Source: Alphaproteobacteria bacterium (GTDB taxonomy: Bacteria; Pseudomonadota; Alphaproteobacteria; CAAGCB01; CAG-977). From it: 64,000 nt of DNA. The stretch's first letter is position 1; every line of letters begins with the position of its first letter. Below, piece by piece: positions 1 through 64,000 of this stretch. The DNA lies in assembly GCA_017616015.1 (NCBI GenBank), contig JAFZYY010000018.1, positions 125-64,124 of the forward strand. The letters are read 5' to 3'. The position numbers were made by a program, and so were the translations under genes. The notes under the pieces are model-generated. The model worked only from the letters and a program-made list of their open reading frames with translations. It made no database searches and had not been told where the DNA came from.

Positions 1-86
1 AGTCCCTGTGCCAGATGCTTTAATACTTCGAGCTCTCGCGGCGTCAGGTGAATCTTTGCATTTTGCAGAGTTTTGTTTTCTTTCAT
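1..86 (-). CDS. LuxR/GerE-type HTH protein, first 28 codons only (gene continues beyond window start)
   Basis: My translation of the minus strand from ATG (CAT at 84-86) gives MKENKTLQNAKIHLTPRELEVLKHLAQG. LTPRELEVL..LA.G matches the GerE/LuxR helix-turn-helix signature. It is truncated, so it is absent from the ORF track. Confidence 0.5.
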   Translation of the reverse strand, partial: MKENKTLQNAKIHLTPRELEVLKHLAQG

Positions 87-217
87 TTTTCAGGCTCCGA
101 ATACACAACCAAAAGATGTGGTATAAACATATAAATCACCAAAAAGAATATACTACTAAATATCGTCTGTCTATATAGTCTTTTGTATTTTCTCCTTTCG
201 GGTGTGTTTCGGGGCAG

Positions 218-247
218 AAAAAGCCTCCGTTTTATCGGAGGCTTTTT
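218..247. terminator. intrinsic terminator hairpin downstream of the formyltransferase gene
   Basis: AAAAAGCCTCCG-ttttat-CGGAGGCTTTTT forms a 12-bp perfect stem with A5/T5 runs, so it could work in both directions. Confidence 0.7.
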
Positions 248-295
248 CTGTGAGCTTGAAGCTTATCGTTCTGAGCGGGCTTTTGTGTTTTTTGA

Positions 296-1042
296 TTATA
301 GAGTCTTAAGAATGTCATTGTTTACCAACGTATAAAACCGGCCGTTTACTTCAAATCCTGCCCCGTCATACGGAGGAAACCAAAACGCGCGAATTTTCAG
401 ATCAAGATCTTCATTTTCAAGATTATTCAGATCCACTTTCATCATATCTATCATTTCTTGTTTAGAGATGTATCTGCCGGCCTCTTTTTTCTGAGGGACG
501 CTTTCAAGTCTTCCTTTTTCAATAACGTCAAGTATCACGCTCTTATACAATTCCATTTGAATATTCTGTGTTTTCAGTTCTAATGATTGCGCAGTTTCGA
601 TGCGATAATCAAAATTAAACGTATAAACTCTGATAATTGAACCGGTATCTATTTTTTCATCGACATAATGAGCGGTAGCTCCCCATTGAGGCAGTTTTTT
701 TAAGATTGCTATGTTGTATCCGGCTGTCCCTCTCCAATCCGGAAGAATCGCCGGATGGAAATTGATACAACCAAGTCTTGGACTGTCAATCAGAGGTTTG
801 CGTATTTTTCTCCAGAATAAATATGAAACGACAATATCAATATCTTCCGGATAGCTGTTCACATATTCTTCCGCTTCTTCCATAGAAATGACAGGTATGC
901 CAAGTTGATTTGCTTTCAATGTTGTAGGAGAATCAGGAGACTGAAAATCTGTGCATACAAAGGGAATTTCTATCCCTTGGTTTACTGTCCATTGAAGCAT
1001 TTCCGCAGCATATTTTTTCCTTCCCATAAAAAGCATTTTCAT
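296..1042 (-). CDS. formyltransferase-family protein (Fmt/PurN-like fold)
   Basis: INFHPAILPDWRG matches the formyl-transferase N-domain motif N.H.s.LP..RG. The ORF is 248 aa. Confidence 0.7.
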   Translation of the reverse strand: MKMLFMGRKKYAAEMLQWTVNQGIEIPFVCTDFQSPDSPTTLKANQLGIPVISMEEAEEYVNSYPEDIDIVVSYLFWRKIRKPLIDSPRLGCINFHPAILPDWRGTAGYNIAILKKLPQWGATAHYVDEKIDTGSIIRVYTFNFDYRIETAQSLELKTQNIQMELYKSVILDVIEKGRLESVPQKKEAGRYISKQEMIDMMKVDLNNLENEDLDLKIRAFWFPPYDGAGFEVNGRFYTLVNNDILKTL

Positions 1043-1156
1043 AAAACAGAATCTCCTATATCACTACGGTTTCTATGATTCTGAATTTTTCAGTATTCTT
1101 TCTTTATTACCTATTCCAATTCGTCGGCACTTGATTGCGTCTGTTGTGCTTTGCTC

Positions 1157-1296
1157 GTTTCAGAATTCAGACAATTCGGTACGAAGAGGCTATAATAAGA
1201 TGATTTGAATTTTTCATGTAAAAAGTATGAGATAAGAGCGGATTTGCTCCTATCTTATGCTTTTTACAGTGTACCGAATTGTCTACTATCTGAAAC
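1157..1296. repeat. 26-bp imperfect inverted repeat pair (1157-1182 and 1271-1296) flanking an 88-bp segment
   Basis: Left arm is GTTTCAGAATTCAGACAATTCGGTAC. The reverse complement of the right arm is GTTTCAGATAGTAGACAATTCGGTAC (23/26 identical, inner 14 bp perfect). The right arm lies in the last codons of the recombinase gene. A TATAAT sits at 1191-1196 inside the segment. Confidence 0.8.
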
Positions 1297-1899
1297 ATTG
1301 ATTTTTTGTCTCCAATTGAGGAAGTGTCTGTAGAATGTGCTGTGGCTCATGCTTAAAGTAAAAGCGGCTTCTCGCGTTGTCAGTTCCCCGTAGTTGCATC
1401 GGGCGCAGACATCGTCAAAATCGGGGGGAAGCCTGTTTGCAGTCCTGCCGAAGTGTTTTCCTTTGGCTTTTGCTGCCGCGATCCCTTCAGCCTGTCGCCG
1501 GCGAATGAATTCGCGCTCTGTTTGAGCGAAGTACGCCATTATCTGCAACACCATGTCTGCGATAAGCGTTCCGGTCAGACTTCCGTTTTTTTCTCTTGTG
1601 TCCAGAAGATCCATGTCAAGCACGAGAATGTCCGCGCCGATCTTCTTCGTGATGTGTTGCCATTCCATGAGAATGTCTTTATAGTTCCTGCCCAGCCGGT
1701 CAATGCTTTTCACAATCAGCAAGTCGCCGGATCGGAGACGTTTCAGCATCTTCTGATAAGCCGGACGCACAAAGTCTTTGCCGGACTGGTAATCACAGAA
1801 GATATTCTTCTTTGGAATGTTGTACGGTTCCAGCGCCGCAAGCTGTCTGTCGATGTTCTGATCTTTGGTGGAAACCCGCACATATGCGTAATCTGTCAT
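1264..1899 (-). CDS. small serine recombinase (resolvase/invertase family)
   Basis: AYVRVSTKDQNIDRQ is the catalytic-Ser motif of the resolvase N-domain, and there is a C-terminal HTH (LTTREAAFTLSMSHSTFYRHF). I moved the start to ATG 1899, 7 nt after AGGAGG. Confidence 0.85.
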   Translation of the reverse strand: MTDYAYVRVSTKDQNIDRQLAALEPYNIPKKNIFCDYQSGKDFVRPAYQKMLKRLRSGDLLIVKSIDRLGRNYKDILMEWQHITKKIGADILVLDMDLLDTREKNGSLTGTLIADMVLQIMAYFAQTEREFIRRRQAEGIAAAKAKGKHFGRTANRLPPDFDDVCARCNYGELTTREAAFTLSMSHSTFYRHFLNWRQKINVSDSRQFGTL

Positions 1900-2074
1900 T
1901 GCTTTACCTCCTGCATTCGTGGTTTCAACCATTGTTTACAGCAGGCAAAACAATTATCCGACAGTCTTCTTTTATATCAAAGACAAGTCCGAAATGAATC
2001 TTGATTCTCTGCGTATGATAAGAGTATACCATATGAAAAGCGTATAACGATAATCTGACAAAAACAGGAAGAAT

Positions 2075-2947
2075 ATGTCCAAAACGGATCGCGTGGCGTG
2101 TCAGGGAATTCCCGGAGCGTTTTCTTATTTAGCGGCGAAGCGCATGTTTCCCGAAAGGGAAATTTGTTTTTATTCTACCTTTGAGGCCGCCTTAACGGCT
2201 GTTTCGGATAAAGAGGCTTTCTGCGCGGTTTTGCCGGTCGAAAATTCCGCCGCCGGCCGCGTGACCGATATGCATCGGCTGTTGGCGGATATGTCTTTAT
2301 ATGTCATAGCGGAGCATTTCCTGCCGGTACGTCATTGTTTGTTGGGGACAAAAGAAACCGATCTTGAAAAAATACGGGTTGTGCGTTCGCACCCGCAAGC
2401 CTTGTCCCAATGCCGGCTCTTTTTAAAGTCGCTGAATGTGCAAACGGAAGCGGTCGGAAACACCGCTTTGGCCGCTAAGGAAATTGCCGCTTTACAACGG
2501 GAGGATACGGCGGCCATTGCTTCCGAAGCGGCGGCGGAGCTGTACGGATTGAAAGTTCTGCAGGCGGATATTCAGGATTTCGGCACGAACACGACGCGGT
2601 TTTGGGTTTTGTCCCGGACGCCGGCTGAGGAAGTCGAGCCCGATAAAGCTGTAACTTCTTTTGTGTTTTGGGTGAAAAACAAACCGGCGGCACTCTACAA
2701 ATGTTTAGGCGGATTTGCAACAAACGGGATTGACCTTTTGCGTTTGGAAAGCTACGTTGATCCGGAGCGTTTTCTGACTTCCGCAGGGTTTTTGGTTGAT
2801 GTCGCCGCGCATCAGAAAACATCAGCTTTTCAAAGAGCAATGGAAGAACTGGCGTTTTTTTCCGAAAAAGTCAAAATTCTGGGAACGTATCCGGCGGATC
2901 CGTATCGGATCAAAATGAAGAAAAAGCAAGAGGAGATGTCGGTATGA
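2075..2947 (+). CDS. pheA: prephenate dehydratase (PDT + ACT domains)
   Basis: 290 aa. N-terminal CQGIPGAFSYLAA, the TRF motif (NTTRFWVLS) and a C-terminal ACT-like region fit this family. Confidence 0.8.
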   Translation: MSKTDRVACQGIPGAFSYLAAKRMFPEREICFYSTFEAALTAVSDKEAFCAVLPVENSAAGRVTDMHRLLADMSLYVIAEHFLPVRHCLLGTKETDLEKIRVVRSHPQALSQCRLFLKSLNVQTEAVGNTALAAKEIAALQREDTAAIASEAAAELYGLKVLQADIQDFGTNTTRFWVLSRTPAEEVEPDKAVTSFVFWVKNKPAALYKCLGGFATNGIDLLRLESYVDPERFLTSAGFLVDVAAHQKTSAFQRAMEELAFFSEKVKILGTYPADPYRIKMKKKQEEMSV

Positions 2948-3543
2948 AAAAGATCTTTTTTTTATTGGCGTTATTGCTTTTTTCCCCGTCCGTGCGGGCG
3001 GAAACGTCAGATGACGGGTTCTATACCCGTTGGGATACGGGCGGCATTTACAGCACCGAGACTCCGTTGAAAAAAGGCATAAACGTTCAGGCGGGCTTCG
3101 GCCATAAATGGGCGGATATGTTCCGCGGAGAATTTACGATCGAATACGCGCGGATCGTTATGAAAGGGCCGCAGGCTTATAACGGGGAAGGCAGGGAAGC
3201 GCGCACGCATCTGACTTCTTTTGCGGCAATGGCGACGGCGTATATTGATCTGTTCGAATATAAAAATATCGCGCCGTATGTCGGCGCGGGCGCCGGCGTT
3301 TCGCATAACCGTTTGCCCGATGCCGTGGTTGACGGACGCCAGTTTTTAGGGGACGCCCATTTCCGCGCGGCATGGAAAATAACGGGTGGCGTCGGAATTC
3401 TTTTGCCAAAGGATTTAGTTCTGGATATAAATTATGTTTATACGGATTTGGGGCGTTTTTCGACGAAAACGTTTCTTTCTCCGCTACTAAGGCAAGATGT
3501 TGCGATTCGCAAAGTCAATATAGGGTTACGTTATAATTTTTAA
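2944..3543 (+). CDS. small outer-membrane beta-barrel protein (OmpA-TM/Opa-like)
   Basis: Has a signal peptide ending SVRA-E, alternating beta-strand pattern and C-terminal GLRYNF. It is a paralogue in style of 36640-37239. Confidence 0.6.
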   Translation: MKKIFFLLALLLFSPSVRAETSDDGFYTRWDTGGIYSTETPLKKGINVQAGFGHKWADMFRGEFTIEYARIVMKGPQAYNGEGREARTHLTSFAAMATAYIDLFEYKNIAPYVGAGAGVSHNRLPDAVVDGRQFLGDAHFRAAWKITGGVGILLPKDLVLDINYVYTDLGRFSTKTFLSPLLRQDVAIRKVNIGLRYNF

Positions 3544-3557
3544 ATCGGAGCTTTCTC

Positions 3558-4553
3558 GTGATACACGATTTCTTATATTTTCCTTTTTTGCATCAACCGC
3601 TGTGGATTTGGTTGATGTTCTGCATGGTCGTTTGCGCGATTTTGTTTTTGGATTTGGGCATTTTAGAGAAGAAAGCTCAGGAAATCAGTGCTAAAACAAG
3701 CGTGATGTTGTTTTCAACGTATGCCGGAATCGCTTGTTTGTTCGGGCTGTGGATTTATTGGTATTTCAGTCCGTCAATGGCTTCGGAGTTCTTTACGGGC
3801 TATTTCGTCGAAATGGGATTGTCTATTGATAACGTGTTTGTGATTTCTCTGGTCTTTTCCTATTTGGCTATTCCCAGCCATCTGCAGCATCGCGTTTTGT
3901 TCTGGGGAATTTTGGGCGCGGCCGTTTTACGCGGTATGATGTTTATTGTCGGCGCCGAAATTTTGGACAAGTACGACCACGTCCTGTTGCTATTTGCGGT
4001 CTTTTTGATTTATTCCGGATTGAAAATGCTGCTTTCGGACGAACCGGCGATTAACTTGTCGGACAGCCGCATGGTTCGGTTTTTCCGGCATTATCTGCGC
4101 GTGACGAACGAATTGCATGAAGAGCATTTCTTTGTCAGATTGCCCTCTACTTCCGAACCCGGCAAGATGAAATGGTACGCCACGCCGCTGTTTCTGGCGC
4201 TGTTGTTGATTGAATTCGGGGACGCGATGTTCGCGATCGACAGCGTGCCGGTGATGTTCGCCGTTTCGCATGAAACTTTTGCCGTTTATTCCAGCGACAT
4301 GTTTGCGGTTTTAGGTTTGCGCGCTTTGTATTTCCTTATATCCGCGGCTATTCACCGTTTCGCTTATCTGCAACCGGCTTGTGCGATTATGCTGGTTATC
4401 ATCGGCATAAAAGTTTTCGTCAACGAATTCTTTTTCAAAGTGGACGACCGTATTTCTTTGGCGATTACGTTCTTCCTGCTGTTCGGAGGCATGCTGTTAT
4501 CCATGTTGGATATGGCGACCAAAGGCGCGGAAGACGAAAAAAAAGCTGATTAG
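3558..4553 (+). CDS. TerC-family integral membrane protein
   Basis: Multi-TM protein with the SIDNVFVI motif typical of TerC/Alx. GTG start. Confidence 0.75.
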   Translation: MIHDFLYFPFLHQPLWIWLMFCMVVCAILFLDLGILEKKAQEISAKTSVMLFSTYAGIACLFGLWIYWYFSPSMASEFFTGYFVEMGLSIDNVFVISLVFSYLAIPSHLQHRVLFWGILGAAVLRGMMFIVGAEILDKYDHVLLLFAVFLIYSGLKMLLSDEPAINLSDSRMVRFFRHYLRVTNELHEEHFFVRLPSTSEPGKMKWYATPLFLALLLIEFGDAMFAIDSVPVMFAVSHETFAVYSSDMFAVLGLRALYFLISAAIHRFAYLQPACAIMLVIIGIKVFVNEFFFKVDDRISLAITFFLLFGGMLLSMLDMATKGAEDEKKAD

Positions 4554-4735
4554 AGCGCCTTTTTTTGAAAATATGAAAACGGCCGTAAAAATATTTGCGG
4601 CCGCTTCTTGAAAACCGGAAAAAGTCTTATTATATCCGTTTGGTCAGGATCATGCCTCTGCGGGTGTTCCGGCGACGGGTGTCCGGTTGCGGAGCCCGCC
4701 GGTTATTTGCTCATTTTAATTGCGGGAGAGATACG

Positions 4736-5185
4736 ATGGCTTTATTAACGTCAAACAATCCTTTTATGCTCGGTTTTGATTCTTTGGAACGCATGCTGGA
4801 TCGTGCGGCAAAAAATTCGGAAGGGTATCCTCCGTATAACATCGAACAGATGGATCCGTCTCACTTGCAGATCACGATCGCCGTCGCCGGTTTTTCGGAA
4901 GATGATTTAAAGATAGAAGTCGAGGATAAACAGCTTGTCGTGCGTGGTCAGCACGCTGAAGACGAACGGGAGCATCAGTATTTGTATCGGGGCATCGCGG
5001 CTCGTCAGTTCCAGCGGTCGTTTATTCTGGCCGACGGCGTTGAAGTCATAGACGCTCATCTGGATAACGGATTGTTGCGCATTGATTTGGAACAGCACGA
5101 GCCGGAAATCAAAGTACGGCAAATCAAAATTTCCAAAAAAGGTGAAAAGCCCGCAACAAAAGCTAAGATTGAAAAGAAATCCTGA
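4736..5185 (+). CDS. Hsp20/IbpA-family small heat-shock protein
   Basis: Alpha-crystallin pattern (YPPYNIE..., AVAGF..DDL.IEV.D..L.V.G, GIA.R.F.R.F.LAD.VEV..A.L.NGLL.I.L). I moved the start to ATG 4736 behind GGGAGAG. The upstream extension in the ORF track is Arg-rich junk. Confidence 0.85.
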   Translation: MALLTSNNPFMLGFDSLERMLDRAAKNSEGYPPYNIEQMDPSHLQITIAVAGFSEDDLKIEVEDKQLVVRGQHAEDEREHQYLYRGIAARQFQRSFILADGVEVIDAHLDNGLLRIDLEQHEPEIKVRQIKISKKGEKPATKAKIEKKS

Positions 5186-5207
5186 TCGTAAAAAAAAGGA
5201 GGTCGTC

Positions 5208-5423
5208 ATGCAGTTTTTTGTGGATAAAAAGGACATAACGGCCGATGATTTGGCCAAGTTGGGCGTTAATACGGTTGCGTATATCAGGAAAAAGATAATA
5301 GACCACCATAAGATGTGGTTCATTTATGCGGCGGAAGGAACGGAATTAGCCTATACAGACGATGAAAATAAGGCTATATCTCTGGTTATAGATAATGAAC
5401 TGATACCGGTGAGCGTCCATTGA
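5208..5423 (+). CDS. DUF1150-family protein (usual partner of alphaproteobacterial hsp20)
   Basis: LAKLGVNTVAYIRK...PVSVH matches my recollection of DUF1150. ATG 5208 sits behind AAGGAGG. Confidence 0.6.
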   Translation: MQFFVDKKDITADDLAKLGVNTVAYIRKKIIDHHKMWFIYAAEGTELAYTDDENKAISLVIDNELIPVSVH

Positions 5424-6064
5424 CTAACGAATTAGATCCTTGTTGCGACAGATGTGGCAAAATAAAAAGGCTCTGCGTTTGCACAAATGCGGAGCCCTTT
5501 GATAATCATCATTTTGTGCTGATACTGCAGCACCCGCAGGAACAGGACAAGGAACTGGGGACGGCGGGGATTTTAAAATCCATGCTGAAGAATTCCCGAT
5601 TAGAGATTGCTTTGTCCCGTCCCAGCCTGTCCGCTGTTTTGAAACGGCCTGCCGACCCAAAAAAATGGGGCGTTTTATATTTGGGCGCGCAAAAGGAAAC
5701 GCCCGTTGCTTCGGGATTGTATGTATTGGATAAAAAAGGCGGTCTGGCCGCGGACAGGGAAAAGTGTCTGGAAGAATTGGAAGGCATCATTCTGCTGGAC
5801 GGTTCGTGGAGCCAGGCAAAGGCTTTATGGTGGCGTAATCCGTGGTTGCTGAAAACCAGAAGACTATTATTGGTTCCGGAAAAGAGATCGCTGTACGGCA
5901 AACTGCGCAAAGAACCCAGACGGGAAAGCGTTTCGACTTTGGAAGCGTGCGCACAGTGTTTGAATTATTTGGGAGAAGATGCTAAAATTACTTTGGGATT
6001 GACAGAAGCGTTTACCCGTTTGCTTTCGAAATATAAAGATCTGCGCCAGAAAAAAGCAGACTAA
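5420..6064 (+). CDS. DTW-domain protein (tRNA acp3U transferase TapT/TuaA-like)
   Basis: N-terminal Cys cluster CCDRCGKIKRLCVC and a DGSW variant of the DTW motif (ILLDGSWSQAK). Confidence 0.7.
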   Translation: MTNELDPCCDRCGKIKRLCVCTNAEPFDNHHFVLILQHPQEQDKELGTAGILKSMLKNSRLEIALSRPSLSAVLKRPADPKKWGVLYLGAQKETPVASGLYVLDKKGGLAADREKCLEELEGIILLDGSWSQAKALWWRNPWLLKTRRLLLVPEKRSLYGKLRKEPRRESVSTLEACAQCLNYLGEDAKITLGLTEAFTRLLSKYKDLRQKKAD

Positions 6065-6073
6065 GGAGGGGTA

Positions 6074-6679
6074 ATGAAAAAAAATCTTGTTTTAGCGTAT
6101 GCCGTGCTCATGACGCTTTTTTCCGTTAATGCCGCGCGGGCGAAAACAACGTTGGTTTATTTTGATGCTGAGACAAGAGCGGCTCTTCCGGCGGAAAAAG
6201 TGTCGGAATTATATCCCCTTCTGAGAGAAATAACGGGGCAGACAGATATTTTTAGAGGTCGTTTGCATGTTGATTTTGAAAAGATGTGCAAAAGAGGGAA
6301 GAAATGCAAGGGAATTGAGATCCATTTTTCAACGCCGAAGCCTCTGCCGTTTACGATAAAAACGAAAACAGAAACAAAAACAATGACAATGACAAAGGAA
6401 CTGAAGGCGAACAGTATAACGCTTCTCTTTTGTCCTGAGTTTGTTCCCGAGCGTGCCCGCAAAAACAATATTTTTGATTTTCAGGAAAACAAAAAGTCTC
6501 CTGATTCGACACTGGTCTGTGATAACGCTATTTTTGCCATTTCGTATGGAGAATCCAAAGCGCTGCTTGCTTTTTCTAAAAATAAAGCCGGCGCTTATGC
6601 CAAACAGATAGAGGAACTGATCGAAAAACAAAAACGGGAATTTATCAAAGCACAAAGTCAGAACCCGTTCGAAAAATAA
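6074..6679 (+). CDS. secreted hypothetical protein
   Basis: Signal peptide (VNAARA-K). No motif recognised. Confidence 0.5.
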   Translation: MKKNLVLAYAVLMTLFSVNAARAKTTLVYFDAETRAALPAEKVSELYPLLREITGQTDIFRGRLHVDFEKMCKRGKKCKGIEIHFSTPKPLPFTIKTKTETKTMTMTKELKANSITLLFCPEFVPERARKNNIFDFQENKKSPDSTLVCDNAIFAISYGESKALLAFSKNKAGAYAKQIEELIEKQKREFIKAQSQNPFEK

Positions 6680-6765
6680 TCTTTTTATCAGATCGGGAAG
6701 GCTTGGCAGACGACTGTTTTTCGGATAAACTCTCCAGACGTTAAAACTGTTGCAGGAGAATAAAA

Positions 6766-7011
6766 ATGTCAGAATTAAAATTGGCCGAAATCGCTATTGT
6801 TGTTTCTCATCGTGAAAAATCAGCCGCTTTGATTAATGATTTGCTGACGCAGTATGGCGAATACATTATCGCGCGCATGGGGGTGCCGCATCGTCAGAAA
6901 CAGCTCAATTTGATTTCCATCGTGCTGGAAGCGCCGGCAGAAAAGATTGACGAATTGTATGAAAAACTGACAAGATTGAGTAACGTCCAGGTGAAAATTC
7001 TTACAATTTAG
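6766..7011 (+). CDS. TM1266-family (iron-only hydrogenase system regulator-like) small ACT-fold protein
   Basis: 81 aa, collinear with 30796-31038 (IVV..RE/PES....N.LL..Y..YII.RMG.P...K....ISI.L.AP...I..L..KL..L..V..K). Confidence 0.65.
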   Translation: MSELKLAEIAIVVSHREKSAALINDLLTQYGEYIIARMGVPHRQKQLNLISIVLEAPAEKIDELYEKLTRLSNVQVKILTI

Positions 7012-7106
7012 AGGTTTTTCGTTTTTTGCAAATTCGGAAAATCATTGAAATATGATGCTTTTTCCATTAAAATACACCCAATTGCTTATAACTGTTTTAG
7101 GAAAAT

Positions 7107-7550
7107 ATGATGATTGAAGATATTCTGAAAAAATTGGAAGATGACGACGGCGCAATGATCCCTCGTCCCGCTTCCAGCAAGGATTTGGCTCTGTGCCAAA
7201 AGGATATGGCTGAAACCGAATTACCGCCCGTTCCTCAGGGATATATCGACTTTTTAAGGGGTGTTAACGGATTTGCCTGGAACGGAATAGAGTTTTACAG
7301 CACGGATCAGGTGACCGATCCGGAAACCAATTATACGTTAAACGATATTGTTTCCGCAAACGAGGCTTTTGCCGATTACAGTGACGATTTCAAAGATATG
7401 GTGTTGTTGGGACGCGCAGACGAAGATCTGTTCGTGTATAATATAGCGAATAAAAAGTATGAAGTGCTGGATTTTACAGCTCATGACGTCATGGAAGATT
7501 TCGATACTTTTGACGCTATGTTCGTAGGTGTTGTTTCTCCTCGCCTGTAA
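7107..7550 (+). CDS. SMI1/KNR4 (SUKH-1)-like protein
   Basis: LPPVPQGYIDFLRGVNGFAWNGIEFYS resembles the SUKH-1 core. Confidence 0.45.
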   Translation: MMIEDILKKLEDDDGAMIPRPASSKDLALCQKDMAETELPPVPQGYIDFLRGVNGFAWNGIEFYSTDQVTDPETNYTLNDIVSANEAFADYSDDFKDMVLLGRADEDLFVYNIANKKYEVLDFTAHDVMEDFDTFDAMFVGVVSPRL

Positions 7551-7556
7551 TAAACC

Positions 7557-8618
7557 GTGTTAGTTTCAGATTTTGACTTTATCCTTCCTAAGGAAAGGAT
7601 AGCTTCTTGTCCGGCAGAGCCTCGCGAATCTGCCGGATTATTGCATGTTTGTCCGCCCGATTCCCTGACAGATTTACACATAGCGGATTTCCCGTCTTTG
7701 CTGCGCTCCGATGATTTGTTGGTGTTTAACGATACGCGCGTTATTCCGGCGCGTCTTTTCGGGTATCGCGGGCAGGCGGCCGTCGAAGCCACGCTTTTTA
7801 AATCCGTTGGTCTGAATCAATGGGAAGCTTTGGTTAAGAATGCCAGACGTCTGCATGAGGGCGATACGGTTCAATTCTATCCTCCGAAAGCTCCGCAAGT
7901 CGATCCGTTAGAAGCAAAAGTGCTCGGTCGGGGGGAGGACGGAAAAACGGTCGTTTTGGAATTTTTAACAGATCCTTCTTTGCTGTTTGCGGCTTTGGAA
8001 AAATACGGCGTGATGCCTCTGCCGCCCTATATTCATCGCGAAAAAGAGGAATATGAAAACGATAAAAGAAATTATCAGACGGTTTATGCCGCCCACGACG
8101 GCGCAGTGGCGGCGCCGACGGCAGGGCTCCATTTTACAAAGGAATTGTTGGCGAAGATCGACTCGCTCGGCATTGAAAACGTCAAAATAACGCTACACGT
8201 CGGCGGCGGCACGTTTCTGCCGGTCAAAGTCGAAGATACGAAAGATCACGTTATGCACGCCGAATTCGGTCATATTTCGGCGGAAAACGCCCGTTTGATT
8301 ACGCGGGCAAAGCAATCCGGCCGTCGGATCGTTTCCATCGGGACAACGGCTTTGCGACTGTTGGAAAGCGCCGCTGACGAATCAGGGCAAGTACATTCGT
8401 TTAATCAGGAAACGTCCATTTTTATTACGCCGGGATACCGATTTAAAGTAGTGGACGCGCTTTTTACCAATTTTCATTTGCCCTGCTCTACGCTGTTTAT
8501 GTTGGTCTGCGCGTTCAGCGGGACGGAATGTATGAAAAACGCGTATCAGCACGCTATAAAACATCAGTACAGATTTTTTTCTTACGGCGACGCTTGTTTT
8601 TTAGAAAAGAATAATTAA
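7557..8618 (+). CDS. queA: S-adenosylmethionine:tRNA ribosyltransferase-isomerase
   Basis: SDFDF.LP...IA..P...R...RLL start, GVMPLPPYI, TAGLHFT and FSYGDA motifs. GTG start. Confidence 0.9.
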   Translation: MLVSDFDFILPKERIASCPAEPRESAGLLHVCPPDSLTDLHIADFPSLLRSDDLLVFNDTRVIPARLFGYRGQAAVEATLFKSVGLNQWEALVKNARRLHEGDTVQFYPPKAPQVDPLEAKVLGRGEDGKTVVLEFLTDPSLLFAALEKYGVMPLPPYIHREKEEYENDKRNYQTVYAAHDGAVAAPTAGLHFTKELLAKIDSLGIENVKITLHVGGGTFLPVKVEDTKDHVMHAEFGHISAENARLITRAKQSGRRIVSIGTTALRLLESAADESGQVHSFNQETSIFITPGYRFKVVDALFTNFHLPCSTLFMLVCAFSGTECMKNAYQHAIKHQYRFFSYGDACFLEKNN

Positions 8619-8694
8619 GTACATATAAAAAACTTGCTCTCTATTTTAAATAGTTTTATAAAAAATATATAACAATAAATTAGGAGATTATTGA

Positions 8695-9099
8695 ATGTCT
8701 GAAGCTTTTACAAATGAAGATCTGTTAGCCTTTACGACGGAAATAGTATCTTCTCATGTTTCCAGAAATGAAACAACGGCGACAGAATTACCCAAATTAA
8801 TTCAAGATGTTTATCGTGCGCTGGCTTCTGTAAATAGTACGGAAATAGAACCGGAACACCTGCATCCTGCTGTGCCAATAAAAAAATCCGTTTTTCCGGA
8901 TTATATTATTTGTTTGGAAGATGGGAAAAAGTTAAAAATGCTGAAGCGCCATTTAAAGACAGCTTATAACATGACGCTTGAAGAATACCGTACCCGTTGG
9001 AATTTGCCGGCGGATTATCCGATGGTTGCTCCGAATTACGCTGAACGCAGATCGGGGCTGGCAAAGAAAATAGGTTTAGGCGTGCGTTCCAAAAAATAA
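8695..9099 (+). CDS. MucR/Ros-family zinc-finger transcriptional regulator
   Basis: PAVPIKKSV.PDYIICLEDGKKLKMLKRHL...YNMT.EEYR.RW.LP.DYPMVAPNYA..RS.LAK..GLG is the Ros/MucR signature. Confidence 0.85.
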   Translation: MSEAFTNEDLLAFTTEIVSSHVSRNETTATELPKLIQDVYRALASVNSTEIEPEHLHPAVPIKKSVFPDYIICLEDGKKLKMLKRHLKTAYNMTLEEYRTRWNLPADYPMVAPNYAERRSGLAKKIGLGVRSKK

Positions 9100-9169
9100 G
9101 GAAACGCATTAAACGGCTAAATGAAAAAGGCATTACCTTGTAATGCCTTTTTTATAAGGAGGAAAGCTT

Positions 9170-9613
9170 TTGAATAAAGGAAAAAATTTTTGGGAAACAA
9201 AAAAGCTTTCCGAAATGACGCCCGAAGAATGGGAGGCATTATGCGACGGTTGCGGTAAATGCTGTTTGGAAAAGTATGTTTTTGAAGAAGACAATACGCT
9301 TGTTTTTACCAATATCGCCTGCCGTTTGCTGAACAGAAAAACGTGTCGCTGTCGCCATTATGCCGATCGGAGCCGATATGTGCCGGAATGCACCCCGATT
9401 CGTCCGGAAAAAATCAAGGACTATTACTGGCTGCCAAAAACCTGCGCTTACCGTTTGCTGAACGAAGGAAAGCCGCTGCCGGAATGGCACCCGTTAATCA
9501 GCGGGGCTCCGGAAAGCGTGCGGTTGGCCGGTATGTCCGCGGCGGGGCGGTGCGTGTCGCCGAAACCGGAAGAAGAATTTCAGAACTATATAGTGGAGTG
9601 GGACGATCTGTGA
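9170..9613 (+). CDS. YcgN/UPF0260-family Cys-rich protein
   Basis: W....L.EM...EWE.LCDGCGKCCL.K and C..L....C.C..Y pattern. TTG start as in the track. Confidence 0.7.
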   Translation: MNKGKNFWETKKLSEMTPEEWEALCDGCGKCCLEKYVFEEDNTLVFTNIACRLLNRKTCRCRHYADRSRYVPECTPIRPEKIKDYYWLPKTCAYRLLNEGKPLPEWHPLISGAPESVRLAGMSAAGRCVSPKPEEEFQNYIVEWDDL

Positions 9614-10326
9614 ACGTCGCCGATAAACAGGAAGCAACGGTGTATTTTGAAGGGCGGCCGATCGATTTGACGGTTGAACGGAATAACCGCGCGCGTCGCG
9701 TCCGGTTGAAAGTCGGGCGGGCTTCCCGACGGGTTGTCCTTGTTTTGCCTCGTTTGGTTTCTTTGAAAAGGGGTGTTGAATTCGCTCAGAGCAAAGCCGG
9801 CTGGATTGTCGGACAGTTGGCGGCTTTGCCGGAAAAGAGGATTTTTCAGGACGGTATGTCTCTTTCTTTTCTGGGACGGGAAAGCGTTGTTCATCACTCG
9901 CCCGCCGCTAAAAGAGGCGTTTGGTACGATCAGAACGTGATATGGGTTTCGGGAAAAGAAGAGCATCTGGCGCGCCGAGTGCGGGATTTTCTGAAAAAGG
10001 AATTTGCCGCTTACGCTTTGCATAAAGCGCGGGAAACGGCAAATAAAATAAAGGCCAGAGTGCAGAAAGTCACAATCAGAGATACGACGTCCAGATGGGG
10101 CAGTTGCAGTCGGACAGGGCATTTGTCTTTATCGTGGCGGTTAGCTTTGGCGCCGCTTTTTGTCGCCGATTATGTCATTGCGCATGAAGTCGCGCATTTG
10201 ATTCAAATGAATCATTCCGTCGCTTTTTGGCGGTTGGTCGCGGATTTGTCTCCCGATTACAAAAAAGCGGAACAGTGGCTGAAGAAAAACGCCGCTTATC
10301 TTTACAGCTTTTCCGCGGAAATTTAG
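9610..10326 (+). CDS. YgjP-like (DUF45/M48-like) metal-dependent hydrolase
   Basis: SRWGSCS...L.L.WRL...P..V.DYVIAHEVAHL...NHS..FW is the YgjP signature. I set the start at GTG 9610, overlapping the ycgN stop (GTGA). The 9343 start would overlap ycgN by 270 nt. Confidence 0.7.
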   Translation: MNVADKQEATVYFEGRPIDLTVERNNRARRVRLKVGRASRRVVLVLPRLVSLKRGVEFAQSKAGWIVGQLAALPEKRIFQDGMSLSFLGRESVVHHSPAAKRGVWYDQNVIWVSGKEEHLARRVRDFLKKEFAAYALHKARETANKIKARVQKVTIRDTTSRWGSCSRTGHLSLSWRLALAPLFVADYVIAHEVAHLIQMNHSVAFWRLVADLSPDYKKAEQWLKKNAAYLYSFSAEI

Positions 10327-11699
10327 CGGCGCCTGTTTTGCCACCCTTTGGCGGCGCGGCTGTATTTTTCAGACCAGTTATTGTTGATTATGTCCGCCGT
10401 CCGGTAGCGCTCGAACAGCGTTTCAAGCAGATATTTTTTTCCGGTTTGCGGCAGAACGTAAATACCGGCGACGGTCGGCGATTTGCAGCCCGTTGTTTCC
10501 GGCAGGCTGAACGGTTCGCCGACGATGCGGCAATACGCCATATCCGCAAAAATTCTGGCTTCCATGTATTCTCCGCTGTAACCGAAAGTGTCTGAGAATT
10601 CGGCTTGAGCTTGTTTGGCAAAGCGGCTGTAAATCTTTGAAAACAGCTCTTTATGCGGCGTTAAAATAAGGCCTTTGCCGTTTAAGAGATTTTGAAAATC
10701 CGACTTTGTTAACGGATTTTTCCACCCACCGCCGAACAATAAGAATGTATCGGGCATTTTTACGGCTTCCGGCACGAACCCGAGCGTATGCACGTAGCTG
10801 TAAGCACTCAGATATTCTATTGTTCGAAGCGTGTTTTCAAATCCGTATTCGGAACAAGTTTCTTCAATATTCAGACGATACCAGGCCGGATCGGACGATT
10901 TGGGAGGAGACTGCAAATAAAAATTTTTATTTTCGCGCGTTACGGCGATCGTATCGAACAAAACGGATAAAAGTTCGGGTATGATTTCGCCCTTTTGACC
11001 GTAAAGACCGTCTTTGTCGCAGGGTTCTGCCTTTTTTATCCGCACGATTCTATCGGCGAAATGATTGAACGGTCCGATGTCCCACCCCGAAACGCTTTCT
11101 TTATGGGCGGCGTCTTCGGAAACGACGGTGATGTTGCCCGTGTTGCCGGCATTGCAGAAAGCAACGGGAAAAACGCCTTTTTTCTTTAAATCCCGGCATA
11201 AATGCCGGTTATGCACAGGGGCTAAAGGCGCGGCTTCTCCTCCGTTCATCAGATCGTCGGAACGAAAATCGTAAATAACGGGAATATCCGTTTTATTCGC
11301 TAAAGAAGCGGCGTCCGCGATTTGCAGCGTATAGGGCGGTTCGCTTCCGGCAACGGAAGGCGGAAAATGATCGCAGGTTTGACCGTGCAGTCCGATGGCG
11401 GCGATTTCGCTTTTGTCCGTGCCGGCCTGCGCGCAAAGGACGTTGACCGTTTCGGCGACTAATGAAGTGTATGCCGCCACGGTTTGATCAAAAAAGTCGT
11501 TCTTTTTCAGGAATTCCGTTTCGCCGCCGTGAACTGTCAAATCGGAACGCAGACGAAGCATCGCCTGCGTTAACGATTGCGGATATTTGATTGTATACGC
11601 GGATAAATCCGTCATTTGTCCGTTGTTGAATTCGGTTAATACCGCATCAACGGCGTCCAACGAATTGCCGGTCATCACTCCGATGGTTTTAACGGGCAA
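10323..11699 (-). CDS. anmK: anhydro-N-acetylmuramic acid kinase (long form)
   Basis: IGVMTGNSLDAVD start, IGLHGQT, YTLQI, DFRSDD...GG.AAPL and LLFGGG.KNP are collinear with AnmK. Confidence 0.75.
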   Translation of the reverse strand: MPVKTIGVMTGNSLDAVDAVLTEFNNGQMTDLSAYTIKYPQSLTQAMLRLRSDLTVHGGETEFLKKNDFFDQTVAAYTSLVAETVNVLCAQAGTDKSEIAAIGLHGQTCDHFPPSVAGSEPPYTLQIADAASLANKTDIPVIYDFRSDDLMNGGEAAPLAPVHNRHLCRDLKKKGVFPVAFCNAGNTGNITVVSEDAAHKESVSGWDIGPFNHFADRIVRIKKAEPCDKDGLYGQKGEIIPELLSVLFDTIAVTRENKNFYLQSPPKSSDPAWYRLNIEETCSEYGFENTLRTIEYLSAYSYVHTLGFVPEAVKMPDTFLLFGGGWKNPLTKSDFQNLLNGKGLILTPHKELFSKIYSRFAKQAQAEFSDTFGYSGEYMEARIFADMAYCRIVGEPFSLPETTGCKSPTVAGIYVLPQTGKKYLLETLFERYRTADIINNNWSEKYSRAAKGWQNRRR

Positions 11700-11708
11700 A
11701 GTTTTTTC

Positions 11709-12554
11709 CTATTTTAACGGGATAGGCGTGACTTTATATTGCCCCGGCGCAATCTTAGGTCTGTCCGTTTTAACGCCGTATTCCTGGACAGTTCGCCCGT
11801 CGGCGGTTTTCGGAAGTTGAGGTTGTTCCTGTTGTTTGGGCAGGACGAATTTCTTCGGATCGGACGGGAAGGCGTTTTTCTGGAATCTCATCAGCATATA
11901 TCCCGTTCCGCCGCCGTAAGCCGGTCCGGCGACACCGAAGGAGTAGTTCGCGCCGATGACGCCGTAATCCAAATCGACATAATCAATGGAAAAGACGGTG
12001 GAAATCATGGAATCAGCCGTTGTCGTGAATTTGCAGATGTAGCCCGTGTCTTCCAACAGCACATAATCGGCCGATTTGACGAATAACGCGTTTGTCGAAG
12101 TTAAACAAGAGGGACGAACGGCGTTATAATGCATATTGTAATCAAAGACGACATCAATAATTTGTTCGTCTTTTTTCAGTTTAACGCTTAATAATTTAGC
12201 CGAATCAATCACGACGGTCGCCGGAGTGACGCCGGCTTTGATATTGAATTGAATATAGTTTTCAAAACACATTCTGGAAGATCGATCGGCATCGCAGATC
12301 AGGATTGTCGAATCCAAATTATTATCAAACAAATTAAGCAGGCTGTTGTATAAAAATTCCCGCGTCATGCTTGTTCTGGCGGGCGCGCATTGCTGTGAAC
12401 GGCAAACAATGACGGACGATGTGGCTTTAGGCGTGATGATGGTTCGCTGCGCAAAAGGATCAGGCAGTCCCCAGTTCATATTGCACGCGCTGAAAAGCAG
12501 CGTAACAGTTGCTAACGCCAACGTTTTCAAAGAAAAAAGCAAATATTTCGGCAC
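11709..12554 (-). CDS. lipoprotein, unknown function
   Basis: Lipobox LLFSAC. No other motif recognised. Confidence 0.5.
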   Translation of the reverse strand: MPKYLLFSLKTLALATVTLLFSACNMNWGLPDPFAQRTIITPKATSSVIVCRSQQCAPARTSMTREFLYNSLLNLFDNNLDSTILICDADRSSRMCFENYIQFNIKAGVTPATVVIDSAKLLSVKLKKDEQIIDVVFDYNMHYNAVRPSCLTSTNALFVKSADYVLLEDTGYICKFTTTADSMISTVFSIDYVDLDYGVIGANYSFGVAGPAYGGGTGYMLMRFQKNAFPSDPKKFVLPKQQEQPQLPKTADGRTVQEYGVKTDRPKIAPGQYKVTPIPLK

Positions 12555-12665
12555 ATCGAACCTCTTTGTTTGACCTGTTTATTTTGGTCAGAATAACAGC
12601 AGTTTGTTACGAAAAGATAAAAAAAGAGGCAGAAAACACAGTTTTTTTATCTGTGAAAGAGGGGA

Positions 12666-13226
12666 TCATTTGACTTTTTGGCGCTTGTTTTCACGTTCTT
12701 TTGTCTTTTCCCGCACCCATTCGTCGGATTTTTCCTGTGAATTGGCTTCCCAACGCTGATTAAACAATTTTTGGTGTTGCTGCGCGTAGCCGGGGTCGTT
12801 TACAAAAATATCGCAGACTTCCTCATTTTTGCGAACAGCCGGCTCTGTCCAGTTTAAAGAACCGCTGGAAACCGAAACGCCGTCATAAATCGCGACTTTT
12901 GTATGCATGATTCTTTTATGCGAGTGCACGCGCAAAGGAATTCCCGCCGCAATCAAATCCCAAATGCGCGAAGATCCGCCCGCAGCCTGTAATTTGTCGG
13001 TTAAGACGCGCACTTTAACGCCGCGATGATGCGCGTCAATCAAAGCCTTTATCAGGCGTTTGTTGTTGATGGCGTAAACGGAAACGTCTATATAATCCGC
13101 GGCGCCGTCAATCAGTTCGGCAAGCTTTGTTTCGCAGGCTTCTTCTTTTAAAACAAAAGCTTCCGCATGCAACGCGAAAGGAAGCAACAAAAAGAAAAAA
13201 AGAGGGCAAACAAAACGATGAAACAT
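12666..13226 (-). CDS. phospholipase-D-family nuclease (Nuc-like), secreted
   Basis: Signal peptide plus a single HKD motif, MHTKVAIYDGVSVSSGSLNWT. Confidence 0.75.
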   Translation of the reverse strand: MFHRFVCPLFFFLLLPFALHAEAFVLKEEACETKLAELIDGAADYIDVSVYAINNKRLIKALIDAHHRGVKVRVLTDKLQAAGGSSRIWDLIAAGIPLRVHSHKRIMHTKVAIYDGVSVSSGSLNWTEPAVRKNEEVCDIFVNDPGYAQQHQKLFNQRWEANSQEKSDEWVREKTKERENKRQKVK

Positions 13227-13263
13227 TTGCCCTCTCCTTTAAACTCTTTTTGCGGTTCTGCGT

Positions 13264-13563
13264 TTAAAATTTGTTTTTGGCGGTGTATTTTCCGATATTG
13301 TCGTTGCTGCCGATAAATTTACCGTCAACGAACATTTGCGGAAAATGCGTGTAATTCGTGTACTGACGAATGCCGTCATATAAAGCGGGATCCGATAAGA
13401 CGTCCACGCTTTTATAGTTTATGCCCGCTTCCCGCAATCGTTTTGACGCGTCTGCCGAAAAAGCGCATTTCGGGTTGGCAGGGGTTCCTTTCATAAACAA
13501 AACGATATGATTGTCTTTGAGTTCGTGTTGAATGCGCACAAGAGCTTCATTTTTAGTCATCAT
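13264..13563 (-). CDS. monothiol glutaredoxin (Grx4 family, CAFS variant of CGFS)
   Basis: VLFMKGTPANPKCAFS....L.....Y..VDVL.DP..R.....Y.....FPQ.FV.G.FIG. I chose ATG 13563 behind AAGGAA rather than the TTG at 13587. Confidence 0.8.
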   Translation of the reverse strand: MMTKNEALVRIQHELKDNHIVLFMKGTPANPKCAFSADASKRLREAGINYKSVDVLSDPALYDGIRQYTNYTHFPQMFVDGKFIGSNDNIGKYTAKNKF

Positions 13564-13696
13564 GATTTCCTTTGGAAAAAAGATCAAAACATTTGTCGGT
13601 TCCCGACGTTTTCTTATCTGCCGCCGTTCGGCAGATCTGCACTCTTTCGTTTGAAGCTTTGTTCAGTATAACGCAAACGGGAAATAAACAAAAGTC

Positions 13697-16600
13697 CTAA
13701 TCTTCCAAAACGCGTTCGGTCGGTGCCGGTTGCGGCGCGACGGACGGTTCGCTTGGCTGTTGTTCGGGAACGGACGGCGCCGCGGCTTCCTGAGGAACTG
13801 TTTCCGGGGGGGGAGCGACAGATTCTTTCGGAGTTTCCGATATTTTCTGTTCTGCCGGTTCGCGAATGAGTTCCGGTTGTTTCAGTTCTCTTTCAGGTTC
13901 CTTTTCTTTTTGGAGCTTCTTTTTTGATTTATTGGGATTCGGCTTGCGTTCCAGATAAATAAAGGTTTCAACTTCGCCTTCATCGTTGACGTGTTCGACA
14001 AGCGTTTCTTTGACTATATCCAATTCATCGGCGTTAGCGGGCGGAGGAGGCGGCGTTTTTTTACGCATTTCTTCACGTTCGGCTTCTTCCTGTCTGCGGC
14101 GTTCCTCTTCTTCCGCTTTTGCTTTCGCGGCTCTTTCCGCGGCTCTGGCTTTAGCTTGCGCTTCTTTGGCCGCTTTGATTCGCGCTTCGGCTTCCGCTTT
14201 GGCTCGGGCTTCTTCTTCGGCCTTTAACCGACGAGCCTCTTCCTCGGCTTTTGCGCGCGCTTCCGCCGCGGCCTGCGCCTTTGCTTTGGCTTCCTGAGCT
14301 GCTTTAAGCTTTTCGTCGATTTCAGCTTGGATCTTAGCTTCCTCTTCTTCAATCGCTTTTGCTTCGGCTTCAGCTTTTAACCGTGCGTCTTCCGCGGCCT
14401 GTGCGCGCGCCTGAGCGGCGGCTAAAGCTTTTTCTTTAGCTTCCTGAGCCGCTTTGATTTGTTCTTCGGCGGCGGCGATAGCCTGTTCTTCTTCCGTCAT
14501 TGAAGGCTGCGCCGGCGTTTCGGAAGCTGCCAGTTCCGGAACGGGCAGAATTTGTTCTGTAACAGAGGCTTGCGTTTCAGGCTGTTGCATCGGTTCCGCA
14601 ACGGGCAGGTTTTCCGTTTCCAAAGCAGGCAGTTCCAAAACTTCAACCTGCGCGGCCGGAGCGGCCTGCGGCGCGACGGCTTCTTCCGGTTGTTGTTCGG
14701 GAAGCGCTGTTTGCGGCGCCGAATTATCGTTGACGGTCGGCGGCAACAGTTCCAACGTTGTTGTCTGACCCTCTTTTATGTTTGTCGTTTTCCATTTGTT
14801 CTGAGCGTCCGAATCCATTTTCGGCAGAACAATCGGTGCCGGCAGTTTTCCGAAATCATCGGAAATGACGTCGACTGCGGGCATTTCCGGTTCGGGCTGT
14901 TGTTCAACGGGAACTGCGGGCATTTCAGGTGTTGCGGACGGTTCCATAAACGGTACCGCGGACGGTTCCATAAACGGTTCTGCGAACTGCCCTTCAACGA
15001 CGGGAGCTGTTTCTGTTCCGGGAATTGGGAGCGGTTCCGGCGGCAAAGGAATAATATCGGCTCCTTTTTCTTCCGGCGGTAAGGGAACAATATCCGTCAC
15101 TTTTTCTTCCGGAACGGGGACAAAATCAGGCGTTTTGTCTTTTGCTGATTTTCCTTTTGAAGCGGACGGGGTATCCATAAACGACGGCGGAGCGACAAAA
15201 CTAATTTTGGAAGAACTGAAATTCTCTTCTTCTTTCTTTAATTGTTCGTCCAACGACGCCATATAAGCTTGTCCGCCGTTTTCCAGCCAATTTGTATAAA
15301 GCTTTTTGAAATCAAGCGGTTTCGAAAAATCTTCTATTTTTGAAGACGACAACCACGTATTGATTTGATTCTGCTCTTCGCGGGCATACGATAAAGCGGC
15401 AAAATCAGGCGGCTGACAAATATCTGCCGTGTTGCCCAAAACATGACGGTCTATCAATGTCGCTATATCGCAGGGCGTTACGTTGATTTGCGCTTTGCCT
15501 TTGGGTTTATAAACGCCGAAAACGGTTGTCATATTGTTTTTAAAAGCATACAGCCGTGTTTCAATGAGGGATAATTTGGACATTTCCGTTTTTTCTTTTT
15601 GAATGTCGGCGCCTTTATCCCCATGAATGACGATAGTCGTCTTGTTCAGCAGATCGGCTTTTTCCAAATCTTTGATCAGATAGTTGATTTGAGCGTAGGT
15701 GCAAAACAGTTGCTGATTATAGTTTTCCCAACGTTTTAATTCTCCGCCCAATTCTGTTTTTTCCGTATACGGCGCGTTGCTCCGCCAGGAAAGAGGATCC
15801 GTTTTTAGCTGGCAATTTTGATCGTAAACGTAGGGGTAATGAGGCAAATCCAGATGCGCGAAGAACACATTCTTGCCGGAAGCGTTTAAGATGTCGTGCC
15901 TCATATGTGTCAGAACCAACGGCTGTCCGATCGGCAAAGATTTTGACAGCGGGTTGCCGATGAACGGCAATGAAGGCGTATTCGTTAAATCTTTTGTTTT
16001 TTTGTAAACGTATTCCGTAACCTTTTTGCCGAACGGAGTGGAATAAAGCCAATGTCCCGCCAACAGCATCATGCGCGAAGTCGTTGATAATCCCGTTTGG
16101 TACAGCGCGCCGATGGGAGCCGGATAGGTTACGCAGTTTGAAATTTCCTTTTCGCCGGCGTCTGCGCAGAAATTGAAGGGGAAAGATTGGTAAATGTTTA
16201 AGTGGTATCCTTTGTCTTTTAAAGCCTTAAATAAATCGTTTCGGGTTGCGCTGACTTGCGCGTCGTTGGCTCCGATATAATAAAAAGAACCGCTATAGCT
16301 GAATAAATCGTCTCCTATTTCCGTCAGAGAAGGATTTAAAAAGTTTCCAATATTACGGTATTTTTTCGGATAGCGCAGATACGCGGACGGATAAAACGTA
16401 AATTTATTCGTCTGATAAAAAGCGGAAATAAAAGAAGGCGAATGAGGCGTGTCTTCCGGATTGGAATCTTTGGGGATTAATGTTTGCCAGCTTTCCGCGG
16501 ACGCGTTATATCCCGTATGATCCGCCAAAATCAGATAAACAAGGTTTTCTGTTTTTTCTTCGGGCGAATTGACTTCGGCCGTTTGAATTTTTTCGGGTAT

Positions 16601-17161
16601 GGTTTGTTTTGACGCCGTGTTCAGCAACATAAAAATGGCGACTAAAATGGGCAGAGACAAAAAGGCCATCGCCCCGCCTTTGAACATATGCAGCAAAATC
16701 AGGAAAAACAGGAAAGAAACGCCGGCAATAATCAGATTGCCGTTGCCCGATATGTACAGCAGAGTGTCTTTCGGTAAAAAAGCGAGATGTTGTACCAAAT
16801 AGTTGCCGATGTTAAACGGGAACAATAATCCCAAAATATAGGCAACCATTCCCCCCGCGATTGCGGCGATGAAAACTCTGGCCAAAAAACGCCAGAAAGA
16901 AAGCAGGAACAGACAGGCAAAAGAAAAAACAAGCAAGGCAAAGCAGTTAAACAAAACTTCCGGCAGGATTTCGTTGTTTACAAGCAGAGGATATTTGTTT
17001 TTATGCAAAAACAGCAAAAAAGCATACGTCATCAGGAAAAATAAGAACAACGAAGCGTGCAAATAAAACGATACGGAAGATTCGTCTTTTCGGGCGGCTT
17101 TTCTGATCTTGGATTTATTATGTTTTTGTTCGATGCGCTCTGTTTCTGTCGTCTCTGTCAT
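13697..17161 (-). CDS. large membrane protein with three parts: N-terminal polytopic region, alkaline-phosphatase/sulfatase-like domain, and C-terminal Pro/Glu-rich plus TolA-like Ala/Glu/Lys repeat region
   Basis: About 190 aa of hydrophobic segments at the N-terminus. ILADHTG and TIVIHGDKG resemble metal-site motifs of the LtaS/EptA-type AP superfamily (weak). The C-terminus has PFMEPSAxPFMEPSA repeats and a long AKAEEEARRLKAEEEARAKAEAEARIKAAKEA-type coiled coil. Confidence 0.45.
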   Translation of the reverse strand: MTETTETERIEQKHNKSKIRKAARKDESSVSFYLHASLFLFFLMTYAFLLFLHKNKYPLLVNNEILPEVLFNCFALLVFSFACLFLLSFWRFLARVFIAAIAGGMVAYILGLLFPFNIGNYLVQHLAFLPKDTLLYISGNGNLIIAGVSFLFFLILLHMFKGGAMAFLSLPILVAIFMLLNTASKQTIPEKIQTAEVNSPEEKTENLVYLILADHTGYNASAESWQTLIPKDSNPEDTPHSPSFISAFYQTNKFTFYPSAYLRYPKKYRNIGNFLNPSLTEIGDDLFSYSGSFYYIGANDAQVSATRNDLFKALKDKGYHLNIYQSFPFNFCADAGEKEISNCVTYPAPIGALYQTGLSTTSRMMLLAGHWLYSTPFGKKVTEYVYKKTKDLTNTPSLPFIGNPLSKSLPIGQPLVLTHMRHDILNASGKNVFFAHLDLPHYPYVYDQNCQLKTDPLSWRSNAPYTEKTELGGELKRWENYNQQLFCTYAQINYLIKDLEKADLLNKTTIVIHGDKGADIQKEKTEMSKLSLIETRLYAFKNNMTTVFGVYKPKGKAQINVTPCDIATLIDRHVLGNTADICQPPDFAALSYAREEQNQINTWLSSSKIEDFSKPLDFKKLYTNWLENGGQAYMASLDEQLKKEEENFSSSKISFVAPPSFMDTPSASKGKSAKDKTPDFVPVPEEKVTDIVPLPPEEKGADIIPLPPEPLPIPGTETAPVVEGQFAEPFMEPSAVPFMEPSATPEMPAVPVEQQPEPEMPAVDVISDDFGKLPAPIVLPKMDSDAQNKWKTTNIKEGQTTTLELLPPTVNDNSAPQTALPEQQPEEAVAPQAAPAAQVEVLELPALETENLPVAEPMQQPETQASVTEQILPVPELAASETPAQPSMTEEEQAIAAAEEQIKAAQEAKEKALAAAQARAQAAEDARLKAEAEAKAIEEEEAKIQAEIDEKLKAAQEAKAKAQAAAEARAKAEEEARRLKAEEEARAKAEAEARIKAAKEAQAKARAAERAAKAKAEEEERRRQEEAEREEMRKKTPPPPPANADELDIVKETLVEHVNDEGEVETFIYLERKPNPNKSKKKLQKEKEPERELKQPELIREPAEQKISETPKESVAPPPETVPQEAAAPSVPEQQPSEPSVAPQPAPTERVLED

Positions 17162-17257
17162 ATCAGTTTTCCGTTAAAAGAGATAACTCTAGTATTTATT
17201 CATAGACTCGCATAAGCTATAAGTCAATTTTTCCTTTAATATAAGAGTCAGATATTT

Positions 17258-19105
17258 ATGTCATTTAATCTTGTTTTAAACAATGCGGTTCGTTTGCACG
17301 AGCAGGGACGGTTGGACGAAGCGGAGGCAATGTATCGCCAATTACTGGAAATATCGCCTGAACAGACGGACGTTTTGCACCTGTTGGGCATGTTGGCTCT
17401 GCAGAAGAAATCTTTTGATTCGGCCATAGAATTATTATACAAAGCCGTCCGTCTGGCTCCTGAAGTCGTCTCTTATGAATTTACGCTGGCGCAGGCGTTG
17501 CAGGATTCGGGACACCCGAAAGAGGCTCTGGAGCATTACAAATCGGTTCTGGCCAAAGACGATTCGCTGCCGGAAACGTATCATAACATGGGGATTATCT
17601 ACCGCTTTGAAGGGGATATCGCCGAATCCAAAAAAAATTTTCAGAAAGCGCTTGAACTGCGGCCGGATTTTTCTTCCGCTTATGTGAATTTGGCGCTGAT
17701 CGAACGCGACGAAGGCCATTTTGAACAAGCGCTGGCTTTGCTGGAAAAGGCTGTGGACTCGGATCCCGACAGCGCGGAAGCTTATGCGCAAATCGCCGTA
17801 ACGCATCGTCTGTCCGGGGATTTCGATCAAGCGCTTCGGTACTATGAAAAGGCTTTGTCTTTAAACGGAACTAATCCGATTTATTGGAACGGAATGGGCA
17901 TTACGTTTGAAGAATTGGATCGTCTGGACGATGCGTTTCATGCGTATTGTCAGGCGATCGGTATCGATTCCGGGTATCCGGACGCGTATAACAACAGAGC
18001 GAACGTGTTGGTCAAAATGGGAAAGCATTGGCAGGCGGAAGACGATTATAAAAAAGCGGTCAGGCTTGATCCCCAATATGCTTCAGCTTTTAACAATCTG
18101 GGGGCTTTGCTATACGATCAGGAACGTTACGAAGAGGCTTTGGAATGTTACCGTAAAGCTTTTATCATTAATCCCAAACAGGCGGAAACGTGTTCCAATC
18201 TGGCAATGGCAGTCAAAGAAGCCGGTGATCCGGCAGAAGCGGTCGGGCTTTATTTTACTGCGTTGCATTTGAATCCGGCGCTGACGAAAATTCATCATTA
18301 TCTGGCGCAGGCTCTTTATGATCTTTATCAAAGCGAACAAAACGACGCCAGGGAAACCGCCGTGAAATTGGCGCAGAAATGGGTTCAGTTCTTTCCGGAT
18401 AATCCGATCGCCGCCCATGTCTGTAAAGCGTTGGAAGGCGGTACGCTTGAACGCGCTTCGGACGAATATGTGCGCGAACTGTTTGATTCTTTTGCGGAAT
18501 CGTTTGAATCAACTCTGAAGAAAATTTCTTATCGCGTGCCGGATTTACTGGCAGCGGAGATGGAAAAATTTCCGGCTGGACTGCGGATTTTGGACGCCGG
18601 CTGCGGCACGGGCATCAACGCAAGTGTTTTAAAGACACATGCCGTAACTCTGACAGGGGTGGATTTATCCGAAAAAATGATAGCCGCGGCAAAAGAAAAG
18701 AATTTGTACGATCGTCTGGAAGCGGACGATATCGTTCAATTCTGCCGGCAAAATCCGGATTCTTTCGACTTTGTTGCAATGGCGGACGTCGCATGTTATT
18801 TTGGCAAGCTGGAACCGTTGATGGAAGCCGTTTCCATGGCGCTGACGGAAAAAGGCGCCGTTTTTCTGACTGTGGAAAAACTTTCTTCCGATCAGGAATA
18901 CGCTTTGCGATCGTCCGGACGTTTTGCGCATTCGGAATCCTATCTGGAAACGGTTTTGCGGTCTGCCGGTTTCGGGGAAAAAAGCATGACGCCAGCCGTT
19001 CTGAGAGAGGAAAACGGCCGTCCCGTCGAAGGGATAGTGGTCGTCGCTGAAAAAAACGGTGAAATGATAAACACAAATCTGGACAATGATGACAAGAAAG
19101 ACTAA
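17258..19105 (+). CDS. TPR-repeat protein fused to class I SAM-dependent methyltransferase
   Basis: About 10 TPR units (A...Y..AL.L.P....A..N.G) followed by motif I ILDAGCGTG. Confidence 0.8.
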   Translation: MSFNLVLNNAVRLHEQGRLDEAEAMYRQLLEISPEQTDVLHLLGMLALQKKSFDSAIELLYKAVRLAPEVVSYEFTLAQALQDSGHPKEALEHYKSVLAKDDSLPETYHNMGIIYRFEGDIAESKKNFQKALELRPDFSSAYVNLALIERDEGHFEQALALLEKAVDSDPDSAEAYAQIAVTHRLSGDFDQALRYYEKALSLNGTNPIYWNGMGITFEELDRLDDAFHAYCQAIGIDSGYPDAYNNRANVLVKMGKHWQAEDDYKKAVRLDPQYASAFNNLGALLYDQERYEEALECYRKAFIINPKQAETCSNLAMAVKEAGDPAEAVGLYFTALHLNPALTKIHHYLAQALYDLYQSEQNDARETAVKLAQKWVQFFPDNPIAAHVCKALEGGTLERASDEYVRELFDSFAESFESTLKKISYRVPDLLAAEMEKFPAGLRILDAGCGTGINASVLKTHAVTLTGVDLSEKMIAAAKEKNLYDRLEADDIVQFCRQNPDSFDFVAMADVACYFGKLEPLMEAVSMALTEKGAVFLTVEKLSSDQEYALRSSGRFAHSESYLETVLRSAGFGEKSMTPAVLREENGRPVEGIVVVAEKNGEMINTNLDNDDKKD

Positions 19106-19793
19106 AATCCTCGGCAGTATGTTAGGGCTTTCCCTGATAACTGTATTTTTTTTGACACTGATATGGAGAAAACCAATGCCCCAGTATAACTGGAATGAAG
19201 TTTCCGATGCGGACGTCGAAGTCCTGATTAAAAAAGTTAACGCTCTGTCTTCCTTTGAAATGTTTACTCCGGGACGCTGCCGTTTTGTCGTAGCGGATCT
19301 GCCGTTTTATTCCCATTTCAAATTATTGCGGGCGACAACGTTTTCTTCTATTCCGCCCGTGACGATGCAGTATCTGATCGCCGGCTCCGGCGCTGATGCC
19401 GAAGTGATCAAAATGAATGGAACTCGCGATCCGATTTTTGAAAACAATTCGCGCGCCGGTTTGATTCTGAACGCCCAAACGGTTGTGCCGTACGCGACAT
19501 TCGTTTTGGACGCCGTCCAGACGGAAGAAGGCACTCTGCGTCTGGTCGAAAAAGTTGACGAAGACACTTTCTCCAATACGCCGACACCGCAGCAGCGCAA
19601 AGATGTCACCCATTTGATCCGTCCGGCAAAAGTAACCGAAACGGCAAACGGGTTTGATTTGGACGTGATTATGCTGTACGGCGATTCGATCTATCGCGCC
19701 GATCTGGAAGTCAAAAAAGACGGATTTATCGAAATCAAAAATGAAGAATTGTTGGCCGAAGGTTTACCGATTCGTCCGATTTTCTTAGAGTAA
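19086..19793 (+). CDS. membrane-anchored hypothetical protein
   Basis: N-terminal TM segment, no motif recognised. Overlaps the upstream gene by 20 nt. Confidence 0.45.
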   Translation: MMTRKTKILGSMLGLSLITVFFLTLIWRKPMPQYNWNEVSDADVEVLIKKVNALSSFEMFTPGRCRFVVADLPFYSHFKLLRATTFSSIPPVTMQYLIAGSGADAEVIKMNGTRDPIFENNSRAGLILNAQTVVPYATFVLDAVQTEEGTLRLVEKVDEDTFSNTPTPQQRKDVTHLIRPAKVTETANGFDLDVIMLYGDSIYRADLEVKKDGFIEIKNEELLAEGLPIRPIFLE

Positions 19794-19795
19794 TA

Positions 19796-21259
19796 ATGTT
19801 TTATCGCGTCGCGGAAATCGTTAAACGTCTGAATCTGGATTTGGAATTCATTTCCAGCGGGAATTGCGTTGACTACTCTCCGGTAACGGGGGAGCAGATA
19901 GCTTCATTTCCGCTTGGTGACGCAGAACGTATCCGGACGATTATTGAGCGGTCAAAACGGGCTTTTGGCGAATGGCGTCAGGTAGAGCCGAACGAGCGTA
20001 GCGCTTTGTTGCGTTTGTTCGGAGAAGAGTTGCGTGCCAACAAAGAAGATCTGGCTCAGCTGGTCGTCATCGAAACGGGCAAGATTTACTCTACGGCGCT
20101 GAAAGAAGTCGAACGCTCCATTGAAATCTGCGATATGGTCGCTGACATTCAGCACAGCATGTCCGGCTTTTCCATACCGACGCAGGGCAGGCATCTGGTC
20201 GTTTCGGAAGTTTGGCAGCCGTTGGGACCGGTGGTTGTGATCACTTCTTTCAATTTCCCGATGCGCGTTTGGGTGCTGAACGCTTTGTTGGCGTTGGTGT
20301 GCGGCAATTCCGTGATTTGGCGTCCCTCCCGCAAGGCGACGCTGATCGCTTTCGCGGTCAATTCTTTATTGCGTCGGGCAAAGGCCAGAGCGGCGGCAAA
20401 TTGCCCCGAATATCTGTCCCAGATCGCGATTTGCAATCATGAAGACGCTGTCGTTTTGGCGGAAAGCAATGATGTGCCGCTGTTATGCGCGACGGGATCT
20501 CCCGTTATGGCGCGCCGTCTGCAAAGCAAGGTCGGGCAGCGTCTGGGGCGCAGTATTCTGTCCGTCGGCGGAAATAACGCCGCGGTGGTAACGCCGTCCG
20601 CCGATATAAATTTGGCCATTGCTCAGGTAGTGAACTCTACCATTGCCGATGCGGGGCAAAGATGCACGTCGTTACATCGTTTGTTCTGTCATTCGTCGAT
20701 TTACGATGAATTCGTCAATCGGCTGAAAGAAGCGTTCAATACGGTGCATGTTGATTCTCCGTTTGAACGCCGAAGCCAGCTCGGCCCCCTGATCGATAAA
20801 GAAGCGTTTGATATTATGCGATTGCAGTTGGAGCAGGCAAAGGTGGAAGGCGGCGTTGTTTTCGGAGGAGAACGTATGGACGTCGGGTTATACAAAGGCG
20901 CCTATTATGTTCAGCCGGCTCTTGTCGAAATGCCCAAACAAACGGGAACGGTAAAAACGGAATTGTTGGCGCCGGTGCTGTATGTGATGCGCTATGACGA
21001 TCTGAAGGAAGCCGTTGCGGGAATTAACGAGTTTTCACAAACTTTGCTGGCCGGAATCTTTTCCAACGATTTGAAAGAAACCGGATATTTCTGCTCAATG
21101 GACGGTGTTGAATCTTCCGCCGCGATTGTTAATGCGGGCATGGTCGGCTATGACATGGCGGCGATGTTTACCAGCGGTAAAGACGCGCGCAGTTTCGCGA
21201 CGGACGTCTGGCGGCCGTTTATGCAGTCAAAGACTTGCCTGACGAACTATAATTTTTAG
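19796..21259 (+). CDS. aldehyde dehydrogenase family (ALDH7/AmaB-like)
   Basis: PLGPVVVITSFNFP..VW..N...ALVCGN.V.W.PS and the catalytic-Cys region GQRCTS..R. Confidence 0.75.
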   Translation: MFYRVAEIVKRLNLDLEFISSGNCVDYSPVTGEQIASFPLGDAERIRTIIERSKRAFGEWRQVEPNERSALLRLFGEELRANKEDLAQLVVIETGKIYSTALKEVERSIEICDMVADIQHSMSGFSIPTQGRHLVVSEVWQPLGPVVVITSFNFPMRVWVLNALLALVCGNSVIWRPSRKATLIAFAVNSLLRRAKARAAANCPEYLSQIAICNHEDAVVLAESNDVPLLCATGSPVMARRLQSKVGQRLGRSILSVGGNNAAVVTPSADINLAIAQVVNSTIADAGQRCTSLHRLFCHSSIYDEFVNRLKEAFNTVHVDSPFERRSQLGPLIDKEAFDIMRLQLEQAKVEGGVVFGGERMDVGLYKGAYYVQPALVEMPKQTGTVKTELLAPVLYVMRYDDLKEAVAGINEFSQTLLAGIFSNDLKETGYFCSMDGVESSAAIVNAGMVGYDMAAMFTSGKDARSFATDVWRPFMQSKTCLTNYNF

Positions 21260-21334
21260 GATATTTTCCCCGATAAACGGTTGCTTAAGCCGTGATAAAA
21301 AAGCTATAAAAGGAAACGGCGGAGCGGCTGAAAA

Positions 21335-22135
21335 ATGAATTTTTTAAAAACATCAAAAAGAATTTTGACAATGGCGGGAATAGCGGTTGTATTGTTGCTG
21401 TCTTCGTGCGCTTCAAACAAAGCGTTTGACCCTGAAGTGACGCCGCCGGAAACGCTGTATAATCACGCGTTGGATTTATTGCTGAAAGATCGGGAGTATT
21501 CCAAGTCGGCAAAGGCGTTTGACGAAATCGACCGTTATTATCCGTATTCCCGATGGGCTTTGCGCGCGCAGATCATGGAAGCCTTCGCTTATTACGTCCG
21601 ACGGGATTACGATGAGGCGGTCATCGTGATCGACCGGTTTTTGCAGCTGTATCCCGGCAATTCGTTCGCGTCGTATGCTTATTATCTCAAAGCGCTGTGC
21701 TATTACGCACAAATATCCGACACACAGCGGGATCAAAAAATGACGCAAATGGCGTTGGATTCTTTGACTGAGGTTATCAGACGCTTTCCTGATACGCCGT
21801 ATGCTGAGGACGCTAAACAGAAAATTTTATTGGCGCGAGATTATCTGGCGGCGAAAGAAGTCAATATCGGGGTGTATTATTTAAAACAAAACGCGCATAT
21901 CGCCGCGATGAACCGCTTTACGAACGTGATTCAGAATTATCAGACGACGCAACACGTTCAGGAAGCCTTATACCGTCTGACCGAAACGTATCTGATTTTG
22001 GGACTGGACGAGGAAGCGCAGAAAAGCGCGGCTGTTTTGGGATTCAACTATCCGTCGAGTCCGTGGTACGCGCGGGCGTACGATTTGATGAAAGAGTACG
22101 TCCCCGCAAGTATCGCTCCGCAAAAGAAGGACTGA
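21335..22135 (+). CDS. bamD: outer-membrane assembly lipoprotein BamD/YfiO
   Basis: Lipobox LSSC, TPR-like repeats, and the position directly upstream of recN that is typical in proteobacteria. Confidence 0.75.
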   Translation: MNFLKTSKRILTMAGIAVVLLLSSCASNKAFDPEVTPPETLYNHALDLLLKDREYSKSAKAFDEIDRYYPYSRWALRAQIMEAFAYYVRRDYDEAVIVIDRFLQLYPGNSFASYAYYLKALCYYAQISDTQRDQKMTQMALDSLTEVIRRFPDTPYAEDAKQKILLARDYLAAKEVNIGVYYLKQNAHIAAMNRFTNVIQNYQTTQHVQEALYRLTETYLILGLDEEAQKSAAVLGFNYPSSPWYARAYDLMKEYVPASIAPQKKD

Positions 22136-22140
22136 AAATC

Positions 22141-25925
<3,785 letters not shown>

Positions 25926-25997
25926 GTTATTCGCTTTTAAGAAAAAAACGACCTACCTTTAGAGTATCGGATCACGTTACGATGAAAGGAGGTTGCC

Positions 25998-26390
25998 ATG
26001 AAGTTGTTTGTTCTGTCCGCTTTGCTGATGCTGACGGCTTTTAATGCGCGCGCCTCCGAAGATCAGTCTTTTCTGCTGGCGATGGATTATTCCGTTTACG
26101 CGCGTCTGGCGCAAAACGATACTTTCGGCACGGTGAAGAAGGCTTTAAACGAAAATCCGTATGAAAAGAGAAGCGATGCCGTCGCGGAACAAAAGCCCGT
26201 TCAAAACGGCGAAAAGTACACGGTTAAAGATTTAAAATCGCGGCCGCGCAACCTGATCGGCGGCGGATTCGTCAATACGAACGACCGCGTGGCCGTCGGT
26301 GCTTTCGCCGGCTATCAGTACGACGAAATCAACGAGGACAAGCTCAACGAAGCGTATTCCCTGACAATCAACGTCAATATCGCGCTTTAA
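25998..26390 (+). CDS. secreted hypothetical protein
   Basis: Signal peptide NARA-SE. No motif recognised. Confidence 0.45.
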   Translation: MKLFVLSALLMLTAFNARASEDQSFLLAMDYSVYARLAQNDTFGTVKKALNENPYEKRSDAVAEQKPVQNGEKYTVKDLKSRPRNLIGGGFVNTNDRVAVGAFAGYQYDEINEDKLNEAYSLTINVNIAL

Positions 26391-27607
26391 TTTTCCTGCC
26401 GGTAAGTGGCCAGAAACTCTTTCAGCCGTCCGAGCGCTTTTTCCAGATCGTCCGTCCGGGGCAGGAAAACAACGCGGAAGTGGTCCGGTTTTTCCCAGTT
26501 GAAGCCTGTTCCGTTGACCAACAAAATCCGCTTGCTCATCAGCAAATCCAGCACGAATTTCTGATCGTCAAGAATGTTGAATTTCGCCGTGTCGATTTTC
26601 GGGAACATATAAAGCGAGCCTTTCGCCTTGACGCAGGAAATGCCCGGAATGTCGTTTAACAGTTTGTGGCACAACGTGCGCTGTTCGTACAATCTTCCCC
26701 CCGGCTTGACTAAATCGTTGATGCTCTGATAGCCGCCCAGAGCGGTTTGAATCGCGTATTGTCCGGGCACGTTGGAGCACAGCCGCATATTTGCCAGCAA
26801 ATCCAGACCGTCGATATAGTCCTCGGCCATTTTCTTGTTGCCGCTCAGAATCATCCACGCGGCGCGGAAACCGCAGGAACGATAGTTCTTCGAAATGCCG
26901 TTATAGGTCACGCAGAACGTGTCTTTGATTAATGAGGCCAGCGACGTATGCGTGACGCCGTCATACAGAATCTTGTCGTAAATTTCGTCGCAGAAAACGG
27001 CGATTTTATGCTTTTCCGCCAACGCCGCGATTTTTTCCAGCAGTTCTTTCGGATAGACGGCGCCGGTCGGATTGTTCGGATTGATGATGACGATGCCTTT
27101 TGTTTTCGGCGTGATTTTGCTTTCGATGTCCTTCAGGTCGGGATACCAGTCGGATTCTTCGTCGCAGACGTAATGGACGGGTTTGCCGCCGGCCAGACAG
27201 ATTGCCGCTGTCCATAAGGGATAATCCGGCGCGGGGACAAGGATTTCGTCGCCGTTGTTCAAAAACGCTTCCATACTCAATAAAATCAGGTCGGAAACGC
27301 CGTTGCCCAGATAGATGTCGTTGATTTGCACGCCGTCGATGTGCTTTTGCTGGCAATAGTGCATGACGGCTTTACGGGCGGGGAAAATGCCTTTGGAATC
27401 GGAATAGCCGTCCGAAAAGGGAATGTTCAAAATCACGTCTTTGATGATTTCTTCGGGCGCGTTCAAATCGAATGCCGCCGGATTGCCGATGTTGAGCTTT
27501 AAGATTTTATAGCCGGCTTCCTCCAGTTGATTGGCGGCTTTTAAGACGGGGCCGCGAATCTCGTAATGAACGCCGTCCAGACGGGACGATTTTTGAAATT
27601 CTCTCAT
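26387..27607 (-). CDS. class I/II PLP-dependent aminotransferase (AlaA-like)
   Basis: KLNIGNP, N.Y....G...LR, NPNNPTG and SKNYRSCGFRAAW (PLP-Lys region). Confidence 0.8.
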   Translation of the reverse strand: MREFQKSSRLDGVHYEIRGPVLKAANQLEEAGYKILKLNIGNPAAFDLNAPEEIIKDVILNIPFSDGYSDSKGIFPARKAVMHYCQQKHIDGVQINDIYLGNGVSDLILLSMEAFLNNGDEILVPAPDYPLWTAAICLAGGKPVHYVCDEESDWYPDLKDIESKITPKTKGIVIINPNNPTGAVYPKELLEKIAALAEKHKIAVFCDEIYDKILYDGVTHTSLASLIKDTFCVTYNGISKNYRSCGFRAAWMILSGNKKMAEDYIDGLDLLANMRLCSNVPGQYAIQTALGGYQSINDLVKPGGRLYEQRTLCHKLLNDIPGISCVKAKGSLYMFPKIDTAKFNILDDQKFVLDLLMSKRILLVNGTGFNWEKPDHFRVVFLPRTDDLEKALGRLKEFLATYRQEN

Positions 27608-27648
27608 TGTTAAAGCTCCTTATATCTGTATGCGCTGTAAGCATATAA

Positions 27649-29277
27649 CTAAAGCGATTCCGAAGGAAGCTCTTTATCTTCGGATTGCAAAATTTTAATG
27701 GCACAGCGCAGACCGTCAACAGCGGCGGACATGATGCCGCCCGCGTATCCGGCACCTTCGCCGCACGGGTAAAGCCCTTGAATTGAAACGCTCTGCAACG
27801 TCGCGGAATCGCGTAACATGCGCACGGGCGACGACGTTCTGGTTTCCGCGCCGGTCAAAATGGCGTCATGTGCGGTAAACAGCCGGATCTTCCGTTCAAG
27901 TTTTTTAAAGCCGAGTTTATAGGACTCAATAACGAAATCGGGCAAAACGGCGCGCATGTCGGCCATTTGCACTCCGGGACGGTAAGACGGTATCACTTCG
28001 CCGAATTTGACGGTTTCCTTGTCGTGCAGAAAATCGATGACCCTCTGCACCGGAGCGCGGAACAACCCGCCGCCCGCTTTGAATGCGTTTTCTTCGATTT
28101 TGCGCTGAAATTCGACGCCGGCCAACGGGTGGTCCGAGCCGAAATCCTCCGGTTTCACGTCAACCAGCAAAGCGCTGTTCGCGTTGTCTTTGTCGCGGGC
28201 GTATTCGCTCATGCCGTTGGTGACAAGGCGTCCTGCTTCGGAAGCCGCCGCGACGACGACGCCTCCCGGACACATGCAGAACGTGTAAAGTCCGCGTCCG
28301 TTGCTTAAGTGGACGGCCAGTTTATAGTCGGCCTGTCCGAGGACGGCGCGCGGCTTGACCATGCCGTACTGGCTTTTGTTGATGAATTTCTGCGGGTGTT
28401 CGATGCGCGTGCCGATCGCAAAGGGCTTTTGAATCATCTGCACGCTTCTGGCGTACAGCATTTCAAACGTGTCGCGCGCGCTGTGCCCGACGGCCAGAAT
28501 GACGCTGTTTGTCGGGATTTCTTCAAGGCTTCCGTCGGGATTCCTGACCTGAACGGCAATCAGGCGGCCGTCTTTGACGATTAAATCCGTCAGCCGCGTT
28601 TCAAAGCGGTATTCCCCGCCCAGAGTCATGATTTTACGGCGGATATTGCCGACCATGTAGGACAGCTTGTCCGTCCCGATGTGCGGCTTTGCCAGATACA
28701 TGATTTCGGGAGGGGCGCCGGCGGCGATGAACTCCTCCAAAACTTTGCGGGTGAAAGCGTCCTTTTTGATGCCGGTTGTCAGTTTTCCGTCCGAAAAGGT
28801 TCCCGCGCCGCCTTCGCCGAACTGCACGTTCGAATCTTCGTTCAGCTCGCCGATTTTCCAGAAGCGATTCACGTCTTTGCGGCGTTTGGAAACGGTCTTT
28901 CCGCGTTCGATCAAAATCGGATTCGCGCCGGCCTGAGCCAGTAAAAGCCCGGCCATCATACCGGCGGGACCCGTTCCGATAATCACGGGACGCAAAGAGT
29001 TCTTCGGATTCCAAACCGGTTCCGGGAATCGTTCTTCCGCTTTTAACAGGCAGATGTCCCGATAAGGGCAGGTTTTAACCGCTTCCTCTTCGTCGCCGTC
29101 CAATGTCAGATCGAAAGAGAAAAGGACGCTCAGGTTTTGCTTTTTGCGCGCGTCGACGGACTTTTTGGCAATACGAAAGAAAACGATATTGTCAAAGCCG
29201 GTCAGTTCCGCGACATAAGCCTGCAGGTCGTCCGGTACGGCTTTCGGTCTGAAGGAAACATTGGAAACGCGGATCAT
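27649..29277 (-). CDS. FAD-dependent oxidoreductase (COG2509-type NAD(FAD)-utilising dehydrogenase)
   Basis: Dinucleotide fold VIIGTGPAGMMAGLLLAQAG and C-terminal GLYPCGEGAGYAGGI.SAA.DG. Confidence 0.7.
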   Translation of the reverse strand: MIRVSNVSFRPKAVPDDLQAYVAELTGFDNIVFFRIAKKSVDARKKQNLSVLFSFDLTLDGDEEEAVKTCPYRDICLLKAEERFPEPVWNPKNSLRPVIIGTGPAGMMAGLLLAQAGANPILIERGKTVSKRRKDVNRFWKIGELNEDSNVQFGEGGAGTFSDGKLTTGIKKDAFTRKVLEEFIAAGAPPEIMYLAKPHIGTDKLSYMVGNIRRKIMTLGGEYRFETRLTDLIVKDGRLIAVQVRNPDGSLEEIPTNSVILAVGHSARDTFEMLYARSVQMIQKPFAIGTRIEHPQKFINKSQYGMVKPRAVLGQADYKLAVHLSNGRGLYTFCMCPGGVVVAAASEAGRLVTNGMSEYARDKDNANSALLVDVKPEDFGSDHPLAGVEFQRKIEENAFKAGGGLFRAPVQRVIDFLHDKETVKFGEVIPSYRPGVQMADMRAVLPDFVIESYKLGFKKLERKIRLFTAHDAILTGAETRTSSPVRMLRDSATLQSVSIQGLYPCGEGAGYAGGIMSAAVDGLRCAIKILQSEDKELPSESL

Positions 29278-29287
29278 GTTTTGTTTT

Positions 29288-29770
29288 TTAATCTTTCAAA
29301 TCGGAAGTGCAATGCGGGCACTTGGTCGCTTTGATCGAGATTTCGGAATCACAGTACGGGCATTTCTTCGTCGTCGGTTCCGCGGGAGCCGGAGCGGCTT
29401 CTTCTTTCTTGTCCAGTTTTTCCTGCAGGGTGTTCATGATTTTGATCAGAATGAACACGGCGAAAGCGACGATGACAAAGCTGATGATCGCGTTGATGAA
29501 AAAGCCGACGTTCAGCGTGACGGCGCCGGCGGCTTTAGCCGCGTCAATCGAAGCATAAGGAGCTTCGGGCGTGCCGTTTTTCAACACAAAGAACAGGTTG
29601 GCAAAGTCGATTTTGCCCATCAGAAGTCCCAGAGGCGGCATTAAAATGTCTTTTACCAGAGAGTCGACGATTTTGGTGAAAGCGGCGCCGATGATGATAC
29701 CGACGGCCATGTCCATGACGTTGCCGCGCATGGCGAATTTTTTGAATTCGGAAAAGATGTTTTTAATCAT
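29288..29770 (-). CDS. mscL: large-conductance mechanosensitive channel with C-terminal CxxC...CxxC extension
   Basis: [35 protein letters not shown] is the MscL signature. An extra tail, [22 protein letters not shown], follows. Confidence 0.85.
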
Positions 29771-29780
29771 AGTGTTATCC

Positions 29781-30644
29781 TTACATCAGGTTAAACAGGT
29801 CTTTATAGGTGAATGCGACGCCGATCGTGAAGTTCGAACCGGAAACGTGAGCTTCGCGGGAACGGGCGTAGCGGTAAGACATATAAGGACCGAAAGTTAA
29901 AGTCGTGTTCATCTGTACGTCCATGCGCGCCGTCGCGTTCAAGTCGTAAATCAAATCGGTGCCGATATAGTGGTTATAAGACAGATAGCGGCGGAAATAG
30001 CCTTCCGTCGAATACTGCACGCCTTCGCGGGGCGTGTCCTCCAACCGCCAGCCGAATTCGGCAGCGGATTTGCTGACGTGCGGTTTGTAGGTCATGTCGT
30101 ATTCGCCGACGGCCGCGATATACAGACTTTTGATGATGTCGCCGTCAAACAGCTTCAGACCGGCTTTCCCGCGCGCGACTTTCGTTCTGGGGGCGCCCTC
30201 GTTGGCCGTAAATTCGGTCTGGTATTCCACGGTGGCCATCGGACCGAATTTCAGGCCGCCGAATTCAAACAGCTTGTGCGCGTAATCCGACGAAAACAGG
30301 ATTTTATCGGCGCTTTCGTTCTTTTCCGCTTCCTGATCGACGGGCTTGACTTTCGTTTCGCCGTATTCGGCATAGACGCCGTTGTTCCACTGCAGGTTTT
30401 CACGGTTGTATTCCAGCATGAAATCAAACACGCCTTTGACGACGGTCTGGCTGTCCGTGCTTAATTGCGTGACAGGAGAGTTTTTGTATTCTCTGGAATG
30501 GTTGATCGATGTTGAGGACATTTCCAACCCGACGCGGCGGAAGTTCGCTTTTAACGTCGGGGCGGAAGCCGTATTTTCCTGCGCGTTCGCCTGAAAGGAA
30601 ATCAGCAGAGCGCACAAAGGCAGAAGAGTTTTTTTCAAAGACAT
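29781..30644 (-). CDS. putative outer-membrane beta-barrel protein
   Basis: Signal peptide (QANA-QE) and amphipathic beta pattern. No family recognised. Confidence 0.4.
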
Positions 30645-30795
30645 TTATTTTTTCCGTACAGTTAAAAATATAATCGACAGTTTTACTCCGACTAAGCCGA
30701 TAGTTCAAGCCGCTTGAAAAAGAAATCGCAGTTAATTATATTTGAACCGTATTCTGACGCCGAAGGGTTCCTGAGGCAAAAGAAAGGAAAAACGA

Positions 30796-31038
30796 ATGGA
30801 AACAAAAGTCGCTTTGATCGGCATTGTCGTTGAAAATCCCGAATCCGTGATGAAACTGAACACGCTGTTGCACGAATACAGCGCGTACATCATCGGGCGT
30901 ATGGGATTGCCTTATCACAAAAAGGAAATCAGCATCATCAGCGTGGCGCTTGACGCGCCGCAGGACACGATTAACGCTTTATCGGGCAAGCTCGGCAAAC
31001 TGGAAGGCGTTTCAACGAAAACGATCTATTCGAAATAA
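30796..31038 (+). CDS. TM1266-family iron-only hydrogenase system regulator-like protein
   Basis: 80 aa, paralogue of 6766-7011, directly upstream of hydG. Confidence 0.7.
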   Translation: METKVALIGIVVENPESVMKLNTLLHEYSAYIIGRMGLPYHKKEISIISVALDAPQDTINALSGKLGKLEGVSTKTIYSK

Positions 31039-31080
31039 CACTGACGGGAAAGAAATTTCTGACTCAAAAGGAGAATTATT

Positions 31081-32490
31081 ATGTACGATCCCAAGTCTTT
31101 AAAGGCTGAAGAATTTATCTCTCATGACGAAATCATGGACACGCTGGCGTACGCGCAGGCAAACAAAACAAACGCGGAACTGATCGACAAAATCATTGAA
31201 AAGGCAAAACTCTGGAAAGGGCTTGACCACCGCGAAGCGTCCGTTTTGCTGGCATGCGAGCTGCCCGACAGAAACGAACAAATCTTTAAACTGGCGGAAC
31301 AGCTGAAAAAGGATTTTTACGGCAACCGCATCGTGTTGTTCGCGCCGCTGTATCTGTCAAACTATTGCGTGAACGGGTGCGTTTACTGTCCGTATCACAT
31401 CAAAAACAAGCACATTCCCCGCAAAAAACTGACACAGGAACAAATCCGCGCGGAAGTCATCGCTTTGCAGGACATGGGACACAAGCGTCTGGCTTTGGAA
31501 GCCGGCGAGGATCCCGTCAACAACCCGATCGAATATATTTTGGAAAGCATCAAAACAATCTATTCGATCAAGCATAAAAACGGAGCGATTCGCCGCGTCA
31601 ACGTCAATATTGCGGCGACGACGGTCGAAAACTACCGCAAACTGAAAGACGCCGGCATCGGCACTTACATTCTGTTTCAGGAAACGTACAACAAAGAATC
31701 CTATGAAAAGCTGCACCCGACAGGCCCCAAACACAACTACGCCTATCACACCGAAGCGATGGATCGCGCGATGGACGGCGGCATTGATGATGTCGGCTTG
31801 GGCGTTTTGTACGGACTGGAAAACTACGCTTACGAATTCGCCGGTCAGCTGATGCACGCCGAACATCTGGAAGCGGTGCACGGGGTAGGGCCGCACACGA
31901 TTTCCGTGCCGCGCATTTGCCCCGCGGACGACATTGACCCCAATTCGTTCAAAAACGCTTTGCCGGACGATATTTTCGCCAAGATTATCGCTTGTATCCG
32001 CGTTTCGACGCCTTATACGGGCATGATCATTTCGACGCGCGAAAGCCAAAAGATGAGGGAACGCGCTTTGCATTTGGGCATTTCTCAAATCAGCGGGGCG
32101 TCCTCGACTTCCGTCGGCGGTTATGTCGTGCGCGAAACGGAAACGGCGCAGTTTGACCGCGCGGATACGCGAACTTTGGACGAAGTGATCAAGTGGCTGA
32201 TGGACATGAATTATATCCCGAGCTTCTGCACGGCGTGCTATCGCGCGGGACGGACGGGCGACAGATTTATGGATTTGTGCAAGTCCAAACAGATTTTGAA
32301 CTGTTGCCACCCGAACGCTTTGATGACGCTGAAAGAATATCTGGAGGACTACGCGTCGCCGGAAACGAAGAAAGTCGGATACGAACTGATCAAGCGCGAA
32401 TTGAACAACATCACGAATCCGAAAGTCCGCGAAGTTTGCGAAGATCATTTGGATCACATCGCGCAAGGCGAACGCGATTTCCGCTTCTAA
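31081..32490 (+). CDS. hydG: [FeFe]-hydrogenase maturase HydG-like radical SAM enzyme
   Basis: Radical-SAM CVNGCVYCPY, ThiH/HydG-like core and a C-terminal CTAC-x22-C cluster motif (SFCTACYRAGRTGDRFMDLCKSKQILNCC). Confidence 0.75.
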   Translation: MYDPKSLKAEEFISHDEIMDTLAYAQANKTNAELIDKIIEKAKLWKGLDHREASVLLACELPDRNEQIFKLAEQLKKDFYGNRIVLFAPLYLSNYCVNGCVYCPYHIKNKHIPRKKLTQEQIRAEVIALQDMGHKRLALEAGEDPVNNPIEYILESIKTIYSIKHKNGAIRRVNVNIAATTVENYRKLKDAGIGTYILFQETYNKESYEKLHPTGPKHNYAYHTEAMDRAMDGGIDDVGLGVLYGLENYAYEFAGQLMHAEHLEAVHGVGPHTISVPRICPADDIDPNSFKNALPDDIFAKIIACIRVSTPYTGMIISTRESQKMRERALHLGISQISGASSTSVGGYVVRETETAQFDRADTRTLDEVIKWLMDMNYIPSFCTACYRAGRTGDRFMDLCKSKQILNCCHPNALMTLKEYLEDYASPETKKVGYELIKRELNNITNPKVREVCEDHLDHIAQGERDFRF

Positions 32491-32501
32491 TCGCTGTCGT
32501 A

Positions 32502-33236
32502 TTACGCGGCTGTTTTATATTCAGAATTATGGCAGGTTCCGGTGAATACCCGCCTGCCGTAATGATAAGCTAACGGCGTCATAAACGGCAAAGGCTGCCA
32601 ATTTCCGTTATCCAACGGAACGGTTGCGAACACCGCCGCGCCGTCTGTTTCTTTCATAAACAGGGAATTGGCATAATTTGTATGAACGTAAAGTTGTTCG
32701 CCGTCATAAAGCGTCAGGTTCAATTTGTTGTTCGGCGCCAGTTCGCCGATTAGCCGGTCAACCAAAGCGAAACGCTCTTCCGCCGTCATTTCGCGGTTTA
32801 AAGCCGTCTGGCGCTGATTGACCTGATCCACCAGATAATACAAAATCCGTTCGCTGTCGGTTGATCCTTCCTGCGCGGAAGCGTAAGCGTCCGTCTTTGT
32901 CCCGTCGAAAATCGTACCGTTATGCGCCAGCGTCCACGCTCGATTCAACTTGTCACGCAAAATAAACGGGTGAGAGTTCGCGTACTCCATTTTCCCGACC
33001 GTCGCCTGCCGGATATGCGCCAAAGCGTTGCAGGCGAAAATCTGATGGCTTAAACGGTCTTTCAGATAACTGCTTTTGTTTGATTCCACGGGTTCTTTTT
33101 CCAGGCTGACCGCGTTGCCGTAGAATACCGCCAGTCCCCACCCGTTCGGGTGCTTTGAACCGTGAGAAAAAAACTCCTTCAACAAAGTGTTCAGCTGTAT
33201 TTCTTTTTCCGAAGAAACAGCGAATATTTCACACAC
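32502..33236 (-). CDS. class II (Ntn) glutamine amidotransferase-like protein (EgtC/YafJ-like)
   Basis: Starts MCEIF (nucleophile Cys2) and has HPNGWG and HNG.I motifs. Confidence 0.75.
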   Translation of the reverse strand: MCEIFAVSSEKEIQLNTLLKEFFSHGSKHPNGWGLAVFYGNAVSLEKEPVESNKSSYLKDRLSHQIFACNALAHIRQATVGKMEYANSHPFILRDKLNRAWTLAHNGTIFDGTKTDAYASAQEGSTDSERILYYLVDQVNQRQTALNREMTAEERFALVDRLIGELAPNNKLNLTLYDGEQLYVHTNYANSLFMKETDGAAVFATVPLDNGNWQPLPFMTPLAYHYGRRVFTGTCHNSEYKTAA

Positions 33237-34509
33237 GGCACGCCTCCTGCTGTTTTTGTTCCGCCAAAACCATACCTTTCGTCACGAATGAATTCGTAAA
33301 GCGCGTTCTGACCTGCCACGCGTACCGTTTTTCGGGCGTGACGAACTTTTCCAGCTCAAAGTCCAGAACGGCCTGAACGTCCTCCGGAAAATCGCGGTAA
33401 AAATCTTGCATGCGATTAATGACTTTTGCACCCGCATCGGCAACGGAGCATACTTCTCCGTCCGGTAAGGAAAGTTTGACCGTTTTTAAGTCGTAATGCG
33501 CGGCGTTTTTGAAGTTCTGAACCGCTTGTACCTGCTCTTTGATGGAAGGAAGCTTGCACGGCTCGGCCGCCAGCCATACCAGAAACAATTGAGTGAAAAT
33601 CAGATCCCTTTCGTCCACGCCGGAATCTGTCAGCGGATTCAAATCAAACATTCTTAATTCAATATGATCGACGCCGTTTGCGACCAAAGCGTCCAGATCG
33701 TTTTTACCTGTCGGTTTCAGCCGGATCGGATAATACAGCTCGGACGGCGCGGCCAATAATCCCCGTTTGACATAAAAACGGATACTGTCTGCGTATTTTT
33801 TCAGATTTTCATAATCATACCAGACGGTAAAGTAATTCCAGTATCCCAATTCGCTGCATCTGACCGACGCCATGCCGCTGAATTCGTCTTCGCCGAAGCG
33901 CCCTTTTTCCACGAAAGAGCTGTCTGTCAAAGGACTGGCCGCTGTTAAAGCCGTCAAAATCCACCCGTAAGCCGCCGCCGATTCCGCCACAGCCAGATAA
34001 AGCTTGTCTTTATATTCCCTGAAATTCTTCTGACCGCTTAAAGCAAAAGCGGCTTGCAGCAGTTCGTCAGCAAAGGAATAATTCACGTGAATACCGGAAA
34101 GCGTCATCTTATACCGCCCGTAACGATCGGACAGGTATTCGCGATAATCCGTTTTCGCTTTCAGATCGCCGGTAAACTGCGCGATCGGAACGTCCTTTTC
34201 GCTGCGGATAAACGGAGGATTGGAAAACGGCCAGAGCAATTCCCGTTCGGGCATAGCCTGCAATTTCTTTTGAATTTTGACAGTATATTCTTTCAGAGCT
34301 TCAACGGCTTCGCGCGCGCTGTCAACGACGGGCGTATTGATCTCCGTCTGATTTTCGCAAAAATCGCGGACGATGTGTTCCTCACCCATAAACGGGTGCG
34401 GCGTATGCGCGAAATAGCCGTCCGGCGTGATTCGCAGACTTTCCTTTTCCAGTCCGAAGCGCCCTTTTAATAAGAGAGAACGCACGCGTTCGTTTTCAAT
34501 CGGAAACAT
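33229..34509 (-). CDS. glutamate-cysteine ligase family protein (GshA-like)
   Basis: The N-terminus GRFGLEKESLRITPDGYFAHTPHP parallels E. coli GshA (RGLERETLRV.ADG.LA.T.HP). Overlaps the downstream gene by 8 nt. Confidence 0.65.
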   Translation of the reverse strand: MFPIENERVRSLLLKGRFGLEKESLRITPDGYFAHTPHPFMGEEHIVRDFCENQTEINTPVVDSAREAVEALKEYTVKIQKKLQAMPERELLWPFSNPPFIRSEKDVPIAQFTGDLKAKTDYREYLSDRYGRYKMTLSGIHVNYSFADELLQAAFALSGQKNFREYKDKLYLAVAESAAAYGWILTALTAASPLTDSSFVEKGRFGEDEFSGMASVRCSELGYWNYFTVWYDYENLKKYADSIRFYVKRGLLAAPSELYYPIRLKPTGKNDLDALVANGVDHIELRMFDLNPLTDSGVDERDLIFTQLFLVWLAAEPCKLPSIKEQVQAVQNFKNAAHYDLKTVKLSLPDGEVCSVADAGAKVINRMQDFYRDFPEDVQAVLDFELEKFVTPEKRYAWQVRTRFTNSFVTKGMVLAEQKQQEACRV

Positions 34510-34513
34510 GGAT

Positions 34514-35257
34514 TTACTCGTCTAAAAAGAAGGGCAGGAAATAACGGATTTGCTTTTTCCACCACGGCCAGTCATGATCGGAATCCGTCCCCCATAAATC
34601 AACCCAGGCTTCAATTCCTTTGCGCGGCAACAATTCCCCCATCAGTCGCGTTGTGCGCTGGCATTCGCGTTCCCAAAAACCCTGTCCCGCGCAAAGAATG
34701 ATTTTTTTCGTGTTGTACAAAGCGATATACGGGTGATCTTCCGGCATATTTTCCAAAAATAAAAGCGGCGAGTTGTCGTAAATCACGCTGTTCGTCCAAC
34801 CGTCCCAGAAATGTTCCGCGTTAAAGCAGGCGGAACAGGTCAATACGCCGGAAAACAGATCGGGACGACGGAAGAAAGCGATTCCCGCTTGTCCGCCGCC
34901 CAGACTGAATCCCGTCACCAACGGCAAACGGTCGTCTTCGGAAACGGACATGATAAAGGGCACCAGCTCGTCCGCGACAAAGTGGAAATAACTTTCCTGA
35001 ACGTCGGCGCGGTGTTCTTTGTCGCCGTTCACGTCCGACCAACTTTCACTGTCGACCGTGTCGACGCAGAACAAACGGATTTGACCGCTTTCTATAAAAT
35101 CGGAAAGCTCGTCGGGCATACCGAAAATCTCCCAGTTGTCGCACATGCTGTTCTGGCACGGGAAAGCCAACACGGGCAAGCCTCTGTCGCCGTAAGACAG
35201 CAGGTTCATTTCGCGGTTCAAAGAATTTGAATAAACGGTGTAGCTTTTCCTGTCCAT
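34514..35257 (-). CDS. esterase-family alpha/beta hydrolase
   Basis: GFSLGGGQA nucleophile elbow. Layout resembles putative esterase / esterase D. Confidence 0.65.
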   Translation of the reverse strand: MDRKSYTVYSNSLNREMNLLSYGDRGLPVLAFPCQNSMCDNWEIFGMPDELSDFIESGQIRLFCVDTVDSESWSDVNGDKEHRADVQESYFHFVADELVPFIMSVSEDDRLPLVTGFSLGGGQAGIAFFRRPDLFSGVLTCSACFNAEHFWDGWTNSVIYDNSPLLFLENMPEDHPYIALYNTKKIILCAGQGFWERECQRTTRLMGELLPRKGIEAWVDLWGTDSDHDWPWWKKQIRYFLPFFLDE

Positions 35258-35258
35258 G

Positions 35259-36446
35259 TTATTTCCTTTCCAGAATGAATCGCACTTGTTCGTCGCGCTC
35301 TTCCAAAGAGTTCGCGCGCATTAAGAAAGCGTGATTTCCCATCTCGCCGGCCAGAGCGGCGTCAACCGTCTGTTCCTTTAAAATCTGCGGCATATATCTG
35401 TCGCGGATTTCTTCGGGCGTATGCGCGTAGGAAATGCTGTCCTTGCGTCCGATATGCGTAATATAGTGACGGAAATCGCTGTTCAGAAAACATTTGTCGT
35501 AAATCAGACTGTCCGCCCAGATTGTGTAAACGTCCGTGTCGTAGGCGTAGTTCATTTTGTCGGGAATATAGCCGCCGGGGGCGCGCATATTGACTTCAAG
35601 TCCGATAATGTCGCCTTTTTTACCCAGACCTTTTTTCGCTTCGTCCAGACGGAAAAACTCGAAATGGAAAAACTTGTTGCGCGTGTCGAACTCTTTAAGG
35701 ATTTTTTCGCCTGCCGCCCGCAAATCGTCACCGGGTGCCTGACAATAACTGACAACGTCATTATCCAGATTAACCGCGTCCATCAGGCTGACAGGCAGAC
35801 ATTGGGAGGCGCAGAACAACACGTTCTTTTGACTGTCCGTGATGCCGTCGAACGTTTCGACGTGGCCGGGAACGAGTTCTTCCTCGATATACGGGACGTC
35901 CGCCGGCTTGGATTCCCAGAAATCCTTCACGTCCCTGTCCGCTTTCAGTTTGTACGTATTGGACGCGCCGACGCCTTTGTCCGGTTTGACGATAACGGGA
36001 TAGCCGACTTTATGAGCGAAATCCAGTGCGTCTTTCTCCGTCTGCGGCAAAGTCCAGCGCGCCGTCGGAATGTTTGCCCTGGCATAGGCTTCTTTCATGC
36101 GCGATTTGCGATTCATCGCCGCCATGTCCGCGAACTTCGGCCCCGTCGTGATGTTAAAGTCCGTGCGGATTTGCGCGTCCAGTTCCAGCCAGTATTCGTT
36201 TTCGCTTTCGACATAATCGATGCGGCCGTAGCGAAAAACGTAATCCGCGACGGCGCGGTAAACCTGATCATAATCCTGCAACGACGACACGTAACGGTAA
36301 TCGGACAAACTGTTCTGACAGTTTTCGCCGATCGCTTCCCACGGCGCGTCTCCGATGCCTAAAACGGTCACGCCGCGTTCTTTCAAACGGGAACAAAATT
36401 GATAAAAATGACGCGGAAAATGCGGAGAAATAAAAATAACGTTCAT
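35259..36446 (-). CDS. ATP-grasp domain ligase
   Basis: YPVIVKPDKGVGA..., EE.V.G...FDG and LEVN.R.PGG pattern. Confidence 0.7.
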   Translation of the reverse strand: MNVIFISPHFPRHFYQFCSRLKERGVTVLGIGDAPWEAIGENCQNSLSDYRYVSSLQDYDQVYRAVADYVFRYGRIDYVESENEYWLELDAQIRTDFNITTGPKFADMAAMNRKSRMKEAYARANIPTARWTLPQTEKDALDFAHKVGYPVIVKPDKGVGASNTYKLKADRDVKDFWESKPADVPYIEEELVPGHVETFDGITDSQKNVLFCASQCLPVSLMDAVNLDNDVVSYCQAPGDDLRAAGEKILKEFDTRNKFFHFEFFRLDEAKKGLGKKGDIIGLEVNMRAPGGYIPDKMNYAYDTDVYTIWADSLIYDKCFLNSDFRHYITHIGRKDSISYAHTPEEIRDRYMPQILKEQTVDAALAGEMGNHAFLMRANSLEERDEQVRFILERK

Positions 36447-36639
36447 AGACGGATTCCTTATGGATTAAAGCCAGGCAGACAAGAAAACTATATGCTTTTT
36501 TATAAAATAAAGCCATAAGAAACAATACGCCGGACGATTTGCGTTCAAATCTCGTATTATTTTGAAACACAAGTTTTATCGCTATATAAACCAACAGGTG
36601 ATATATTCATCTCATCTTGATTAAACGGAATAAAGGATA

Positions 36640-37239
36640 TTGAATATGAAAAAATCTTTATTGCTCGCCTTTGTTGCCTGTCTGTTCGCCGTAAACGCTG
36701 AGGCAGCTGACATAAAGCCTTACGTTTCCGCCAAAGCAAAATTCACCAATATAAGAGCCAAGGCGGAAATAATCCGGCCGGTTAACGACGAAACGGCGCT
36801 AATCGATAACGTTTTCGGATATAACGTTGCTGCGGGTGTGGGAATAAAAATGGCGGAAGGCGCCTTAAGACTCGAAGCAGAATACGTTCAAAATAATGAC
36901 GCAGAGAAAAAAATCGCCGGAGAAAAAGTAAAATTTCGCTCACAAGCCGCTTTTGCAAATGCCTATTTCGATTTTGATACGAATTCCAATTTCCGTCCGT
37001 ATGTCGGTCTCGGTTTCGGGGTGGCGGAAGTCAAATTCGGCAATAAAAGAAAACACGAATTCGCCTACAATTACAGCGCCGGTATTGGCTATAGTCTGAA
37101 CGATCATATCGCGTTTGATTTAGGTTACCGTTATGCCAGTTACGCCTATTTTGAGGAAAAGAATACGATTACAGACACAAAAATCAAGTATACTGCTTAC
37201 GCTAACGAAATTATGCTGGGACTCAGACTTTCGTTCTGA
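36640..37239 (+). CDS. small outer-membrane beta-barrel protein
   Basis: Signal peptide NAEA-AD and C-terminal GLRLSF. Last backbone gene before the island. Confidence 0.6.
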   Translation: MNMKKSLLLAFVACLFAVNAEAADIKPYVSAKAKFTNIRAKAEIIRPVNDETALIDNVFGYNVAAGVGIKMAEGALRLEAEYVQNNDAEKKIAGEKVKFRSQAAFANAYFDFDTNSNFRPYVGLGFGVAEVKFGNKRKHEFAYNYSAGIGYSLNDHIAFDLGYRYASYAYFEEKNTITDTKIKYTAYANEIMLGLRLSF

Positions 37240-37260
37240 ACGGCAATGAAGCTTACGGAA

Positions 37261-37292
37261 AAAGCCTTGTATCCGGCGTGATACAAGGCTTT
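37261..37292 (+). terminator. hairpin terminator after the OMP gene
   Basis: AAAGCCTTGTATC-cggcgt-GATACAAGGCTTT forms a 13-bp perfect stem. Confidence 0.6.
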
Positions 37293-37297
37293 AAAAT

Positions 37298-37314
37298 TGG
37301 TGGAGATGAGGAGG
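37298..37314 (-). other. tRNA 3'-end-like fragment (possible att remnant)
   Basis: The minus strand reads CCTCCTCATCTCCACCA, i.e. a 7-nt acceptor-like arm, discriminator A and CCA. No T-arm or rest of a tRNA lies upstream. Confidence 0.25.
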
Positions 37315-38208
37315 AAGTCTTACATTTACTGAAAAATCAATAACTTACGGAAAACCAAAATCTCAACTGGATCACCTTAGCGTACTCATTCAAGCCGTCC
37401 GTTAACCATATTATTTAATGGAAAAAACTACTCAAGACCGTTTTTAATCCCACCAATAGAAAATAAGAAACCATGACAGTAAATGTCGTAAATTCAGCCG
37501 GAGAAGTCCTCAAAAAAAATCCTCAAATGCCATAATGACCGTAGATCCTTAAAACCAAACAATATCAGAAAGACACCCCCTAAACCTTCCGCCTTGTTGC
37601 TCGAGACACATCCGCGCAGATTGATGCCGGTATCAAAAATCGAACAAGTTGACTACCAGAGCAAAGAGAATAAAAAAACTGATTAAAACAGAGACCAATC
37701 ATTTATCCAAAAATCATGATAATTTTGACAGTTTTTGGATTTTTTTACAAAAACTCAGATATTCGGAATCCTTTTGAGCCATTATCTCATTACAAAGAGA
37801 ATCGACTAGTTGACTGGCAGAACAAGTAGAATGTCATATTCTATTTCGACAAATCGTTAAAAAAACGTAAATTTTTACTATTTTCCAACCTAAAAAAAAT
37901 AGCTAAAAACAGCGGTTTTCACTGTCAACAATAAAAATATTTTTTTTCTGTTGCCAACACCAAAAACAACTATATATTGTCCTCTTACAAGAAAAGAGGC
38001 GCAATATGTTGTTCTACGCCCCTTTTCACAAACCAGCAGAAAAGAAACTGCCGATTGTGTAACTGGATTGGATATTAGGCACGATTTTCGCGCTTCGTCA
38101 ATCAAAAAAGCAGTTCCTTTCTGCCAAACGGAAAGGAGGTAAAAAATGTTTAGCTTTTTAAAAAAACTGACAATATTAATCAAAATATCTGTCAGATAAT
38201 ATAAATAC

Positions 38209-38234
38209 GGAAAGGCGGATAATTCCGCCTTTCC
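38209..38234. terminator. hairpin terminator downstream of the Fic gene
   Basis: GGAAAGGCGG-ataatt-CCGCCTTTCC forms a 10-bp perfect stem, 13 nt after the Fic stop. Confidence 0.7.
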
Positions 38235-38246
38235 TTTATAATGAAG

Positions 38247-39344
38247 TTAATTCTGCTTCAAAACATAATGGGTGTTTCTGCCCGCCCCGACCGTTTTCAG
38301 AATATCTTGGTCGACCAGATTCTTAATGGCTCTGTTTGCCGTGTCCTGCGAACATTTGCATATCATTGCCCATTTGCTTGAAGTCAGATGACCGTTAAAT
38401 CCGTCAATCAGCATATTAAGCATTTTGCGCTGATCAGCCGTCAGGTTCTTCTTATTCAACTCTTCCCAAAGTCGGGCTTTTCCGACCACTTTTTCAATAG
38501 TCGTATCCGCTGAACGAATTGAGTTCCCCAAACACTTCAGGAACCAGAGGAGCCAATCCGTAATATCCGTGTCCCCCTTCTGCGTCTTTTCAAGAATCAT
38601 ATAGTAATCATTCTTTTCTTTCTGAATTTCAGCAGCCATCGAATAGAAACGATACGGTGTCTTTTCCGCTTTAGAGAGAGCCATATCCGTTATCGCTCTG
38701 GCAATACGCCCGTTTCCGTCATCAAACGGATGAAGAGTGATAAACCATAAATGACTGACACCGGCCATAATCAATGGATTGATGTCCTGCGACCGATTAA
38801 ACCACTTTAAAAAGTCAGGCACCATTTCAGGTAGTTTACCTGCGGGAGGAGCTTCATAAAAAACTCTTTCACGATCCCCCATACCGGACACGACCCGCAT
38901 CGCTCCGGCAGAATCATCCCGTAAACAACCGACATTGATTTTGCTTAACCCGCTGTATCCGGTGGGAAATAATGCGGCATGCCACCGATACAAACGATCC
39001 AACGTCAATTCCCGGTCATAATTATGTGTGGCATCAATCATCATTTCCACAACGCCGTCAATATGATGACTGCTTGAAACAGGATTATCATTGTTGATGT
39101 TCAGTCGGCGGGCGATGGAAGAGCGCACCTCATCTTTGTTAAGATGCTCACCTTCTATTTCACCGGATTGGGTGATTTCGCTCGTCAGAGCCTGCAACAA
39201 GGTTTCCTGCTGAAAATCAAAGCCGAGAGATTGCATTTTTCCCAACATCTTTCCTTGCAGAAAAGACGTTTCAGTCAGTTCCTGCGCCAGTTTTTCCATA
39301 TTCCATGTAAACTTGGGCCAGCTTTTTCTTTGATAAATATACAT
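38247..39344 (-). CDS. Fic-family protein (DUF4172 N-terminus, Fic core, C-terminal wHTH)
   Basis: Canonical Fic motif HPFDDGNGRIAR and an N-terminal inhibitory-type S.IEG motif (TQSGEIEGE). Confidence 0.9.
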   Translation of the reverse strand: MYIYQRKSWPKFTWNMEKLAQELTETSFLQGKMLGKMQSLGFDFQQETLLQALTSEITQSGEIEGEHLNKDEVRSSIARRLNINNDNPVSSSHHIDGVVEMMIDATHNYDRELTLDRLYRWHAALFPTGYSGLSKINVGCLRDDSAGAMRVVSGMGDRERVFYEAPPAGKLPEMVPDFLKWFNRSQDINPLIMAGVSHLWFITLHPFDDGNGRIARAITDMALSKAEKTPYRFYSMAAEIQKEKNDYYMILEKTQKGDTDITDWLLWFLKCLGNSIRSADTTIEKVVGKARLWEELNKKNLTADQRKMLNMLIDGFNGHLTSSKWAMICKCSQDTANRAIKNLVDQDILKTVGAGRNTHYVLKQN

Positions 39345-39347
39345 TTT

Positions 39348-39391
39348 AATCTCCGCACTTTATGCGGAGATTATGCGGTTTATTCTCCGCA
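39348..39391 (-). promoter_or_regulatory. three-segment leader able to mask or free the Fic Shine-Dalgarno
   Basis: The mRNA reads UGCGGAGA(39391-39384)...UCUCCGCA(39370-39363)...UGCGGAGAUU(39357-39348)-AAA-AUG. The middle segment can pair with either flank, and the 3' flank contains the SD GGAGA. Confidence 0.4.
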
Positions 39392-39450
39392 AAGTAAAGA
39401 GATAAATCTGGTTTACAAGCTTATCTTTGAATAAAACGGCTTAGGCGGTG

Positions 39451-39762
39451 TTATTTTTTAGGATTTATTACAAAGCTCTTAAAGTCTTCTTCCATTCTTT
39501 CTATCCATTCCTTAAAGTCTTCTTTTGGATCCTTTGGCAAAAACGTATAAGAACGAAAGTAATGGTCTGAATCCGTATTTATAGATTGATAAATTTTGCG
39601 TCCATCGATATTTTTAAGATCTTCATCGTCAGTTTCAGGTATTCCCTGCGGCGGATAAATGAAACCAACTGTTTTTGCTCCTGTCAGCAACATATATGAA
39701 AAAATCTGCGACAAAACGTGACGTTTGATTTGAGGAAAATACAGAAAACATTCCGGTAGCAA
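39451..39762 (-). CDS. hypothetical small protein (start uncertain)
   Basis: ORF only, no motif recognised. A degenerate operator-like 17-mer lies inside it at 39708-39724. Confidence 0.3.
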   Translation of the reverse strand: MLPECFLYFPQIKRHVLSQIFSYMLLTGAKTVGFIYPPQGIPETDDEDLKNIDGRKIYQSINTDSDHYFRSYTFLPKDPKEDFKEWIERMEEDFKSFVINPKK

Positions 39763-39794
39763 GTCTGCCCTGCCATCGGAATGATTTTTAAGGA

Positions 39795-40313
39795 TCAGTT
39801 TTCGCTAATCTTTTTCAAAGCGTTCATAACGATTTCTTTTTTCTTTTCGTAAGTTACGGTTTTTCCTGTTCGAAGCTTTTCATCCTGAATTTTATTTCTC
39901 AGTTGATCGGGTAATTCATCCGTCATAATAGCGATTGTTTCACCCGCCTTATGGATGCTATATCCTTCCTCTTCCAAAATTTTTATCATATCTTCTAGGC
40001 TGTCAGAAGAAAGTTTTCCATTATTTTCAAGATCTTCTATAATCTTTCCGAGATTTTCAATTTTATTGGAAAGTTTTTCATTATCTTTTTTTAATTGGTT
40101 CTTTTGGCTTTCACCCCGTCCATCTTTAACCTTTCTTCCCCTAATTGCGGTTTCAAGATGAGCAAAAAGTTTATTTGCAATTTTGATTTCCTTATATCTT
40201 TGATCGTAAGATGCATTATACACATTTTTTATTTTTTTGAGATTTGTAAGCGATTTCTTGTCATTTACGTCAAACTCTTCCAATAAAGCCATTATGTCTT
40301 CATTTTCACTCAT
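39795..40313 (-). CDS. hypothetical coiled-coil protein
   Basis: 172 aa, Lys/Glu-rich with heptad-like regions. No family recognised. Confidence 0.4.
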   Translation of the reverse strand: MSENEDIMALLEEFDVNDKKSLTNLKKIKNVYNASYDQRYKEIKIANKLFAHLETAIRGRKVKDGRGESQKNQLKKDNEKLSNKIENLGKIIEDLENNGKLSSDSLEDMIKILEEEGYSIHKAGETIAIMTDELPDQLRNKIQDEKLRTGKTVTYEKKKEIVMNALKKISEN

Positions 40314-40426
40314 TTCATTTGCTCCTTTTTAAGGTGTTTTAGCAATCTGTTCCCAGCGACAAGTTCGCCCCGCCGCAGGAAACAATTTAGAGCATGTCTT
40401 TTTCTGTCGAACTTAAATATCCGATA

Positions 40427-40999
40427 TTATATTCCCACAGGCGTTAATCTGTTTGCAATATAATACTTTCTTTCATCTGCATCTGATTTCAACATAATAA
40501 CATCTGGAAATTCTCTTAAAGACCTATCTAACCTTACATAGACATTTTTTGGATTATTTTTACTGAAGAATCTAGATAGAATAGTAATATCCTCTTGTAC
40601 AGGATGCTTAATAGCCCTTTCGTTCAATATTTTCTCATTTGCAAACAGATAGGAACAGTGAATTAGTGTATGTTCAAGACGATTAAGTTCTTTTTTAAGA
40701 TCGTCTTGGTTACTTTTTTTGAAAACGCTGTCATACGTTCCAATCCAAAACCGAGCTTTTTTTATTTTTGAGAATTTTTTATCCACTGAATTTTGATAGG
40801 AAAAATGTTGTTTGGCTCTGACCGAACACGTCTGTTTTGTTTGTCCAACATATTGAACATTTTTTTCATTCTGCCATTTTCTTATTCCTGCAATCATATA
40901 CAAAGTGCTATTTGCCCACTTGGCGTATTTTTCAGGATCAAAATCGGACAATTCATCATAAGTAAACGGTCCCAACCAATCTATCGTATAATACTCCAT
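40427..40999 (-). CDS. hypothetical protein with GIY-YIG-like spacing of conserved residues
   Basis: LYMIAG...VQYVGQT....R..QH......LEHTLI...N resembles GIY-x-YIG-R-E-N (weak). I prefer the start at ATG 40999 (AGAAGGAAG upstream). The ATG at 41026 lies inside the operator at 41020-41036. Confidence 0.35.
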   Translation of the reverse strand: MEYYTIDWLGPFTYDELSDFDPEKYAKWANSTLYMIAGIRKWQNEKNVQYVGQTKQTCSVRAKQHFSYQNSVDKKFSKIKKARFWIGTYDSVFKKSNQDDLKKELNRLEHTLIHCSYLFANEKILNERAIKHPVQEDITILSRFFSKNNPKNVYVRLDRSLREFPDVIMLKSDADERKYYIANRLTPVGI

Positions 41000-41019
41000 C
41001 TTCCTTCTCTCTCTTTCAA

Positions 41020-41052
41020 TGGTCATGTTTTGACGCTTGACCGTGTTAATCT
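41020..41052 (+). promoter_or_regulatory. island operator copy plus -10 (TGGTCATGTTTTGACGC, 10 nt, TAATCT)
   Basis: Core GTCA-N5-TGAC with the same 10-nt offset to a -10-like hexamer as the other copies. It points rightwards into a gene-free stretch. Confidence 0.55.
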
Positions 41053-41058
41053 TTTAAA

Positions 41059-41193
41059 CAATCGGCCACCGGAGGATTTTTCCCCTTGGCGACCGGGAGT
41101 TCACAAACCGCACAAACACGGCATGATGCTTTTGGCAATATGCCTGGACATAACATCATCTCCCGGTCTTATAGATCGGGAGATTTTGTTTTT
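41059..41193 (+). ncRNA. candidate ~135-nt small RNA (operator-controlled promoter to intrinsic terminator)
   Basis: The predicted start is about 7 nt after the -10 at 41047-41052. It ends at the hairpin ATCTCCCG-gtcttatagat-CGGGAGAT (41158-41184) plus TTTGTTTTT. No credible ORF lies in the interval. Confidence 0.35.
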
Positions 41194-41382
41194 GGTAACG
41201 ATGCGGCATCTCTTAACCGCACCGGTTTGTGCAAGGAATTGTGAAGTCCCCGTCCGAAATAAAAACCGGACGGAAACAGTATGGCAGATAAAACCAATCG
41301 TTACAAACGAAAGTTTAATTCTGCATCGCTCTCTGGATCGCCACACCCGCTAAAGCGGGTTCGCGATGACGACCTTTTATGG

Positions 41383-42390
41383 TTATTTCCACCGTTCCTT
41401 TTCGGCTTTCTTAACGCGTTGCCAGAAATCGGCGGGCTGGACGACTTCGACTTGTTTTCCCCACGTCGCCAGATGCCAAGCCATTTCCAACGTGCCACCT
41501 GCGCGGAATTTCACAGTCAGAGTGCCATCTTCGTTTTTGATCGTTTCCTGTCCGGGGTGGAAAATGAAGTTTTCCGCTTCGGGCGCGGCTTTCGCGGTGA
41601 ATTTCCATTCGACGTCGTACGGTTCTTCGCGGTACACACCGAAAGAATCTTTTACATACTCGTTCATATCGAAACCAATACCCTTGAAATCGCCTGTTGT
41701 TACGATGGCTGAGCGAATGTTCGACAAGAGGAATTGATGAATCTCGTTGCCGGCAAAACCGTCCCAGTGGCGCGCCAGCAGATACTGCGCTCGATCGCTG
41801 TATAAAATGCCATACGGTTCAACTGCGCCTTCACTGATTTTACCGCTTCTTTTATTGAAGTATTCGATATTGAGGACTTTCTTTTCCTGTATGGCCTGAC
41901 GGATCGTTTTAACGATTTCAGGGTCGATTTTTGTTCTTATTCCCGGACGGAAAACGTTTCCTTCCGAAAAATCAAAATTGTTTAATTCTTGCTCTTTATT
42001 TCCGAGAGCCCGAACAATCTGAGCGCGGAGTTTCGTCAGGCGATCGCTGTCCGTATCCCTGTTTTGTTGCTTCATCAGATTGGCAAGATTATTCAGAAGC
42101 AACAAATCTTCGTCATCTATTTCTAAGAATTGCGGAAGCTTTTGCCCGCCGAGAATTGTCCATTTTTTCTTTCCGCCCTCTGAGACTTCTTTCAAACCAT
42201 TGGCATACACTTCCTGAAAGCACCCGATTAAGCGATCCGCCGTCCGTTTTGAACATTTCATGATTTGGCAGATTTCGTCTTTTGTCAAAGCCCGACCGAA
42301 CATATTGACCGCCAAATCCAAAACTCTGGTAAAACGGGCGTAAGTTCCTTGTTCCGCCTTATCTCTTTTATCTTCTTTTTTTCTCATCAT
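41383..42390 (-). CDS. HTH-WYL-WCX transcriptional regulator (BrxR/CapW-like), copy 1
   Basis: N-terminal wHTH, WYL core (IEYFNKRSGKISEGAVEPYGILYSDRAQYLLA) and a C-terminus collinear with copy 2 (TLEMAWHLATWGKQVEVVQPADFWQRV). I set the start at MMRKK (42390/42387) behind AAGGAG. Confidence 0.8.
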   Translation of the reverse strand: MMRKKEDKRDKAEQGTYARFTRVLDLAVNMFGRALTKDEICQIMKCSKRTADRLIGCFQEVYANGLKEVSEGGKKKWTILGGQKLPQFLEIDDEDLLLLNNLANLMKQQNRDTDSDRLTKLRAQIVRALGNKEQELNNFDFSEGNVFRPGIRTKIDPEIVKTIRQAIQEKKVLNIEYFNKRSGKISEGAVEPYGILYSDRAQYLLARHWDGFAGNEIHQFLLSNIRSAIVTTGDFKGIGFDMNEYVKDSFGVYREEPYDVEWKFTAKAAPEAENFIFHPGQETIKNEDGTLTVKFRAGGTLEMAWHLATWGKQVEVVQPADFWQRVKKAEKERWK

Positions 42391-42462
42391 CGGCTCCTTT
42401 GGTTTTCGTCTATATGAACGGTTGTTGAAATATATCATACTCAATACCCTTTCAGACCGCAA

Positions 42463-43305
42463 TCAGGCTTTGTTCATCAGGAAACGAAGCGTTTCAATTT
42501 GGTGGTCTATTCTTCTGTCAATCATTTCCGAAGGCGGCTGTTTTTGCAATTCTCTGATCTGGTCAATGATAAAACCGAATAAAACTTCATATTTACCCGT
42601 CATTTTAGCCCCTTTATCAACCAGATAGAGGAAAATGTCCTTATCCTTATACAAAGCGTAATTCAAGGCCGAATAATCGCATTTGTCAGTTATGTTTACG
42701 TCACCGCCCAAGTCTTCAATCAACCAACGCAAAACAGAAAAAGAACCATACTCCGCCGCCAGAGGAATCAGCGCGTCGACCGGATCGTTTACATCAAAAA
42801 CAACCCCGTACCGTTGTGCCCATTTCATAAAGCCCAGATTTTTTGTGTGGACACAGGCACGCGCCAAAGAATGCCCCTGATCGTCGCAAACGGACAAATC
42901 CGCCTTGCCGTCTTCAACAAGTGTCAAAAACGACCGCCTGCATTCATGAAAGCAAGCCATCATCAACGGAGAAATCCTTTTGGGGAAAGTATCAAAATCC
43001 GTATTGATGTCGGCTTTTATGTTCCGTGCGGCACGGAGAAACGCTTTGAGTGTTTTCGCATGGTTCGTTAAAACAGCGTGATGAAAAGCGACCCTCCGTA
43101 ATTCCTGCGGCAAAGCGGCAAATCCGCTTTCGATCGCCCATGCTTCGCGATGGCAGACTTTTTCGAAAAATCGGGTTTTAAAATAAATCTCGAGATCGTC
43201 GAAAAAATAATCTTCCAGTTTTTTTTCCAGCATAAAACGATCCATGTTTACGCTTTCAGAAACTTCTGCATCGTCATCATCTGTTTGATTGAATAGGTCA
43301 AACAT
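42463..43305 (-). CDS. ankyrin-repeat protein with unrecognised N-domain 'Y' (copy 2)
   Basis: N-domain W.IESGFAALPQELRRVAFHHAVL is shared with 43328-44179, followed by ANK repeats (SPLMMAC..., GHSLARAC..., ...). Start at MFDLF (43305) by alignment with the paralogue. Confidence 0.7.
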   Translation of the reverse strand: MFDLFNQTDDDDAEVSESVNMDRFMLEKKLEDYFFDDLEIYFKTRFFEKVCHREAWAIESGFAALPQELRRVAFHHAVLTNHAKTLKAFLRAARNIKADINTDFDTFPKRISPLMMACFHECRRSFLTLVEDGKADLSVCDDQGHSLARACVHTKNLGFMKWAQRYGVVFDVNDPVDALIPLAAEYGSFSVLRWLIEDLGGDVNITDKCDYSALNYALYKDKDIFLYLVDKGAKMTGKYEVLFGFIIDQIRELQKQPPSEMIDRRIDHQIETLRFLMNKA

Positions 43306-43327
43306 CTTCAAAGCGTCCTTTCTGCCG

Positions 43328-44179
43328 TTAAACCTTTTTCGCAAAACCTTTCAGCTTTTGAATTTCGCGGTCGATTTCAAAGTTGATAATGTCGGACGGC
43401 TGTTGCGCCCGCAGCTCTTTAATCCGCTCGACTATCGGAACAAAAGCGGCTTCGGAAAAATCGGTCGGATACGCCCCTTTATCGATCAGGTACAGAATGT
43501 TTTCCCGTACCTCGAACATACAAGCGTAATACATCGCCGTATGACCTTCCGCATCAGCAACATTCACATTACCGCCCAAAACCTCAATCAGCCATTTCAG
43601 CACAGCTTTCGATCCTTCCGCCCCTGCTAAAGGCAGGACCGCGTCAACCGGATCGCTCAAGTCAAAATCGACACCATGTTTCCTTGCCCATTTCATAAAC
43701 GCTAAATTATGCGAAAACAGGCAGGCATACGCCAGACCGCGCCCGTGATTATCTTTGACGGACAAAGATGTGCCGCCTTTTTCAACCAACGTTAAAAAAG
43801 AATTTTTGCACTTGTTAAAGCACGCCCGCATCAGCGGCGGAACTCCGTATTCCGGATCGCAAAAGTCGGTATTGATGTCCGCCTTCGCATTTTTCGCCGC
43901 CGCGATAAAGGCTTCGACAATATCGGAATCATCGGTCAGAACGGCATGATGAAAAGCGACCGCACGCAATTCTTGCGGCAAAGCGGGAAATCCGCTTTCA
44001 ATGTCCCACACCATACGGCGGGCAACCCGTTCGCAAAAGTCCGTTTCCAGATAATCCTCTAATTCGCATGGAAAAAACGCCTCCAGTTCGTCTAACAACA
44101 TTTCGACTTCCTCGATCGCTTCCATCGGCGTGTTCATGTAATCCGCCTGTTCGTCCGTAACCGTGTTCATATCAATCAT
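43328..44179 (-). CDS. ankyrin-repeat protein with N-domain 'Y' (copy 1)
   Basis: WDIESGFPALPQELRAVAFHHAVL plus ANK repeats. GAGGAG RBS. Confidence 0.7.
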   Translation of the reverse strand: MIDMNTVTDEQADYMNTPMEAIEEVEMLLDELEAFFPCELEDYLETDFCERVARRMVWDIESGFPALPQELRAVAFHHAVLTDDSDIVEAFIAAAKNAKADINTDFCDPEYGVPPLMRACFNKCKNSFLTLVEKGGTSLSVKDNHGRGLAYACLFSHNLAFMKWARKHGVDFDLSDPVDAVLPLAGAEGSKAVLKWLIEVLGGNVNVADAEGHTAMYYACMFEVRENILYLIDKGAYPTDFSEAAFVPIVERIKELRAQQPSDIINFEIDREIQKLKGFAKKV

Positions 44180-44213
44180 GGCTTATTCTCCTCTTTTGAT
44201 GTTCAATAAAGGT

Positions 44214-44246
44214 ATTATAGTCTGTTAGTGCGTCAGAACCTGACGC
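44214..44246 (-). promoter_or_regulatory. island operator plus -10 (GCGTCAGGTTCTGACGC, 10 nt, TATAAT)
   Basis: Perfect 7+7 palindrome GCGTCAG-N3-CTGACGC at 44230-44246. TATAAT (minus strand) is at 44219-44214, about 35 nt before ATG 44179. Confidence 0.7.
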
Positions 44247-44249
44247 TTA

Positions 44250-46385
44250 CTAAAGCGACTTCAGGATGTTTTTCCAATCAAAGACATCTTTGTTTTTCAG
44301 AACGATGTCCCGCGCCGTTTCGCCGTTCGCGTTCGTCGCCGTTTTGTCCGCCCCGTGCTTCAAAAGCCAGCGGATCGCTTTGATGTTGAACGCCTCCGCC
44401 GCGACGACGATCGGCGGTTCGCCGTCATCGTTTTTCGCGTTGACGTCCGCACCGATGCTGAATAACAGATCAAGCCTTTTTCCGACATCGTCTTTGACTT
44501 CGCACGCCGAAGCGACGGGAGAGCCGGTAAAGTCCGTTTTGTCGTGTTTGAAAAGGAACTGCAAAGCGCGCAGATGCTTTGTCGCGAAATTGACGGGCGT
44601 CAGTCCTTTATTTGTTTTCGCGTCAAACTGTTCGCGGGAATGTTTCCAAACCAGCCGCATCGCGCCCATATCGCCCGCCTGACAATACCGCATCAACGCG
44701 TTGACACCGTTTTTATCGGGGTTCGGATCGACAATGGTGCGAAATTTTTCATCCTCCTCTTTTTGCTCTTTTTTCCTTTCATCAAAAGCGTCGATAAGAG
44801 AGCTGAGTTCTTTCAACGGCTTGATCAGAGCGTTCAGCTGGCGGACGTTCTTCGGATCGACGGGGGAATAAATTCGATGACGGCGAACTGTTTGCAGTTC
44901 TTCTATCCGTTTGGAAAAAATCTCCTGACGACCGACCAATCCTTCCGCCCATGAACAAAATTCATGTTCTTTTCTGTCGTAAAAATTCGGATAAATGATG
45001 TGCGTCATCGGACTTATACACGCCGACAGCAAGAATTTTTCCCGTTTCGGGTCGCACCACAGACCGTCCGCGTAAAGATTGATGTATTCCCCGAAATCAG
45101 GCCGTTCACCAAGCATATATATGCGCGGCAGTCTGATGCCGTAAATTGCGCCGTCCGCATTGATTTCCGTACGAAGCGCGATAAATTCGTCCAGATTGTG
45201 AAACAGATACCGGTAAAAGTTGTTGATCAGATCGTCTTTGCTCATAAACATTCCCCCGTTGTTTTTATAATTTTCAATTTTCTTCATCAGAGCGGGAATC
45301 TCCTCCCAATCAAAGACGTCTTTGTTTTTCAACACGATGTCCCGCACCGTTTCGCCATCTTTGTTTTCGAGGAAAACGTCCGCGCCGTTTTGAAGAACGC
45401 ATCGTATTGTTTCAAGGTCTTTGAATTTCGCCGCGACGATCAAAGGCGTGTCCCCGTCCTTGTCCCGCGCGTTGATGTCCGCCCCGTGTTTAACCAGCCA
45501 TTGAACCGCATCAACGTTGCCCCGCCGCGCGGCATAAACGATCGCGGGTTCCTCTTTCCAGCCTTTTATATTGATGTCCGCGCCGAGTTCAAACAACAGA
45601 TCAAGCCGTTCTTTAACGTCGTTCCCGCTCTTGCACGCGTTCAGGATAACGGGTGCGTCGGAAACGTTCGTTTTGCCGCAATCGCAAAGAAAGCGCAAAA
45701 TACTCAAATCGTTCGCGGCGGACAAAAGCAGGTCTTTGCTTTCCGCCTTCTCGAAAATCTGCGGGAAGTTGTTCAGGACGTATCTCACCCTGTCCAACTC
45801 TCCTTCCCAACAATTATGCGACAGCGTTTCTATGCCTTTTTTGATGTTCTTTTCGGTGATTTGACCGTTTATCGGACGGGCAAAGCCAAGACATTTAAAG
45901 TCGTTCCCCGCATGGTGCGTGTATTCTTTCAGCGGGCGAAACAACTCCGTCAGCCTGTTTTGTGTTTCAAGGGGGATTTTTTTCTTTCCCGCCTGCGGTT
46001 TGTATTGAGCAACACGACGCGCCTGCTCGAACAGCGTTTCTGAATCGGGAAAACCGCGGGGATGTATGTCAAATTCTTTTTCCTCGTTGTCCCAACAATA
46101 CACTTTAACGGCCATGCTTCCGGGCGGCGGGAATTGCAACATCTTATACAGAAAGACGTTCTTTTTCCGATCGCACCACTGACCGTTGGCGTAAAGCGTG
46201 ATCAGATCACCGAAACGAAGTTCGAATTGCTCTTTTCCTAAAATACTCGTTATCCCGCCGCCGTCATGCGAATAAATTTCAGGGGTCGCGTCGATAGCGT
46301 CCTTCAACGCGATGAATTCGTCGATATGGTCGAAAAGGTAAGCGTAGTATTCGCGATAATATTCCTTAAAATCAACAGAAAACAT
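44250..46385 (-). CDS. tandem fusion of two 'X-domain + ankyrin repeat' modules
   Basis: Residues 1-375 and 376-711 are paralogous to each other and to 50079-51326 (FDH..EFIAL, YA.G.WCD, ANK repeats, both ending RDIVLKNKDVFDW). Strong RBS GGGAGGA. Confidence 0.75.
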   Translation of the reverse strand: MFSVDFKEYYREYYAYLFDHIDEFIALKDAIDATPEIYSHDGGGITSILGKEQFELRFGDLITLYANGQWCDRKKNVFLYKMLQFPPPGSMAVKVYCWDNEEKEFDIHPRGFPDSETLFEQARRVAQYKPQAGKKKIPLETQNRLTELFRPLKEYTHHAGNDFKCLGFARPINGQITEKNIKKGIETLSHNCWEGELDRVRYVLNNFPQIFEKAESKDLLLSAANDLSILRFLCDCGKTNVSDAPVILNACKSGNDVKERLDLLFELGADINIKGWKEEPAIVYAARRGNVDAVQWLVKHGADINARDKDGDTPLIVAAKFKDLETIRCVLQNGADVFLENKDGETVRDIVLKNKDVFDWEEIPALMKKIENYKNNGGMFMSKDDLINNFYRYLFHNLDEFIALRTEINADGAIYGIRLPRIYMLGERPDFGEYINLYADGLWCDPKREKFLLSACISPMTHIIYPNFYDRKEHEFCSWAEGLVGRQEIFSKRIEELQTVRRHRIYSPVDPKNVRQLNALIKPLKELSSLIDAFDERKKEQKEEDEKFRTIVDPNPDKNGVNALMRYCQAGDMGAMRLVWKHSREQFDAKTNKGLTPVNFATKHLRALQFLFKHDKTDFTGSPVASACEVKDDVGKRLDLLFSIGADVNAKNDDGEPPIVVAAEAFNIKAIRWLLKHGADKTATNANGETARDIVLKNKDVFDWKNILKSL

Positions 46386-46452
46386 TAAAATCCTCCCTTT
46401 AGTTGATGATTAACGTGCGCAACAAGCAGAGCCAAATCCGCACGATTCGTGT

Positions 46453-47727
46453 TTAATATACAGCAGGGGTGCGACGAAATCTGACGTATCTGTAAGAGGG
46501 TCGCTTATAAACTTGATGTGGGAACCTTCTTTTTTCCTTTGCGACGAACAGATCGCCGAAATCTTCCAAAAACGGCAGATAATCCTTTTCACAAATGCAC
46601 GCGGGATCGACACCGAAAAGTTCCGCCAGTTTTTTGCTTAAATAAGAACAGTATTCCTCTACGGTTTCTTTCGGATGATTGATCCGAAGCAAAACGTCGG
46701 ACCCGACAGTCTGTTTCGAGGGAAACAAACACTCGGTTAAAAAACGGCACAACGCCCTGATTTGATCGGTTGGAATCATCGAGGGATTCACCTTTATTTG
46801 CGGTAAAAGAAAAAAATCGTTTGCCCGACGGGACAAAGACAAGAATTCTCCGACGGGTCTTGTTTCCAATACCGAAACAAATTCCGATTTTTCATCGCTC
46901 AATTCGTCTTGTTTGTCTTTCATCAGCCGTTCGAATATCCGAAGCGCTTTTTCTTTCGGATATTTCGTCTGAAAATACAAATCGTTGAGCGTATGAACCA
47001 AACCGGAAAAATCCGTTTTTTCCAATCGAAAAGATGAGAAAACAGGAAATCGCAAAACCCTCAAACACGATTTTCCTTTTATAAAACGGAACACGTTTTT
47101 ATCAAGGAATTCCAGTCGCCGGCAAACTTTTTCTATGGCATCCCTGTTGTAATACGAATATGAACCGCTCCATTTTCCGTTATCGTTTTTGACAAACCAA
47201 ACGTTATTTTCCGCCGAGTCGTCTTCCTCTTCAATCAAATAACGGTTCTCCAGAAAACCGCATTTTTCCAAAATCGGGATCACTTTTTCGCCGAATTCCT
47301 GCGACGTTACCGTACTGCCTTTCCAATGTACCATAATCAGTCCGGCTTTACGGGCTTCTTTCTGAAAGACATCATCATGATCTCTTTTGGTCAAAGCATG
47401 AATGATTTCGTGCACGATTGTGTTTGCCAAATCTATTCCGTCATATTTCCGTCGCCAGTCTATCAGAATTTGATTATCTTCCAGATCACATTCCCCAAGA
47501 CGAAAACTCAAATTTGAAAAATCGATACTGAACATCATTTTTTTATCAGGGAAAAAGGTTTCGACAAGCCCCGACACCAGCGTTTTGAACCACGGTGTTT
47601 TTGTTGTTTGGAAAATGATTGTGCTTTTGGCGACAGTAAGCTTTTCCACTTTTTTAGGTTTGGGAAGTTTCCTCCACTTTAACGAATGCAGATTGTTCAA
47701 GGTGATATTTTCCGCTTTTTTCGTCAT
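46453..47727 (-). CDS. SprT/SPRTN-type zinc-metalloprotease-motif protein, 'S' copy 1
   Basis: HEIIHALTKRDHDDVF fits HExxH-x(n)-H..F of SprT-like proteases. The N-terminus LTVAKSTIIFQTTKTPWFKTLVSGLVETFFPDK is shared with 48800-50062. Confidence 0.6.
   Translation of the reverse strand: MTKKAENITLNNLHSLKWRKLPKPKKVEKLTVAKSTIIFQTTKTPWFKTLVSGLVETFFPDKKMMFSIDFSNLSFRLGECDLEDNQILIDWRRKYDGIDLANTIVHEIIHALTKRDHDDVFQKEARKAGLIMVHWKGSTVTSQEFGEKVIPILEKCGFLENRYLIEEEDDSAENNVWFVKNDNGKWSGSYSYYNRDAIEKVCRRLEFLDKNVFRFIKGKSCLRVLRFPVFSSFRLEKTDFSGLVHTLNDLYFQTKYPKEKALRIFERLMKDKQDELSDEKSEFVSVLETRPVGEFLSLSRRANDFFLLPQIKVNPSMIPTDQIRALCRFLTECLFPSKQTVGSDVLLRINHPKETVEEYCSYLSKKLAELFGVDPACICEKDYLPFLEDFGDLFVAKEKRRFPHQVYKRPSYRYVRFRRTPAVY
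46455..46487 (-). promoter_or_regulatory. degenerate operator copy plus -10 (ACGTCAGATTTCGTCGC, 10 nt, TATATT) inside the 3' end of the upstream CDS
   Basis: The left half-site is perfect and the right half is CGTCGC. The 10-nt offset to TATATT is kept. It lies about 70 nt upstream of ATG 46385. Confidence 0.35.
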
Positions 47728-47767
47728 AAGAAGTTCCTTTCAAAAATATGTTTTGATTGTAAGAACC

Positions 47768-47800
47768 ATTAAACCATACGGAAGCGTCAAAAGCTGACGC
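47768..47800 (-). promoter_or_regulatory. island operator plus -10 (GCGTCAGCTTTTGACGC, 10 nt, TTTAAT)
   Basis: The motif at 47784-47800 fills the gap between stop 47802 and ATG 47727. Confidence 0.65.
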
Positions 47801-47801
47801 T

Positions 47802-48773
47802 TCATTCGACCGGCATACTGAAAATCCCGTCAAATTCAGGAATGACATTCCCCTGCCAGAAAACACGGGTGATACCGTTTTCATCCCGCAAATCCAGTCT
47901 TTTTTCCCGTGCGGCTTCAAGGTTTTTCAATGATGAAAAAGCGTGATCCTTTGCACCGTGTTCGGGCAGAGTTTTTGAAAAATCCGGCGCGTATTTTTTT
48001 TCAATCATCCGCACCCAAACAGCATATTTTCCTTCATTGAAATAAATCCGCCGCAACGGAGCGATCAGGTGTTCGCGATCAGGAAAACGTGTGGCGATCA
48101 TGTGTCGGAAAAAACATAGTGCGAAACGCTCGAATCTTTCAGAACAATGTGAATGAAGCGCAAGCTTTTTTTGTTTCAAATCGAACTCCGGCAGGAGCTC
48201 CGTTTGATTAAACCTGAAATCCCGAACGACCGCCTGCCAAAACGTGTTCAAGCCGGAACCGACAGTCCCGTCCGCAAAATCCCGTATCCAATCATCGAAC
48301 TCCGCATCGCTTCCGCCCCAATACGGTTTGACGAAGTTTCTGAAATCCTTTCCCCATTCTTTCAGGATATGCGCGTTTCTTTTCTTCAAACGTTCCTCGT
48401 AAAACGACGTGTCCAACGTTGTCGGTTTTGTCAGATATTTATCCCTTGCGGCGTTAAAGGCGTGTTTGTCGGGATAAAAGACCTTTTCGATTTCGTCTTT
48501 CTGATTGCAAAAGGCGATCCAGTATTCCGGCTCGTTCACCCGCACAGGCCCGATAAAGCGTTTAATCCTGTATCCTTTGAACGGCAGATGGGAAAACACG
48601 ATCCTGCGTCCGTGCGATAAATGCGTCAAATCGGCAAGACCGCCCGTCGCTCCGGTCGTCCGTAATAAAACATGATCCGCCAAACCAAACAAATCGTCGC
48701 CGACATAACGCACAAATGCGGGACATTGTTCTTTCAGCCATTGATGTATTTCTTCCTTCGTATTCAGAATCAT
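47802..48773 (-). CDS. hypothetical protein (323 aa), singleton in the array
   Basis: No motif recognised. I moved the start to MILNTKE (48773) behind AAGAGG, which removes a 61-nt overlap. Confidence 0.5.
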   Translation of the reverse strand: MILNTKEEIHQWLKEQCPAFVRYVGDDLFGLADHVLLRTTGATGGLADLTHLSHGRRIVFSHLPFKGYRIKRFIGPVRVNEPEYWIAFCNQKDEIEKVFYPDKHAFNAARDKYLTKPTTLDTSFYEERLKKRNAHILKEWGKDFRNFVKPYWGGSDAEFDDWIRDFADGTVGSGLNTFWQAVVRDFRFNQTELLPEFDLKQKKLALHSHCSERFERFALCFFRHMIATRFPDREHLIAPLRRIYFNEGKYAVWVRMIEKKYAPDFSKTLPEHGAKDHAFSSLKNLEAAREKRLDLRDENGITRVFWQGNVIPEFDGIFSMPVE

Positions 48774-48799
48774 CTTTTGCCTCTTAAAGTTTTTTCCGT

Positions 48800-50062
48800 T
48801 CAACACCAGTCGGGAAAATACTTCCGTATCACCCGCAGTTTTTCGGGAAAACTTTTCCAACGCCAGTCGGACTTTACATCGGCGTATCCTTCATCGGCGT
48901 CCGATATGAAAAATTGTTCGCTTCTTGCGTTTCTTTCCGTTTCCAATTCGGCTTGCCTGATCGGTTCTTTGCCGTTTTTCGTTTTCCGCTCGATCAGGCC
49001 GATCAGCTTTTTCAGCGTTTCCAGATCCGATGCGGCCGCCGCCTGAAAAGAAGCGTTTAGCGCTCCACGTAAAGCGACGACCGTTTCCAGCGGCAATGCC
49101 GGTTGCTCTTTTTCAGCGGATGACCGCCGATTTTTAAAAAAGTCCGAAACACGCGGATAATAAGCGGAAAGCAGGTCGCCGAAAAGGTCCGTGTTCGAAC
49201 AAAGTGCGGAAACCTTAAAGAACGGATGTTTCGTCCTCTTTTTTGAAGGAAACGCCGTTTCCAGCGCCGCGATCCTTTGAACGATGTTTTGTTGCGCGGC
49301 GGCTTTTCCCGTGTCGTTCGTTTCGGGCAGGGAAATCCAATCGCCTTCCGTGTTTTTCAGCAGACAAAACTTTTTTCCTTCGTTCAATTTTTCAAGATCG
49401 ATCTTCCGAATGTTTTTAAAAACGGAGGCTTCCCAATCACGGTATTCTATCGGAAATATTTTCTTATCGATTTGTTCCGAAATTTCCAGATCAACGGCAA
49501 GCCGGAGAGCCTTTTGCCTGATTTGCACTTTTTCGGAATTACCTGTCGAATATTCGGGATAGGCGAGCCATTCCCCTCTTTTCTTCCTTATTAGGAAAAA
49601 GACGTCCGAAATATTCTTTGTCCTGTCGGGAAAAATATTCGGGTATTCCTTTTCCAGTCTTTTCAAAACAGGGGATATTTTTTCGGCGAAATCCCGTGTC
49701 GGTTGAGTAAAACCGTTTTTATAAAGCATTATTAAGCCGGCTTTTGCCGCTTCTTTCTGAAAATCCGCCCCATGTAAACCTTTGGCAAAGACGTGAATAA
49801 TTTCATGCGCGATGACTTCCGCCGTTTCTATCCCGTCCATGTGATACCAGCTGTTTATAAAAATACGACTGGGGGCTTCAAACCAAAAACAAGTACCATA
49901 AGCGCCATTTTTTCTTTTTTTAATCTCGATGCTGAACGTCAGTTCTTTATCGGGGAAAAAAGTTTCGACAACGCCCGACACCAGCGTTTTGAACCATTCG
50001 TCCGTCGTTTTGAAAAAGATCGTGCTTTTAGCGACGGTCAACATTTCTTCTTTCTGCGTCAT
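48800..50062 (-). CDS. SprT/SPRTN-type zinc-metalloprotease-motif protein, 'S' copy 2
   Basis: HEIIHVFAKGLHGADFQKEA matches SPRTN-style HEMIH...GHGPEF. The N-terminus is paralogous to 46453-47727. Confidence 0.6.
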   Translation of the reverse strand: MTQKEEMLTVAKSTIFFKTTDEWFKTLVSGVVETFFPDKELTFSIEIKKRKNGAYGTCFWFEAPSRIFINSWYHMDGIETAEVIAHEIIHVFAKGLHGADFQKEAAKAGLIMLYKNGFTQPTRDFAEKISPVLKRLEKEYPNIFPDRTKNISDVFFLIRKKRGEWLAYPEYSTGNSEKVQIRQKALRLAVDLEISEQIDKKIFPIEYRDWEASVFKNIRKIDLEKLNEGKKFCLLKNTEGDWISLPETNDTGKAAAQQNIVQRIAALETAFPSKKRTKHPFFKVSALCSNTDLFGDLLSAYYPRVSDFFKNRRSSAEKEQPALPLETVVALRGALNASFQAAAASDLETLKKLIGLIERKTKNGKEPIRQAELETERNARSEQFFISDADEGYADVKSDWRWKSFPEKLRVIRKYFPDWC

Positions 50063-50078
50063 TTGTTTTTCCTTTCGG

Positions 50079-51326
50079 TTACAGGTGTTCCGTTTGACCG
50101 TTTTCCCGCATCGCGTTTGTCAGGAACTTCGGGATTTTTCCCCAACGGAAATCTTTCTTTTCTTTCAAAACAATGTCGCACACCGTTTTACCGTCGTTGT
50201 TTTTAATGAAAATGTCCGTCCCTTTTTTCAGGAGTTCCCACATCGCCTCGATGTTCCGGGATTTTGCCGCGATGATCAAAGGCGTGTCCCCTTCGTTATT
50301 TTGCGCGTTCATATCCGCGCCTTTTTCCAAAAGGAAACGTATGATCGGGTGTTTTCCCGACTTCGCCGCGGCGATCAAAGGCGTGTTTCCGTCTTTGTCC
50401 CGCGAATTGATGTCCGCGCCATGGGCAAGAAACCATTTGATCGCGTTAATGTTTTCAAACTGTGCGGCATAGACGACCGGCAACGTTCCGTTCGCCGTCG
50501 TTTCGTTGACATCGGCCCCCAACCTCAAAAGAAAATCCAGACAGTCTTTGTTCGAACAGGACGTTTCGCACGCCGAAGCATACGGGGAATCGGTCAGCGT
50601 TTTTTTGCCGATGTTGACAAGGTAATATAAAACGAACAAATGTTCGGCGGCGGCGATCAGCAGATCCCCACTTTCGAACCTGTCGAAAATCTGCGGCACG
50701 TTCTGCCGGATATACTTTACCTGAGAAAGATACCCTTCCAGACACCCTTCCAGCAGTTTTTTCATTCCGATTTTAATGTCGTCTTCGCTGATCCGACCGT
50801 CAAGCGGACGGACAAAACCCAAATTTTCGTAGTCCCTTCCGGCATATCCGATGATTTTATCCAACGGTTCCGACAACGTTTTCAGCGCAAGGCGCGTTTC
50901 GCAGGGAACGACGGATTTTTTCCGCATCCGATCCTCCCTGCCGTCAATGACCCTCTTCGCCTGTTCGCACAATGTCGCAGTATCGGGAAAACCGCGCGGG
51001 TTCGTTTCGTATTTCCTCTCTTTCCTGTTCCAGGCGTAATGACGCACGCCGTGCTGACCCGCCATGATTTTAAACAGAAAGACGTTCTTTTCCCGATCAC
51101 ACCATTGACCGTTCGCGTAAAGCTCAACCAAGTCCCCGAAATCAAGATAGACTTTTTCGGGATGCCCCTTTCGCGGGAAAAGACACAATCCGCCGCCGTC
51201 CCTCATATAGATTTTCGGGGAAGCGTAGAAAGCCTCTCTTAAAGCGATAAACTCCTCCGCATGATCGAAAAAGTAAGCGAAATATTCGCGAAAATACGTT
51301 TTGAACTCAATTTCTTCACCAAACAT
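50079..51326 (-). CDS. 'X-domain + ankyrin repeat' protein
   Basis: MFGEEIEFKTYFREYFAYFFDHAEEFIAL...YANGQWCDREKNVFLFK followed by canonical ANK repeats (GNTPLIAAAKSG...LLEKGADMNAQNNEGDTPLIIAA). Start at ATG 51326 behind GGAGGA, by alignment with 44250-46385. Confidence 0.75.
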   Translation of the reverse strand: MFGEEIEFKTYFREYFAYFFDHAEEFIALREAFYASPKIYMRDGGGLCLFPRKGHPEKVYLDFGDLVELYANGQWCDREKNVFLFKIMAGQHGVRHYAWNRKERKYETNPRGFPDTATLCEQAKRVIDGREDRMRKKSVVPCETRLALKTLSEPLDKIIGYAGRDYENLGFVRPLDGRISEDDIKIGMKKLLEGCLEGYLSQVKYIRQNVPQIFDRFESGDLLIAAAEHLFVLYYLVNIGKKTLTDSPYASACETSCSNKDCLDFLLRLGADVNETTANGTLPVVYAAQFENINAIKWFLAHGADINSRDKDGNTPLIAAAKSGKHPIIRFLLEKGADMNAQNNEGDTPLIIAAKSRNIEAMWELLKKGTDIFIKNNDGKTVCDIVLKEKKDFRWGKIPKFLTNAMRENGQTEHL

Positions 51327-51375
51327 ATCAAATCCTCCGCCGTTAATCAGAGCCGAATCCGAACAAGTTGAGTCC

Positions 51376-51408
51376 ACTGTAACGGAGTGATGCGTCAGAC
51401 CCTGACGT
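51376..51408 (-). promoter_or_regulatory. island operator plus -10 (ACGTCAGGGTCTGACGC, 10 nt, TACAGT)
   Basis: Motif at 51392-51408, about 65 nt upstream of ATG 51326. Confidence 0.65.
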
Positions 51409-51487
51409 TTCTAAAAAAACGACAGTCCGATTTTCAAAAAAGAAGAGAAACGCTATATTTTAATCAAACAGAATCCACGGAAATTTC

Positions 51488-51515
51488 TTGAACAGCACAG
51501 TGAAGATTATATACT
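51488..51515 (+). promoter_or_regulatory. sigma70-like promoter without operator (TTGAAC, 16 nt, TATACT)
   Basis: Hexamers at 51488-51493 and 51510-51515, about 25 nt before ATG 51541. Confidence 0.4.
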
Positions 51516-51540
51516 TTTATCTACGTTAAGGAGATATTTG

Positions 51541-52089
51541 ATGAAAAAAGAAACGAAAAGACCTTTGAGTAAGAAAAAACAACTTAAAGAGGATTTTTTA
51601 TCCGCGCTTGAAAATGCTTTTGGAGACGTTCTGACTGAATATAAATTTCCCTGGCTTGTTCTAAAAGGTATTTCTGAAATGGATGTTCCGGAACAAAAAA
51701 TTTATAACGCGCTGGTGTCCATGCGCGGTTTTAAAGATTTTTACCGTATAGGAACATCTCTGCGTTGCGATTACGTTCTGCCGCGTCAAAAAATCATTGT
51801 CGAATTTGACGAACGTCAGCATTTCACCCTACAACGGGCGAAATCCTTTGAATTTTATCCCGATGATACAACTGTTTTCTTTGATAAGAAAATATGGAGC
51901 GAGCGTTGTTACAATTTAAAGGCGTATGACAATGATCCCCCATATCGAGATGAACAAAGGGCGTTTTTTGATTCTTTGCGAGACATCCGTTCTTTCAAAA
52001 ACGGATTTAAACTTATCAGGTTTTACGAAAAAGACCTGACATCTTCTGAAGAAATTGAGAAATCCGTTCAAAAAATAAAGGAGCTTTAA
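51541..52089 (+). CDS. hypothetical protein with DUF559/Vsr-like (PD-(D/E)xK-type) motif
   Basis: CDYVLPRQKIIVEFDERQHF resembles the D...(I/V)ExDxxxH core of DUF559/Vsr-fold endonucleases. AAGGAG RBS. Confidence 0.4.
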   Translation: MKKETKRPLSKKKQLKEDFLSALENAFGDVLTEYKFPWLVLKGISEMDVPEQKIYNALVSMRGFKDFYRIGTSLRCDYVLPRQKIIVEFDERQHFTLQRAKSFEFYPDDTTVFFDKKIWSERCYNLKAYDNDPPYRDEQRAFFDSLRDIRSFKNGFKLIRFYEKDLTSSEEIEKSVQKIKEL

Positions 52090-52090
52090 A

Positions 52091-52975
52091 ATGAAAGTCG
52101 CTGTTATTCATGTCCTTAAAAAACTTAATACCGAACATAAAAAAGATCTTCTACACGAAATCTCAAAAGAAATAAAAAAGAGTGAAAAGAAACCGGATAT
52201 AATCCTGCTTCCTGGCGGATATTTTATATCGGATACATATATGGGGGAATATGATTTTGATGAAAGAAAAAAGATTCTAGAAAAGCAATTCTTTTCCAAA
52301 GAATTGAAATCGTTTTCAAAAAATATGGAAGCCGCTATTGTCGCCGGAATTGACACCGGAAAAGACGCATGGAAAGCAAAGGGCGATCAAATGTGTGTTG
52401 CTTGGAATGAAACCGGCGTTCTGGGAATCGGAAGAAAAGTTTGGACGGTTAATGGAGATGAAGGGCAAAACTATCATGTAAATTTTGACGACTTCGGAAC
52501 ATCGCATCGTTTAGTTAAGATAAAAAACAAAAAAATCCTTTTGTGTTCATGCTATGACGGCTACGGAACGGAGGGAGATTGCGCGCAACAAAACAATCGT
52601 TTGAAAAACACTAAAAATATCTTTTTTGATCATAAACTTCTGAAAAAAGATATTTCTGAATTGAAAGAAAAAGGAAAGAAGAAATGGAACGACTTGCTGG
52701 ATAAGGCGGATATGGCTTTCATTTCCATCCATAATTTTTCGAATGAAGGCTTCGGCTCCGGGAAAGGATATTGGACACGGGGAATCAGAGCCAGATCAAA
52801 AAAAGACCATAAAGATTTTGCCATTTTCGGCGCGTCTCATTTCGAGAATATGGACATGGGGGAAAACGCCAATCGCTTTTCAGCAAAAAACGGCATTGAT
52901 CTGGACATCAAAAAAGAAATCAGAATAAACAACGGGAAAGCGAATACTGCAATTATCCGTTTTTATGAGATATAA
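52091..52975 (+). CDS. hypothetical protein (294 aa)
   Basis: Starts 1 nt after the upstream stop codon, so it is translationally coupled. Only a vague resemblance to the CN-hydrolase strand order (PDIILLPGG, KILLCSCYDG), and the catalytic Glu is absent. Confidence 0.45.
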   Translation: MKVAVIHVLKKLNTEHKKDLLHEISKEIKKSEKKPDIILLPGGYFISDTYMGEYDFDERKKILEKQFFSKELKSFSKNMEAAIVAGIDTGKDAWKAKGDQMCVAWNETGVLGIGRKVWTVNGDEGQNYHVNFDDFGTSHRLVKIKNKKILLCSCYDGYGTEGDCAQQNNRLKNTKNIFFDHKLLKKDISELKEKGKKKWNDLLDKADMAFISIHNFSNEGFGSGKGYWTRGIRARSKKDHKDFAIFGASHFENMDMGENANRFSAKNGIDLDIKKEIRINNGKANTAIIRFYEI

Positions 52976-52999
52976 ACAATAGAAAACGAAATTTAACAC

Positions 53000-53035
53000 A
53001 TCTTCCGATGCTTTAAAGTGTCGGAAGATTTTTTA
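53000..53035 (+). terminator. intrinsic terminator of the 51541-52975 operon
   Basis: ATCTTCCGA-12 nt-TCGGAAGAT followed by TTTTTT. Confidence 0.7.
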
Positions 53036-53052
53036 TGTGTCCGATTTTTCAT

Positions 53053-53085
53053 ACGTCAGGTTTTGACGCTTTCGTATCGTATAGT
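53053..53085 (+). promoter_or_regulatory. island operator plus -10 (ACGTCAGGTTTTGACGC, 10 nt, TATAGT)
   Basis: About 70 nt upstream of ATG 53156. Confidence 0.65.
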
Positions 53086-53155
53086 GAATACGAATCGTGC
53101 GGATTTGGCTTCGCTTGTTGCGCACGTTAATCAAACAACTAAAGAGAGGTTTCTT

Positions 53156-53905
53156 ATGTCTTATCCCGTTATTGTGAACATTCCCCACGCGTCCGTCGAA
53201 ATCCCGGACTTTGACGATTACGTTTTATCCCCCGACGCCGTTCGTCGGGAAGCGCGATTGCTTGCCGACCTTTACACAGACGAACTGATTGACGATGCGG
53301 AAAACGTCGAACGCGTCGTCGCTCCGGTTTCCCGCGTGTATGTCGATACGGAACGCTTTGCCGACGACGACAAAGAGGAAGCCGCCCGTTACGGTATGGG
53401 CGTTCTTTACACTAAAACGCACGACGGCGTTTATCTGCGTCAGCCTGTTTCCGAAGAACGGCGGTCGGAATTGCTGAAAAAGTGGTATAAACCACATCAC
53501 GCCCGTTTGACACACTTGGTTGATACGGCTTTAAGCACAGAGGGAAAAGCCCTCATCATAGACCTGCACAGTTATCCGACACGCTTTGATATGCTTGGCA
53601 TCAAAGGCAAATACACGCCCGATATTTGTATCGGTTGCGACGCGATCCACGGCGACATAACGGTTTTGGAAACGTTGGTGAACTGGTGTTACGAAAACAA
53701 ATACACCTGCGCGATCAACAATCCTTTTTCGGGTTCCGTCGTTCCCCTGAAACACTACGAAAAAAACAAAACCGTCACGTCCTTTATGCTCGAAATCCGC
53801 CGAAGCCTTTATATGAACGAGGAAGCCTTTGAAAAGACGGCAAGCTTTTTCACACTGAAAAACGCCCTTGCCGGACTGATAAGAAAAATATCGAGCAAAG
53901 ATTGA
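53156..53905 (+). CDS. N-formylglutamate amidohydrolase (FGase, PF05013-like) family protein
   Basis: VNIPHASVEIP, DLYTDEL, SRVYVDTER and ALIIDLHSYP follow the FGase-family motif order. Start at ATG 53156 behind AAAGAGAGG. Confidence 0.6.
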   Translation: MSYPVIVNIPHASVEIPDFDDYVLSPDAVRREARLLADLYTDELIDDAENVERVVAPVSRVYVDTERFADDDKEEAARYGMGVLYTKTHDGVYLRQPVSEERRSELLKKWYKPHHARLTHLVDTALSTEGKALIIDLHSYPTRFDMLGIKGKYTPDICIGCDAIHGDITVLETLVNWCYENKYTCAINNPFSGSVVPLKHYEKNKTVTSFMLEIRRSLYMNEEAFEKTASFFTLKNALAGLIRKISSKD

Positions 53906-53921
53906 TAGTCTTTGTTTGCGT

Positions 53922-54941
53922 TTAATCAGTCGGAGAAGACGGATCGAGTCCGTTGAACCTGTTCTGAGCTTCTTCGGCGCGCTGCCAGAAATCGGCGGGC
54001 TTAATCACTTCAACGCTGTCGCCCCATGTTTTTAAATGCCAAGCCATTTCTAAGATACCGCTTGTTTTCATTTTGACTGTCAAAGAACCGTCAGGATTTT
54101 TAATCATCTTTTGTGACGGGTGGAAAGAAAAGCGACCGGCTTCCCGTGCGATTTCTTTTTTAAACCGCCATTCAAAGTTTATCGGTTTACCGTGAAATGC
54201 ACCGAAAGATTCGGCAGCATACTCTTTCAGATTAAAATCGGGATCGATTTCAAAAACTTCATTTAAGATTTCAATATTGCTTATAGACGTTAAAATGAAG
54301 CTGCGGATTTCGCCTTTGTCATTTTTTGCAATCAGATAATGATTGCGTTCACCATATAAAAAGCCATAAGGACAAACAACGCGGGAAGAAAACTTCCCCT
54401 GTTTTTCATAGTCAAAACGCACTTTCTGACATTTCAAAAGGGCTTCACGCAGTTTAAGCAAAAGACTTTGATCGATAAGCAGTTTCGGACCAGGGCGGGA
54501 GGCAAACCCTTCACTTTTAATCAGCTCTTCGGCATCAACGTCAAGCCTCATTTTTTCTTTGGACGGGATCAGATTTTTGATTTTATTCACCAGATGTTTT
54601 AACGTCTTGGCCTTATCGTTCAGCTTTTGCTTTTCAAGTGCATCAACAGCCAAATCAAGCGTAGCCAGCTCATCACTGGAAATGCCTATCAAACGGTTCA
54701 ATGCGCCGGAAGAAGTAAGCCGCCAACGTTTTATCCGTGTTTGTGTCGGGACCTCTTCAAGATCAAGAAAAAAAATTCTTTCCAAAGCGTCGCGCATACG
54801 TTCGGCCGTACGGCGTTTGCAGTCATACTTTTGCATGATGTCGTTTAAAGATACCCCTTCCGCACTTTGTTGCATATCCAGGGCTAAATCAAACAAATCA
54901 AGCAATTTTCCGTAGATTAAATCCTGTTGTTTTTTAGGCAT
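53922..54941 (-). CDS. HTH-WYL-WCX transcriptional regulator (BrxR/CapW-like), copy 2
   Basis: WYL core RFDYEKQGKFSSRVVCPYGFLYGERNHYLIA and C-terminus ILEMAWHLKTWGDSVEVIKPADFWQRA. The alternative start at 54959 lies inside the operator. Confidence 0.8.
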   Translation of the reverse strand: MPKKQQDLIYGKLLDLFDLALDMQQSAEGVSLNDIMQKYDCKRRTAERMRDALERIFFLDLEEVPTQTRIKRWRLTSSGALNRLIGISSDELATLDLAVDALEKQKLNDKAKTLKHLVNKIKNLIPSKEKMRLDVDAEELIKSEGFASRPGPKLLIDQSLLLKLREALLKCQKVRFDYEKQGKFSSRVVCPYGFLYGERNHYLIAKNDKGEIRSFILTSISNIEILNEVFEIDPDFNLKEYAAESFGAFHGKPINFEWRFKKEIAREAGRFSFHPSQKMIKNPDGSLTVKMKTSGILEMAWHLKTWGDSVEVIKPADFWQRAEEAQNRFNGLDPSSPTD

Positions 54942-54958
54942 TTTATATTCTCTCTTCA

Positions 54959-54991
54959 TACGTCATAAATTGACATGCTTAAAAAGTATAA
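54959..54991 (+). promoter_or_regulatory. island operator plus -10 (ACGTCATAAATTGACAT, 10 nt, TATAAT) in the divergent WYL-2 / 55025 intergenic region
   Basis: The motif abuts or overlaps the 5' end of the WYL-2 gene and faces the 55025 operon. Confidence 0.65.
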
Positions 54992-55024
54992 TAAAATAAA
55001 ACTTTCTGTCAACGGGAGGAAAAG

Positions 55025-55360
55025 ATGGCGTATCTAACGGCAATTTATTGGTTTAACGGCGATGAAATCATCATGTTTAAAAAAGAAGTCGAACCCGATT
55101 ACAGAGGTATGGCGATTTACCCCGAACAGCACGTTGACAAGTGGCAAGAAGTCATTAAAGACAGACCTGAGCTTGCCGATAAAAAGTATAATGAAATCCC
55201 GCGCGGACGTATGAGTTATTTTGCGGGAACGGAGAACGTTTACAACATCGCCGTCGGTAAAAAGGTATTGGAAAATAAAACTCTTATGTCCGCATTGCTT
55301 AAGAAATTGGAATTGCCGGCAGGCGCGGACATTGTTTTTGAAGAAGCGGCTTATTATTAG
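55025..55360 (+). CDS. hypothetical protein (111 aa)
   Basis: ORF with a plausible RBS. No motif recognised. Confidence 0.45.
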   Translation: MAYLTAIYWFNGDEIIMFKKEVEPDYRGMAIYPEQHVDKWQEVIKDRPELADKKYNEIPRGRMSYFAGTENVYNIAVGKKVLENKTLMSALLKKLELPAGADIVFEEAAYY

Positions 55361-55401
55361 GGGATAAATATCCGATATTCTGAACCAGTTAGAGGTACTA
55401 A

Positions 55402-56313
55402 ATGAAAAATACAGATGAACAGTCTTTTTATGAACGATCTAAAGAATACGCCATAGAGAAGTTGGCAAAAGAACATTATATAGATAAGGAAAAGTGCTCG
55501 CCAGAAGAGGCTAAGGAAAAAGCCAAACAAAGAATCGAGGCTTTAATCAAGCCTGCGGTCATTTATGATATCAGACATTCTGAAACAACATTAGAAGGAA
55601 TTTATAAACGGTTGTTGATAAGTTGTCAAAACAGACAACAAATGCCGAACGTCATTAAATTTAATAAAAATGAAAAAGAATTTTCTGACATTCTGAAAAG
55701 CTTTAATCCTTTTGAAGTTTCAAAAGAAACTGAAGAAAAATTGTATGTGAAATTTACATCAATTCCAAAATTTAATGTTAACACGCGTCATCATAAGAAT
55801 TGGGAAAATTTTGCCAAATCTGTTCTTGATAGTGCAAAGTTTGTCAGCAGATTTAAAAAGGTTGAAGACTTCAAAAAAATGATAGAAAATTTAGATGCCC
55901 ATTTCCAAGGAAGCCTTGTTCTACCCAGATTGATAAGCGGAGAAATTCGAGGCATAGGACTTGCATTAGCCTGCGATTTTCTCAAAGAAATAGGTTATGT
56001 CGAGTATCCGAAACCAGACGTTCATATTAAAGATATTATCGGACAACTTTTTTTCAAAAAAACAAAAAATGATAAGCCGATAACGGACGAGGAAGCCATT
56101 TTTAAAGTTCGGGAAATCGCTAATAACGCAAACGTAAGCGCTTTTGCGGTTGATAAAATTTTATGGTTGATCGGTTCCGGAAAATATTATGGCGTTAATG
56201 GAATAGAGGGGGATATCGAAATATCCGCTGACAGACAAGAATTTATAAATGAAATAAAAAAAGAATCCCCTTTTTATCTTTATACGTCACGAATTGACGC
56301 ATTTGTCCTGTAA
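55402..56313 (+). CDS. hypothetical protein with helix-hairpin-helix (HhH-GPD-like) motif, a candidate DNA glycosylase fold
   Basis: LISGEIRGIGLALACDFLKEIGYVEYPKPDVHIKDII parallels EndoIII-type L.GVG.KTA...L......P...VDTHI.R, i.e. an HhH followed by Asp about 20 residues later. Confidence 0.35.
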   Translation: MKNTDEQSFYERSKEYAIEKLAKEHYIDKEKCSPEEAKEKAKQRIEALIKPAVIYDIRHSETTLEGIYKRLLISCQNRQQMPNVIKFNKNEKEFSDILKSFNPFEVSKETEEKLYVKFTSIPKFNVNTRHHKNWENFAKSVLDSAKFVSRFKKVEDFKKMIENLDAHFQGSLVLPRLISGEIRGIGLALACDFLKEIGYVEYPKPDVHIKDIIGQLFFKKTKNDKPITDEEAIFKVREIANNANVSAFAVDKILWLIGSGKYYGVNGIEGDIEISADRQEFINEIKKESPFYLYTSRIDAFVL

Positions 56314-56316
56314 GAT
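56284..56316 (+). promoter_or_regulatory. island operator plus -10 (ACGTCACGAATTGACGC, 10 nt, TAAGAT) embedded in the last codons of 55402-56313
   Basis: Same core and offset as the other copies. Confidence 0.55.
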
Positions 56317-56341
56317 AAAACCATAACGTTCAAAAGAACAG

Positions 56342-56404
56342 GTGCCGGAGGGTTTTTCTCCTTTCGTTTGTTGTTTGTTTACCATTCCCTCCGGCACTTT
56401 TTTT
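56342..56404 (+). terminator. strong hairpin plus T7, acting as operon terminator and/or leader attenuator
   Basis: GTGCCGGAGGG (56342-56352) pairs with CCCTCCGGCAC (56387-56397) across a 34-nt loop, followed by TTTTTTT. Confidence 0.6.
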
Positions 56405-56421
56405 ATCAAAAGGACAAAAAC

Positions 56422-56763
56422 ATGAAAGACGAGGAAATCATCAACACGATTGCCGCTGAATGCACGCACGGGACACGTTTGGACTTTTGTCCTTTTGTTG
56501 AAAACTAAAACGACAGTTATTGCGATAATCCTAAATGGCGATGCGACCGTATCCTTCCTAAGAACTTCGTGTTTCCGATTGCCGAGTTGGAAACTGATCA
56601 GATGACAGCACCGATGTTGGAAGCCGTCTTTAAAAAGGTAAATATCTTTTTGGGAAAACGCGCGCGGTATCTTTTGGCGACTATGGTCGAGCTTCAGATT
56701 CCTTTTTCAGTAAATATTTTCCACCACGGATTTAGCATAACGGTTGCGGAAACGATGGATTAA
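56422..56763 (+). pseudogene. 113-codon Cys-rich ORF split by one in-frame TAA (56506-56508)
   Basis: MKDEEIINTIAAECTHGTRLDFCPFVEN-stop-NDSYCDNPKWRCDRILPKNFVFPIAELETDQ... is all one frame. The stop sits in the middle of a four-Cys pattern. An AAAGGA RBS precedes ATG 56422. Confidence 0.4.
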
Positions 56764-56830
56764 AAGAACGTGTGTAACGGAAAAAAATATGCAAGAATAC
56801 CCCAAAACGGATATGAACGGAGAACCTTCG

Positions 56831-59800
56831 ATGAAAAAAGATAAAAAAGAAATTTCGTTAAATGCTCAACAGAAAAAGGTCGTCGAAAATATTGACGGCT
56901 CGTATTTGGTTTTGGCAGGTCCAGGAACGGGAAAAACGACAACTCTTGGCGCCCGTGTCAAATACATGATTGAAAAAGGGATTGAAGCTGAAAAAATTTT
57001 GTGTCTGACTTTTTCGGACGCAGCCGCAAACGAAATGAAAAAGACATTTGATGAAACAATCGGGCGCGCCGCCATCGGGATTGACGTTTTCACGTATCAC
57101 GGTTTTTGCAGTTATTTGATTCAAAACAATGCCGACGTGTTTGAAATGCCGGAAAATATCGGTGTTGTTTCTGCCGCCATGTCGCGCGCTTTTATTGAAG
57201 AATGTATCGAAGAAATCGAACCTGAAGCGTATGTCACGGAAAAAGGCGATTCATACTACTTTATTGATACAATTCTTGAACAGATCGGGGAAATCAAATC
57301 TCACCGTCTGACGAAAAAGGAATACTTTGACAATCTGAAAAGGAATGTCGAATGGGAACCGCTGTTGGAAGAATTAAAAGAAAAGCTTGCCGCTAAAAAC
57401 AAAAAAGGGAAAACAGATACCAAAACATTAAAAGGCAACATTAAAAAGCTGGAGAAAAAAATCGCCAAGGCCAAAGAACTTTGGGAATTTTACGAAAAGT
57501 ATCAGGAAAAGCTTTCGGTCAACAATTACATGGATTTCAACGATATGATTTCTTTGGTGTTGGATCGGTTTGAAGCGGACGCGGCTTTTCTGGATCAGGC
57601 GGCGAACAAATACGAATACATTTTGGTGGATGAATATCAGGATACGAACACAAACCAGAACGAAATCGTTTTTAAACTGACCGAAGCTTTGAAAACGCAA
57701 AACGTGACAGTTGTCGGCGATGACGACCAGATCATTTATTCATTTCAGGGGGCGCATCTGGACACGATTGAAAACTTTTTGAAAAAGTTTCCGAAGACAC
57801 AAGTCATTTGTCTGACCGAAAATCACCGTTCGACACAGCAAATTCTTGATTTGTCCTATAAAGTCGCTGATCAGGATAAAGCCCGTCTGGTCAACAACCC
57901 GTTTTTCAAAAAGTATAAAATCACAAAAAGACTGAGTGCGGCAAACAAAGACGTAAAAAAATGCAAAGAACTTGTTCATTGCACAAAATATGCGGATCCT
58001 TTGCAGGAGTATAATGCGATCGTCGACATGATCGTGCAAAAGTCTTTTGAAGGAACTTCTTTCAGCAATATTGCCGTTTTGGCAAAAACAAACGAGGAAT
58101 TGGCTGTTTTCGCCGAACTGTTGGAAAATCGGGCTATTCCGTATGAATTAAAGAACGGCAAACCGATTTTTTCCATTCCGGCCGTGAATGTCCTTTGGGA
58201 TTATATACAGGCTTTGGTCAATCCCGATTTATACGGGGATCGTCTGCTGAAATTCATTTTAAGCGAGCCTTTTCAGATTGACGCAAGCGACTATGTGGAA
58301 CTTTGCGAAGATTATTCAAAAAGCGGAAACGCAATCAAATCGTTAAAGTTTTTAGTCAAAGGCGCGGAAAAGAGAAAAACCCCGTTGAAAGATTTGCCGA
58401 AGTTGAAAAAGCTTTTAGAAGATTACGATTATTTGCAAAAATACAGAACGAATTGCGGTATAAAAAGAACAATTCAGGAGATTTTGGCACGAACGAAGCT
58501 TTACGCTTATTATTTGGAAACGGACGTTAACAAAATCGACAATATCGCCGGTATAGCAAAGCTGATTGAAGAAGCCGCCGATTATTCCGCCGTTCATCGT
58601 TCCTGTCGTTTGGACGCATTTGTTGAATACATCAACAAAACGATTGATGACGGCATTTCGATTTTAACGGACAAAGCCCCGGTTAAAAGAGATGCCGTGC
58701 AACTGTCAACGTATTATTCAGCCAAAGGGCGTGAATACGATATTGTTTTTATGCCGACGTTGATTTCCGATAAATGGGAAAGCGCGAAAGATTACGCGCC
58801 GCAGGTTCCTTTACCGCCTGACGACTGCATGGATGCGGACGAAGCAAAAGAAAAGCGGAAAGAGCTGAAAATATCTGACGCGGTTAAAGTAATGTATGTC
58901 GGTATGACCCGTGCACGGCGTGAATTGTATTTGTCCTTTGTCGATACGGTAAAAAACAAAGCGAAAAAGCCGACCAAATTTATCGCGGATTTTCTTGATG
59001 ATGAAAATGTCCGCTTTGAAATGGCACCCGCTTATACGGAAGAGAGCTATGCGGAAGGCGAAAGAAAGCTGATCGAACAAAGACCGTATGACTATGAGGC
59101 AGATTTTAAGGCTTTGATTGACGGTTATTTTAAAGATCATAAATTTTCCATTTCTGATATCAACGATTATAACTCTTGCCCCAGACAGTATCTGTATTCG
59201 AATATTTTGGAATTGTCCGGCAAAGATGGCAACCCGGACGCGCTTTCCTTCGGTTCCGCCGTTCATAAGGCTCTGGAAAAAGCGGTCGATTATGCCAGGG
59301 AAAATCATGTTTGGTGTACAGAAGACGAGTTGGTCGCCTACTTTAAATCGGCGTTGAAGCATTATCCGACACAGTCGGTTTCCACACGTCGGACTTTGGA
59401 AAAGCGGGGAGAAAAAGCGTTGCTGGCGTATTACGATATTTTGACCGAAACAAAGCCCGCCGCACTTAAAGAAACGGAGTTGATGATTGAATTCAACGAA
59501 AGTTTTCCGTTTATCGGCTTTATCGATCGTATCGATAAAAACAACGGCGGCACTGTAACGATTTACGATTACAAAACCGGAAATGCCAAAGAAGATATTT
59601 CTCCCGACGGCGAACACGCGGATTATTATATGCAGATGTGCGTCTATAAATACGTTTATGAAAAAACAACGGGAAAGAAAGTACGGGAAACGACTTTTGT
59701 TTTCGTGGAAGAACCGGATAAAAACGTTACATTGAATTTGACGGATAAAGACTGCGAGGACGCGTGGAAGGCGTTTAAAAACAGCGTCAAAGAAATGAAG

Positions 59801-59884
59801 AAAGGACATTTTGAACCGACTGAAGATGAAACGGCGTGCCAATACTGTTCGTTAAGCGAATTCTGCCATAGGAACAGAGTGTAA
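56831..59884 (+). CDS. UvrD/PcrA-type SF1 helicase fused to a C-terminal Cas4/AddB-type PD-(D/E)xK Fe-S nuclease
   Basis: LN.QQ..VV....G..LVLAGPGTGKTT (Walker A), ILVDEYQDTN and VGDDDQ.IY.FQGA. The C-terminus has NSCPRQY...IDRID...IYDYKTG...YMQMCVY...CQYCSLSEFC (one plus three Cys). Start at ATG 56831 behind GGAGAA. 56789 is also possible. Confidence 0.8.
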   Translation: MKKDKKEISLNAQQKKVVENIDGSYLVLAGPGTGKTTTLGARVKYMIEKGIEAEKILCLTFSDAAANEMKKTFDETIGRAAIGIDVFTYHGFCSYLIQNNADVFEMPENIGVVSAAMSRAFIEECIEEIEPEAYVTEKGDSYYFIDTILEQIGEIKSHRLTKKEYFDNLKRNVEWEPLLEELKEKLAAKNKKGKTDTKTLKGNIKKLEKKIAKAKELWEFYEKYQEKLSVNNYMDFNDMISLVLDRFEADAAFLDQAANKYEYILVDEYQDTNTNQNEIVFKLTEALKTQNVTVVGDDDQIIYSFQGAHLDTIENFLKKFPKTQVICLTENHRSTQQILDLSYKVADQDKARLVNNPFFKKYKITKRLSAANKDVKKCKELVHCTKYADPLQEYNAIVDMIVQKSFEGTSFSNIAVLAKTNEELAVFAELLENRAIPYELKNGKPIFSIPAVNVLWDYIQALVNPDLYGDRLLKFILSEPFQIDASDYVELCEDYSKSGNAIKSLKFLVKGAEKRKTPLKDLPKLKKLLEDYDYLQKYRTNCGIKRTIQEILARTKLYAYYLETDVNKIDNIAGIAKLIEEAADYSAVHRSCRLDAFVEYINKTIDDGISILTDKAPVKRDAVQLSTYYSAKGREYDIVFMPTLISDKWESAKDYAPQVPLPPDDCMDADEAKEKRKELKISDAVKVMYVGMTRARRELYLSFVDTVKNKAKKPTKFIADFLDDENVRFEMAPAYTEESYAEGERKLIEQRPYDYEADFKALIDGYFKDHKFSISDINDYNSCPRQYLYSNILELSGKDGNPDALSFGSAVHKALEKAVDYARENHVWCTEDELVAYFKSALKHYPTQSVSTRRTLEKRGEKALLAYYDILTETKPAALKETELMIEFNESFPFIGFIDRIDKNNGGTVTIYDYKTGNAKEDISPDGEHADYYMQMCVYKYVYEKTTGKKVRETTFVFVEEPDKNVTLNLTDKDCEDAWKAFKNSVKEMKKGHFEPTEDETACQYCSLSEFCHRNRV

Positions 59885-59919
59885 CTTTCGTTTTAAAAGC
59901 AGCGGACATTCAGAAAAAA

Positions 59920-59947
59920 GGGGAAGTTCGGGAGATCGGACTTCCCC
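59920..59947 (+). terminator. hairpin after the helicase-nuclease gene
   Basis: GGGGAAGT-12 nt-ACTTCCCC followed by a T-rich stretch. Confidence 0.5.
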
Positions 59948-59955
59948 TGATTTGT

Positions 59956-59988
59956 ATGTCATATTTTGACGTATTTGAGAGCTACCAT
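59956..59988 (+). promoter_or_regulatory. island operator plus -10 (ATGTCATATTTTGACGT, 10 nt, TACCAT)
   Basis: About 35 nt upstream of ATG 60021. Confidence 0.6.
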
Positions 59989-60020
59989 TATTTCAGAGCA
60001 ATGGAAAAAGGAATAATGAG

Positions 60021-62018
60021 ATGTCAGAATACTTTGAAAAACATAAAATGATGGAATACGTTTCAAATCTTTTAAGTCACAAGGCTTTCGTCGCCCGTAA
60101 CCTTAAAGACATTTATTCATGGATAGAAGACCATGCCGACGAGTTTTGCACTGATAGCAATCATTCTCCTAAAAACAAAAAAGAGAACGGAGAAATCGGC
60201 AAAACGGAAAAAATCAGGCAAATCGGAGTTTTTGCACTTCATTTGCAAAACAGCCGCTTTTTCAGGAAAAAGTACGCACCGGATTGTTTGGAAAAGAATC
60301 TGTCGCTCCTGCAAAAAATCTTCCATCTGTCAAAAGAGGAAACGGAATTCCTGTCTTTCAGGACAAGATTGGAATGTTCCAACCGTTTTTCAAGAACACT
60401 GTCGGATCTGGTTGATGAACATTCGCCGGCAGACGACCTTTCAATCGCTTTAAGTATCGGAAAAGCTGCGCTGAATTCGATCATTTGCCCCGATAATCGA
60501 TTGTTTCAGTTGGGATTCTTGGAAAAAAGCTATCGGGGAAGGCCGGACCCGACAGCTCTGATGACTTCTTTTTATTTCCAACCGTTCAAAGGCATTGACG
60601 ATATCAAAAGTTTTTTAATCGGGAAAAGTTTGTCAGCGACTCTTTTACCGGAAGATTTCAAACATATTTCTCAGAAGCAAGACGCTGCTATGATCTTGAG
60701 CGCTGCGTTAAAAAAGCGGGAAAAAGGGATCAATTTTCTGTTTTACGGTTGTCCCGGAACGGGGAAAACGGAATTTGCCAAAATGTTGGCACAGCAAGTA
60801 TCTGCTTCTTTGTATTCTATCGGTGAACCCGAAAACACCAATGATGATGACTATGACGAGCGTTATGAAAAACTGCTCCGAAACAGAATCTTATTAAAAA
60901 AGGAAAAAAACGCCGTTTTTTTAATAGACGAAGCCGACGATCTTTTGGAATGTTACAAAAGTGACAAACTTAAAATCAATCGCCTTCTGGAAAACAATCC
61001 TCAACCGACAATTTGGATTTTAAACAACACGAAATATATGGATAAAGCGTATTTGCGCCGCTTTACATACGCCATTCACTTTAAAACACCCGATCAGGAG
61101 GCTCTGACGGACATATGGCAAAAGAATCTGGAAAAAAATCATTTACCTGCCACAAATGAGATTTCCGCTTCTTTTGCAAAAAAATATTCCGTTCCGCCCT
61201 CTTTCGTTGAAACGGCTGTGAAATCCGCAAAGCTTGTCAACGGCGGATTGGAAAAAGTCGGACAAATGTTGGACATTTTGCAGGAAGCTTATGATAACGG
61301 TAAAAAAGCTCCTCAAAAACGAGAACCGGAAGCTGCAACCGCGTTTAATCCCGATCTGTTGAATACGGATATTGATTTGAAACTGCTGACAAACCGATTG
61401 ATTGGTTTGAAAAAGCTGAACTTTTCATTGTGTCTGTATGGCGTTTCCGGCACGGGAAAATCGTCTTATGCCCGTTATCTGGGCGATGCATTGCAAATTC
61501 CCGTCCTCAAGAAACGCTGTTCCGACTTAATCAGCATGTATGTCGGACAAACGGAGGAAAATATCGCCGACGCCTTTATGGAAGCTTCGGCAAAAGGAGC
61601 TTTATTGGTTTTTGACGAAGCCGACAGCTTTTTACAGGACAGGGAAAGCGCGGTACGGAGTTGGGAAATCACACAGGTCAATGAAATGCTGACTCAAATG
61701 GAAAGCAATCCTTTGCCGTTTGTCTGTACGACGAATTTAATGGACAAACTGGATAAAGCTTCTTTGCGCCGCTTTACGTTTAAAGTCAGGTATGACTATA
61801 TGACCGCGGATCAAAGCCGATTAGCTTTCGAACATTTTTTCGGTATCAAAAATGCGCCGTTAAGCCACCTGTCCTCTCTTTCCCCCGGGGATTTCGAGGT
61901 GGTTCGGAAAAAAGCCGAAATTCTCGGAATGCTGAACGATAAAGATGCTTTGGTCAAAATGTTGGAAGACGAGCAGAAAAACAAAGCTCCCGTTCATCAT
62001 AAAATCGGTTTTATTTAG
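60021..62018 (+). CDS. protein with an unknown ~230-aa N-domain and two AAA+ ATPase modules
   Basis: Module 1 has GCPGTGKT and VFLIDEADDL. Module 2 has GVSGTGKS, YVGQTEENI...F and LLVFDEADSF, plus TTN and LRRF (classical-clade AAA features). Confidence 0.8.
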   Translation: MSEYFEKHKMMEYVSNLLSHKAFVARNLKDIYSWIEDHADEFCTDSNHSPKNKKENGEIGKTEKIRQIGVFALHLQNSRFFRKKYAPDCLEKNLSLLQKIFHLSKEETEFLSFRTRLECSNRFSRTLSDLVDEHSPADDLSIALSIGKAALNSIICPDNRLFQLGFLEKSYRGRPDPTALMTSFYFQPFKGIDDIKSFLIGKSLSATLLPEDFKHISQKQDAAMILSAALKKREKGINFLFYGCPGTGKTEFAKMLAQQVSASLYSIGEPENTNDDDYDERYEKLLRNRILLKKEKNAVFLIDEADDLLECYKSDKLKINRLLENNPQPTIWILNNTKYMDKAYLRRFTYAIHFKTPDQEALTDIWQKNLEKNHLPATNEISASFAKKYSVPPSFVETAVKSAKLVNGGLEKVGQMLDILQEAYDNGKKAPQKREPEAATAFNPDLLNTDIDLKLLTNRLIGLKKLNFSLCLYGVSGTGKSSYARYLGDALQIPVLKKRCSDLISMYVGQTEENIADAFMEASAKGALLVFDEADSFLQDRESAVRSWEITQVNEMLTQMESNPLPFVCTTNLMDKLDKASLRRFTFKVRYDYMTADQSRLAFEHFFGIKNAPLSHLSSLSPGDFEVVRKKAEILGMLNDKDALVKMLEDEQKNKAPVHHKIGFI

Positions 62019-62031
62019 GGATGCTCCGCCG

Positions 62032-62892
62032 ATGAAAAAAGAAACTGCAACAGTGCGAGAAAAAAAATCGTTCGGTGGTTCTTTTATCATACGGCGTTTT
62101 CTGAAAGTCGTTTGGGAATACGGGTCGGTTTGGGTGTGGCTATTCAGGGATTTTATCCGTCTGCATTTATCAAAAGGTTATGATTGGCAGATTGAAATTG
62201 AAATCAAGACGGGCAAGCATTGGTGGATTTATGGAAACATTGATTTTGCCGGATTTGAAAAAAGCTGCTCTTTCAACTTATGTAGTCACCGGACGTGTCC
62301 TTTTGGTATAGGACTGCATTTATTCGGACTGAATCTAAACTTTCATTGGGGAGACGGAAGACATGACGGTTATGACGAACACCTTGACAAATACTATGAT
62401 TATGAACCGCTGGCAGACGCTCACCCCGATTGGGATTTTCAGAAACTGGACGCGCTGATCCCGTATAGTGTCCGGAAACCGGAAGTTTTCAAAGAATATT
62501 ATGTATCCCGTAGAATTCACGTTTACTCCAACGATACGGCGAATAACAAACACGCCCTTGCAGTTGAATTAGCATTACCGTTTCTGCGCTATATGAAAAT
62601 CTCGTTTAAAAGACCGTGGGGATATGCCGAATGGTTTGGAATTGATTTTTTTGCACATCATGCGATCGGTATTGTGTTTTCTTTGTTTAAACACGATTTG
62701 AAAATCGTTTTTGCGAAAAACAGTCTTGACCGTTCCTCCAATCTGTCAACCGAAAAGGCGTTAGATCGCTTTCTGACTTTGAACGGCAATCGCAAAATTC
62801 CGCTTGAAGAAATCAGATGGGCTTATAGTTCGAACAAAGAAGCTTGTCGCCTGTTTTTCAAAAAAATCAGGGAAAGGAAGAAACGAGACTGA
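62032..62892 (+). CDS. hypothetical protein (286 aa), Trp/His/aromatic-rich
   Basis: Starts 13 nt after the AAA+ stop. No motif recognised. The 61945 start would overlap the AAA+ gene. Confidence 0.45.
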   Translation: MKKETATVREKKSFGGSFIIRRFLKVVWEYGSVWVWLFRDFIRLHLSKGYDWQIEIEIKTGKHWWIYGNIDFAGFEKSCSFNLCSHRTCPFGIGLHLFGLNLNFHWGDGRHDGYDEHLDKYYDYEPLADAHPDWDFQKLDALIPYSVRKPEVFKEYYVSRRIHVYSNDTANNKHALAVELALPFLRYMKISFKRPWGYAEWFGIDFFAHHAIGIVFSLFKHDLKIVFAKNSLDRSSNLSTEKALDRFLTLNGNRKIPLEEIRWAYSSNKEACRLFFKKIRERKKRD

Positions 62893-62969
62893 ATCAGCTT
62901 TGATTTTTTTAAAGTGTCGTATATTTGTAAATGGAAATGTCGTCTATTTGTAAAAAAAGGAATTGCAAA

Positions 62970-63380
62970 ATGAAGCGTAAAACCCTTAAAAACCGTATGC
63001 TTCTTCGTATTAAAAAGAGCAATAAAACGGCTTTTATCTCCTCGGACTTCTTTGACTTGTCCGATAAGGATCAGGTCGGGCGCGTTTTGCGTTCTTTGGT
63101 TAAAGAGAAAACCCTTATCAAATTGGGACGCGGCATATTTGCAAAGACAAAACAATCACTTTTAGGCGACAAGAAAATTCTGGCAAAAGATTTCCCGACC
63201 GTCGCCCGTGAAGCGTTGGAAAAGTTGAAAATCAGAACGTTTCCGACAAAAGCGGAGCTGGATTATAATTCCGGTTTATCAACGCAGATTCCGACCGGTC
63301 TGATGGTCGCCGTCAATAAACGCGTTGCCAGAACGATTACATACAACGGAAGAAGCATTAAATATGAACAGACCGCCTAA
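62970..63380 (+). CDS. AbiEi-family (DUF6088-like) type IV antitoxin-domain protein
   Basis: N-terminus L.RIKKS...FISSDFFDL.....V.R.L..LVKE..LI.LGRGIFAK matches my recollection of AbiEi/DUF6088 wHTH proteins. Its stop overlaps the start of an AbiEii-like stub. Confidence 0.5.
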   Translation: MKRKTLKNRMLLRIKKSNKTAFISSDFFDLSDKDQVGRVLRSLVKEKTLIKLGRGIFAKTKQSLLGDKKILAKDFPTVAREALEKLKIRTFPTKAELDYNSGLSTQIPTGLMVAVNKRVARTITYNGRSIKYEQTA

Positions 63381-63441
63381 AGAACTGATTGAAGAAATCG
63401 CGCAGGAATTATCAGTCAATCCGTCTTTTTGCTTAAGATAG
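63364..63441 (+). pseudogene. 25-codon stub resembling the N-terminus of an AbiEii nucleotidyltransferase toxin
   Basis: MNRPPKELIEEIAQELSVNPSFCLR-stop. The ATG overlaps the antitoxin 3' end, which is typical TA coupling. The reading frame ends where AbiEii proteins normally continue (..P.F.EKD..). Confidence 0.35.
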
Positions 63442-63470
63442 AAAAACCTTTTTTTCTTTATTTTTTGTAG

Positions 63471-63544
63471 TCTCTTTGAAGGTATGTCAGATTTTGACGT
63501 ACCCAAGTGTTATTTTGTTTTTAATGGTTCAATCTCTTTGAAGG
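63471..63544 (+). repeat. 12-bp direct repeat TCTCTTTGAAGG (63471-63482 and 63533-63544) bracketing the last operator/-10 cassette
   Basis: Exact duplicate. The second copy carries the RBS-like GAAGGGA of the downstream ankyrin gene. Confidence 0.7.
63484..63516 (+). promoter_or_regulatory. island operator plus -10 (ATGTCAGATTTTGACGT, 10 nt, TATTTT)
   Basis: About 40 nt upstream of ATG 63554. Confidence 0.6.
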
Positions 63545-63553
63545 GAACAAAAA

Positions 63554-64000
63554 ATGACGACTTGGTACGATGTTTTAGAAATAAACGATATTGATGCCGT
63601 TCTGGAGTATATTGCTTCGGGGGCTGATGTGAACGAAAAGGACGATGACGGAACGACACCGTTAATGCGTGCGGCGTTGTCGGGTTATTCGAATATTATA
63701 GAAGTTTTGATCGAAAACGGAGCCGATGTGAACGCACGGGATAAAACGGGTAAAACCGCGTTAATGGATATAGCGCAGTTCGGCAATCCGGAAATGGCGG
63801 AATTTCTGATTGAAAAAGGAGCGGACGTCAACGCGGTAAATGACGGTAAAACGTTGTTGATGTATGCGGCAAAAGGCGGAAAAGCAGATATGATTCGATT
63901 GTTTTTAAACAAAGGGATCGATGTCAACGCAAAATCTTCCTCAGGTTCAACGGCTTTATTGCTCGCGGCTTGCCATAGAAATTCTATGGAACTTCTGATT
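63554..64000 (+). CDS. ankyrin-repeat protein (5' part, runs off the window)
   Basis: My translation gives MTTWYDVLEINDIDAVLEYIASGADVNEKDDDGTTPLMRAALSGYSNIIEVLIENGADVNARDKTGKTALMDIAQFGNPEMAEFLIEKGADVNAVNDGKTLLMYAAKGGKADMIRLFLNKGIDVNAKSSSGSTALLLAA..., which contains at least four canonical ANK repeats. It has no stop in the window, so it is absent from the track. Confidence 0.8.
   Translation, partial: MTTWYDVLEINDIDAVLEYIASGADVNEKDDDGTTPLMRAALSGYSNIIEVLIENGADVNARDKTGKTALMDIAQFGNPEMAEFLIEKGADVNAVNDGKTLLMYAAKGGKADMIRLFLNKGIDVNAKSSSGSTALLLAACHRNSMELLI

Follow-up and report, generated by a model that had tools for sequence, protein, structure and literature searches.

Between 41 and 64 kb of the window (the whole 64,000-nucleotide stretch of alphaproteobacterial DNA analysed here), a 17-bp palindrome recurs next to genes of very different kinds, which raises the question of what protein reads it and whether that protein would block or promote transcription. 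A first-pass annotation had described nine copies with the core GTCA-N5-TGAC as a repressor-type layout of a kind not known to have been reported. We consider it quite probable, judging from sequence, that DriD-family WYL factors use the 17-mer as their operator and that it marks an activator regulon induced by DNA damage or ssDNA.

A palindrome in fixed register with the -10 hexamer

The pattern GTCANNNNNTGAC is matched exactly 10 times in the 64-kb window, where 0.51 matches are expected; in 100 shuffled versions this number was never reached. Nine of the ten exact copies of GTCA-N5-TGAC lie within 41-64 kb, each with a -10-like hexamer 10 nt further on; their sequences and hexamers read as originally listed, and so do eight of the positions, the 17-mer given as 54959 in fact starting at 54960. 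Chance is taken to account for the remaining exact match (23597), since it falls inside recN, has no -10 and scores below 12 bits by the full position weight matrix. This matrix (box plus -10, threshold 12 bits) returned exactly ten sites in the 64 kb, all of them between 41 and 64 kb; the 37 kb of backbone contain none. The tenth matrix site (46455-46487) lies 5' of a 711-aa ankyrin gene and contains one of two copies (46471-46487 and 39708-39724) that had been set aside as degenerate, keeping the left half only. Both are full consensus boxes, GTCG being permitted as the right half.

The distance between 17-mer and hexamer is exactly 10 nt at all ten sites, as had been claimed for the original nine, and the hexamer conforms to TAnnnT in nine promoters, the exception being TTTAAT at 47786, which has an extended -10 TG in front of it. 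Spacers (10 nt) and outer flanks vary among the sites, while box and hexamer keep their positions. It also holds for every site that it is intergenic or overlaps the last codons of the preceding gene. The proposal that each copy points at the next gene stands for all promoters but one: a gene start with a ribosome-binding site follows 30-105 nt downstream, except at promoter 1 (41022), which faces a non-coding conserved element. The box consensus in the window is tATACGTCA-N5-TGACGc, that is CGTC-N7-GACG, with a spacer that is T-rich beside the promoter-proximal half (just before TGAC). The box spans approximately -39 to -23, and no -35 element was found in any of the ten promoters by comparison with TTGACA at 16-18 nt spacing; the best match is at most 2/6, and the mean match is 1.6 versus 2.4 at random positions.

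The ten promoters and their predicted transcription units are:

41020..41052, plus strand: promoter 1, box TGGTCATGTTTTGACGC, 10 nt, TAATCT with extended -10 TG, 21 nt 5' of a divergent 190-aa gene (start 40999); predicted target the structured element 41088-41254
44214..44246, minus strand: promoter 2, GCGTCAGGTTCTGACGC, 10 nt, TATAAT; predicted unit ankyrin 283 aa (44179-43328), ankyrin 293 aa (43344-42463), WYL1 (42462-41383)
46455..46487, minus strand: promoter 3, ACGTCAGATTTCGTCGC (46471-46487), 10 nt, TATATT; predicted unit ankyrin 711 aa (46385-44250)
47768..47800, minus strand: promoter 4, GCGTCAGCTTTTGACGC, 10 nt, TTTAAT with extended -10 TG; predicted unit SprT-like protein 424 aa with HEIIH motif (47727-46453)
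51376..51408, minus strand: promoter 5, ACGTCAGGGTCTGACGC, 10 nt, TACAGT; predicted unit ankyrin 415 aa (51326-50079), SprT-like 420 aa with HEIIH (50062-48800), 323-aa protein (48773-47802)
53053..53085, plus strand: promoter 6, ACGTCAGGTTTTGACGC, 10 nt, TATAGT, directly 3' of a terminator (53000-53029); predicted unit FGase-family protein 249 aa (53156-53905)
54960..54992, plus strand: promoter 7, ACGTCATAAATTGACAT, 10 nt, TATAAT; predicted unit 111-aa protein (55025-55360), HhH/Ogg-like protein 303 aa (55402-56313)
56284..56316, plus strand: promoter 8, ACGTCACGAATTGACGC, 10 nt, TAAGAT, within the last codons of the HhH gene; predicted unit 113-aa ORF (56422-56763), UvrD/PD-(D/E)XK helicase-nuclease 1031 aa (56789-59884)
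59956..59988, plus strand: promoter 9, ATGTCATATTTTGACGT, 10 nt, TACCAT, 3' of a terminator (59919-59948); predicted unit two-module Cdc48-like AAA+ ATPase 665 aa (60021-62018), 286-aa protein (62032-62892), AbiEi/DUF6088 136 aa (62970-63380)
63484..63516, plus strand: promoter 10, ATGTCAGATTTTGACGT, 10 nt, TATTTT with extended -10 TG; predicted unit ankyrin 342 aa (63554 to past the window end)

A second possible reading on the strand of promoter 7 is TTGACA, 16 nt, TAAAAT, and promoter 8 is directly followed by a 13-bp terminator-like hairpin with a T7 run (56340-56404). In the window sequence, the 113-aa ORF is hit by a nonsense SNP at 56506. One more box-plus-10 promoter lies ~3.1 kb past the window end in the same contig family (L098 14147, minus strand). 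The evidence supports the view, already taken in the first pass for this varied cargo, that one shared cis-element in fixed register with the -10 joins at least ten transcription units as one regulon.

An orphan box, a structured element and the limits of the island

Two further features belong to this region:

39708..39724, minus strand: orphan eleventh box, CGACAAAACGTGACG / ACGTCACGTTTTGTCGC, core CGAC-N7-GACG with an extended CA/TG palindrome
41088-41254, unstranded: conserved structured element of ~165 nt, the sole feature downstream of promoter 1

The orphan fits the DriD consensus as a complete box and lies upstream of a small ORF and a SoFic-like Fic gene (39344-38247). It has no -10, with no TAnnnT present at the fixed offset; its role is uncertain. 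The structured element has 11 covarying pairs in a four-sequence alignment and contains no conserved ORF. Homology to a relative, whose flanking gene is 92% identical at the protein level, ends at ~37316, where the relative has ptsN-hpf-rpoN-lptB in place of the island, supporting the strain-specific nature of this region. Its defence-like genes are the SoFic-like Fic gene, AbiEi, a GajB-like helicase and an IetA-like AAA+ gene.

Two DriD-family proteins encoded within the cluster

The two WYL proteins named in the first pass are indeed the obvious candidate regulators:

53922..54941, minus strand: WYL2, 339 aa, DriD homologue with wHTH-3HB-WYL-WCX architecture
54985..55012, minus strand: WYL2 promoter, canonical sigma-70-type, TTGACA, 16 nt, TATACT (11/12 matches)
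41383..42462, minus strand: WYL1, DriD-family paralogue, 359 aa from the first start, 334 aa as called

In a sequence search against solved structures, both proteins found DriD (8tp8, 8tpk, 9pfq) as their best matches over the full length (E = 9e-45 and 2.5e-23), with no structures other than the DriD type at E <= 0.01; for neither did a PafBC structure come up. WYL1 and WYL2 are 33% identical. The recognition helix of WYL2, RRTAERMRD, is identical to that of DriD, whose R37/E40/R41 correspond to R44/E47/R48; in WYL1 the same three positions align to R/D/R, so that the base-reading arginines are kept, and the helix substitutions are R36K, E40D and R43I. Among the residues contacting ssDNA in DriD, both proteins retain Y168 and Y192, WYL2 alone retains R178 and R204, and R207, R288 and W206 are changed; with these contacts only partly kept, the effector may differ from that of DriD, especially for WYL1. 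WYL2 and WYL1 are the likely binders of the 17-mer.

Comparison with DriD and with other WYL systems

DriD of Caulobacter crescentus, a protein of the wHTH-WYL-WCX type, activates genes upon DNA damage independently of SOS. Its consensus, XC1G2X3C4-N7-G12X13C14G15X with X3 mostly T and an AT-rich centre (PMC10853764), has the same logic as the window boxes (ATACG[T/A]C-N7-G[A/T]CGTAT, likewise AT-rich in the centre), and the window consensus ATACGTCA begins like the native didA site, ATACGTCCGTTTCTGGCGCA (PMC10853764, PMC9186387). With the palindrome matching the DriD-family box, the locus would represent an activator regulon of a known kind and not a new repressor system. In the cryo-EM structures of DriD with RNA polymerase, a box over the -35 position at constant distance to the -10 is the geometry of activation (PMC13004042); the window promoters share it, together with the missing -35. 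When the didA and CCNA_03891 promoter oligos were aligned, CAAGGT and CAATCT appeared at the same 11-nt offset, and the Caulobacter spacing between box and -10 appears to equal that of the window. For 68 DriD homologues the box is reported ~17 nt from the regulator's start codon, a figure matched by the box of promoter 7, which is separated by 18 nt from the divergent WYL2 start codon (54941) and faces a box-driven operon, as in the driD/CCNA_03891 layout of Caulobacter.

On the other hand, the locus differs from the DriD system in its host, an uncultured alphaproteobacterium of gut type, in having two paralogous regulators at one locus, in concentrating 10 or 11 sites within a strain-specific region of 23 kb (those of DriD being scattered over the chromosome), and in a -10 of TAnnnT and not of the Caulobacter type. 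Its cargo of ankyrin, SprT-like, AAA+, helicase-nuclease, HhH and FGase genes plus an RNA includes no didA, bapE, recJ or dnaG.

The notion that such an arrangement had not been described does not hold, since Caulobacter DriD promoters have the same architecture and PafBC has a related design lacking the -35. Mycobacterial PafBC, acting at the RecA-NDp promoter, is also a WYL-family DNA-damage activator with its element upstream of the -10. Unlike the window system, it is a heterodimer or a fusion that recognizes a single asymmetric element, works by sigma adaptation and does not bind its own site alone, whereas the window site is two-fold symmetric and WYL1/WYL2 are closer to DriD. The RecA-NDp motif is TGTC-N12-TAnnnT, with TGTC where the window has TGAC. 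[quoted passage not shown]

The register is conserved in related genomes

Among 80 related loci encoding homologues (39-51% identity), TAnnnT stands at offset 11 behind CG[AT]C-N7-G[AT]CG 59 times, versus 1-14 times at each of the other offsets from 5 to 19. The register proposed for the window is therefore kept family-wide. The spacer asymmetry of the window is real, and the logo of these sites, ATACGWCA..TGWCGTA, repeats it. In at least 30 related loci a box promoter directly precedes an AAA+ orthologue (34-53% identity). Several DriD paralogues per genome are common (L015/L031, L049/L052 and L033/L070, each pair from one MAG).

Activation, repression or another factor

A repressor role, with the WYL proteins occupying the palindrome at the -35 region so as to block RNA polymerase until a signal releases them, as for CapW/BrxR, appears unlikely. 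The box does overlap the core promoter, the island holds the defence-like genes listed above, and WYL repressors sensing ssDNA are reported beside defence genes elsewhere (PMC11662680, PMC9122601). CapW is reported to sense ssDNA, and CapW/BrxR of CBASS, BREX and defence islands are wHTH-WYL-WCX proteins that neighbour defence genes and bind palindromes in promoter regions. At WYL2's own promoter, to judge from the canonical -35 and -10, the box covers roughly +2 to +18 of the transcript, just 3' of the predicted start, a repressing position. However, CapW/BrxR repress otherwise functional promoters, whereas in the ten window promoters there is no -35 to mask and unassisted transcription should be weak. 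Repression does not need a base-exact register with the -10, yet this is what is seen here and at the 59 related sites; WYL1/WYL2 match DriD, PADLOC returns generic WYL models only for them, and DriD in the same geometry activates. For these reasons the repressor-type reading of the first pass gives way to an activator role (PMC10853764, PMC13004042), which is likely on grounds of homology and promoter anatomy. Points that weigh against it are the second reading of promoter 7, the hairpin behind promoter 8, the missing -10 at the orphan box and the ssDNA contacts kept only in part.

Binding of the box by a factor encoded elsewhere, e.g. a chromosomal DriD orthologue, with WYL1/WYL2 having other targets or only modulating, seems quite unlikely. 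The frequent presence of several DriD paralogues in related genomes, the coverage of our comparison (~72 kb of this genome) and the substituted recognition helix of WYL1 would fit it, but the helix of WYL2 is that of DriD, the signature box precedes the WYL2 start codon, and all detected boxes cluster round the two genes.

Finally, a reading in which duplicated promoter-leader-gene cassettes carried the repeats along, or in which the repeats are promoters of an alternative sigma factor, and not dimeric-regulator sites, is very improbable: paralogue pairs (ANK415/ANK711, ANK283/ANK293, SprT420/SprT424) and a 60-nt leader stretch shared at 92% identity by promoters 3 and 6 indicate that some sites are copies by descent, so that ten sites are not ten independent inventions, but the spacers and flanks differ, the box stands at unrelated genes (FGase, helicase, AAA+, HhH) and, with the same offset, in distant genomes, its -35-like proximal half TTGACG is, at 11 nt, too close to the -10 to act as a -35, and two-fold symmetry points to a dimer, not a sigma factor.

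A model for the regulon and its meaning

In the favoured reading, activation by the DriD-family proteins, a regulator dimer would sit on CGTC-N7-GACG through two winged-helix domains, with the conserved arginines reading G2 and the G paired to C4. Lacking a usable -35, the promoters would be fired by the housekeeping sigma-70 holoenzyme only with bound regulator, which would supply the polymerase contacts, as seen in the structures of Caulobacter DriD with RNAP. If the proteins behave like DriD, binding of ssDNA from DNA damage to the WYL domain would switch on DNA binding; ssDNA from phage or foreign-DNA attack is perhaps a further trigger. At least eleven transcription units, ten of them inside the window, would then be induced jointly. 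WYL2 would be expressed from a canonical promoter of its own that diverges from a box-driven operon, an arrangement also found for driD in Caulobacter, and WYL1, the last gene of the promoter 2 operon, would add a feed-forward step. What would be new for the DriD family is the density of sites, the two paralogous regulators in one locus, a cargo of ankyrin, SprT-like, helicase-nuclease, HhH and FGase genes and a Cdc48-like AAA+ ATPase, and a conserved structured RNA behind one site.

The box and its fixed register with the -10 hexamer

The 64-kb window contains ten copies of the palindrome GTCA-N5-TGAC. From dinucleotide-preserving shuffles 0.51 copies would be expected, and not one of 100 such shuffles gave as many as ten. 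Nine of these copies, at 41-64 kb, had been listed by the first-pass annotation, and their sequences are as given there, the sole slip being a 17-mer start of 54960 rather than 54959. The tenth exact copy (23597-23609) is the only one outside the island. It falls within recN, 220 nt before ligA, lacks a -10-like hexamer and was treated as a chance occurrence. As the annotation had proposed, the nine sites were turned into a position weight matrix, here together with their -10 hexamers, and the whole window was scanned at a threshold of 12 bits. The matrix returned exactly ten sites above that value, every one within 41-64 kb. The extra site, 46471-46487 (ACGTCAGATTTCGTCGC, 10 nt, TATATT), precedes the gene for a 711-aa ankyrin protein. 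It had been set aside, together with 39708-39724, as a degenerate copy keeping the left half only; the right halves of both (GTCG) are in fact permitted variants of the consensus, not losses.

The exact 10-nt gap between 17-mer and hexamer holds at every site, and all sites are intergenic or lie within the last codons of the preceding gene, as originally described. The hexamers fit TAnnnT at nine of the ten sites, the remaining one (TTTAAT, 47786) having an extended -10 TG. Except at 41022, each site has a gene start with a ribosome-binding site 30-105 nt downstream. Overall, the observation is confirmed and slightly extended.

A further box-plus-10 promoter was found on contig L098 at 14147-14161 (minus strand; TGACAGCTTCTGTCG, 11 nt, TATGAT), about 3.1 kb past the window end, and the regulon thus reaches beyond the window; the 359-aa gene that it precedes has no assigned function. 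The eleventh box of the window (39708-39724) is a complete DriD-type box with no -10 at the fixed offset; downstream of it are a small ORF and, 364 nt away, a Fic gene (38247-39344). The encoded Fic/DOC protein gives a full-length match to the SoFic defence model (E = 8.6e-44).

For DriD, the WYL-family DNA-damage activator of Caulobacter, the reported consensus is ATACGAC-N7-GTCGTAT, or more generally XC1G2X3C4-N7-G12X13C14G15X, in which X3 is usually T and the centre is AT-rich (PMC10853764); the native didA site is ATACGTCCGTTTCTGGCGCA (PMC9186387). The window consensus, tATACGTCAgnttTTGACGc, is by its sequence a DriD box. Seven promoter boxes and the orphan box at 39708-39724 fit C1G2X3C4-N7-G12X13C14G15 exactly, and four promoter boxes have one mismatch (C1 or G15). 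The box centres are AT-rich, with T-rich sequence on the proximal side. The oriented spacer asymmetry pointed out earlier (A-rich distal, T-rich proximal) is real and recurs family-wide in related loci; it fits an asymmetric seating of DriD on DNA.

Two DriD homologues encoded in the island

The island encodes two WYL-WCX proteins sharing 33% identity:

41383-42462, minus strand: WYL1, the last gene of the promoter 2 operon
53922-54941, minus strand: WYL2, 339 aa

Pfam assigns WYL and WCX domains to both. Their best full-length matches among all solved structures are Caulobacter DriD (8tp8/8tpk; E = 9e-45 for WYL2 and 2.5e-23 for WYL1), and the DriD-RNA polymerase entries 9pfq/9pfv/9pga are also among the best matches of both. 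The domain order of the DriD family (wHTH, linker, three-helix bundle, WYL and WCX in about 320-350 aa) was recovered in each, DriD chain 8tp8 aligning to residues 10-316 of WYL2 and 41-344 of WYL1. In DriD, G2 is read by Arg37 and the G opposite C4 by Arg41, with Glu40 in contact with C1 (PMC10853764). The corresponding residues of WYL2 are R44/E47/R48, in a recognition helix (RRTAERMRD) identical to that of DriD, and those of WYL1 are R73/D76/R77, with both arginines kept and Asp in place of Glu40. Among the ssDNA-pocket residues, Y168 and Y192 are present in both proteins and R178 and R204 in WYL2 only, while R207, W206 and R288 are changed. Both the regulon idea and its proposed link to the WYL proteins are supported. 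PafBC, in contrast, acts as a heterodimer or a fused PafB-PafC on a single non-palindromic element, whereas the window's sites are two-fold symmetric and its two WYL genes lie 11 kb apart and unfused.

A canonical minus-strand promoter of its own precedes WYL2 (TTGACA, 16 nt, TATACT; 11 of 12 matches). The adjoining box ends 18 nt before the ATG at 54941, and its -10 faces the divergent operon for the 111-aa and HhH proteins. A box-to-start-codon distance of about 17 nt has been reported across 68 DriD homologues (PMC10853764). In the bidirectional driD/CCNA_03891 region of Caulobacter, it is the divergent operon that DriD activates, not its own gene. WYL2 thus copies both the distance and the divergent operon, an arrangement that WYL1 lacks. 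Some negative autoregulation of WYL2 is possible, as the box lies at approximately +2 to +18 of its transcript. WYL1, being the last gene of the promoter 2 operon, would be induced by the system itself.

Promoter anatomy points to activation

The first-pass annotation had read a palindrome placed over the -35 region as a repressor-type layout. Three results are contrary to this reading: the absence of a -35, the known anatomy of DriD-RNA polymerase complexes and the conserved register of box and -10. Matches to TTGACA at 16-18 nt spacing do not exceed 2 of 6 positions in any of the ten promoters (mean 1.6, compared to 2.4 at random positions). Repressors of the CapW/BrxR type have their operator over an otherwise complete sigma-70 promoter, unlike any of the window's ten promoters; only the separate promoter of WYL2 itself is complete. 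In the cryo-EM structures of DriD-RNA polymerase complexes, which cover three promoters, the box lies over the -35 position and its distance to the -10 is constant (PMC13004042). Once the didA and CCNA_03891 promoter oligos are aligned on their boxes, CAAGGT and CAATCT both come 11 nt after G15, which is the window's offset as well. Judging from these oligo sequences only, the Caulobacter box-to-(-10) distance would equal that of the window.

The register is conserved in relatives. We compared 80 loci with WYL2 homologues (39-51% identity), mostly from uncultured gut or rumen Alphaproteobacteria with some from Bradyrhizobium, Mailhella, Nitrospirae and others. There, a TAnnnT stands at offset 11 behind CG[AT]C-N7-G[AT]CG in 59 cases, versus 1-14 cases at each of the other offsets (5 to 19), and the offset-11 peak persists when one mismatch is permitted (57 versus 12-27). 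Such a base-exact register with the -10 argues for an activator touching RNA polymerase; a repressor has no need of it.

The TTGACG of the proximal half-site, at 11 nt, is too near the -10 to function as a -35, and no consistent -10 occurs 16-18 nt onward from it, save at 54962. An alternative sigma promoter was rejected on account of the two-fold symmetric site and the matching dimeric regulator encoded alongside.

The best explanation of the sites is a DriD-type, -35-less and activator-dependent promoter set. The arrangement is not an undescribed one, as had been suggested, its anatomy having already been reported for DriD promoters. From homology and promoter anatomy, on which both the proposed activator role and the signal depend, the set is probably induced by ssDNA or DNA damage, and we infer that these promoters would be activated upon DNA damage.

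The ten units and their cargo

Units behind the ten box-plus-10 promoters, numbered in window order from 41020 to 63484

Promoter 1: non-coding element
Promoter 2: ankyrin protein (283 aa), ankyrin protein (293 aa), WYL1
Promoter 3 (46455-46487): ankyrin protein (711 aa)
Promoter 4: SprT-like protein (424 aa)
Promoter 5: ankyrin protein (415 aa), SprT-like protein (420 aa), 323-aa protein
Promoter 6: FGase-family protein
Promoter 7: 111-aa protein, HhH/Ogg-like protein
Promoter 8: 113-aa ORF, UvrD/PD-(D/E)XK helicase-nuclease
Promoter 9: two-module Cdc48-like AAA+ ATPase, 286-aa protein, AbiEi
Promoter 10: ankyrin protein (342 aa)

Both SprT-like proteins contain HEIIH. Two plus-strand genes within the cluster (51541-52975) have no box. 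None of the cargo received an equivalog-level name from PADLOC or NCBIfam; the best results were SoFic-like, AbiEi and partial GajB-like and IetA-like matches. The AbiEi antitoxin-like gene (62970-63380) has no AbiEii partner in the window; an identical AbiEi protein is followed by AbiEii in contig L101 (537-1824). Two observations concern promoter 8. A nonsense polymorphism at 56506 (TAA in the window versus GAA in contig L001) shortens the 113-aa ORF (56422-56763), upstream of the helicase-nuclease gene, to 28 codons. In addition, between this promoter and its genes, about 20 nt past the predicted start, there is a 13-bp GC-rich hairpin followed by T7 (56340-56404). It may terminate the upstream HhH gene, act as an attenuator or form the end of a short RNA.

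Part of the box repetition is, on sequence grounds, by descent, because the ankyrin and SprT-like genes include paralogue pairs and because promoters 3 and 6 have a common 5'UTR leader (92% identity over 60 nt; 46390-46455, minus strand, and 53086-53150, plus strand). This looks like a copied promoter-leader cassette. The leader, which contains a hairpin (CGTGCG..CGCACG) and is partly shared by promoter 5, precedes differing genes (ankyrin and FGase, respectively). Running counter to pure descent, spacers and flanks differ between sites, and unrelated genes bear the box.

Genomic setting

The backbone comprises recN, ligA, queA and an outer-membrane beta-barrel gene, and the closest named LigA relatives belong to uncultured Alphaproteobacteria (89% identity). 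In the related locus L094, whose flanking ATP-grasp protein is 92% identical, DNA homology ends at window position 37316, past the outer-membrane protein gene; beyond that edge L094 has ptsN-hpf-rpoN-lptB. The left edge of the variable region falls at 37240-37316 of the window (L094 8911-9223). At the same place (36 kb) GC content drops, from approximately 0.50 to approximately 0.41. By the comparison with L094 the cluster is strain-specific. The tRNA scan found no tRNA, and no integrase was present among the genes scanned, the right end lying outside the window. A plasmid or phage origin was rejected, as megablast gave no match to either. The term "island" is therefore justified in the sense of a variable region; as a mobile element it is not proven.

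A conserved AAA+ partner in related loci

Across the 80 related loci, the gene most commonly found directly behind box promoters is, by far, the orthologue of the window's AAA+ ATPase. A full-length orthologue (34-53% identity) follows a DriD-box promoter in 32 of them (e.g. L032, 7823-10951), with its start codon some 15-30 nt past the predicted transcription start. A DriD homologue usually comes directly after it, forming a conserved module of box, AAA+ and WYL genes, the window counterpart of which is at 59956-62018. The AAA+/DriD-box pairing is the best candidate for the conserved core of the regulon.

As to the function of the set, it is a speculative and on balance unlikely proposal that the DriD-type sensor pair drives a strain-specific arsenal with the Cdc48-like AAA+ unfoldase, SprT-like zinc proteases and ankyrin adaptors as its core. 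This arsenal would be either a bacterial counterpart of SPRTN/Wss1-p97, the eukaryotic route removing DNA-crosslinked proteins, or a damage- and phage-triggered proteolytic defence, and its induction would extend to a structured RNA and to the helicase-nuclease and HhH genes. If this were true, the AAA+/DriD-box pairing (in at least 30 genomes) would mark a widespread and undescribed non-SOS branch of the damage response. A literature search joining WYL, SprT and ankyrin returned nothing relevant.

A structured element behind promoter 1

Promoter 1 faces no credible ORF. Behind it lies an element of about 165 nt (41088-41254), with no conserved ORF, that recurs behind DriD boxes in three other loci at 71-84% DNA identity; it is thus box-linked in four genomes, and is also found without a box in seven metagenome contigs.

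Copies of the structured element elsewhere

L011: 9091-9252
L039: 6318-6476
L049: 3702-3876
Also in contigs L083-L090

The fold is multi-branched, and in a four-sequence alignment 11 pairs keep their pairing through two-sided changes. A covariance model detected no further copies in the other 77 DriD loci. Rfam at gathering thresholds yielded nothing; a sub-threshold match to sRNA-Xcc1 on the opposite strand scored 32 bits (E = 4e-4). The strand cues are divided: the consensus (alifold) folding energy, a terminator-like end and the weak Rfam match favor the minus strand; the orientation of promoter 1 and the downstream recombinase favor the plus strand. The shared helices have no G-U versus A-C preference.

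In most other genomes the element is followed by a gene for a 199-aa tyrosine recombinase, which is absent from the window and from L039. Element and downstream gene are 200-320 nt apart in L011, L049 and metagenome contigs L083-L085 and L087-L090; in L031 the gene is present and no element was detected.

Positions of the 199-aa tyrosine recombinase gene

L083: 5984-6583
L011: 8169-8765
L049: 2901-3494
L031: 4016-4597

That a structured RNA is paired with a small recombinase may merit separate attention.

Implications

From sequence alone, the cluster exemplifies DriD promoter grammar in clean form outside Caulobacter: the box covers -39 to -23, a -35 is lacking and the AT asymmetry is oriented. 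The related loci show that this grammar holds in many uncultured Alphaproteobacteria and in some other phyla. No new regulatory principle is revealed; what makes the cluster interesting is that the promoter grammar is conserved, together with its AAA+ partner, its SprT/ankyrin cargo and the RNA. For gut-type Alphaproteobacteria, the analysis lists candidate members of a non-SOS damage regulon, including the conserved AAA+ partner and the SprT-like proteases.

Follow-up and report, generated by a model that had tools for sequence, protein, structure and literature searches.

A putatively ssDNA-responsive, DriD-type regulon of orphan ankyrin-repeat and SprT-like protease genes as a candidate stress or anti-phage module in uncultured gut Alphaproteobacteria

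An array of paralogous genes for ankyrin-repeat (ANK) proteins, SprT-like proteases and a regulator raises the question of which signal turns these genes on and what their products do for the bacterium. The array lies in a stretch of 64,000 nucleotides, referred to as the window, and the whole data set consists of metagenome-assembled genomes from one uncultured clade. A first-pass annotation, made from the sequence alone, had placed seven genes on the minus strand between positions 42463 and 51326, and the coordinates and the strand were borne out for all seven (Table 1). A GTG at 51377, ahead of the XANK1 ATG, is located upstream of the predicted transcription start. The quoted motifs HEIIHVFAKGLHGADF, HEIIHALTKRDHDDVF, LTVAKSTI...WFKTLVSG.VETFFPDK and YANGQWCD are present. 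Paralogy within the array was confirmed by BLASTP for XANK1 and the first half of XANK2 (44% identity, E 4e-106), for the two halves of XANK2 (32%, E 6e-42), for YANK1 and YANK2 (51%, E 1e-88), for WYL1 and WYL2 (34%, E 1e-54) and for S1 and S2 (41%, E 3e-32, limited to the N-terminal ~190 aa). The ANK repeats are strong Pfam matches. The X, S, Y-ANK and singleton proteins form tiny orphan families of 7-51 clusters among billions of proteins, with all members from uncultured gut Alphaproteobacteria. The modules are indeed unrecognised, and they form a duplicating and shuffling set.

Table 1. Genes and regulatory elements of the array and its surroundings (positions in the window)
Feature	Position	Strand	Description
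WYL1	41383..42462	-	wHTH-WYL-WCX regulator, DriD paralogue; likely start Met25 at 42390
YANK2	42463..43344	-	Y-ANK paralogue, more divergent; likely start ATG at 43305
YANK1	43328..44179	-	Acidic N-terminal tail and degenerate ANK repeat array; locus core component
DriD-type box CGTCAGGTTCTGACG	44231..44245	-	Heads YANK1-YANK2-WYL1; -10 TATAAT 11 nt downstream
XANK2	44250..46385	-	711 aa; X-ANK and X'-ANK fused in frame
SAM-II-like leader of XANK2 (Rfam SAM_alpha, sub-threshold)	46379..46453	-	Shine-Dalgarno GGGAGG right after conserved CUAAAG
Degenerate DriD-type box CGTCAGATTTCGTCG	46472..46486	-	Heads XANK2; -10 TATATT 11 nt downstream
S2	46453..47727	-	SprT-like Zn-metalloprotease, HEIIH...HDDVF; C-terminal domain of the common type
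DriD-type box CGTCAGCTTTTGACG	47785..47799	-	Heads S2; -10-like TTTAAT 11 nt downstream
SING	47802..48773	-	323-aa orphan protein
S1	48800..50062	-	SprT-like Zn-metalloprotease, HEIIH...HGADF; C-terminal domain of the rarer type
XANK1	50079..51326	-	X domain and ~6 ANK repeats; 415 aa from ATG at 51326
DriD-type box CGTCAGGGTCTGACG	51393..51407	-	Heads unit 1, XANK1-S1-SING; -10-like TACAGT 11 nt downstream, 51376-51381
DriD-type box, -10 TATAGT and SAM-II-like leader	53054..53160	+	Box 53054-53068, leader 53087-53160; FGase-family gene from ATG 53156 to 53905
WYL2	53922..54959	-	Likely DriD orthologue; E 9e-45 to PDB 8TP8, full length
DriD-type box CGTCATAAATTGACA, 11 nt and TATAAT	54961..54992	+	Points away from WYL2 into divergent operon

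The borders of two modules had to be redrawn. X had been described as a domain of ~230 aa that is always fused to ANK repeats. In an AF2 model (pLDDT 85), X proper is predicted to comprise residues ~1-135 with an alpha/beta fold, followed by a long helix (142-169), and the remainder is modelled as ANK-like repeats already. Stand-alone X proteins of 169-211 aa have been identified in other genomes, the N-terminal ~55 residues of X are joined to an S protease in two related loci (L017/L025), and in most related loci X-ANK and X'-ANK are two separate genes. X was found to have no relatives beyond its own small family among 1.84 billion cluster representatives, and the structure search proposed in the first-pass annotation found nothing of similar fold in the PDB or BFVD. 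For Y, a separate domain of ~110 aa had been suggested; its motif overlaps a Pfam Ank match (YANK1 residues 75-102) and comes after an acidic tail (net charge -12 in the first 40 aa; YANK1 pI 4.6), so that Y consists of this tail and the first ankyrin repeat.

For S, the SPRTN-type zinc site was upheld. Like SprT, SPRTN, Wss1 and ArdC, the S proteins contain HExxH and then a third His in an HGxxF-like context, both invariant or nearly so in the family, and SprT-like is matched by 16 of 16 family members (best E 2.4e-8). However, S is very divergent, S1 and S2 reach 21 bits against a Pfam cutoff of 25.6, and the C-terminal domains of ~230 aa are orphans of two unrelated types. Neither a Zn-ribbon nor a SPRTN DNA-binding domain or an ArdC N-domain was detected in domain searches, and a profile search of the PDB with S found nothing. 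The N-terminal ~140 aa of the singleton recur in related loci as stand-alone proteins of 170-213 aa.

The array had been divided into three units headed by operators, with a WYL regulator gene at the end. The operators and the place of the regulator stand, but the units are four, since XANK2 has a degenerate box of its own. The operator CGTCAG-N3-CTGACG fits the DriD box CGxC-N7-GxCG, and the four array promoters have a palindrome CG(T/A)CA-N5-TG(A/T)CG that covers the -35 position, with a spacing to the -10-like hexamer of exactly 11 nt in each case. Within 39.7-63.5 kb, this layout was identified at six or more further promoters. Such repetition is far beyond chance, with GTCARNNNYTGAC occurring six times (0.14 expected) and the box followed by 11 nt and a -10-like hexamer seven times (0.03 expected). 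Boxes are located upstream of a UvrD/PD-(D/E)XK gene (56285) and a double-AAA+ gene (59957). In 12 related loci, array genes are preceded by boxes of the same geometry, the canonical core CGAC-N7-GTCG among them. Wherever a locus carries WYL1, Y-ANK lies next to it; in the window no box separates the two, and they are apparently co-transcribed.

For DriD, the consensus ATACGAC-N7-GTCGTAT was described, of which CGxC-N7-GxCG is conserved across alpha-proteobacteria (PMC10853764). Sites bound by DriD overlap the -35 with a constant spacing to the -10, and a divergent operon is driven from the box beside driD (PMC13004042). The window reproduces the latter feature at 54961, where a 111-aa ORF (55025) and then a 303-aa HhH-like gene make up the operon divergent from WYL2. 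Both regulators align with DriD over the full length. The recognition-helix stretch RRTAERMRDA of WYL2 is identical to that of DriD and, counted on the alignment, includes the DNA-contacting Arg37. The PDB matches of WYL2 (E 9e-45) and WYL1 (E 2.5e-23) were the DriD entries 8TP8/8TPK, 9PFQ, 7TZV and 7U02, the sole exception being a stray designed-repeat-protein for WYL2, and no BrxR or CapW entry was matched at E < 0.01.

BrxR and CapW each repress one neighbouring system only. They resemble the present case in that a WYL regulator adjoins defence-type genes and the operators are palindromic, and CapW also senses ssDNA (PMC11662680; PMC9122601). However, the closest solved relatives of the array WYL proteins are DriD only. 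Since these proteins are DriD-like and the box covers the -35 as at DriD-activated promoters, an ssDNA-triggered activator is more likely than the simple repressor assumed before. Judged by its promoters and regulators, the array is well supported as part of a DriD-type regulon. It differs from the regulon of Caulobacter crescentus in that the targets are orphan ANK, X, SprT and defence-type genes rather than recA, recJ, didA, bapE and dnaG, that 10 or more promoters are crowded into 25 kb, that the array itself contains a second DriD paralogue, WYL1, whose recognition helix is different, and that the half-site is mostly CGTCA and not CGACA.

In addition, the array is probably wired to a small RNA switch. 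Full-length matches to SAM_alpha (SAM-II, RF00521) were obtained at seven sites with 23.6-27.4 bits, all below the gathering score of 36. Two are in the window, at XANK2 and the FGase (amidohydrolase) gene, whose promoter and leader are an 82% copy of those of XANK2, and five are in three related loci. In related loci, almost all X genes are preceded by this leader; that of XANK1 is a decayed copy. As in SAM-II, the blocks GAUUUG, GCUUG, CACGUUAA and CUAAAG and the P1 stem are present, the Shine-Dalgarno sequence stands immediately 3' of the aptamer and the host is alpha-proteobacterial. Unlike SAM-II, the leader has a loop ~3 nt shorter without the GC-rich P2a segment, and it is found behind a DriD box on X-domain, ANK and FGase-family genes, not on methionine genes. 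Its core is nearly invariant, with variable flanks and downstream genes; P1 contains one compensatory change only, and its outermost pair is broken in three sequences. The presence of the leader suggests that high levels of SAM or a related ligand probably block translation of the X and FGase genes that bear this leader.

Among the related loci, thirteen different architectures were seen. The X-ANK/S pairing, proposed as a functional pair, occurs often without being obligatory: X-ANK is present without S in L001, S is present without X-ANK in L011, and L018 contains X, Y-ANK and WYL only. A functional link of X and S is supported in the Rosetta-stone sense by the X::S fusion. Zero to two S copies occur per locus, the gene is fragmented in L020, the singleton likewise comes and goes, up to six ANK proteins are encoded and chimeric Y-ANK alleles were observed. 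On the evidence of these gene contents, the conserved core of the locus is X, Y-ANK and WYL; L007 keeps the X-ANK and Y-ANK genes, and WYL1 is replaced there by a DUF262-type gene. Since S is missing from some loci, proteolysis cannot be the essential output of this core. Between loci, identity is 42-64% for YANK2, X' and S (52-64% for YANK2 itself) and 84-97% for the flanking genes, and the pattern of duplication, divergence and decay appears typical of conflict-driven selection.

In many genomes the array is found at one and the same chromosomal position, bordered by FGase or DUF2779 at one end and by PDDEXK_4 or PEGA genes at the other. Genes for SoFic (E 9e-44), an IetA-like AAA+ protein, AbiEi (E 2e-41) and a UvrD-nuclease are present in the window, and type I restriction-modification genes, DUF2779, PDDEXK_4 and HipA in related loci. 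These neighbours place the array in a hot spot for defence islands in uncultured gut Alphaproteobacteria. None of the proteins that it encodes matches a defence system that has been validated. Canonical ankyrin repeats are shared with PADLOC PDC-M72A, MzaA and Dot/Icm ANK effectors, but the matches, including all PADLOC matches in the array, are confined to the repeats and score far under the cutoffs, and the N-terminal domains are unrelated.

The defence or abortive-infection reading is favoured by genomic context and regulation. In its present form, to which a probability of about 40% is given, the array, a modular gene cluster that is lineage-specific and rapidly reshuffled, would be a conflict or stress module of binders and SprT-like proteases induced by ssDNA. 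The regulation is well supported, and the function is what we infer. DriD of Caulobacter binds ssDNA from DNA damage and then activates promoters of this layout; ssDNA from DNA damage or phage replication would accordingly turn on all four units together, and WYL1 would feed back on the regulon. The X domain, the ANK solenoids and the acidic-tailed Y-ANK proteins would be non-catalytic binder modules, accompanied by zero to two zinc proteases with variable C-terminal domains. X and ANK proteins may recognise particular proteins of phages or mobile elements, or host proteins that are damaged, and either hand these targets to the S proteases or shield them. Duplication of cassettes, fusion and unequal crossing-over, together with decay, would make the cluster grow and shrink.

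Since canonical DriD controls DNA-repair and cell-cycle genes, the array could serve a repair response instead of immunity, which is considered unlikely. In such a non-SOS regulon for DNA-protein crosslinks, the SprT-like proteases would act as SPRTN or Wss1 and the double-AAA+ protein as an unfoldase of the Cdc48/p97 kind, DNA would be processed by the UvrD-nuclease and the HhH glycosylase-like protein, and the ANK and X proteins would be substrate adaptors or checkpoint factors. DriD as a DNA-damage regulator, the catalytic motif of S and the boxes before the UvrD/PD-(D/E)XK gene, the double-AAA+ gene and the operon with the HhH-like gene are consistent with this, and SPRTN is reported to work together with p97 in eukaryotes (PMC9127365). 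However, a repair function should be conserved, and S varies in copy number, can be pseudogenised, is missing from minimal loci and has no recognisable DNA-binding domain. The copy-number variation and the divergence beside conserved flanks are conflict-like, and the neighbours SoFic, AbiEi and restriction-modification are defence or toxin-antitoxin genes.

It is rather improbable that the array only tunes its regulon, with X and Y-ANK holding WYL1 or DriD inactive or modulating them in an IkappaB-like manner, the acidic Y tail mimicking DNA and S, where present, releasing the factor. The constant Y-ANK/WYL1 adjacency with apparent co-transcription, the minimal unit in L018 and the acidic YANK1 tail would fit, but L007 retains X-ANK and Y-ANK with a DUF262-type gene for WYL1, and six ANK proteins in one locus are excessive for a single regulator. 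Secreted ANK effectors against a eukaryotic host or gut protist are disfavoured and very unlikely. These genomes are rich in ANK genes, with another starting at 63554 and further ANK proteins of 398-1059 aa nearby, and weak NCBIfam matches to Legionella Ank effectors were obtained; however, the scores of these matches are 20-55 bits, with cutoffs of 450-1400, and ANK repeats alone are covered, the window ORFs that were scanned include no gene for a secretion system, no N-terminal signal peptide was seen when the array translations were read by eye, and the promoters are of the DNA-damage type beside restriction-modification, toxin-antitoxin and nuclease genes. Least probable is anti-defence or establishment cargo of a mobile element with ArdC-like proteases and ANK inhibitors. 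In its favour, SprT-like proteases are known from ArdC anti-restriction proteins, some loci have integrase fragments and DUF3768 in their vicinity, and the GC content falls to 0.36-0.42 beside the array; against it, no S or X relative was found in 2.9 million IMG/VR contigs, neither the ArdC N-domain nor conjugation genes were found in the window searches, and the chromosomal position is conserved.

The ssDNA-induced conflict or stress module proposed here would thus represent a candidate stress or anti-phage module, so far unstudied, of uncultured gut Alphaproteobacteria.

For the array, seven open reading frames were counted on the minus strand within 42463-51377, directly adjoined by WYL1, which codes for the array-terminal WYL regulator. 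XANK1 and XANK2 encode an orphan module, X, combined with ankyrin repeats; S1 and S2 encode the orphan module S, YANK1 and YANK2 the Y-ANK ankyrin proteins, and SING a further orphan protein. By BLASTP, XANK1 and the first half of XANK2 share 44% identity (E 4e-106), the two halves of XANK2 32%, YANK1 and YANK2 51%, and S1 and S2 41%, the latter limited to the N-terminal ~190 residues. WYL1 is 34% identical to WYL2, the product of a second WYL regulator gene in the same island. The paralogous seven-gene array proposed in the first-pass annotation was thus confirmed by ORF positions and BLASTP. The operons have sizes of ~2-9 kb.

Table. Features of the array, the surrounding island and related loci (loci designated L are in other genomes)
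Feature	Position	Strand	Gene, unit or remark
XANK1	50079-51326	-	ORF
S1	48800-50062	-	ORF
SING	47802-48773	-	ORF
S2	46453-47727	-	ORF
XANK2	44250-46385	-	ORF
YANK1	43328-44179	-	ORF
YANK2	42463-43344	-	ORF
WYL1	41383-42462		directly after YANK2
WYL2	53922-54959		second WYL regulator gene
SAM-II-like leader	46379-46453	-	XANK2
SAM-II-like leader	53087-53160	+	FGase-family gene
SAM-II-like leaders	L001 7512-7584, 11177-11251		X/FGase genes
SAM-II-like leaders	L012 8098-8172, 9219-9293		X/FGase genes
SAM-II-like leader	L018 9408-9482		X/FGase gene
Box promoter	44245		YANK1 operon
Box promoter	46486		XANK2
Box promoter	47799		S2
Box promoter	51407		XANK1 operon
Box promoter	53054		FGase-family gene
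Box promoter	54961-54975		operon divergent from WYL2 (111-aa ORF, HhH-like 303-aa gene)
Box promoter	56285-56299		1046-aa UvrD/PD-(D/E)XK helicase-nuclease gene
Box promoter	59957-59971		665-aa double-AAA+ IetA-like gene
Box promoter	63485-63499		next ANK gene
Box promoter	39709-39723		SoFic; ATG ~365 nt downstream
Candidate small RNA	41022-41194	+	convergent with WYL1
Gene pair	51538-52975	+	upstream of and divergent from the array
Three-gene group	60021-63380	+	starts with the IetA-like gene
X::S fusion	L017 8590-9900		X N-terminal part fused to S
DUF262-type gene	L007 5427-7742		in place of WYL1
Fragmented S gene	L020 5667-6950		three ORFs

In both WYL proteins, WYL and WCX domains were matched by Pfam. 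Caulobacter DriD (PDB 8TP8) was identified as a full-length match of WYL2 (E 9e-45) and as a match of WYL1 (E 2.5e-23), and the wHTH-WYL-WCX organization typical of DriD was found. The sole other PDB match, that of WYL2 to the designed repeat protein 7UE2, is a stray one, and no BrxR or CapW entry of the PDB was returned at E < 0.01. BrxR and CapW repress one adjacent system, whereas the boxes described here head many units. A stretch, RRTAERMRDA, is common to WYL2 and DriD, and by hand count of the alignment the DNA-contacting Arg37 falls inside it. In response to ssDNA, DriD activates a damage response that does not depend on SOS (PMC9186387). Its site is ATACGAC-N7-GTCGTAT, of which CGxC-N7-GxCG is kept among alpha-proteobacterial homologues (PMC10853764), and it overlaps the -35 element with a constant spacing to the -10 element (PMC13004042).

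The palindrome CGTCAG-N3-CTGACG of the window corresponds to CGTC-N7-GACG. Its core, GTCAR-N3-YTGAC, occurs 6 times in the window versus 0.14 expected, so that the repeated operators noted previously are real. The loose pattern CGNC-N7-GNCG (46 matches versus 23 expected) was too permissive and was dropped; therefore, the extended box was used together with the -10 spacing. This strict pattern, a box followed by 11 nt and a -10-like hexamer, was found 7 times in the window (0.03 expected) and not once within 36 kb of housekeeping DNA. In total, ten promoters of the window consist of a box, exactly 11 nt and a -10-like hexamer. The same geometry recurs in related loci, in many cases with the canonical CGACAGGTTTTGTCG, and, like in Caulobacter, the box next to the driD-like gene is directed into a divergent operon. 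On the basis of the box-headed promoters, the array is divided into four DriD-type transcription units rather than the three assumed before, since XANK2 has its own box; the fourth unit ends with WYL1. The assignment of the array to a predicted DriD-type regulon is well supported, and the entire 25-kb island looks like one putative regulon.

A further DriD-type box (GGTCATGTTTTGACG) was observed close to WYL1, followed by 11 nt, TAATCT, ~100 nt without a convincing ORF, and a strong terminator hairpin (ATCTCCCGG...CGGGAGAT) with a T run. This region is a candidate for a damage-inducible small RNA. Both the box and the sequence after it are conserved in L010 and L014. In the corresponding position of L001, L012 and L018, sRNA-Xcc1 was matched weakly, on the strand opposite to the predicted transcript.

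The leaders of XANK2 and of the FGase-family gene are copies with 82% identity. Both align end to end with the Rfam family SAM_alpha (RF00521), with 24.9 and 27.2 bits versus a gathering score of 36, a score reached nowhere in the window. Sub-threshold matches were also identified upstream of X/FGase genes in three further loci, with an overall range of 23.6-27.4 bits. The conserved pocket and triplex blocks of SAM-II (GAUUUG, GCUUG, CACGUUAA and CUAAAG) and the P1 stem are present, directly followed by the Shine-Dalgarno sequence. Pattern extraction revealed the same leader before nearly every X-domain and FGase gene and, in L017, also before the X::S, Y-ANK and SING-like genes. Among 13 diverse leaders, the core shows hardly any variation, in contrast to the flanks and the genes that follow. 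P1 shows little covariation, with a single compensatory pair and a single G-U change, and its outer pair is broken three times; RNAalifold recovered P1 alone, and the folding energy of the leader RNA does not differ from that of shuffled sequence. The XANK1 leader is a decayed copy; ahead of the S, Y-ANK and SING genes, other short leaders were found, each specific to its gene class. The leader is probably a SAM-II-derived riboswitch with a putative ligand, the scaffold being located here on genes other than methionine genes.

The scores of S1 and S2 for the SprT-like family (PF10263), 21 bits, lie below the cutoff of 25.6, and every one of the 16 S-family members matched this profile (best E 2.4e-8). 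H86, E87 and H97 do not vary among the 16 sequences, of which 15 carry H90; the HExxH zinc motif is thus accompanied by a downstream third His in an HGxxF/W context. S is a divergent SprT-like family of predicted proteases. Searches of the PDB by profile or sequence with S, the C-terminal region of S2 and SING gave chance matches only, and nothing was found for X, SING and the C-terminal regions of S in Pfam, NCBIfam, PHROGs or PADLOC. A role in the repair of DNA-protein crosslinks is the first rival explanation to be weighed here. It is consistent with the SprT-like motif and with promoters of the DriD type; on the other side, no DNA-binding domain as in SPRTN or Wss1 was identified in S by Pfam or PDB searches. 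Literature searches for bacterial SprT crosslink repair, for 'PDC-M72' and for combinations of ANK, SprT and WYL returned no precedent.

Strong ankyrin repeats are encoded by all four ANK genes; E values for Pfam Ank_2 are 1e-30 with XANK1 and XANK2 and 1e-11 to 2e-13 with the Y-ANK pair. The ~6 repeat helix pairs of the AlphaFold2 model and the DARPins returned as top Foldseek matches likewise fit tandem 33-residue helix-turn-helix repeats. The AlphaFold2 model of XANK1 is confident (pLDDT 85). Its N-terminal alpha/beta domain comprises helices 5-40, strands 43-50 and 57-62, helix 63-71, strands 82-108, helices 116-135 and a long helix 142-169, and about six ANK-type helix pairs follow from residue 181 onward. 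X modelled alone (pLDDT 81, pTM 0.79) gave no Foldseek match, with a best E of 0.89 in the PDB and 0.19 in BFVD and TM-scores below 0.25; sequence and profile searches of the PDB gave chance-level matches. For full-length XANK1, Foldseek returned only DARPin and ANK structures, which are uninformative on X. The top match, a LOV2-DARPin fusion, was rejected as evidence for a PAS fold (rmsd 17 A); it ranked first because its fusion layout is alike. A Cys/His catalytic centre (H22, C76), suggested by a weak adenain match, was also rejected, as C76 is not conserved: C76 and the ANGQWCD motif are missing from X', the second-half X type of XANK2, and from the stand-alone X subfamily. Since hydrophobic residues occupy most conserved positions in the X superfamily and ANGQWCD is missing in X', X is read as probably non-catalytic. 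With a confidently predicted fold and no relative detected, X is a new fold as judged from the models.

A separate Y domain, as initially proposed, was not recovered; this region is an acidic tail (net charge -12 over 40 residues, pI of YANK1 4.6) followed by the first ANK repeat. Two relatives, P0055 and P0057, contain an inserted run of ~45 residues consisting almost purely of Asp and Glu. This insert adds to the acidity of Y-ANK and could serve in DNA mimicry.

Among ~25 related loci, 13 distinct architectures were identified. With the X HMM, an X gene or its N-terminal part was found in every locus whose recovered sequence extends upstream past Y-ANK. X occurs fused to ANK (X-ANK, X'-ANK), as a stand-alone protein of 169-211 aa, or with its N-terminal ~55 residues fused to S (L017 and L025), so that the earlier view of X as always fused to ANK does not hold. 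The X::S fusion is independent evidence for a joint action of X and S. Adjacency of X-ANK and S is common, as expected from the first-pass annotation; however, it is not obligatory, since L001 contains X-ANK without S and L011 S without X-ANK. S and SING (or its N-terminal module) are each present in 0-2 copies per locus, most relatives have two separate genes in place of XANK2 (711 aa), and some single Y-ANK genes resemble YANK1/YANK2 chimeras. The minimal locus, L018, consists of a box, X (169 aa), Y-ANK and WYL, and a core of X, Y-ANK and WYL is well supported. An IkappaB-like accessory function for the WYL factor is a rival explanation which suits this core, in which Y-ANK is paired with WYL and X is kept. 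In L007, WYL1 is replaced by a gene for a 771-aa DUF262-type, GmrSD-like protein, a family assigned by motif reading, with a DriD-like box just upstream that is devoid of a -10-like hexamer at the 11-nt spacing. This replacement, the broken S gene of L020 and the X::S fusion of L017 are signs of locus turnover. The flanks are 84-97% identical between loci, versus only 42-64% for YANK2, X' and S.

The X domain was found in 9 clusters among 5.8 billion proteins, and its profile matched 7 of 1.84 billion cluster representatives, every one of the same family; 14 clusters were found for S and 51 for Y-ANK. All genome matches are MAGs of uncultured Alphaproteobacteria (UBA2903, UBA3864 and HGM16795), one from the human gut. 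That the families are real, orphan and modular is well supported. The first 36 kb of the window contain housekeeping genes, for example queA, ligA, a recN-like gene and gshA, and the island begins at ~36.6 kb, where the GC content drops. It is ~0.50 in the housekeeping part versus 0.36-0.42 in the island flanks (~36000-41000 and 51000-64000). Since the array has a GC content of 0.43-0.49, compared with that of the flanks, the island appears to be of mosaic origin.

In the window, the island codes for SoFic (E 9e-44), an AbiEi-like protein (E 2e-41), an IetA-like AAA+ protein and a UvrD-nuclease; in related loci, type I restriction-modification genes, an AAA_15/DUF4276 pair, DUF2779, PDDEXK_4 and HipA adjoin the array. 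With PADLOC-DB 2.0 profiles, PDC-M72A, Ankyrin and MzaA matched the ANK repeat regions only, with no match for S, SING or the X region and no signature of a known anti-phage system outside generic repeats. The IetA-like gene is followed by an orphan 315-aa ORF and an AbiEi-like 149-aa antitoxin-type gene (DUF6088), for which neither an AbiEii toxin nor an IetS protease partner was recognised. Next to the array lies a gene pair whose products are a 183-aa protein resembling DUF7255/DUF559 and an orphan protein of 294 aa. No DriD box heads this pair, and its counterpart in L014 shows 95-97% identity despite a different neighbouring array. As rival explanations, secreted effectors would fit the ankyrin repeats, yet scores to Dot/Icm-type ANK effectors were 20-55 bits versus cutoffs of 450-1400, and no secretion genes were found among the window ORFs scanned. 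Anti-defence cargo of a mobile element would fit an SprT-like protease of the ArdC kind; however, ArdC proteins have an N-terminal ssDNA-binding ArdC-N domain and are located on conjugative elements, whereas S gave no ArdC-N match in Pfam, no conjugation genes are nearby, and a scan of IMG/VR revealed no relative of S or X.

In general terms, ssDNA would induce the array, SAM or a related ligand would gate translation of the X genes, and the binders and predicted proteases would act in a conflict or stress response. A more far-reaching and rather unlikely reading, to which a probability of roughly one in eight is given, is a two-input 'guard' immune module. Here, transcription would require ssDNA sensed via the DriD-type activator, and most X-domain genes would be translated only at low SAM via the putative riboswitch, with XANK1 escaping SAM control by its decayed leader. 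SAM depletion by a phage would, for example, disarm neighbouring SAM-dependent restriction systems. With these two inputs, firing of the module would thus be expected during phage replication accompanied by SAM depletion, after which the orphan X/ANK binders, together with the SprT-like proteases, would target phage proteins.

The kinds of parts are already known, namely ANK repeats, the SprT fold, the DriD box and the SAM-II scaffold. New are the architecture, the clustering of predicted DriD promoters over defence-type genes and the SAM-II-like leader on non-methionine genes. For a riboswitch, the latter would be an unusual role, and it would make a link of SAM level to stress or defence directly testable; the operons are short enough for synthesis and assay, though the host is uncultured. 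DriD/WYL regulation, known from a repair regulon with scattered members, would be extended to a compact island with at least 10 promoters, in which defence genes are mixed with orphan families. The shuffling of X, S and ankyrin binders as modules suggests a binder-plus-protease logic undescribed for bacterial conflict systems. If the guard reading is true, the module would be the first riboswitch-gated defence system, with this logic as a new one for effectors.
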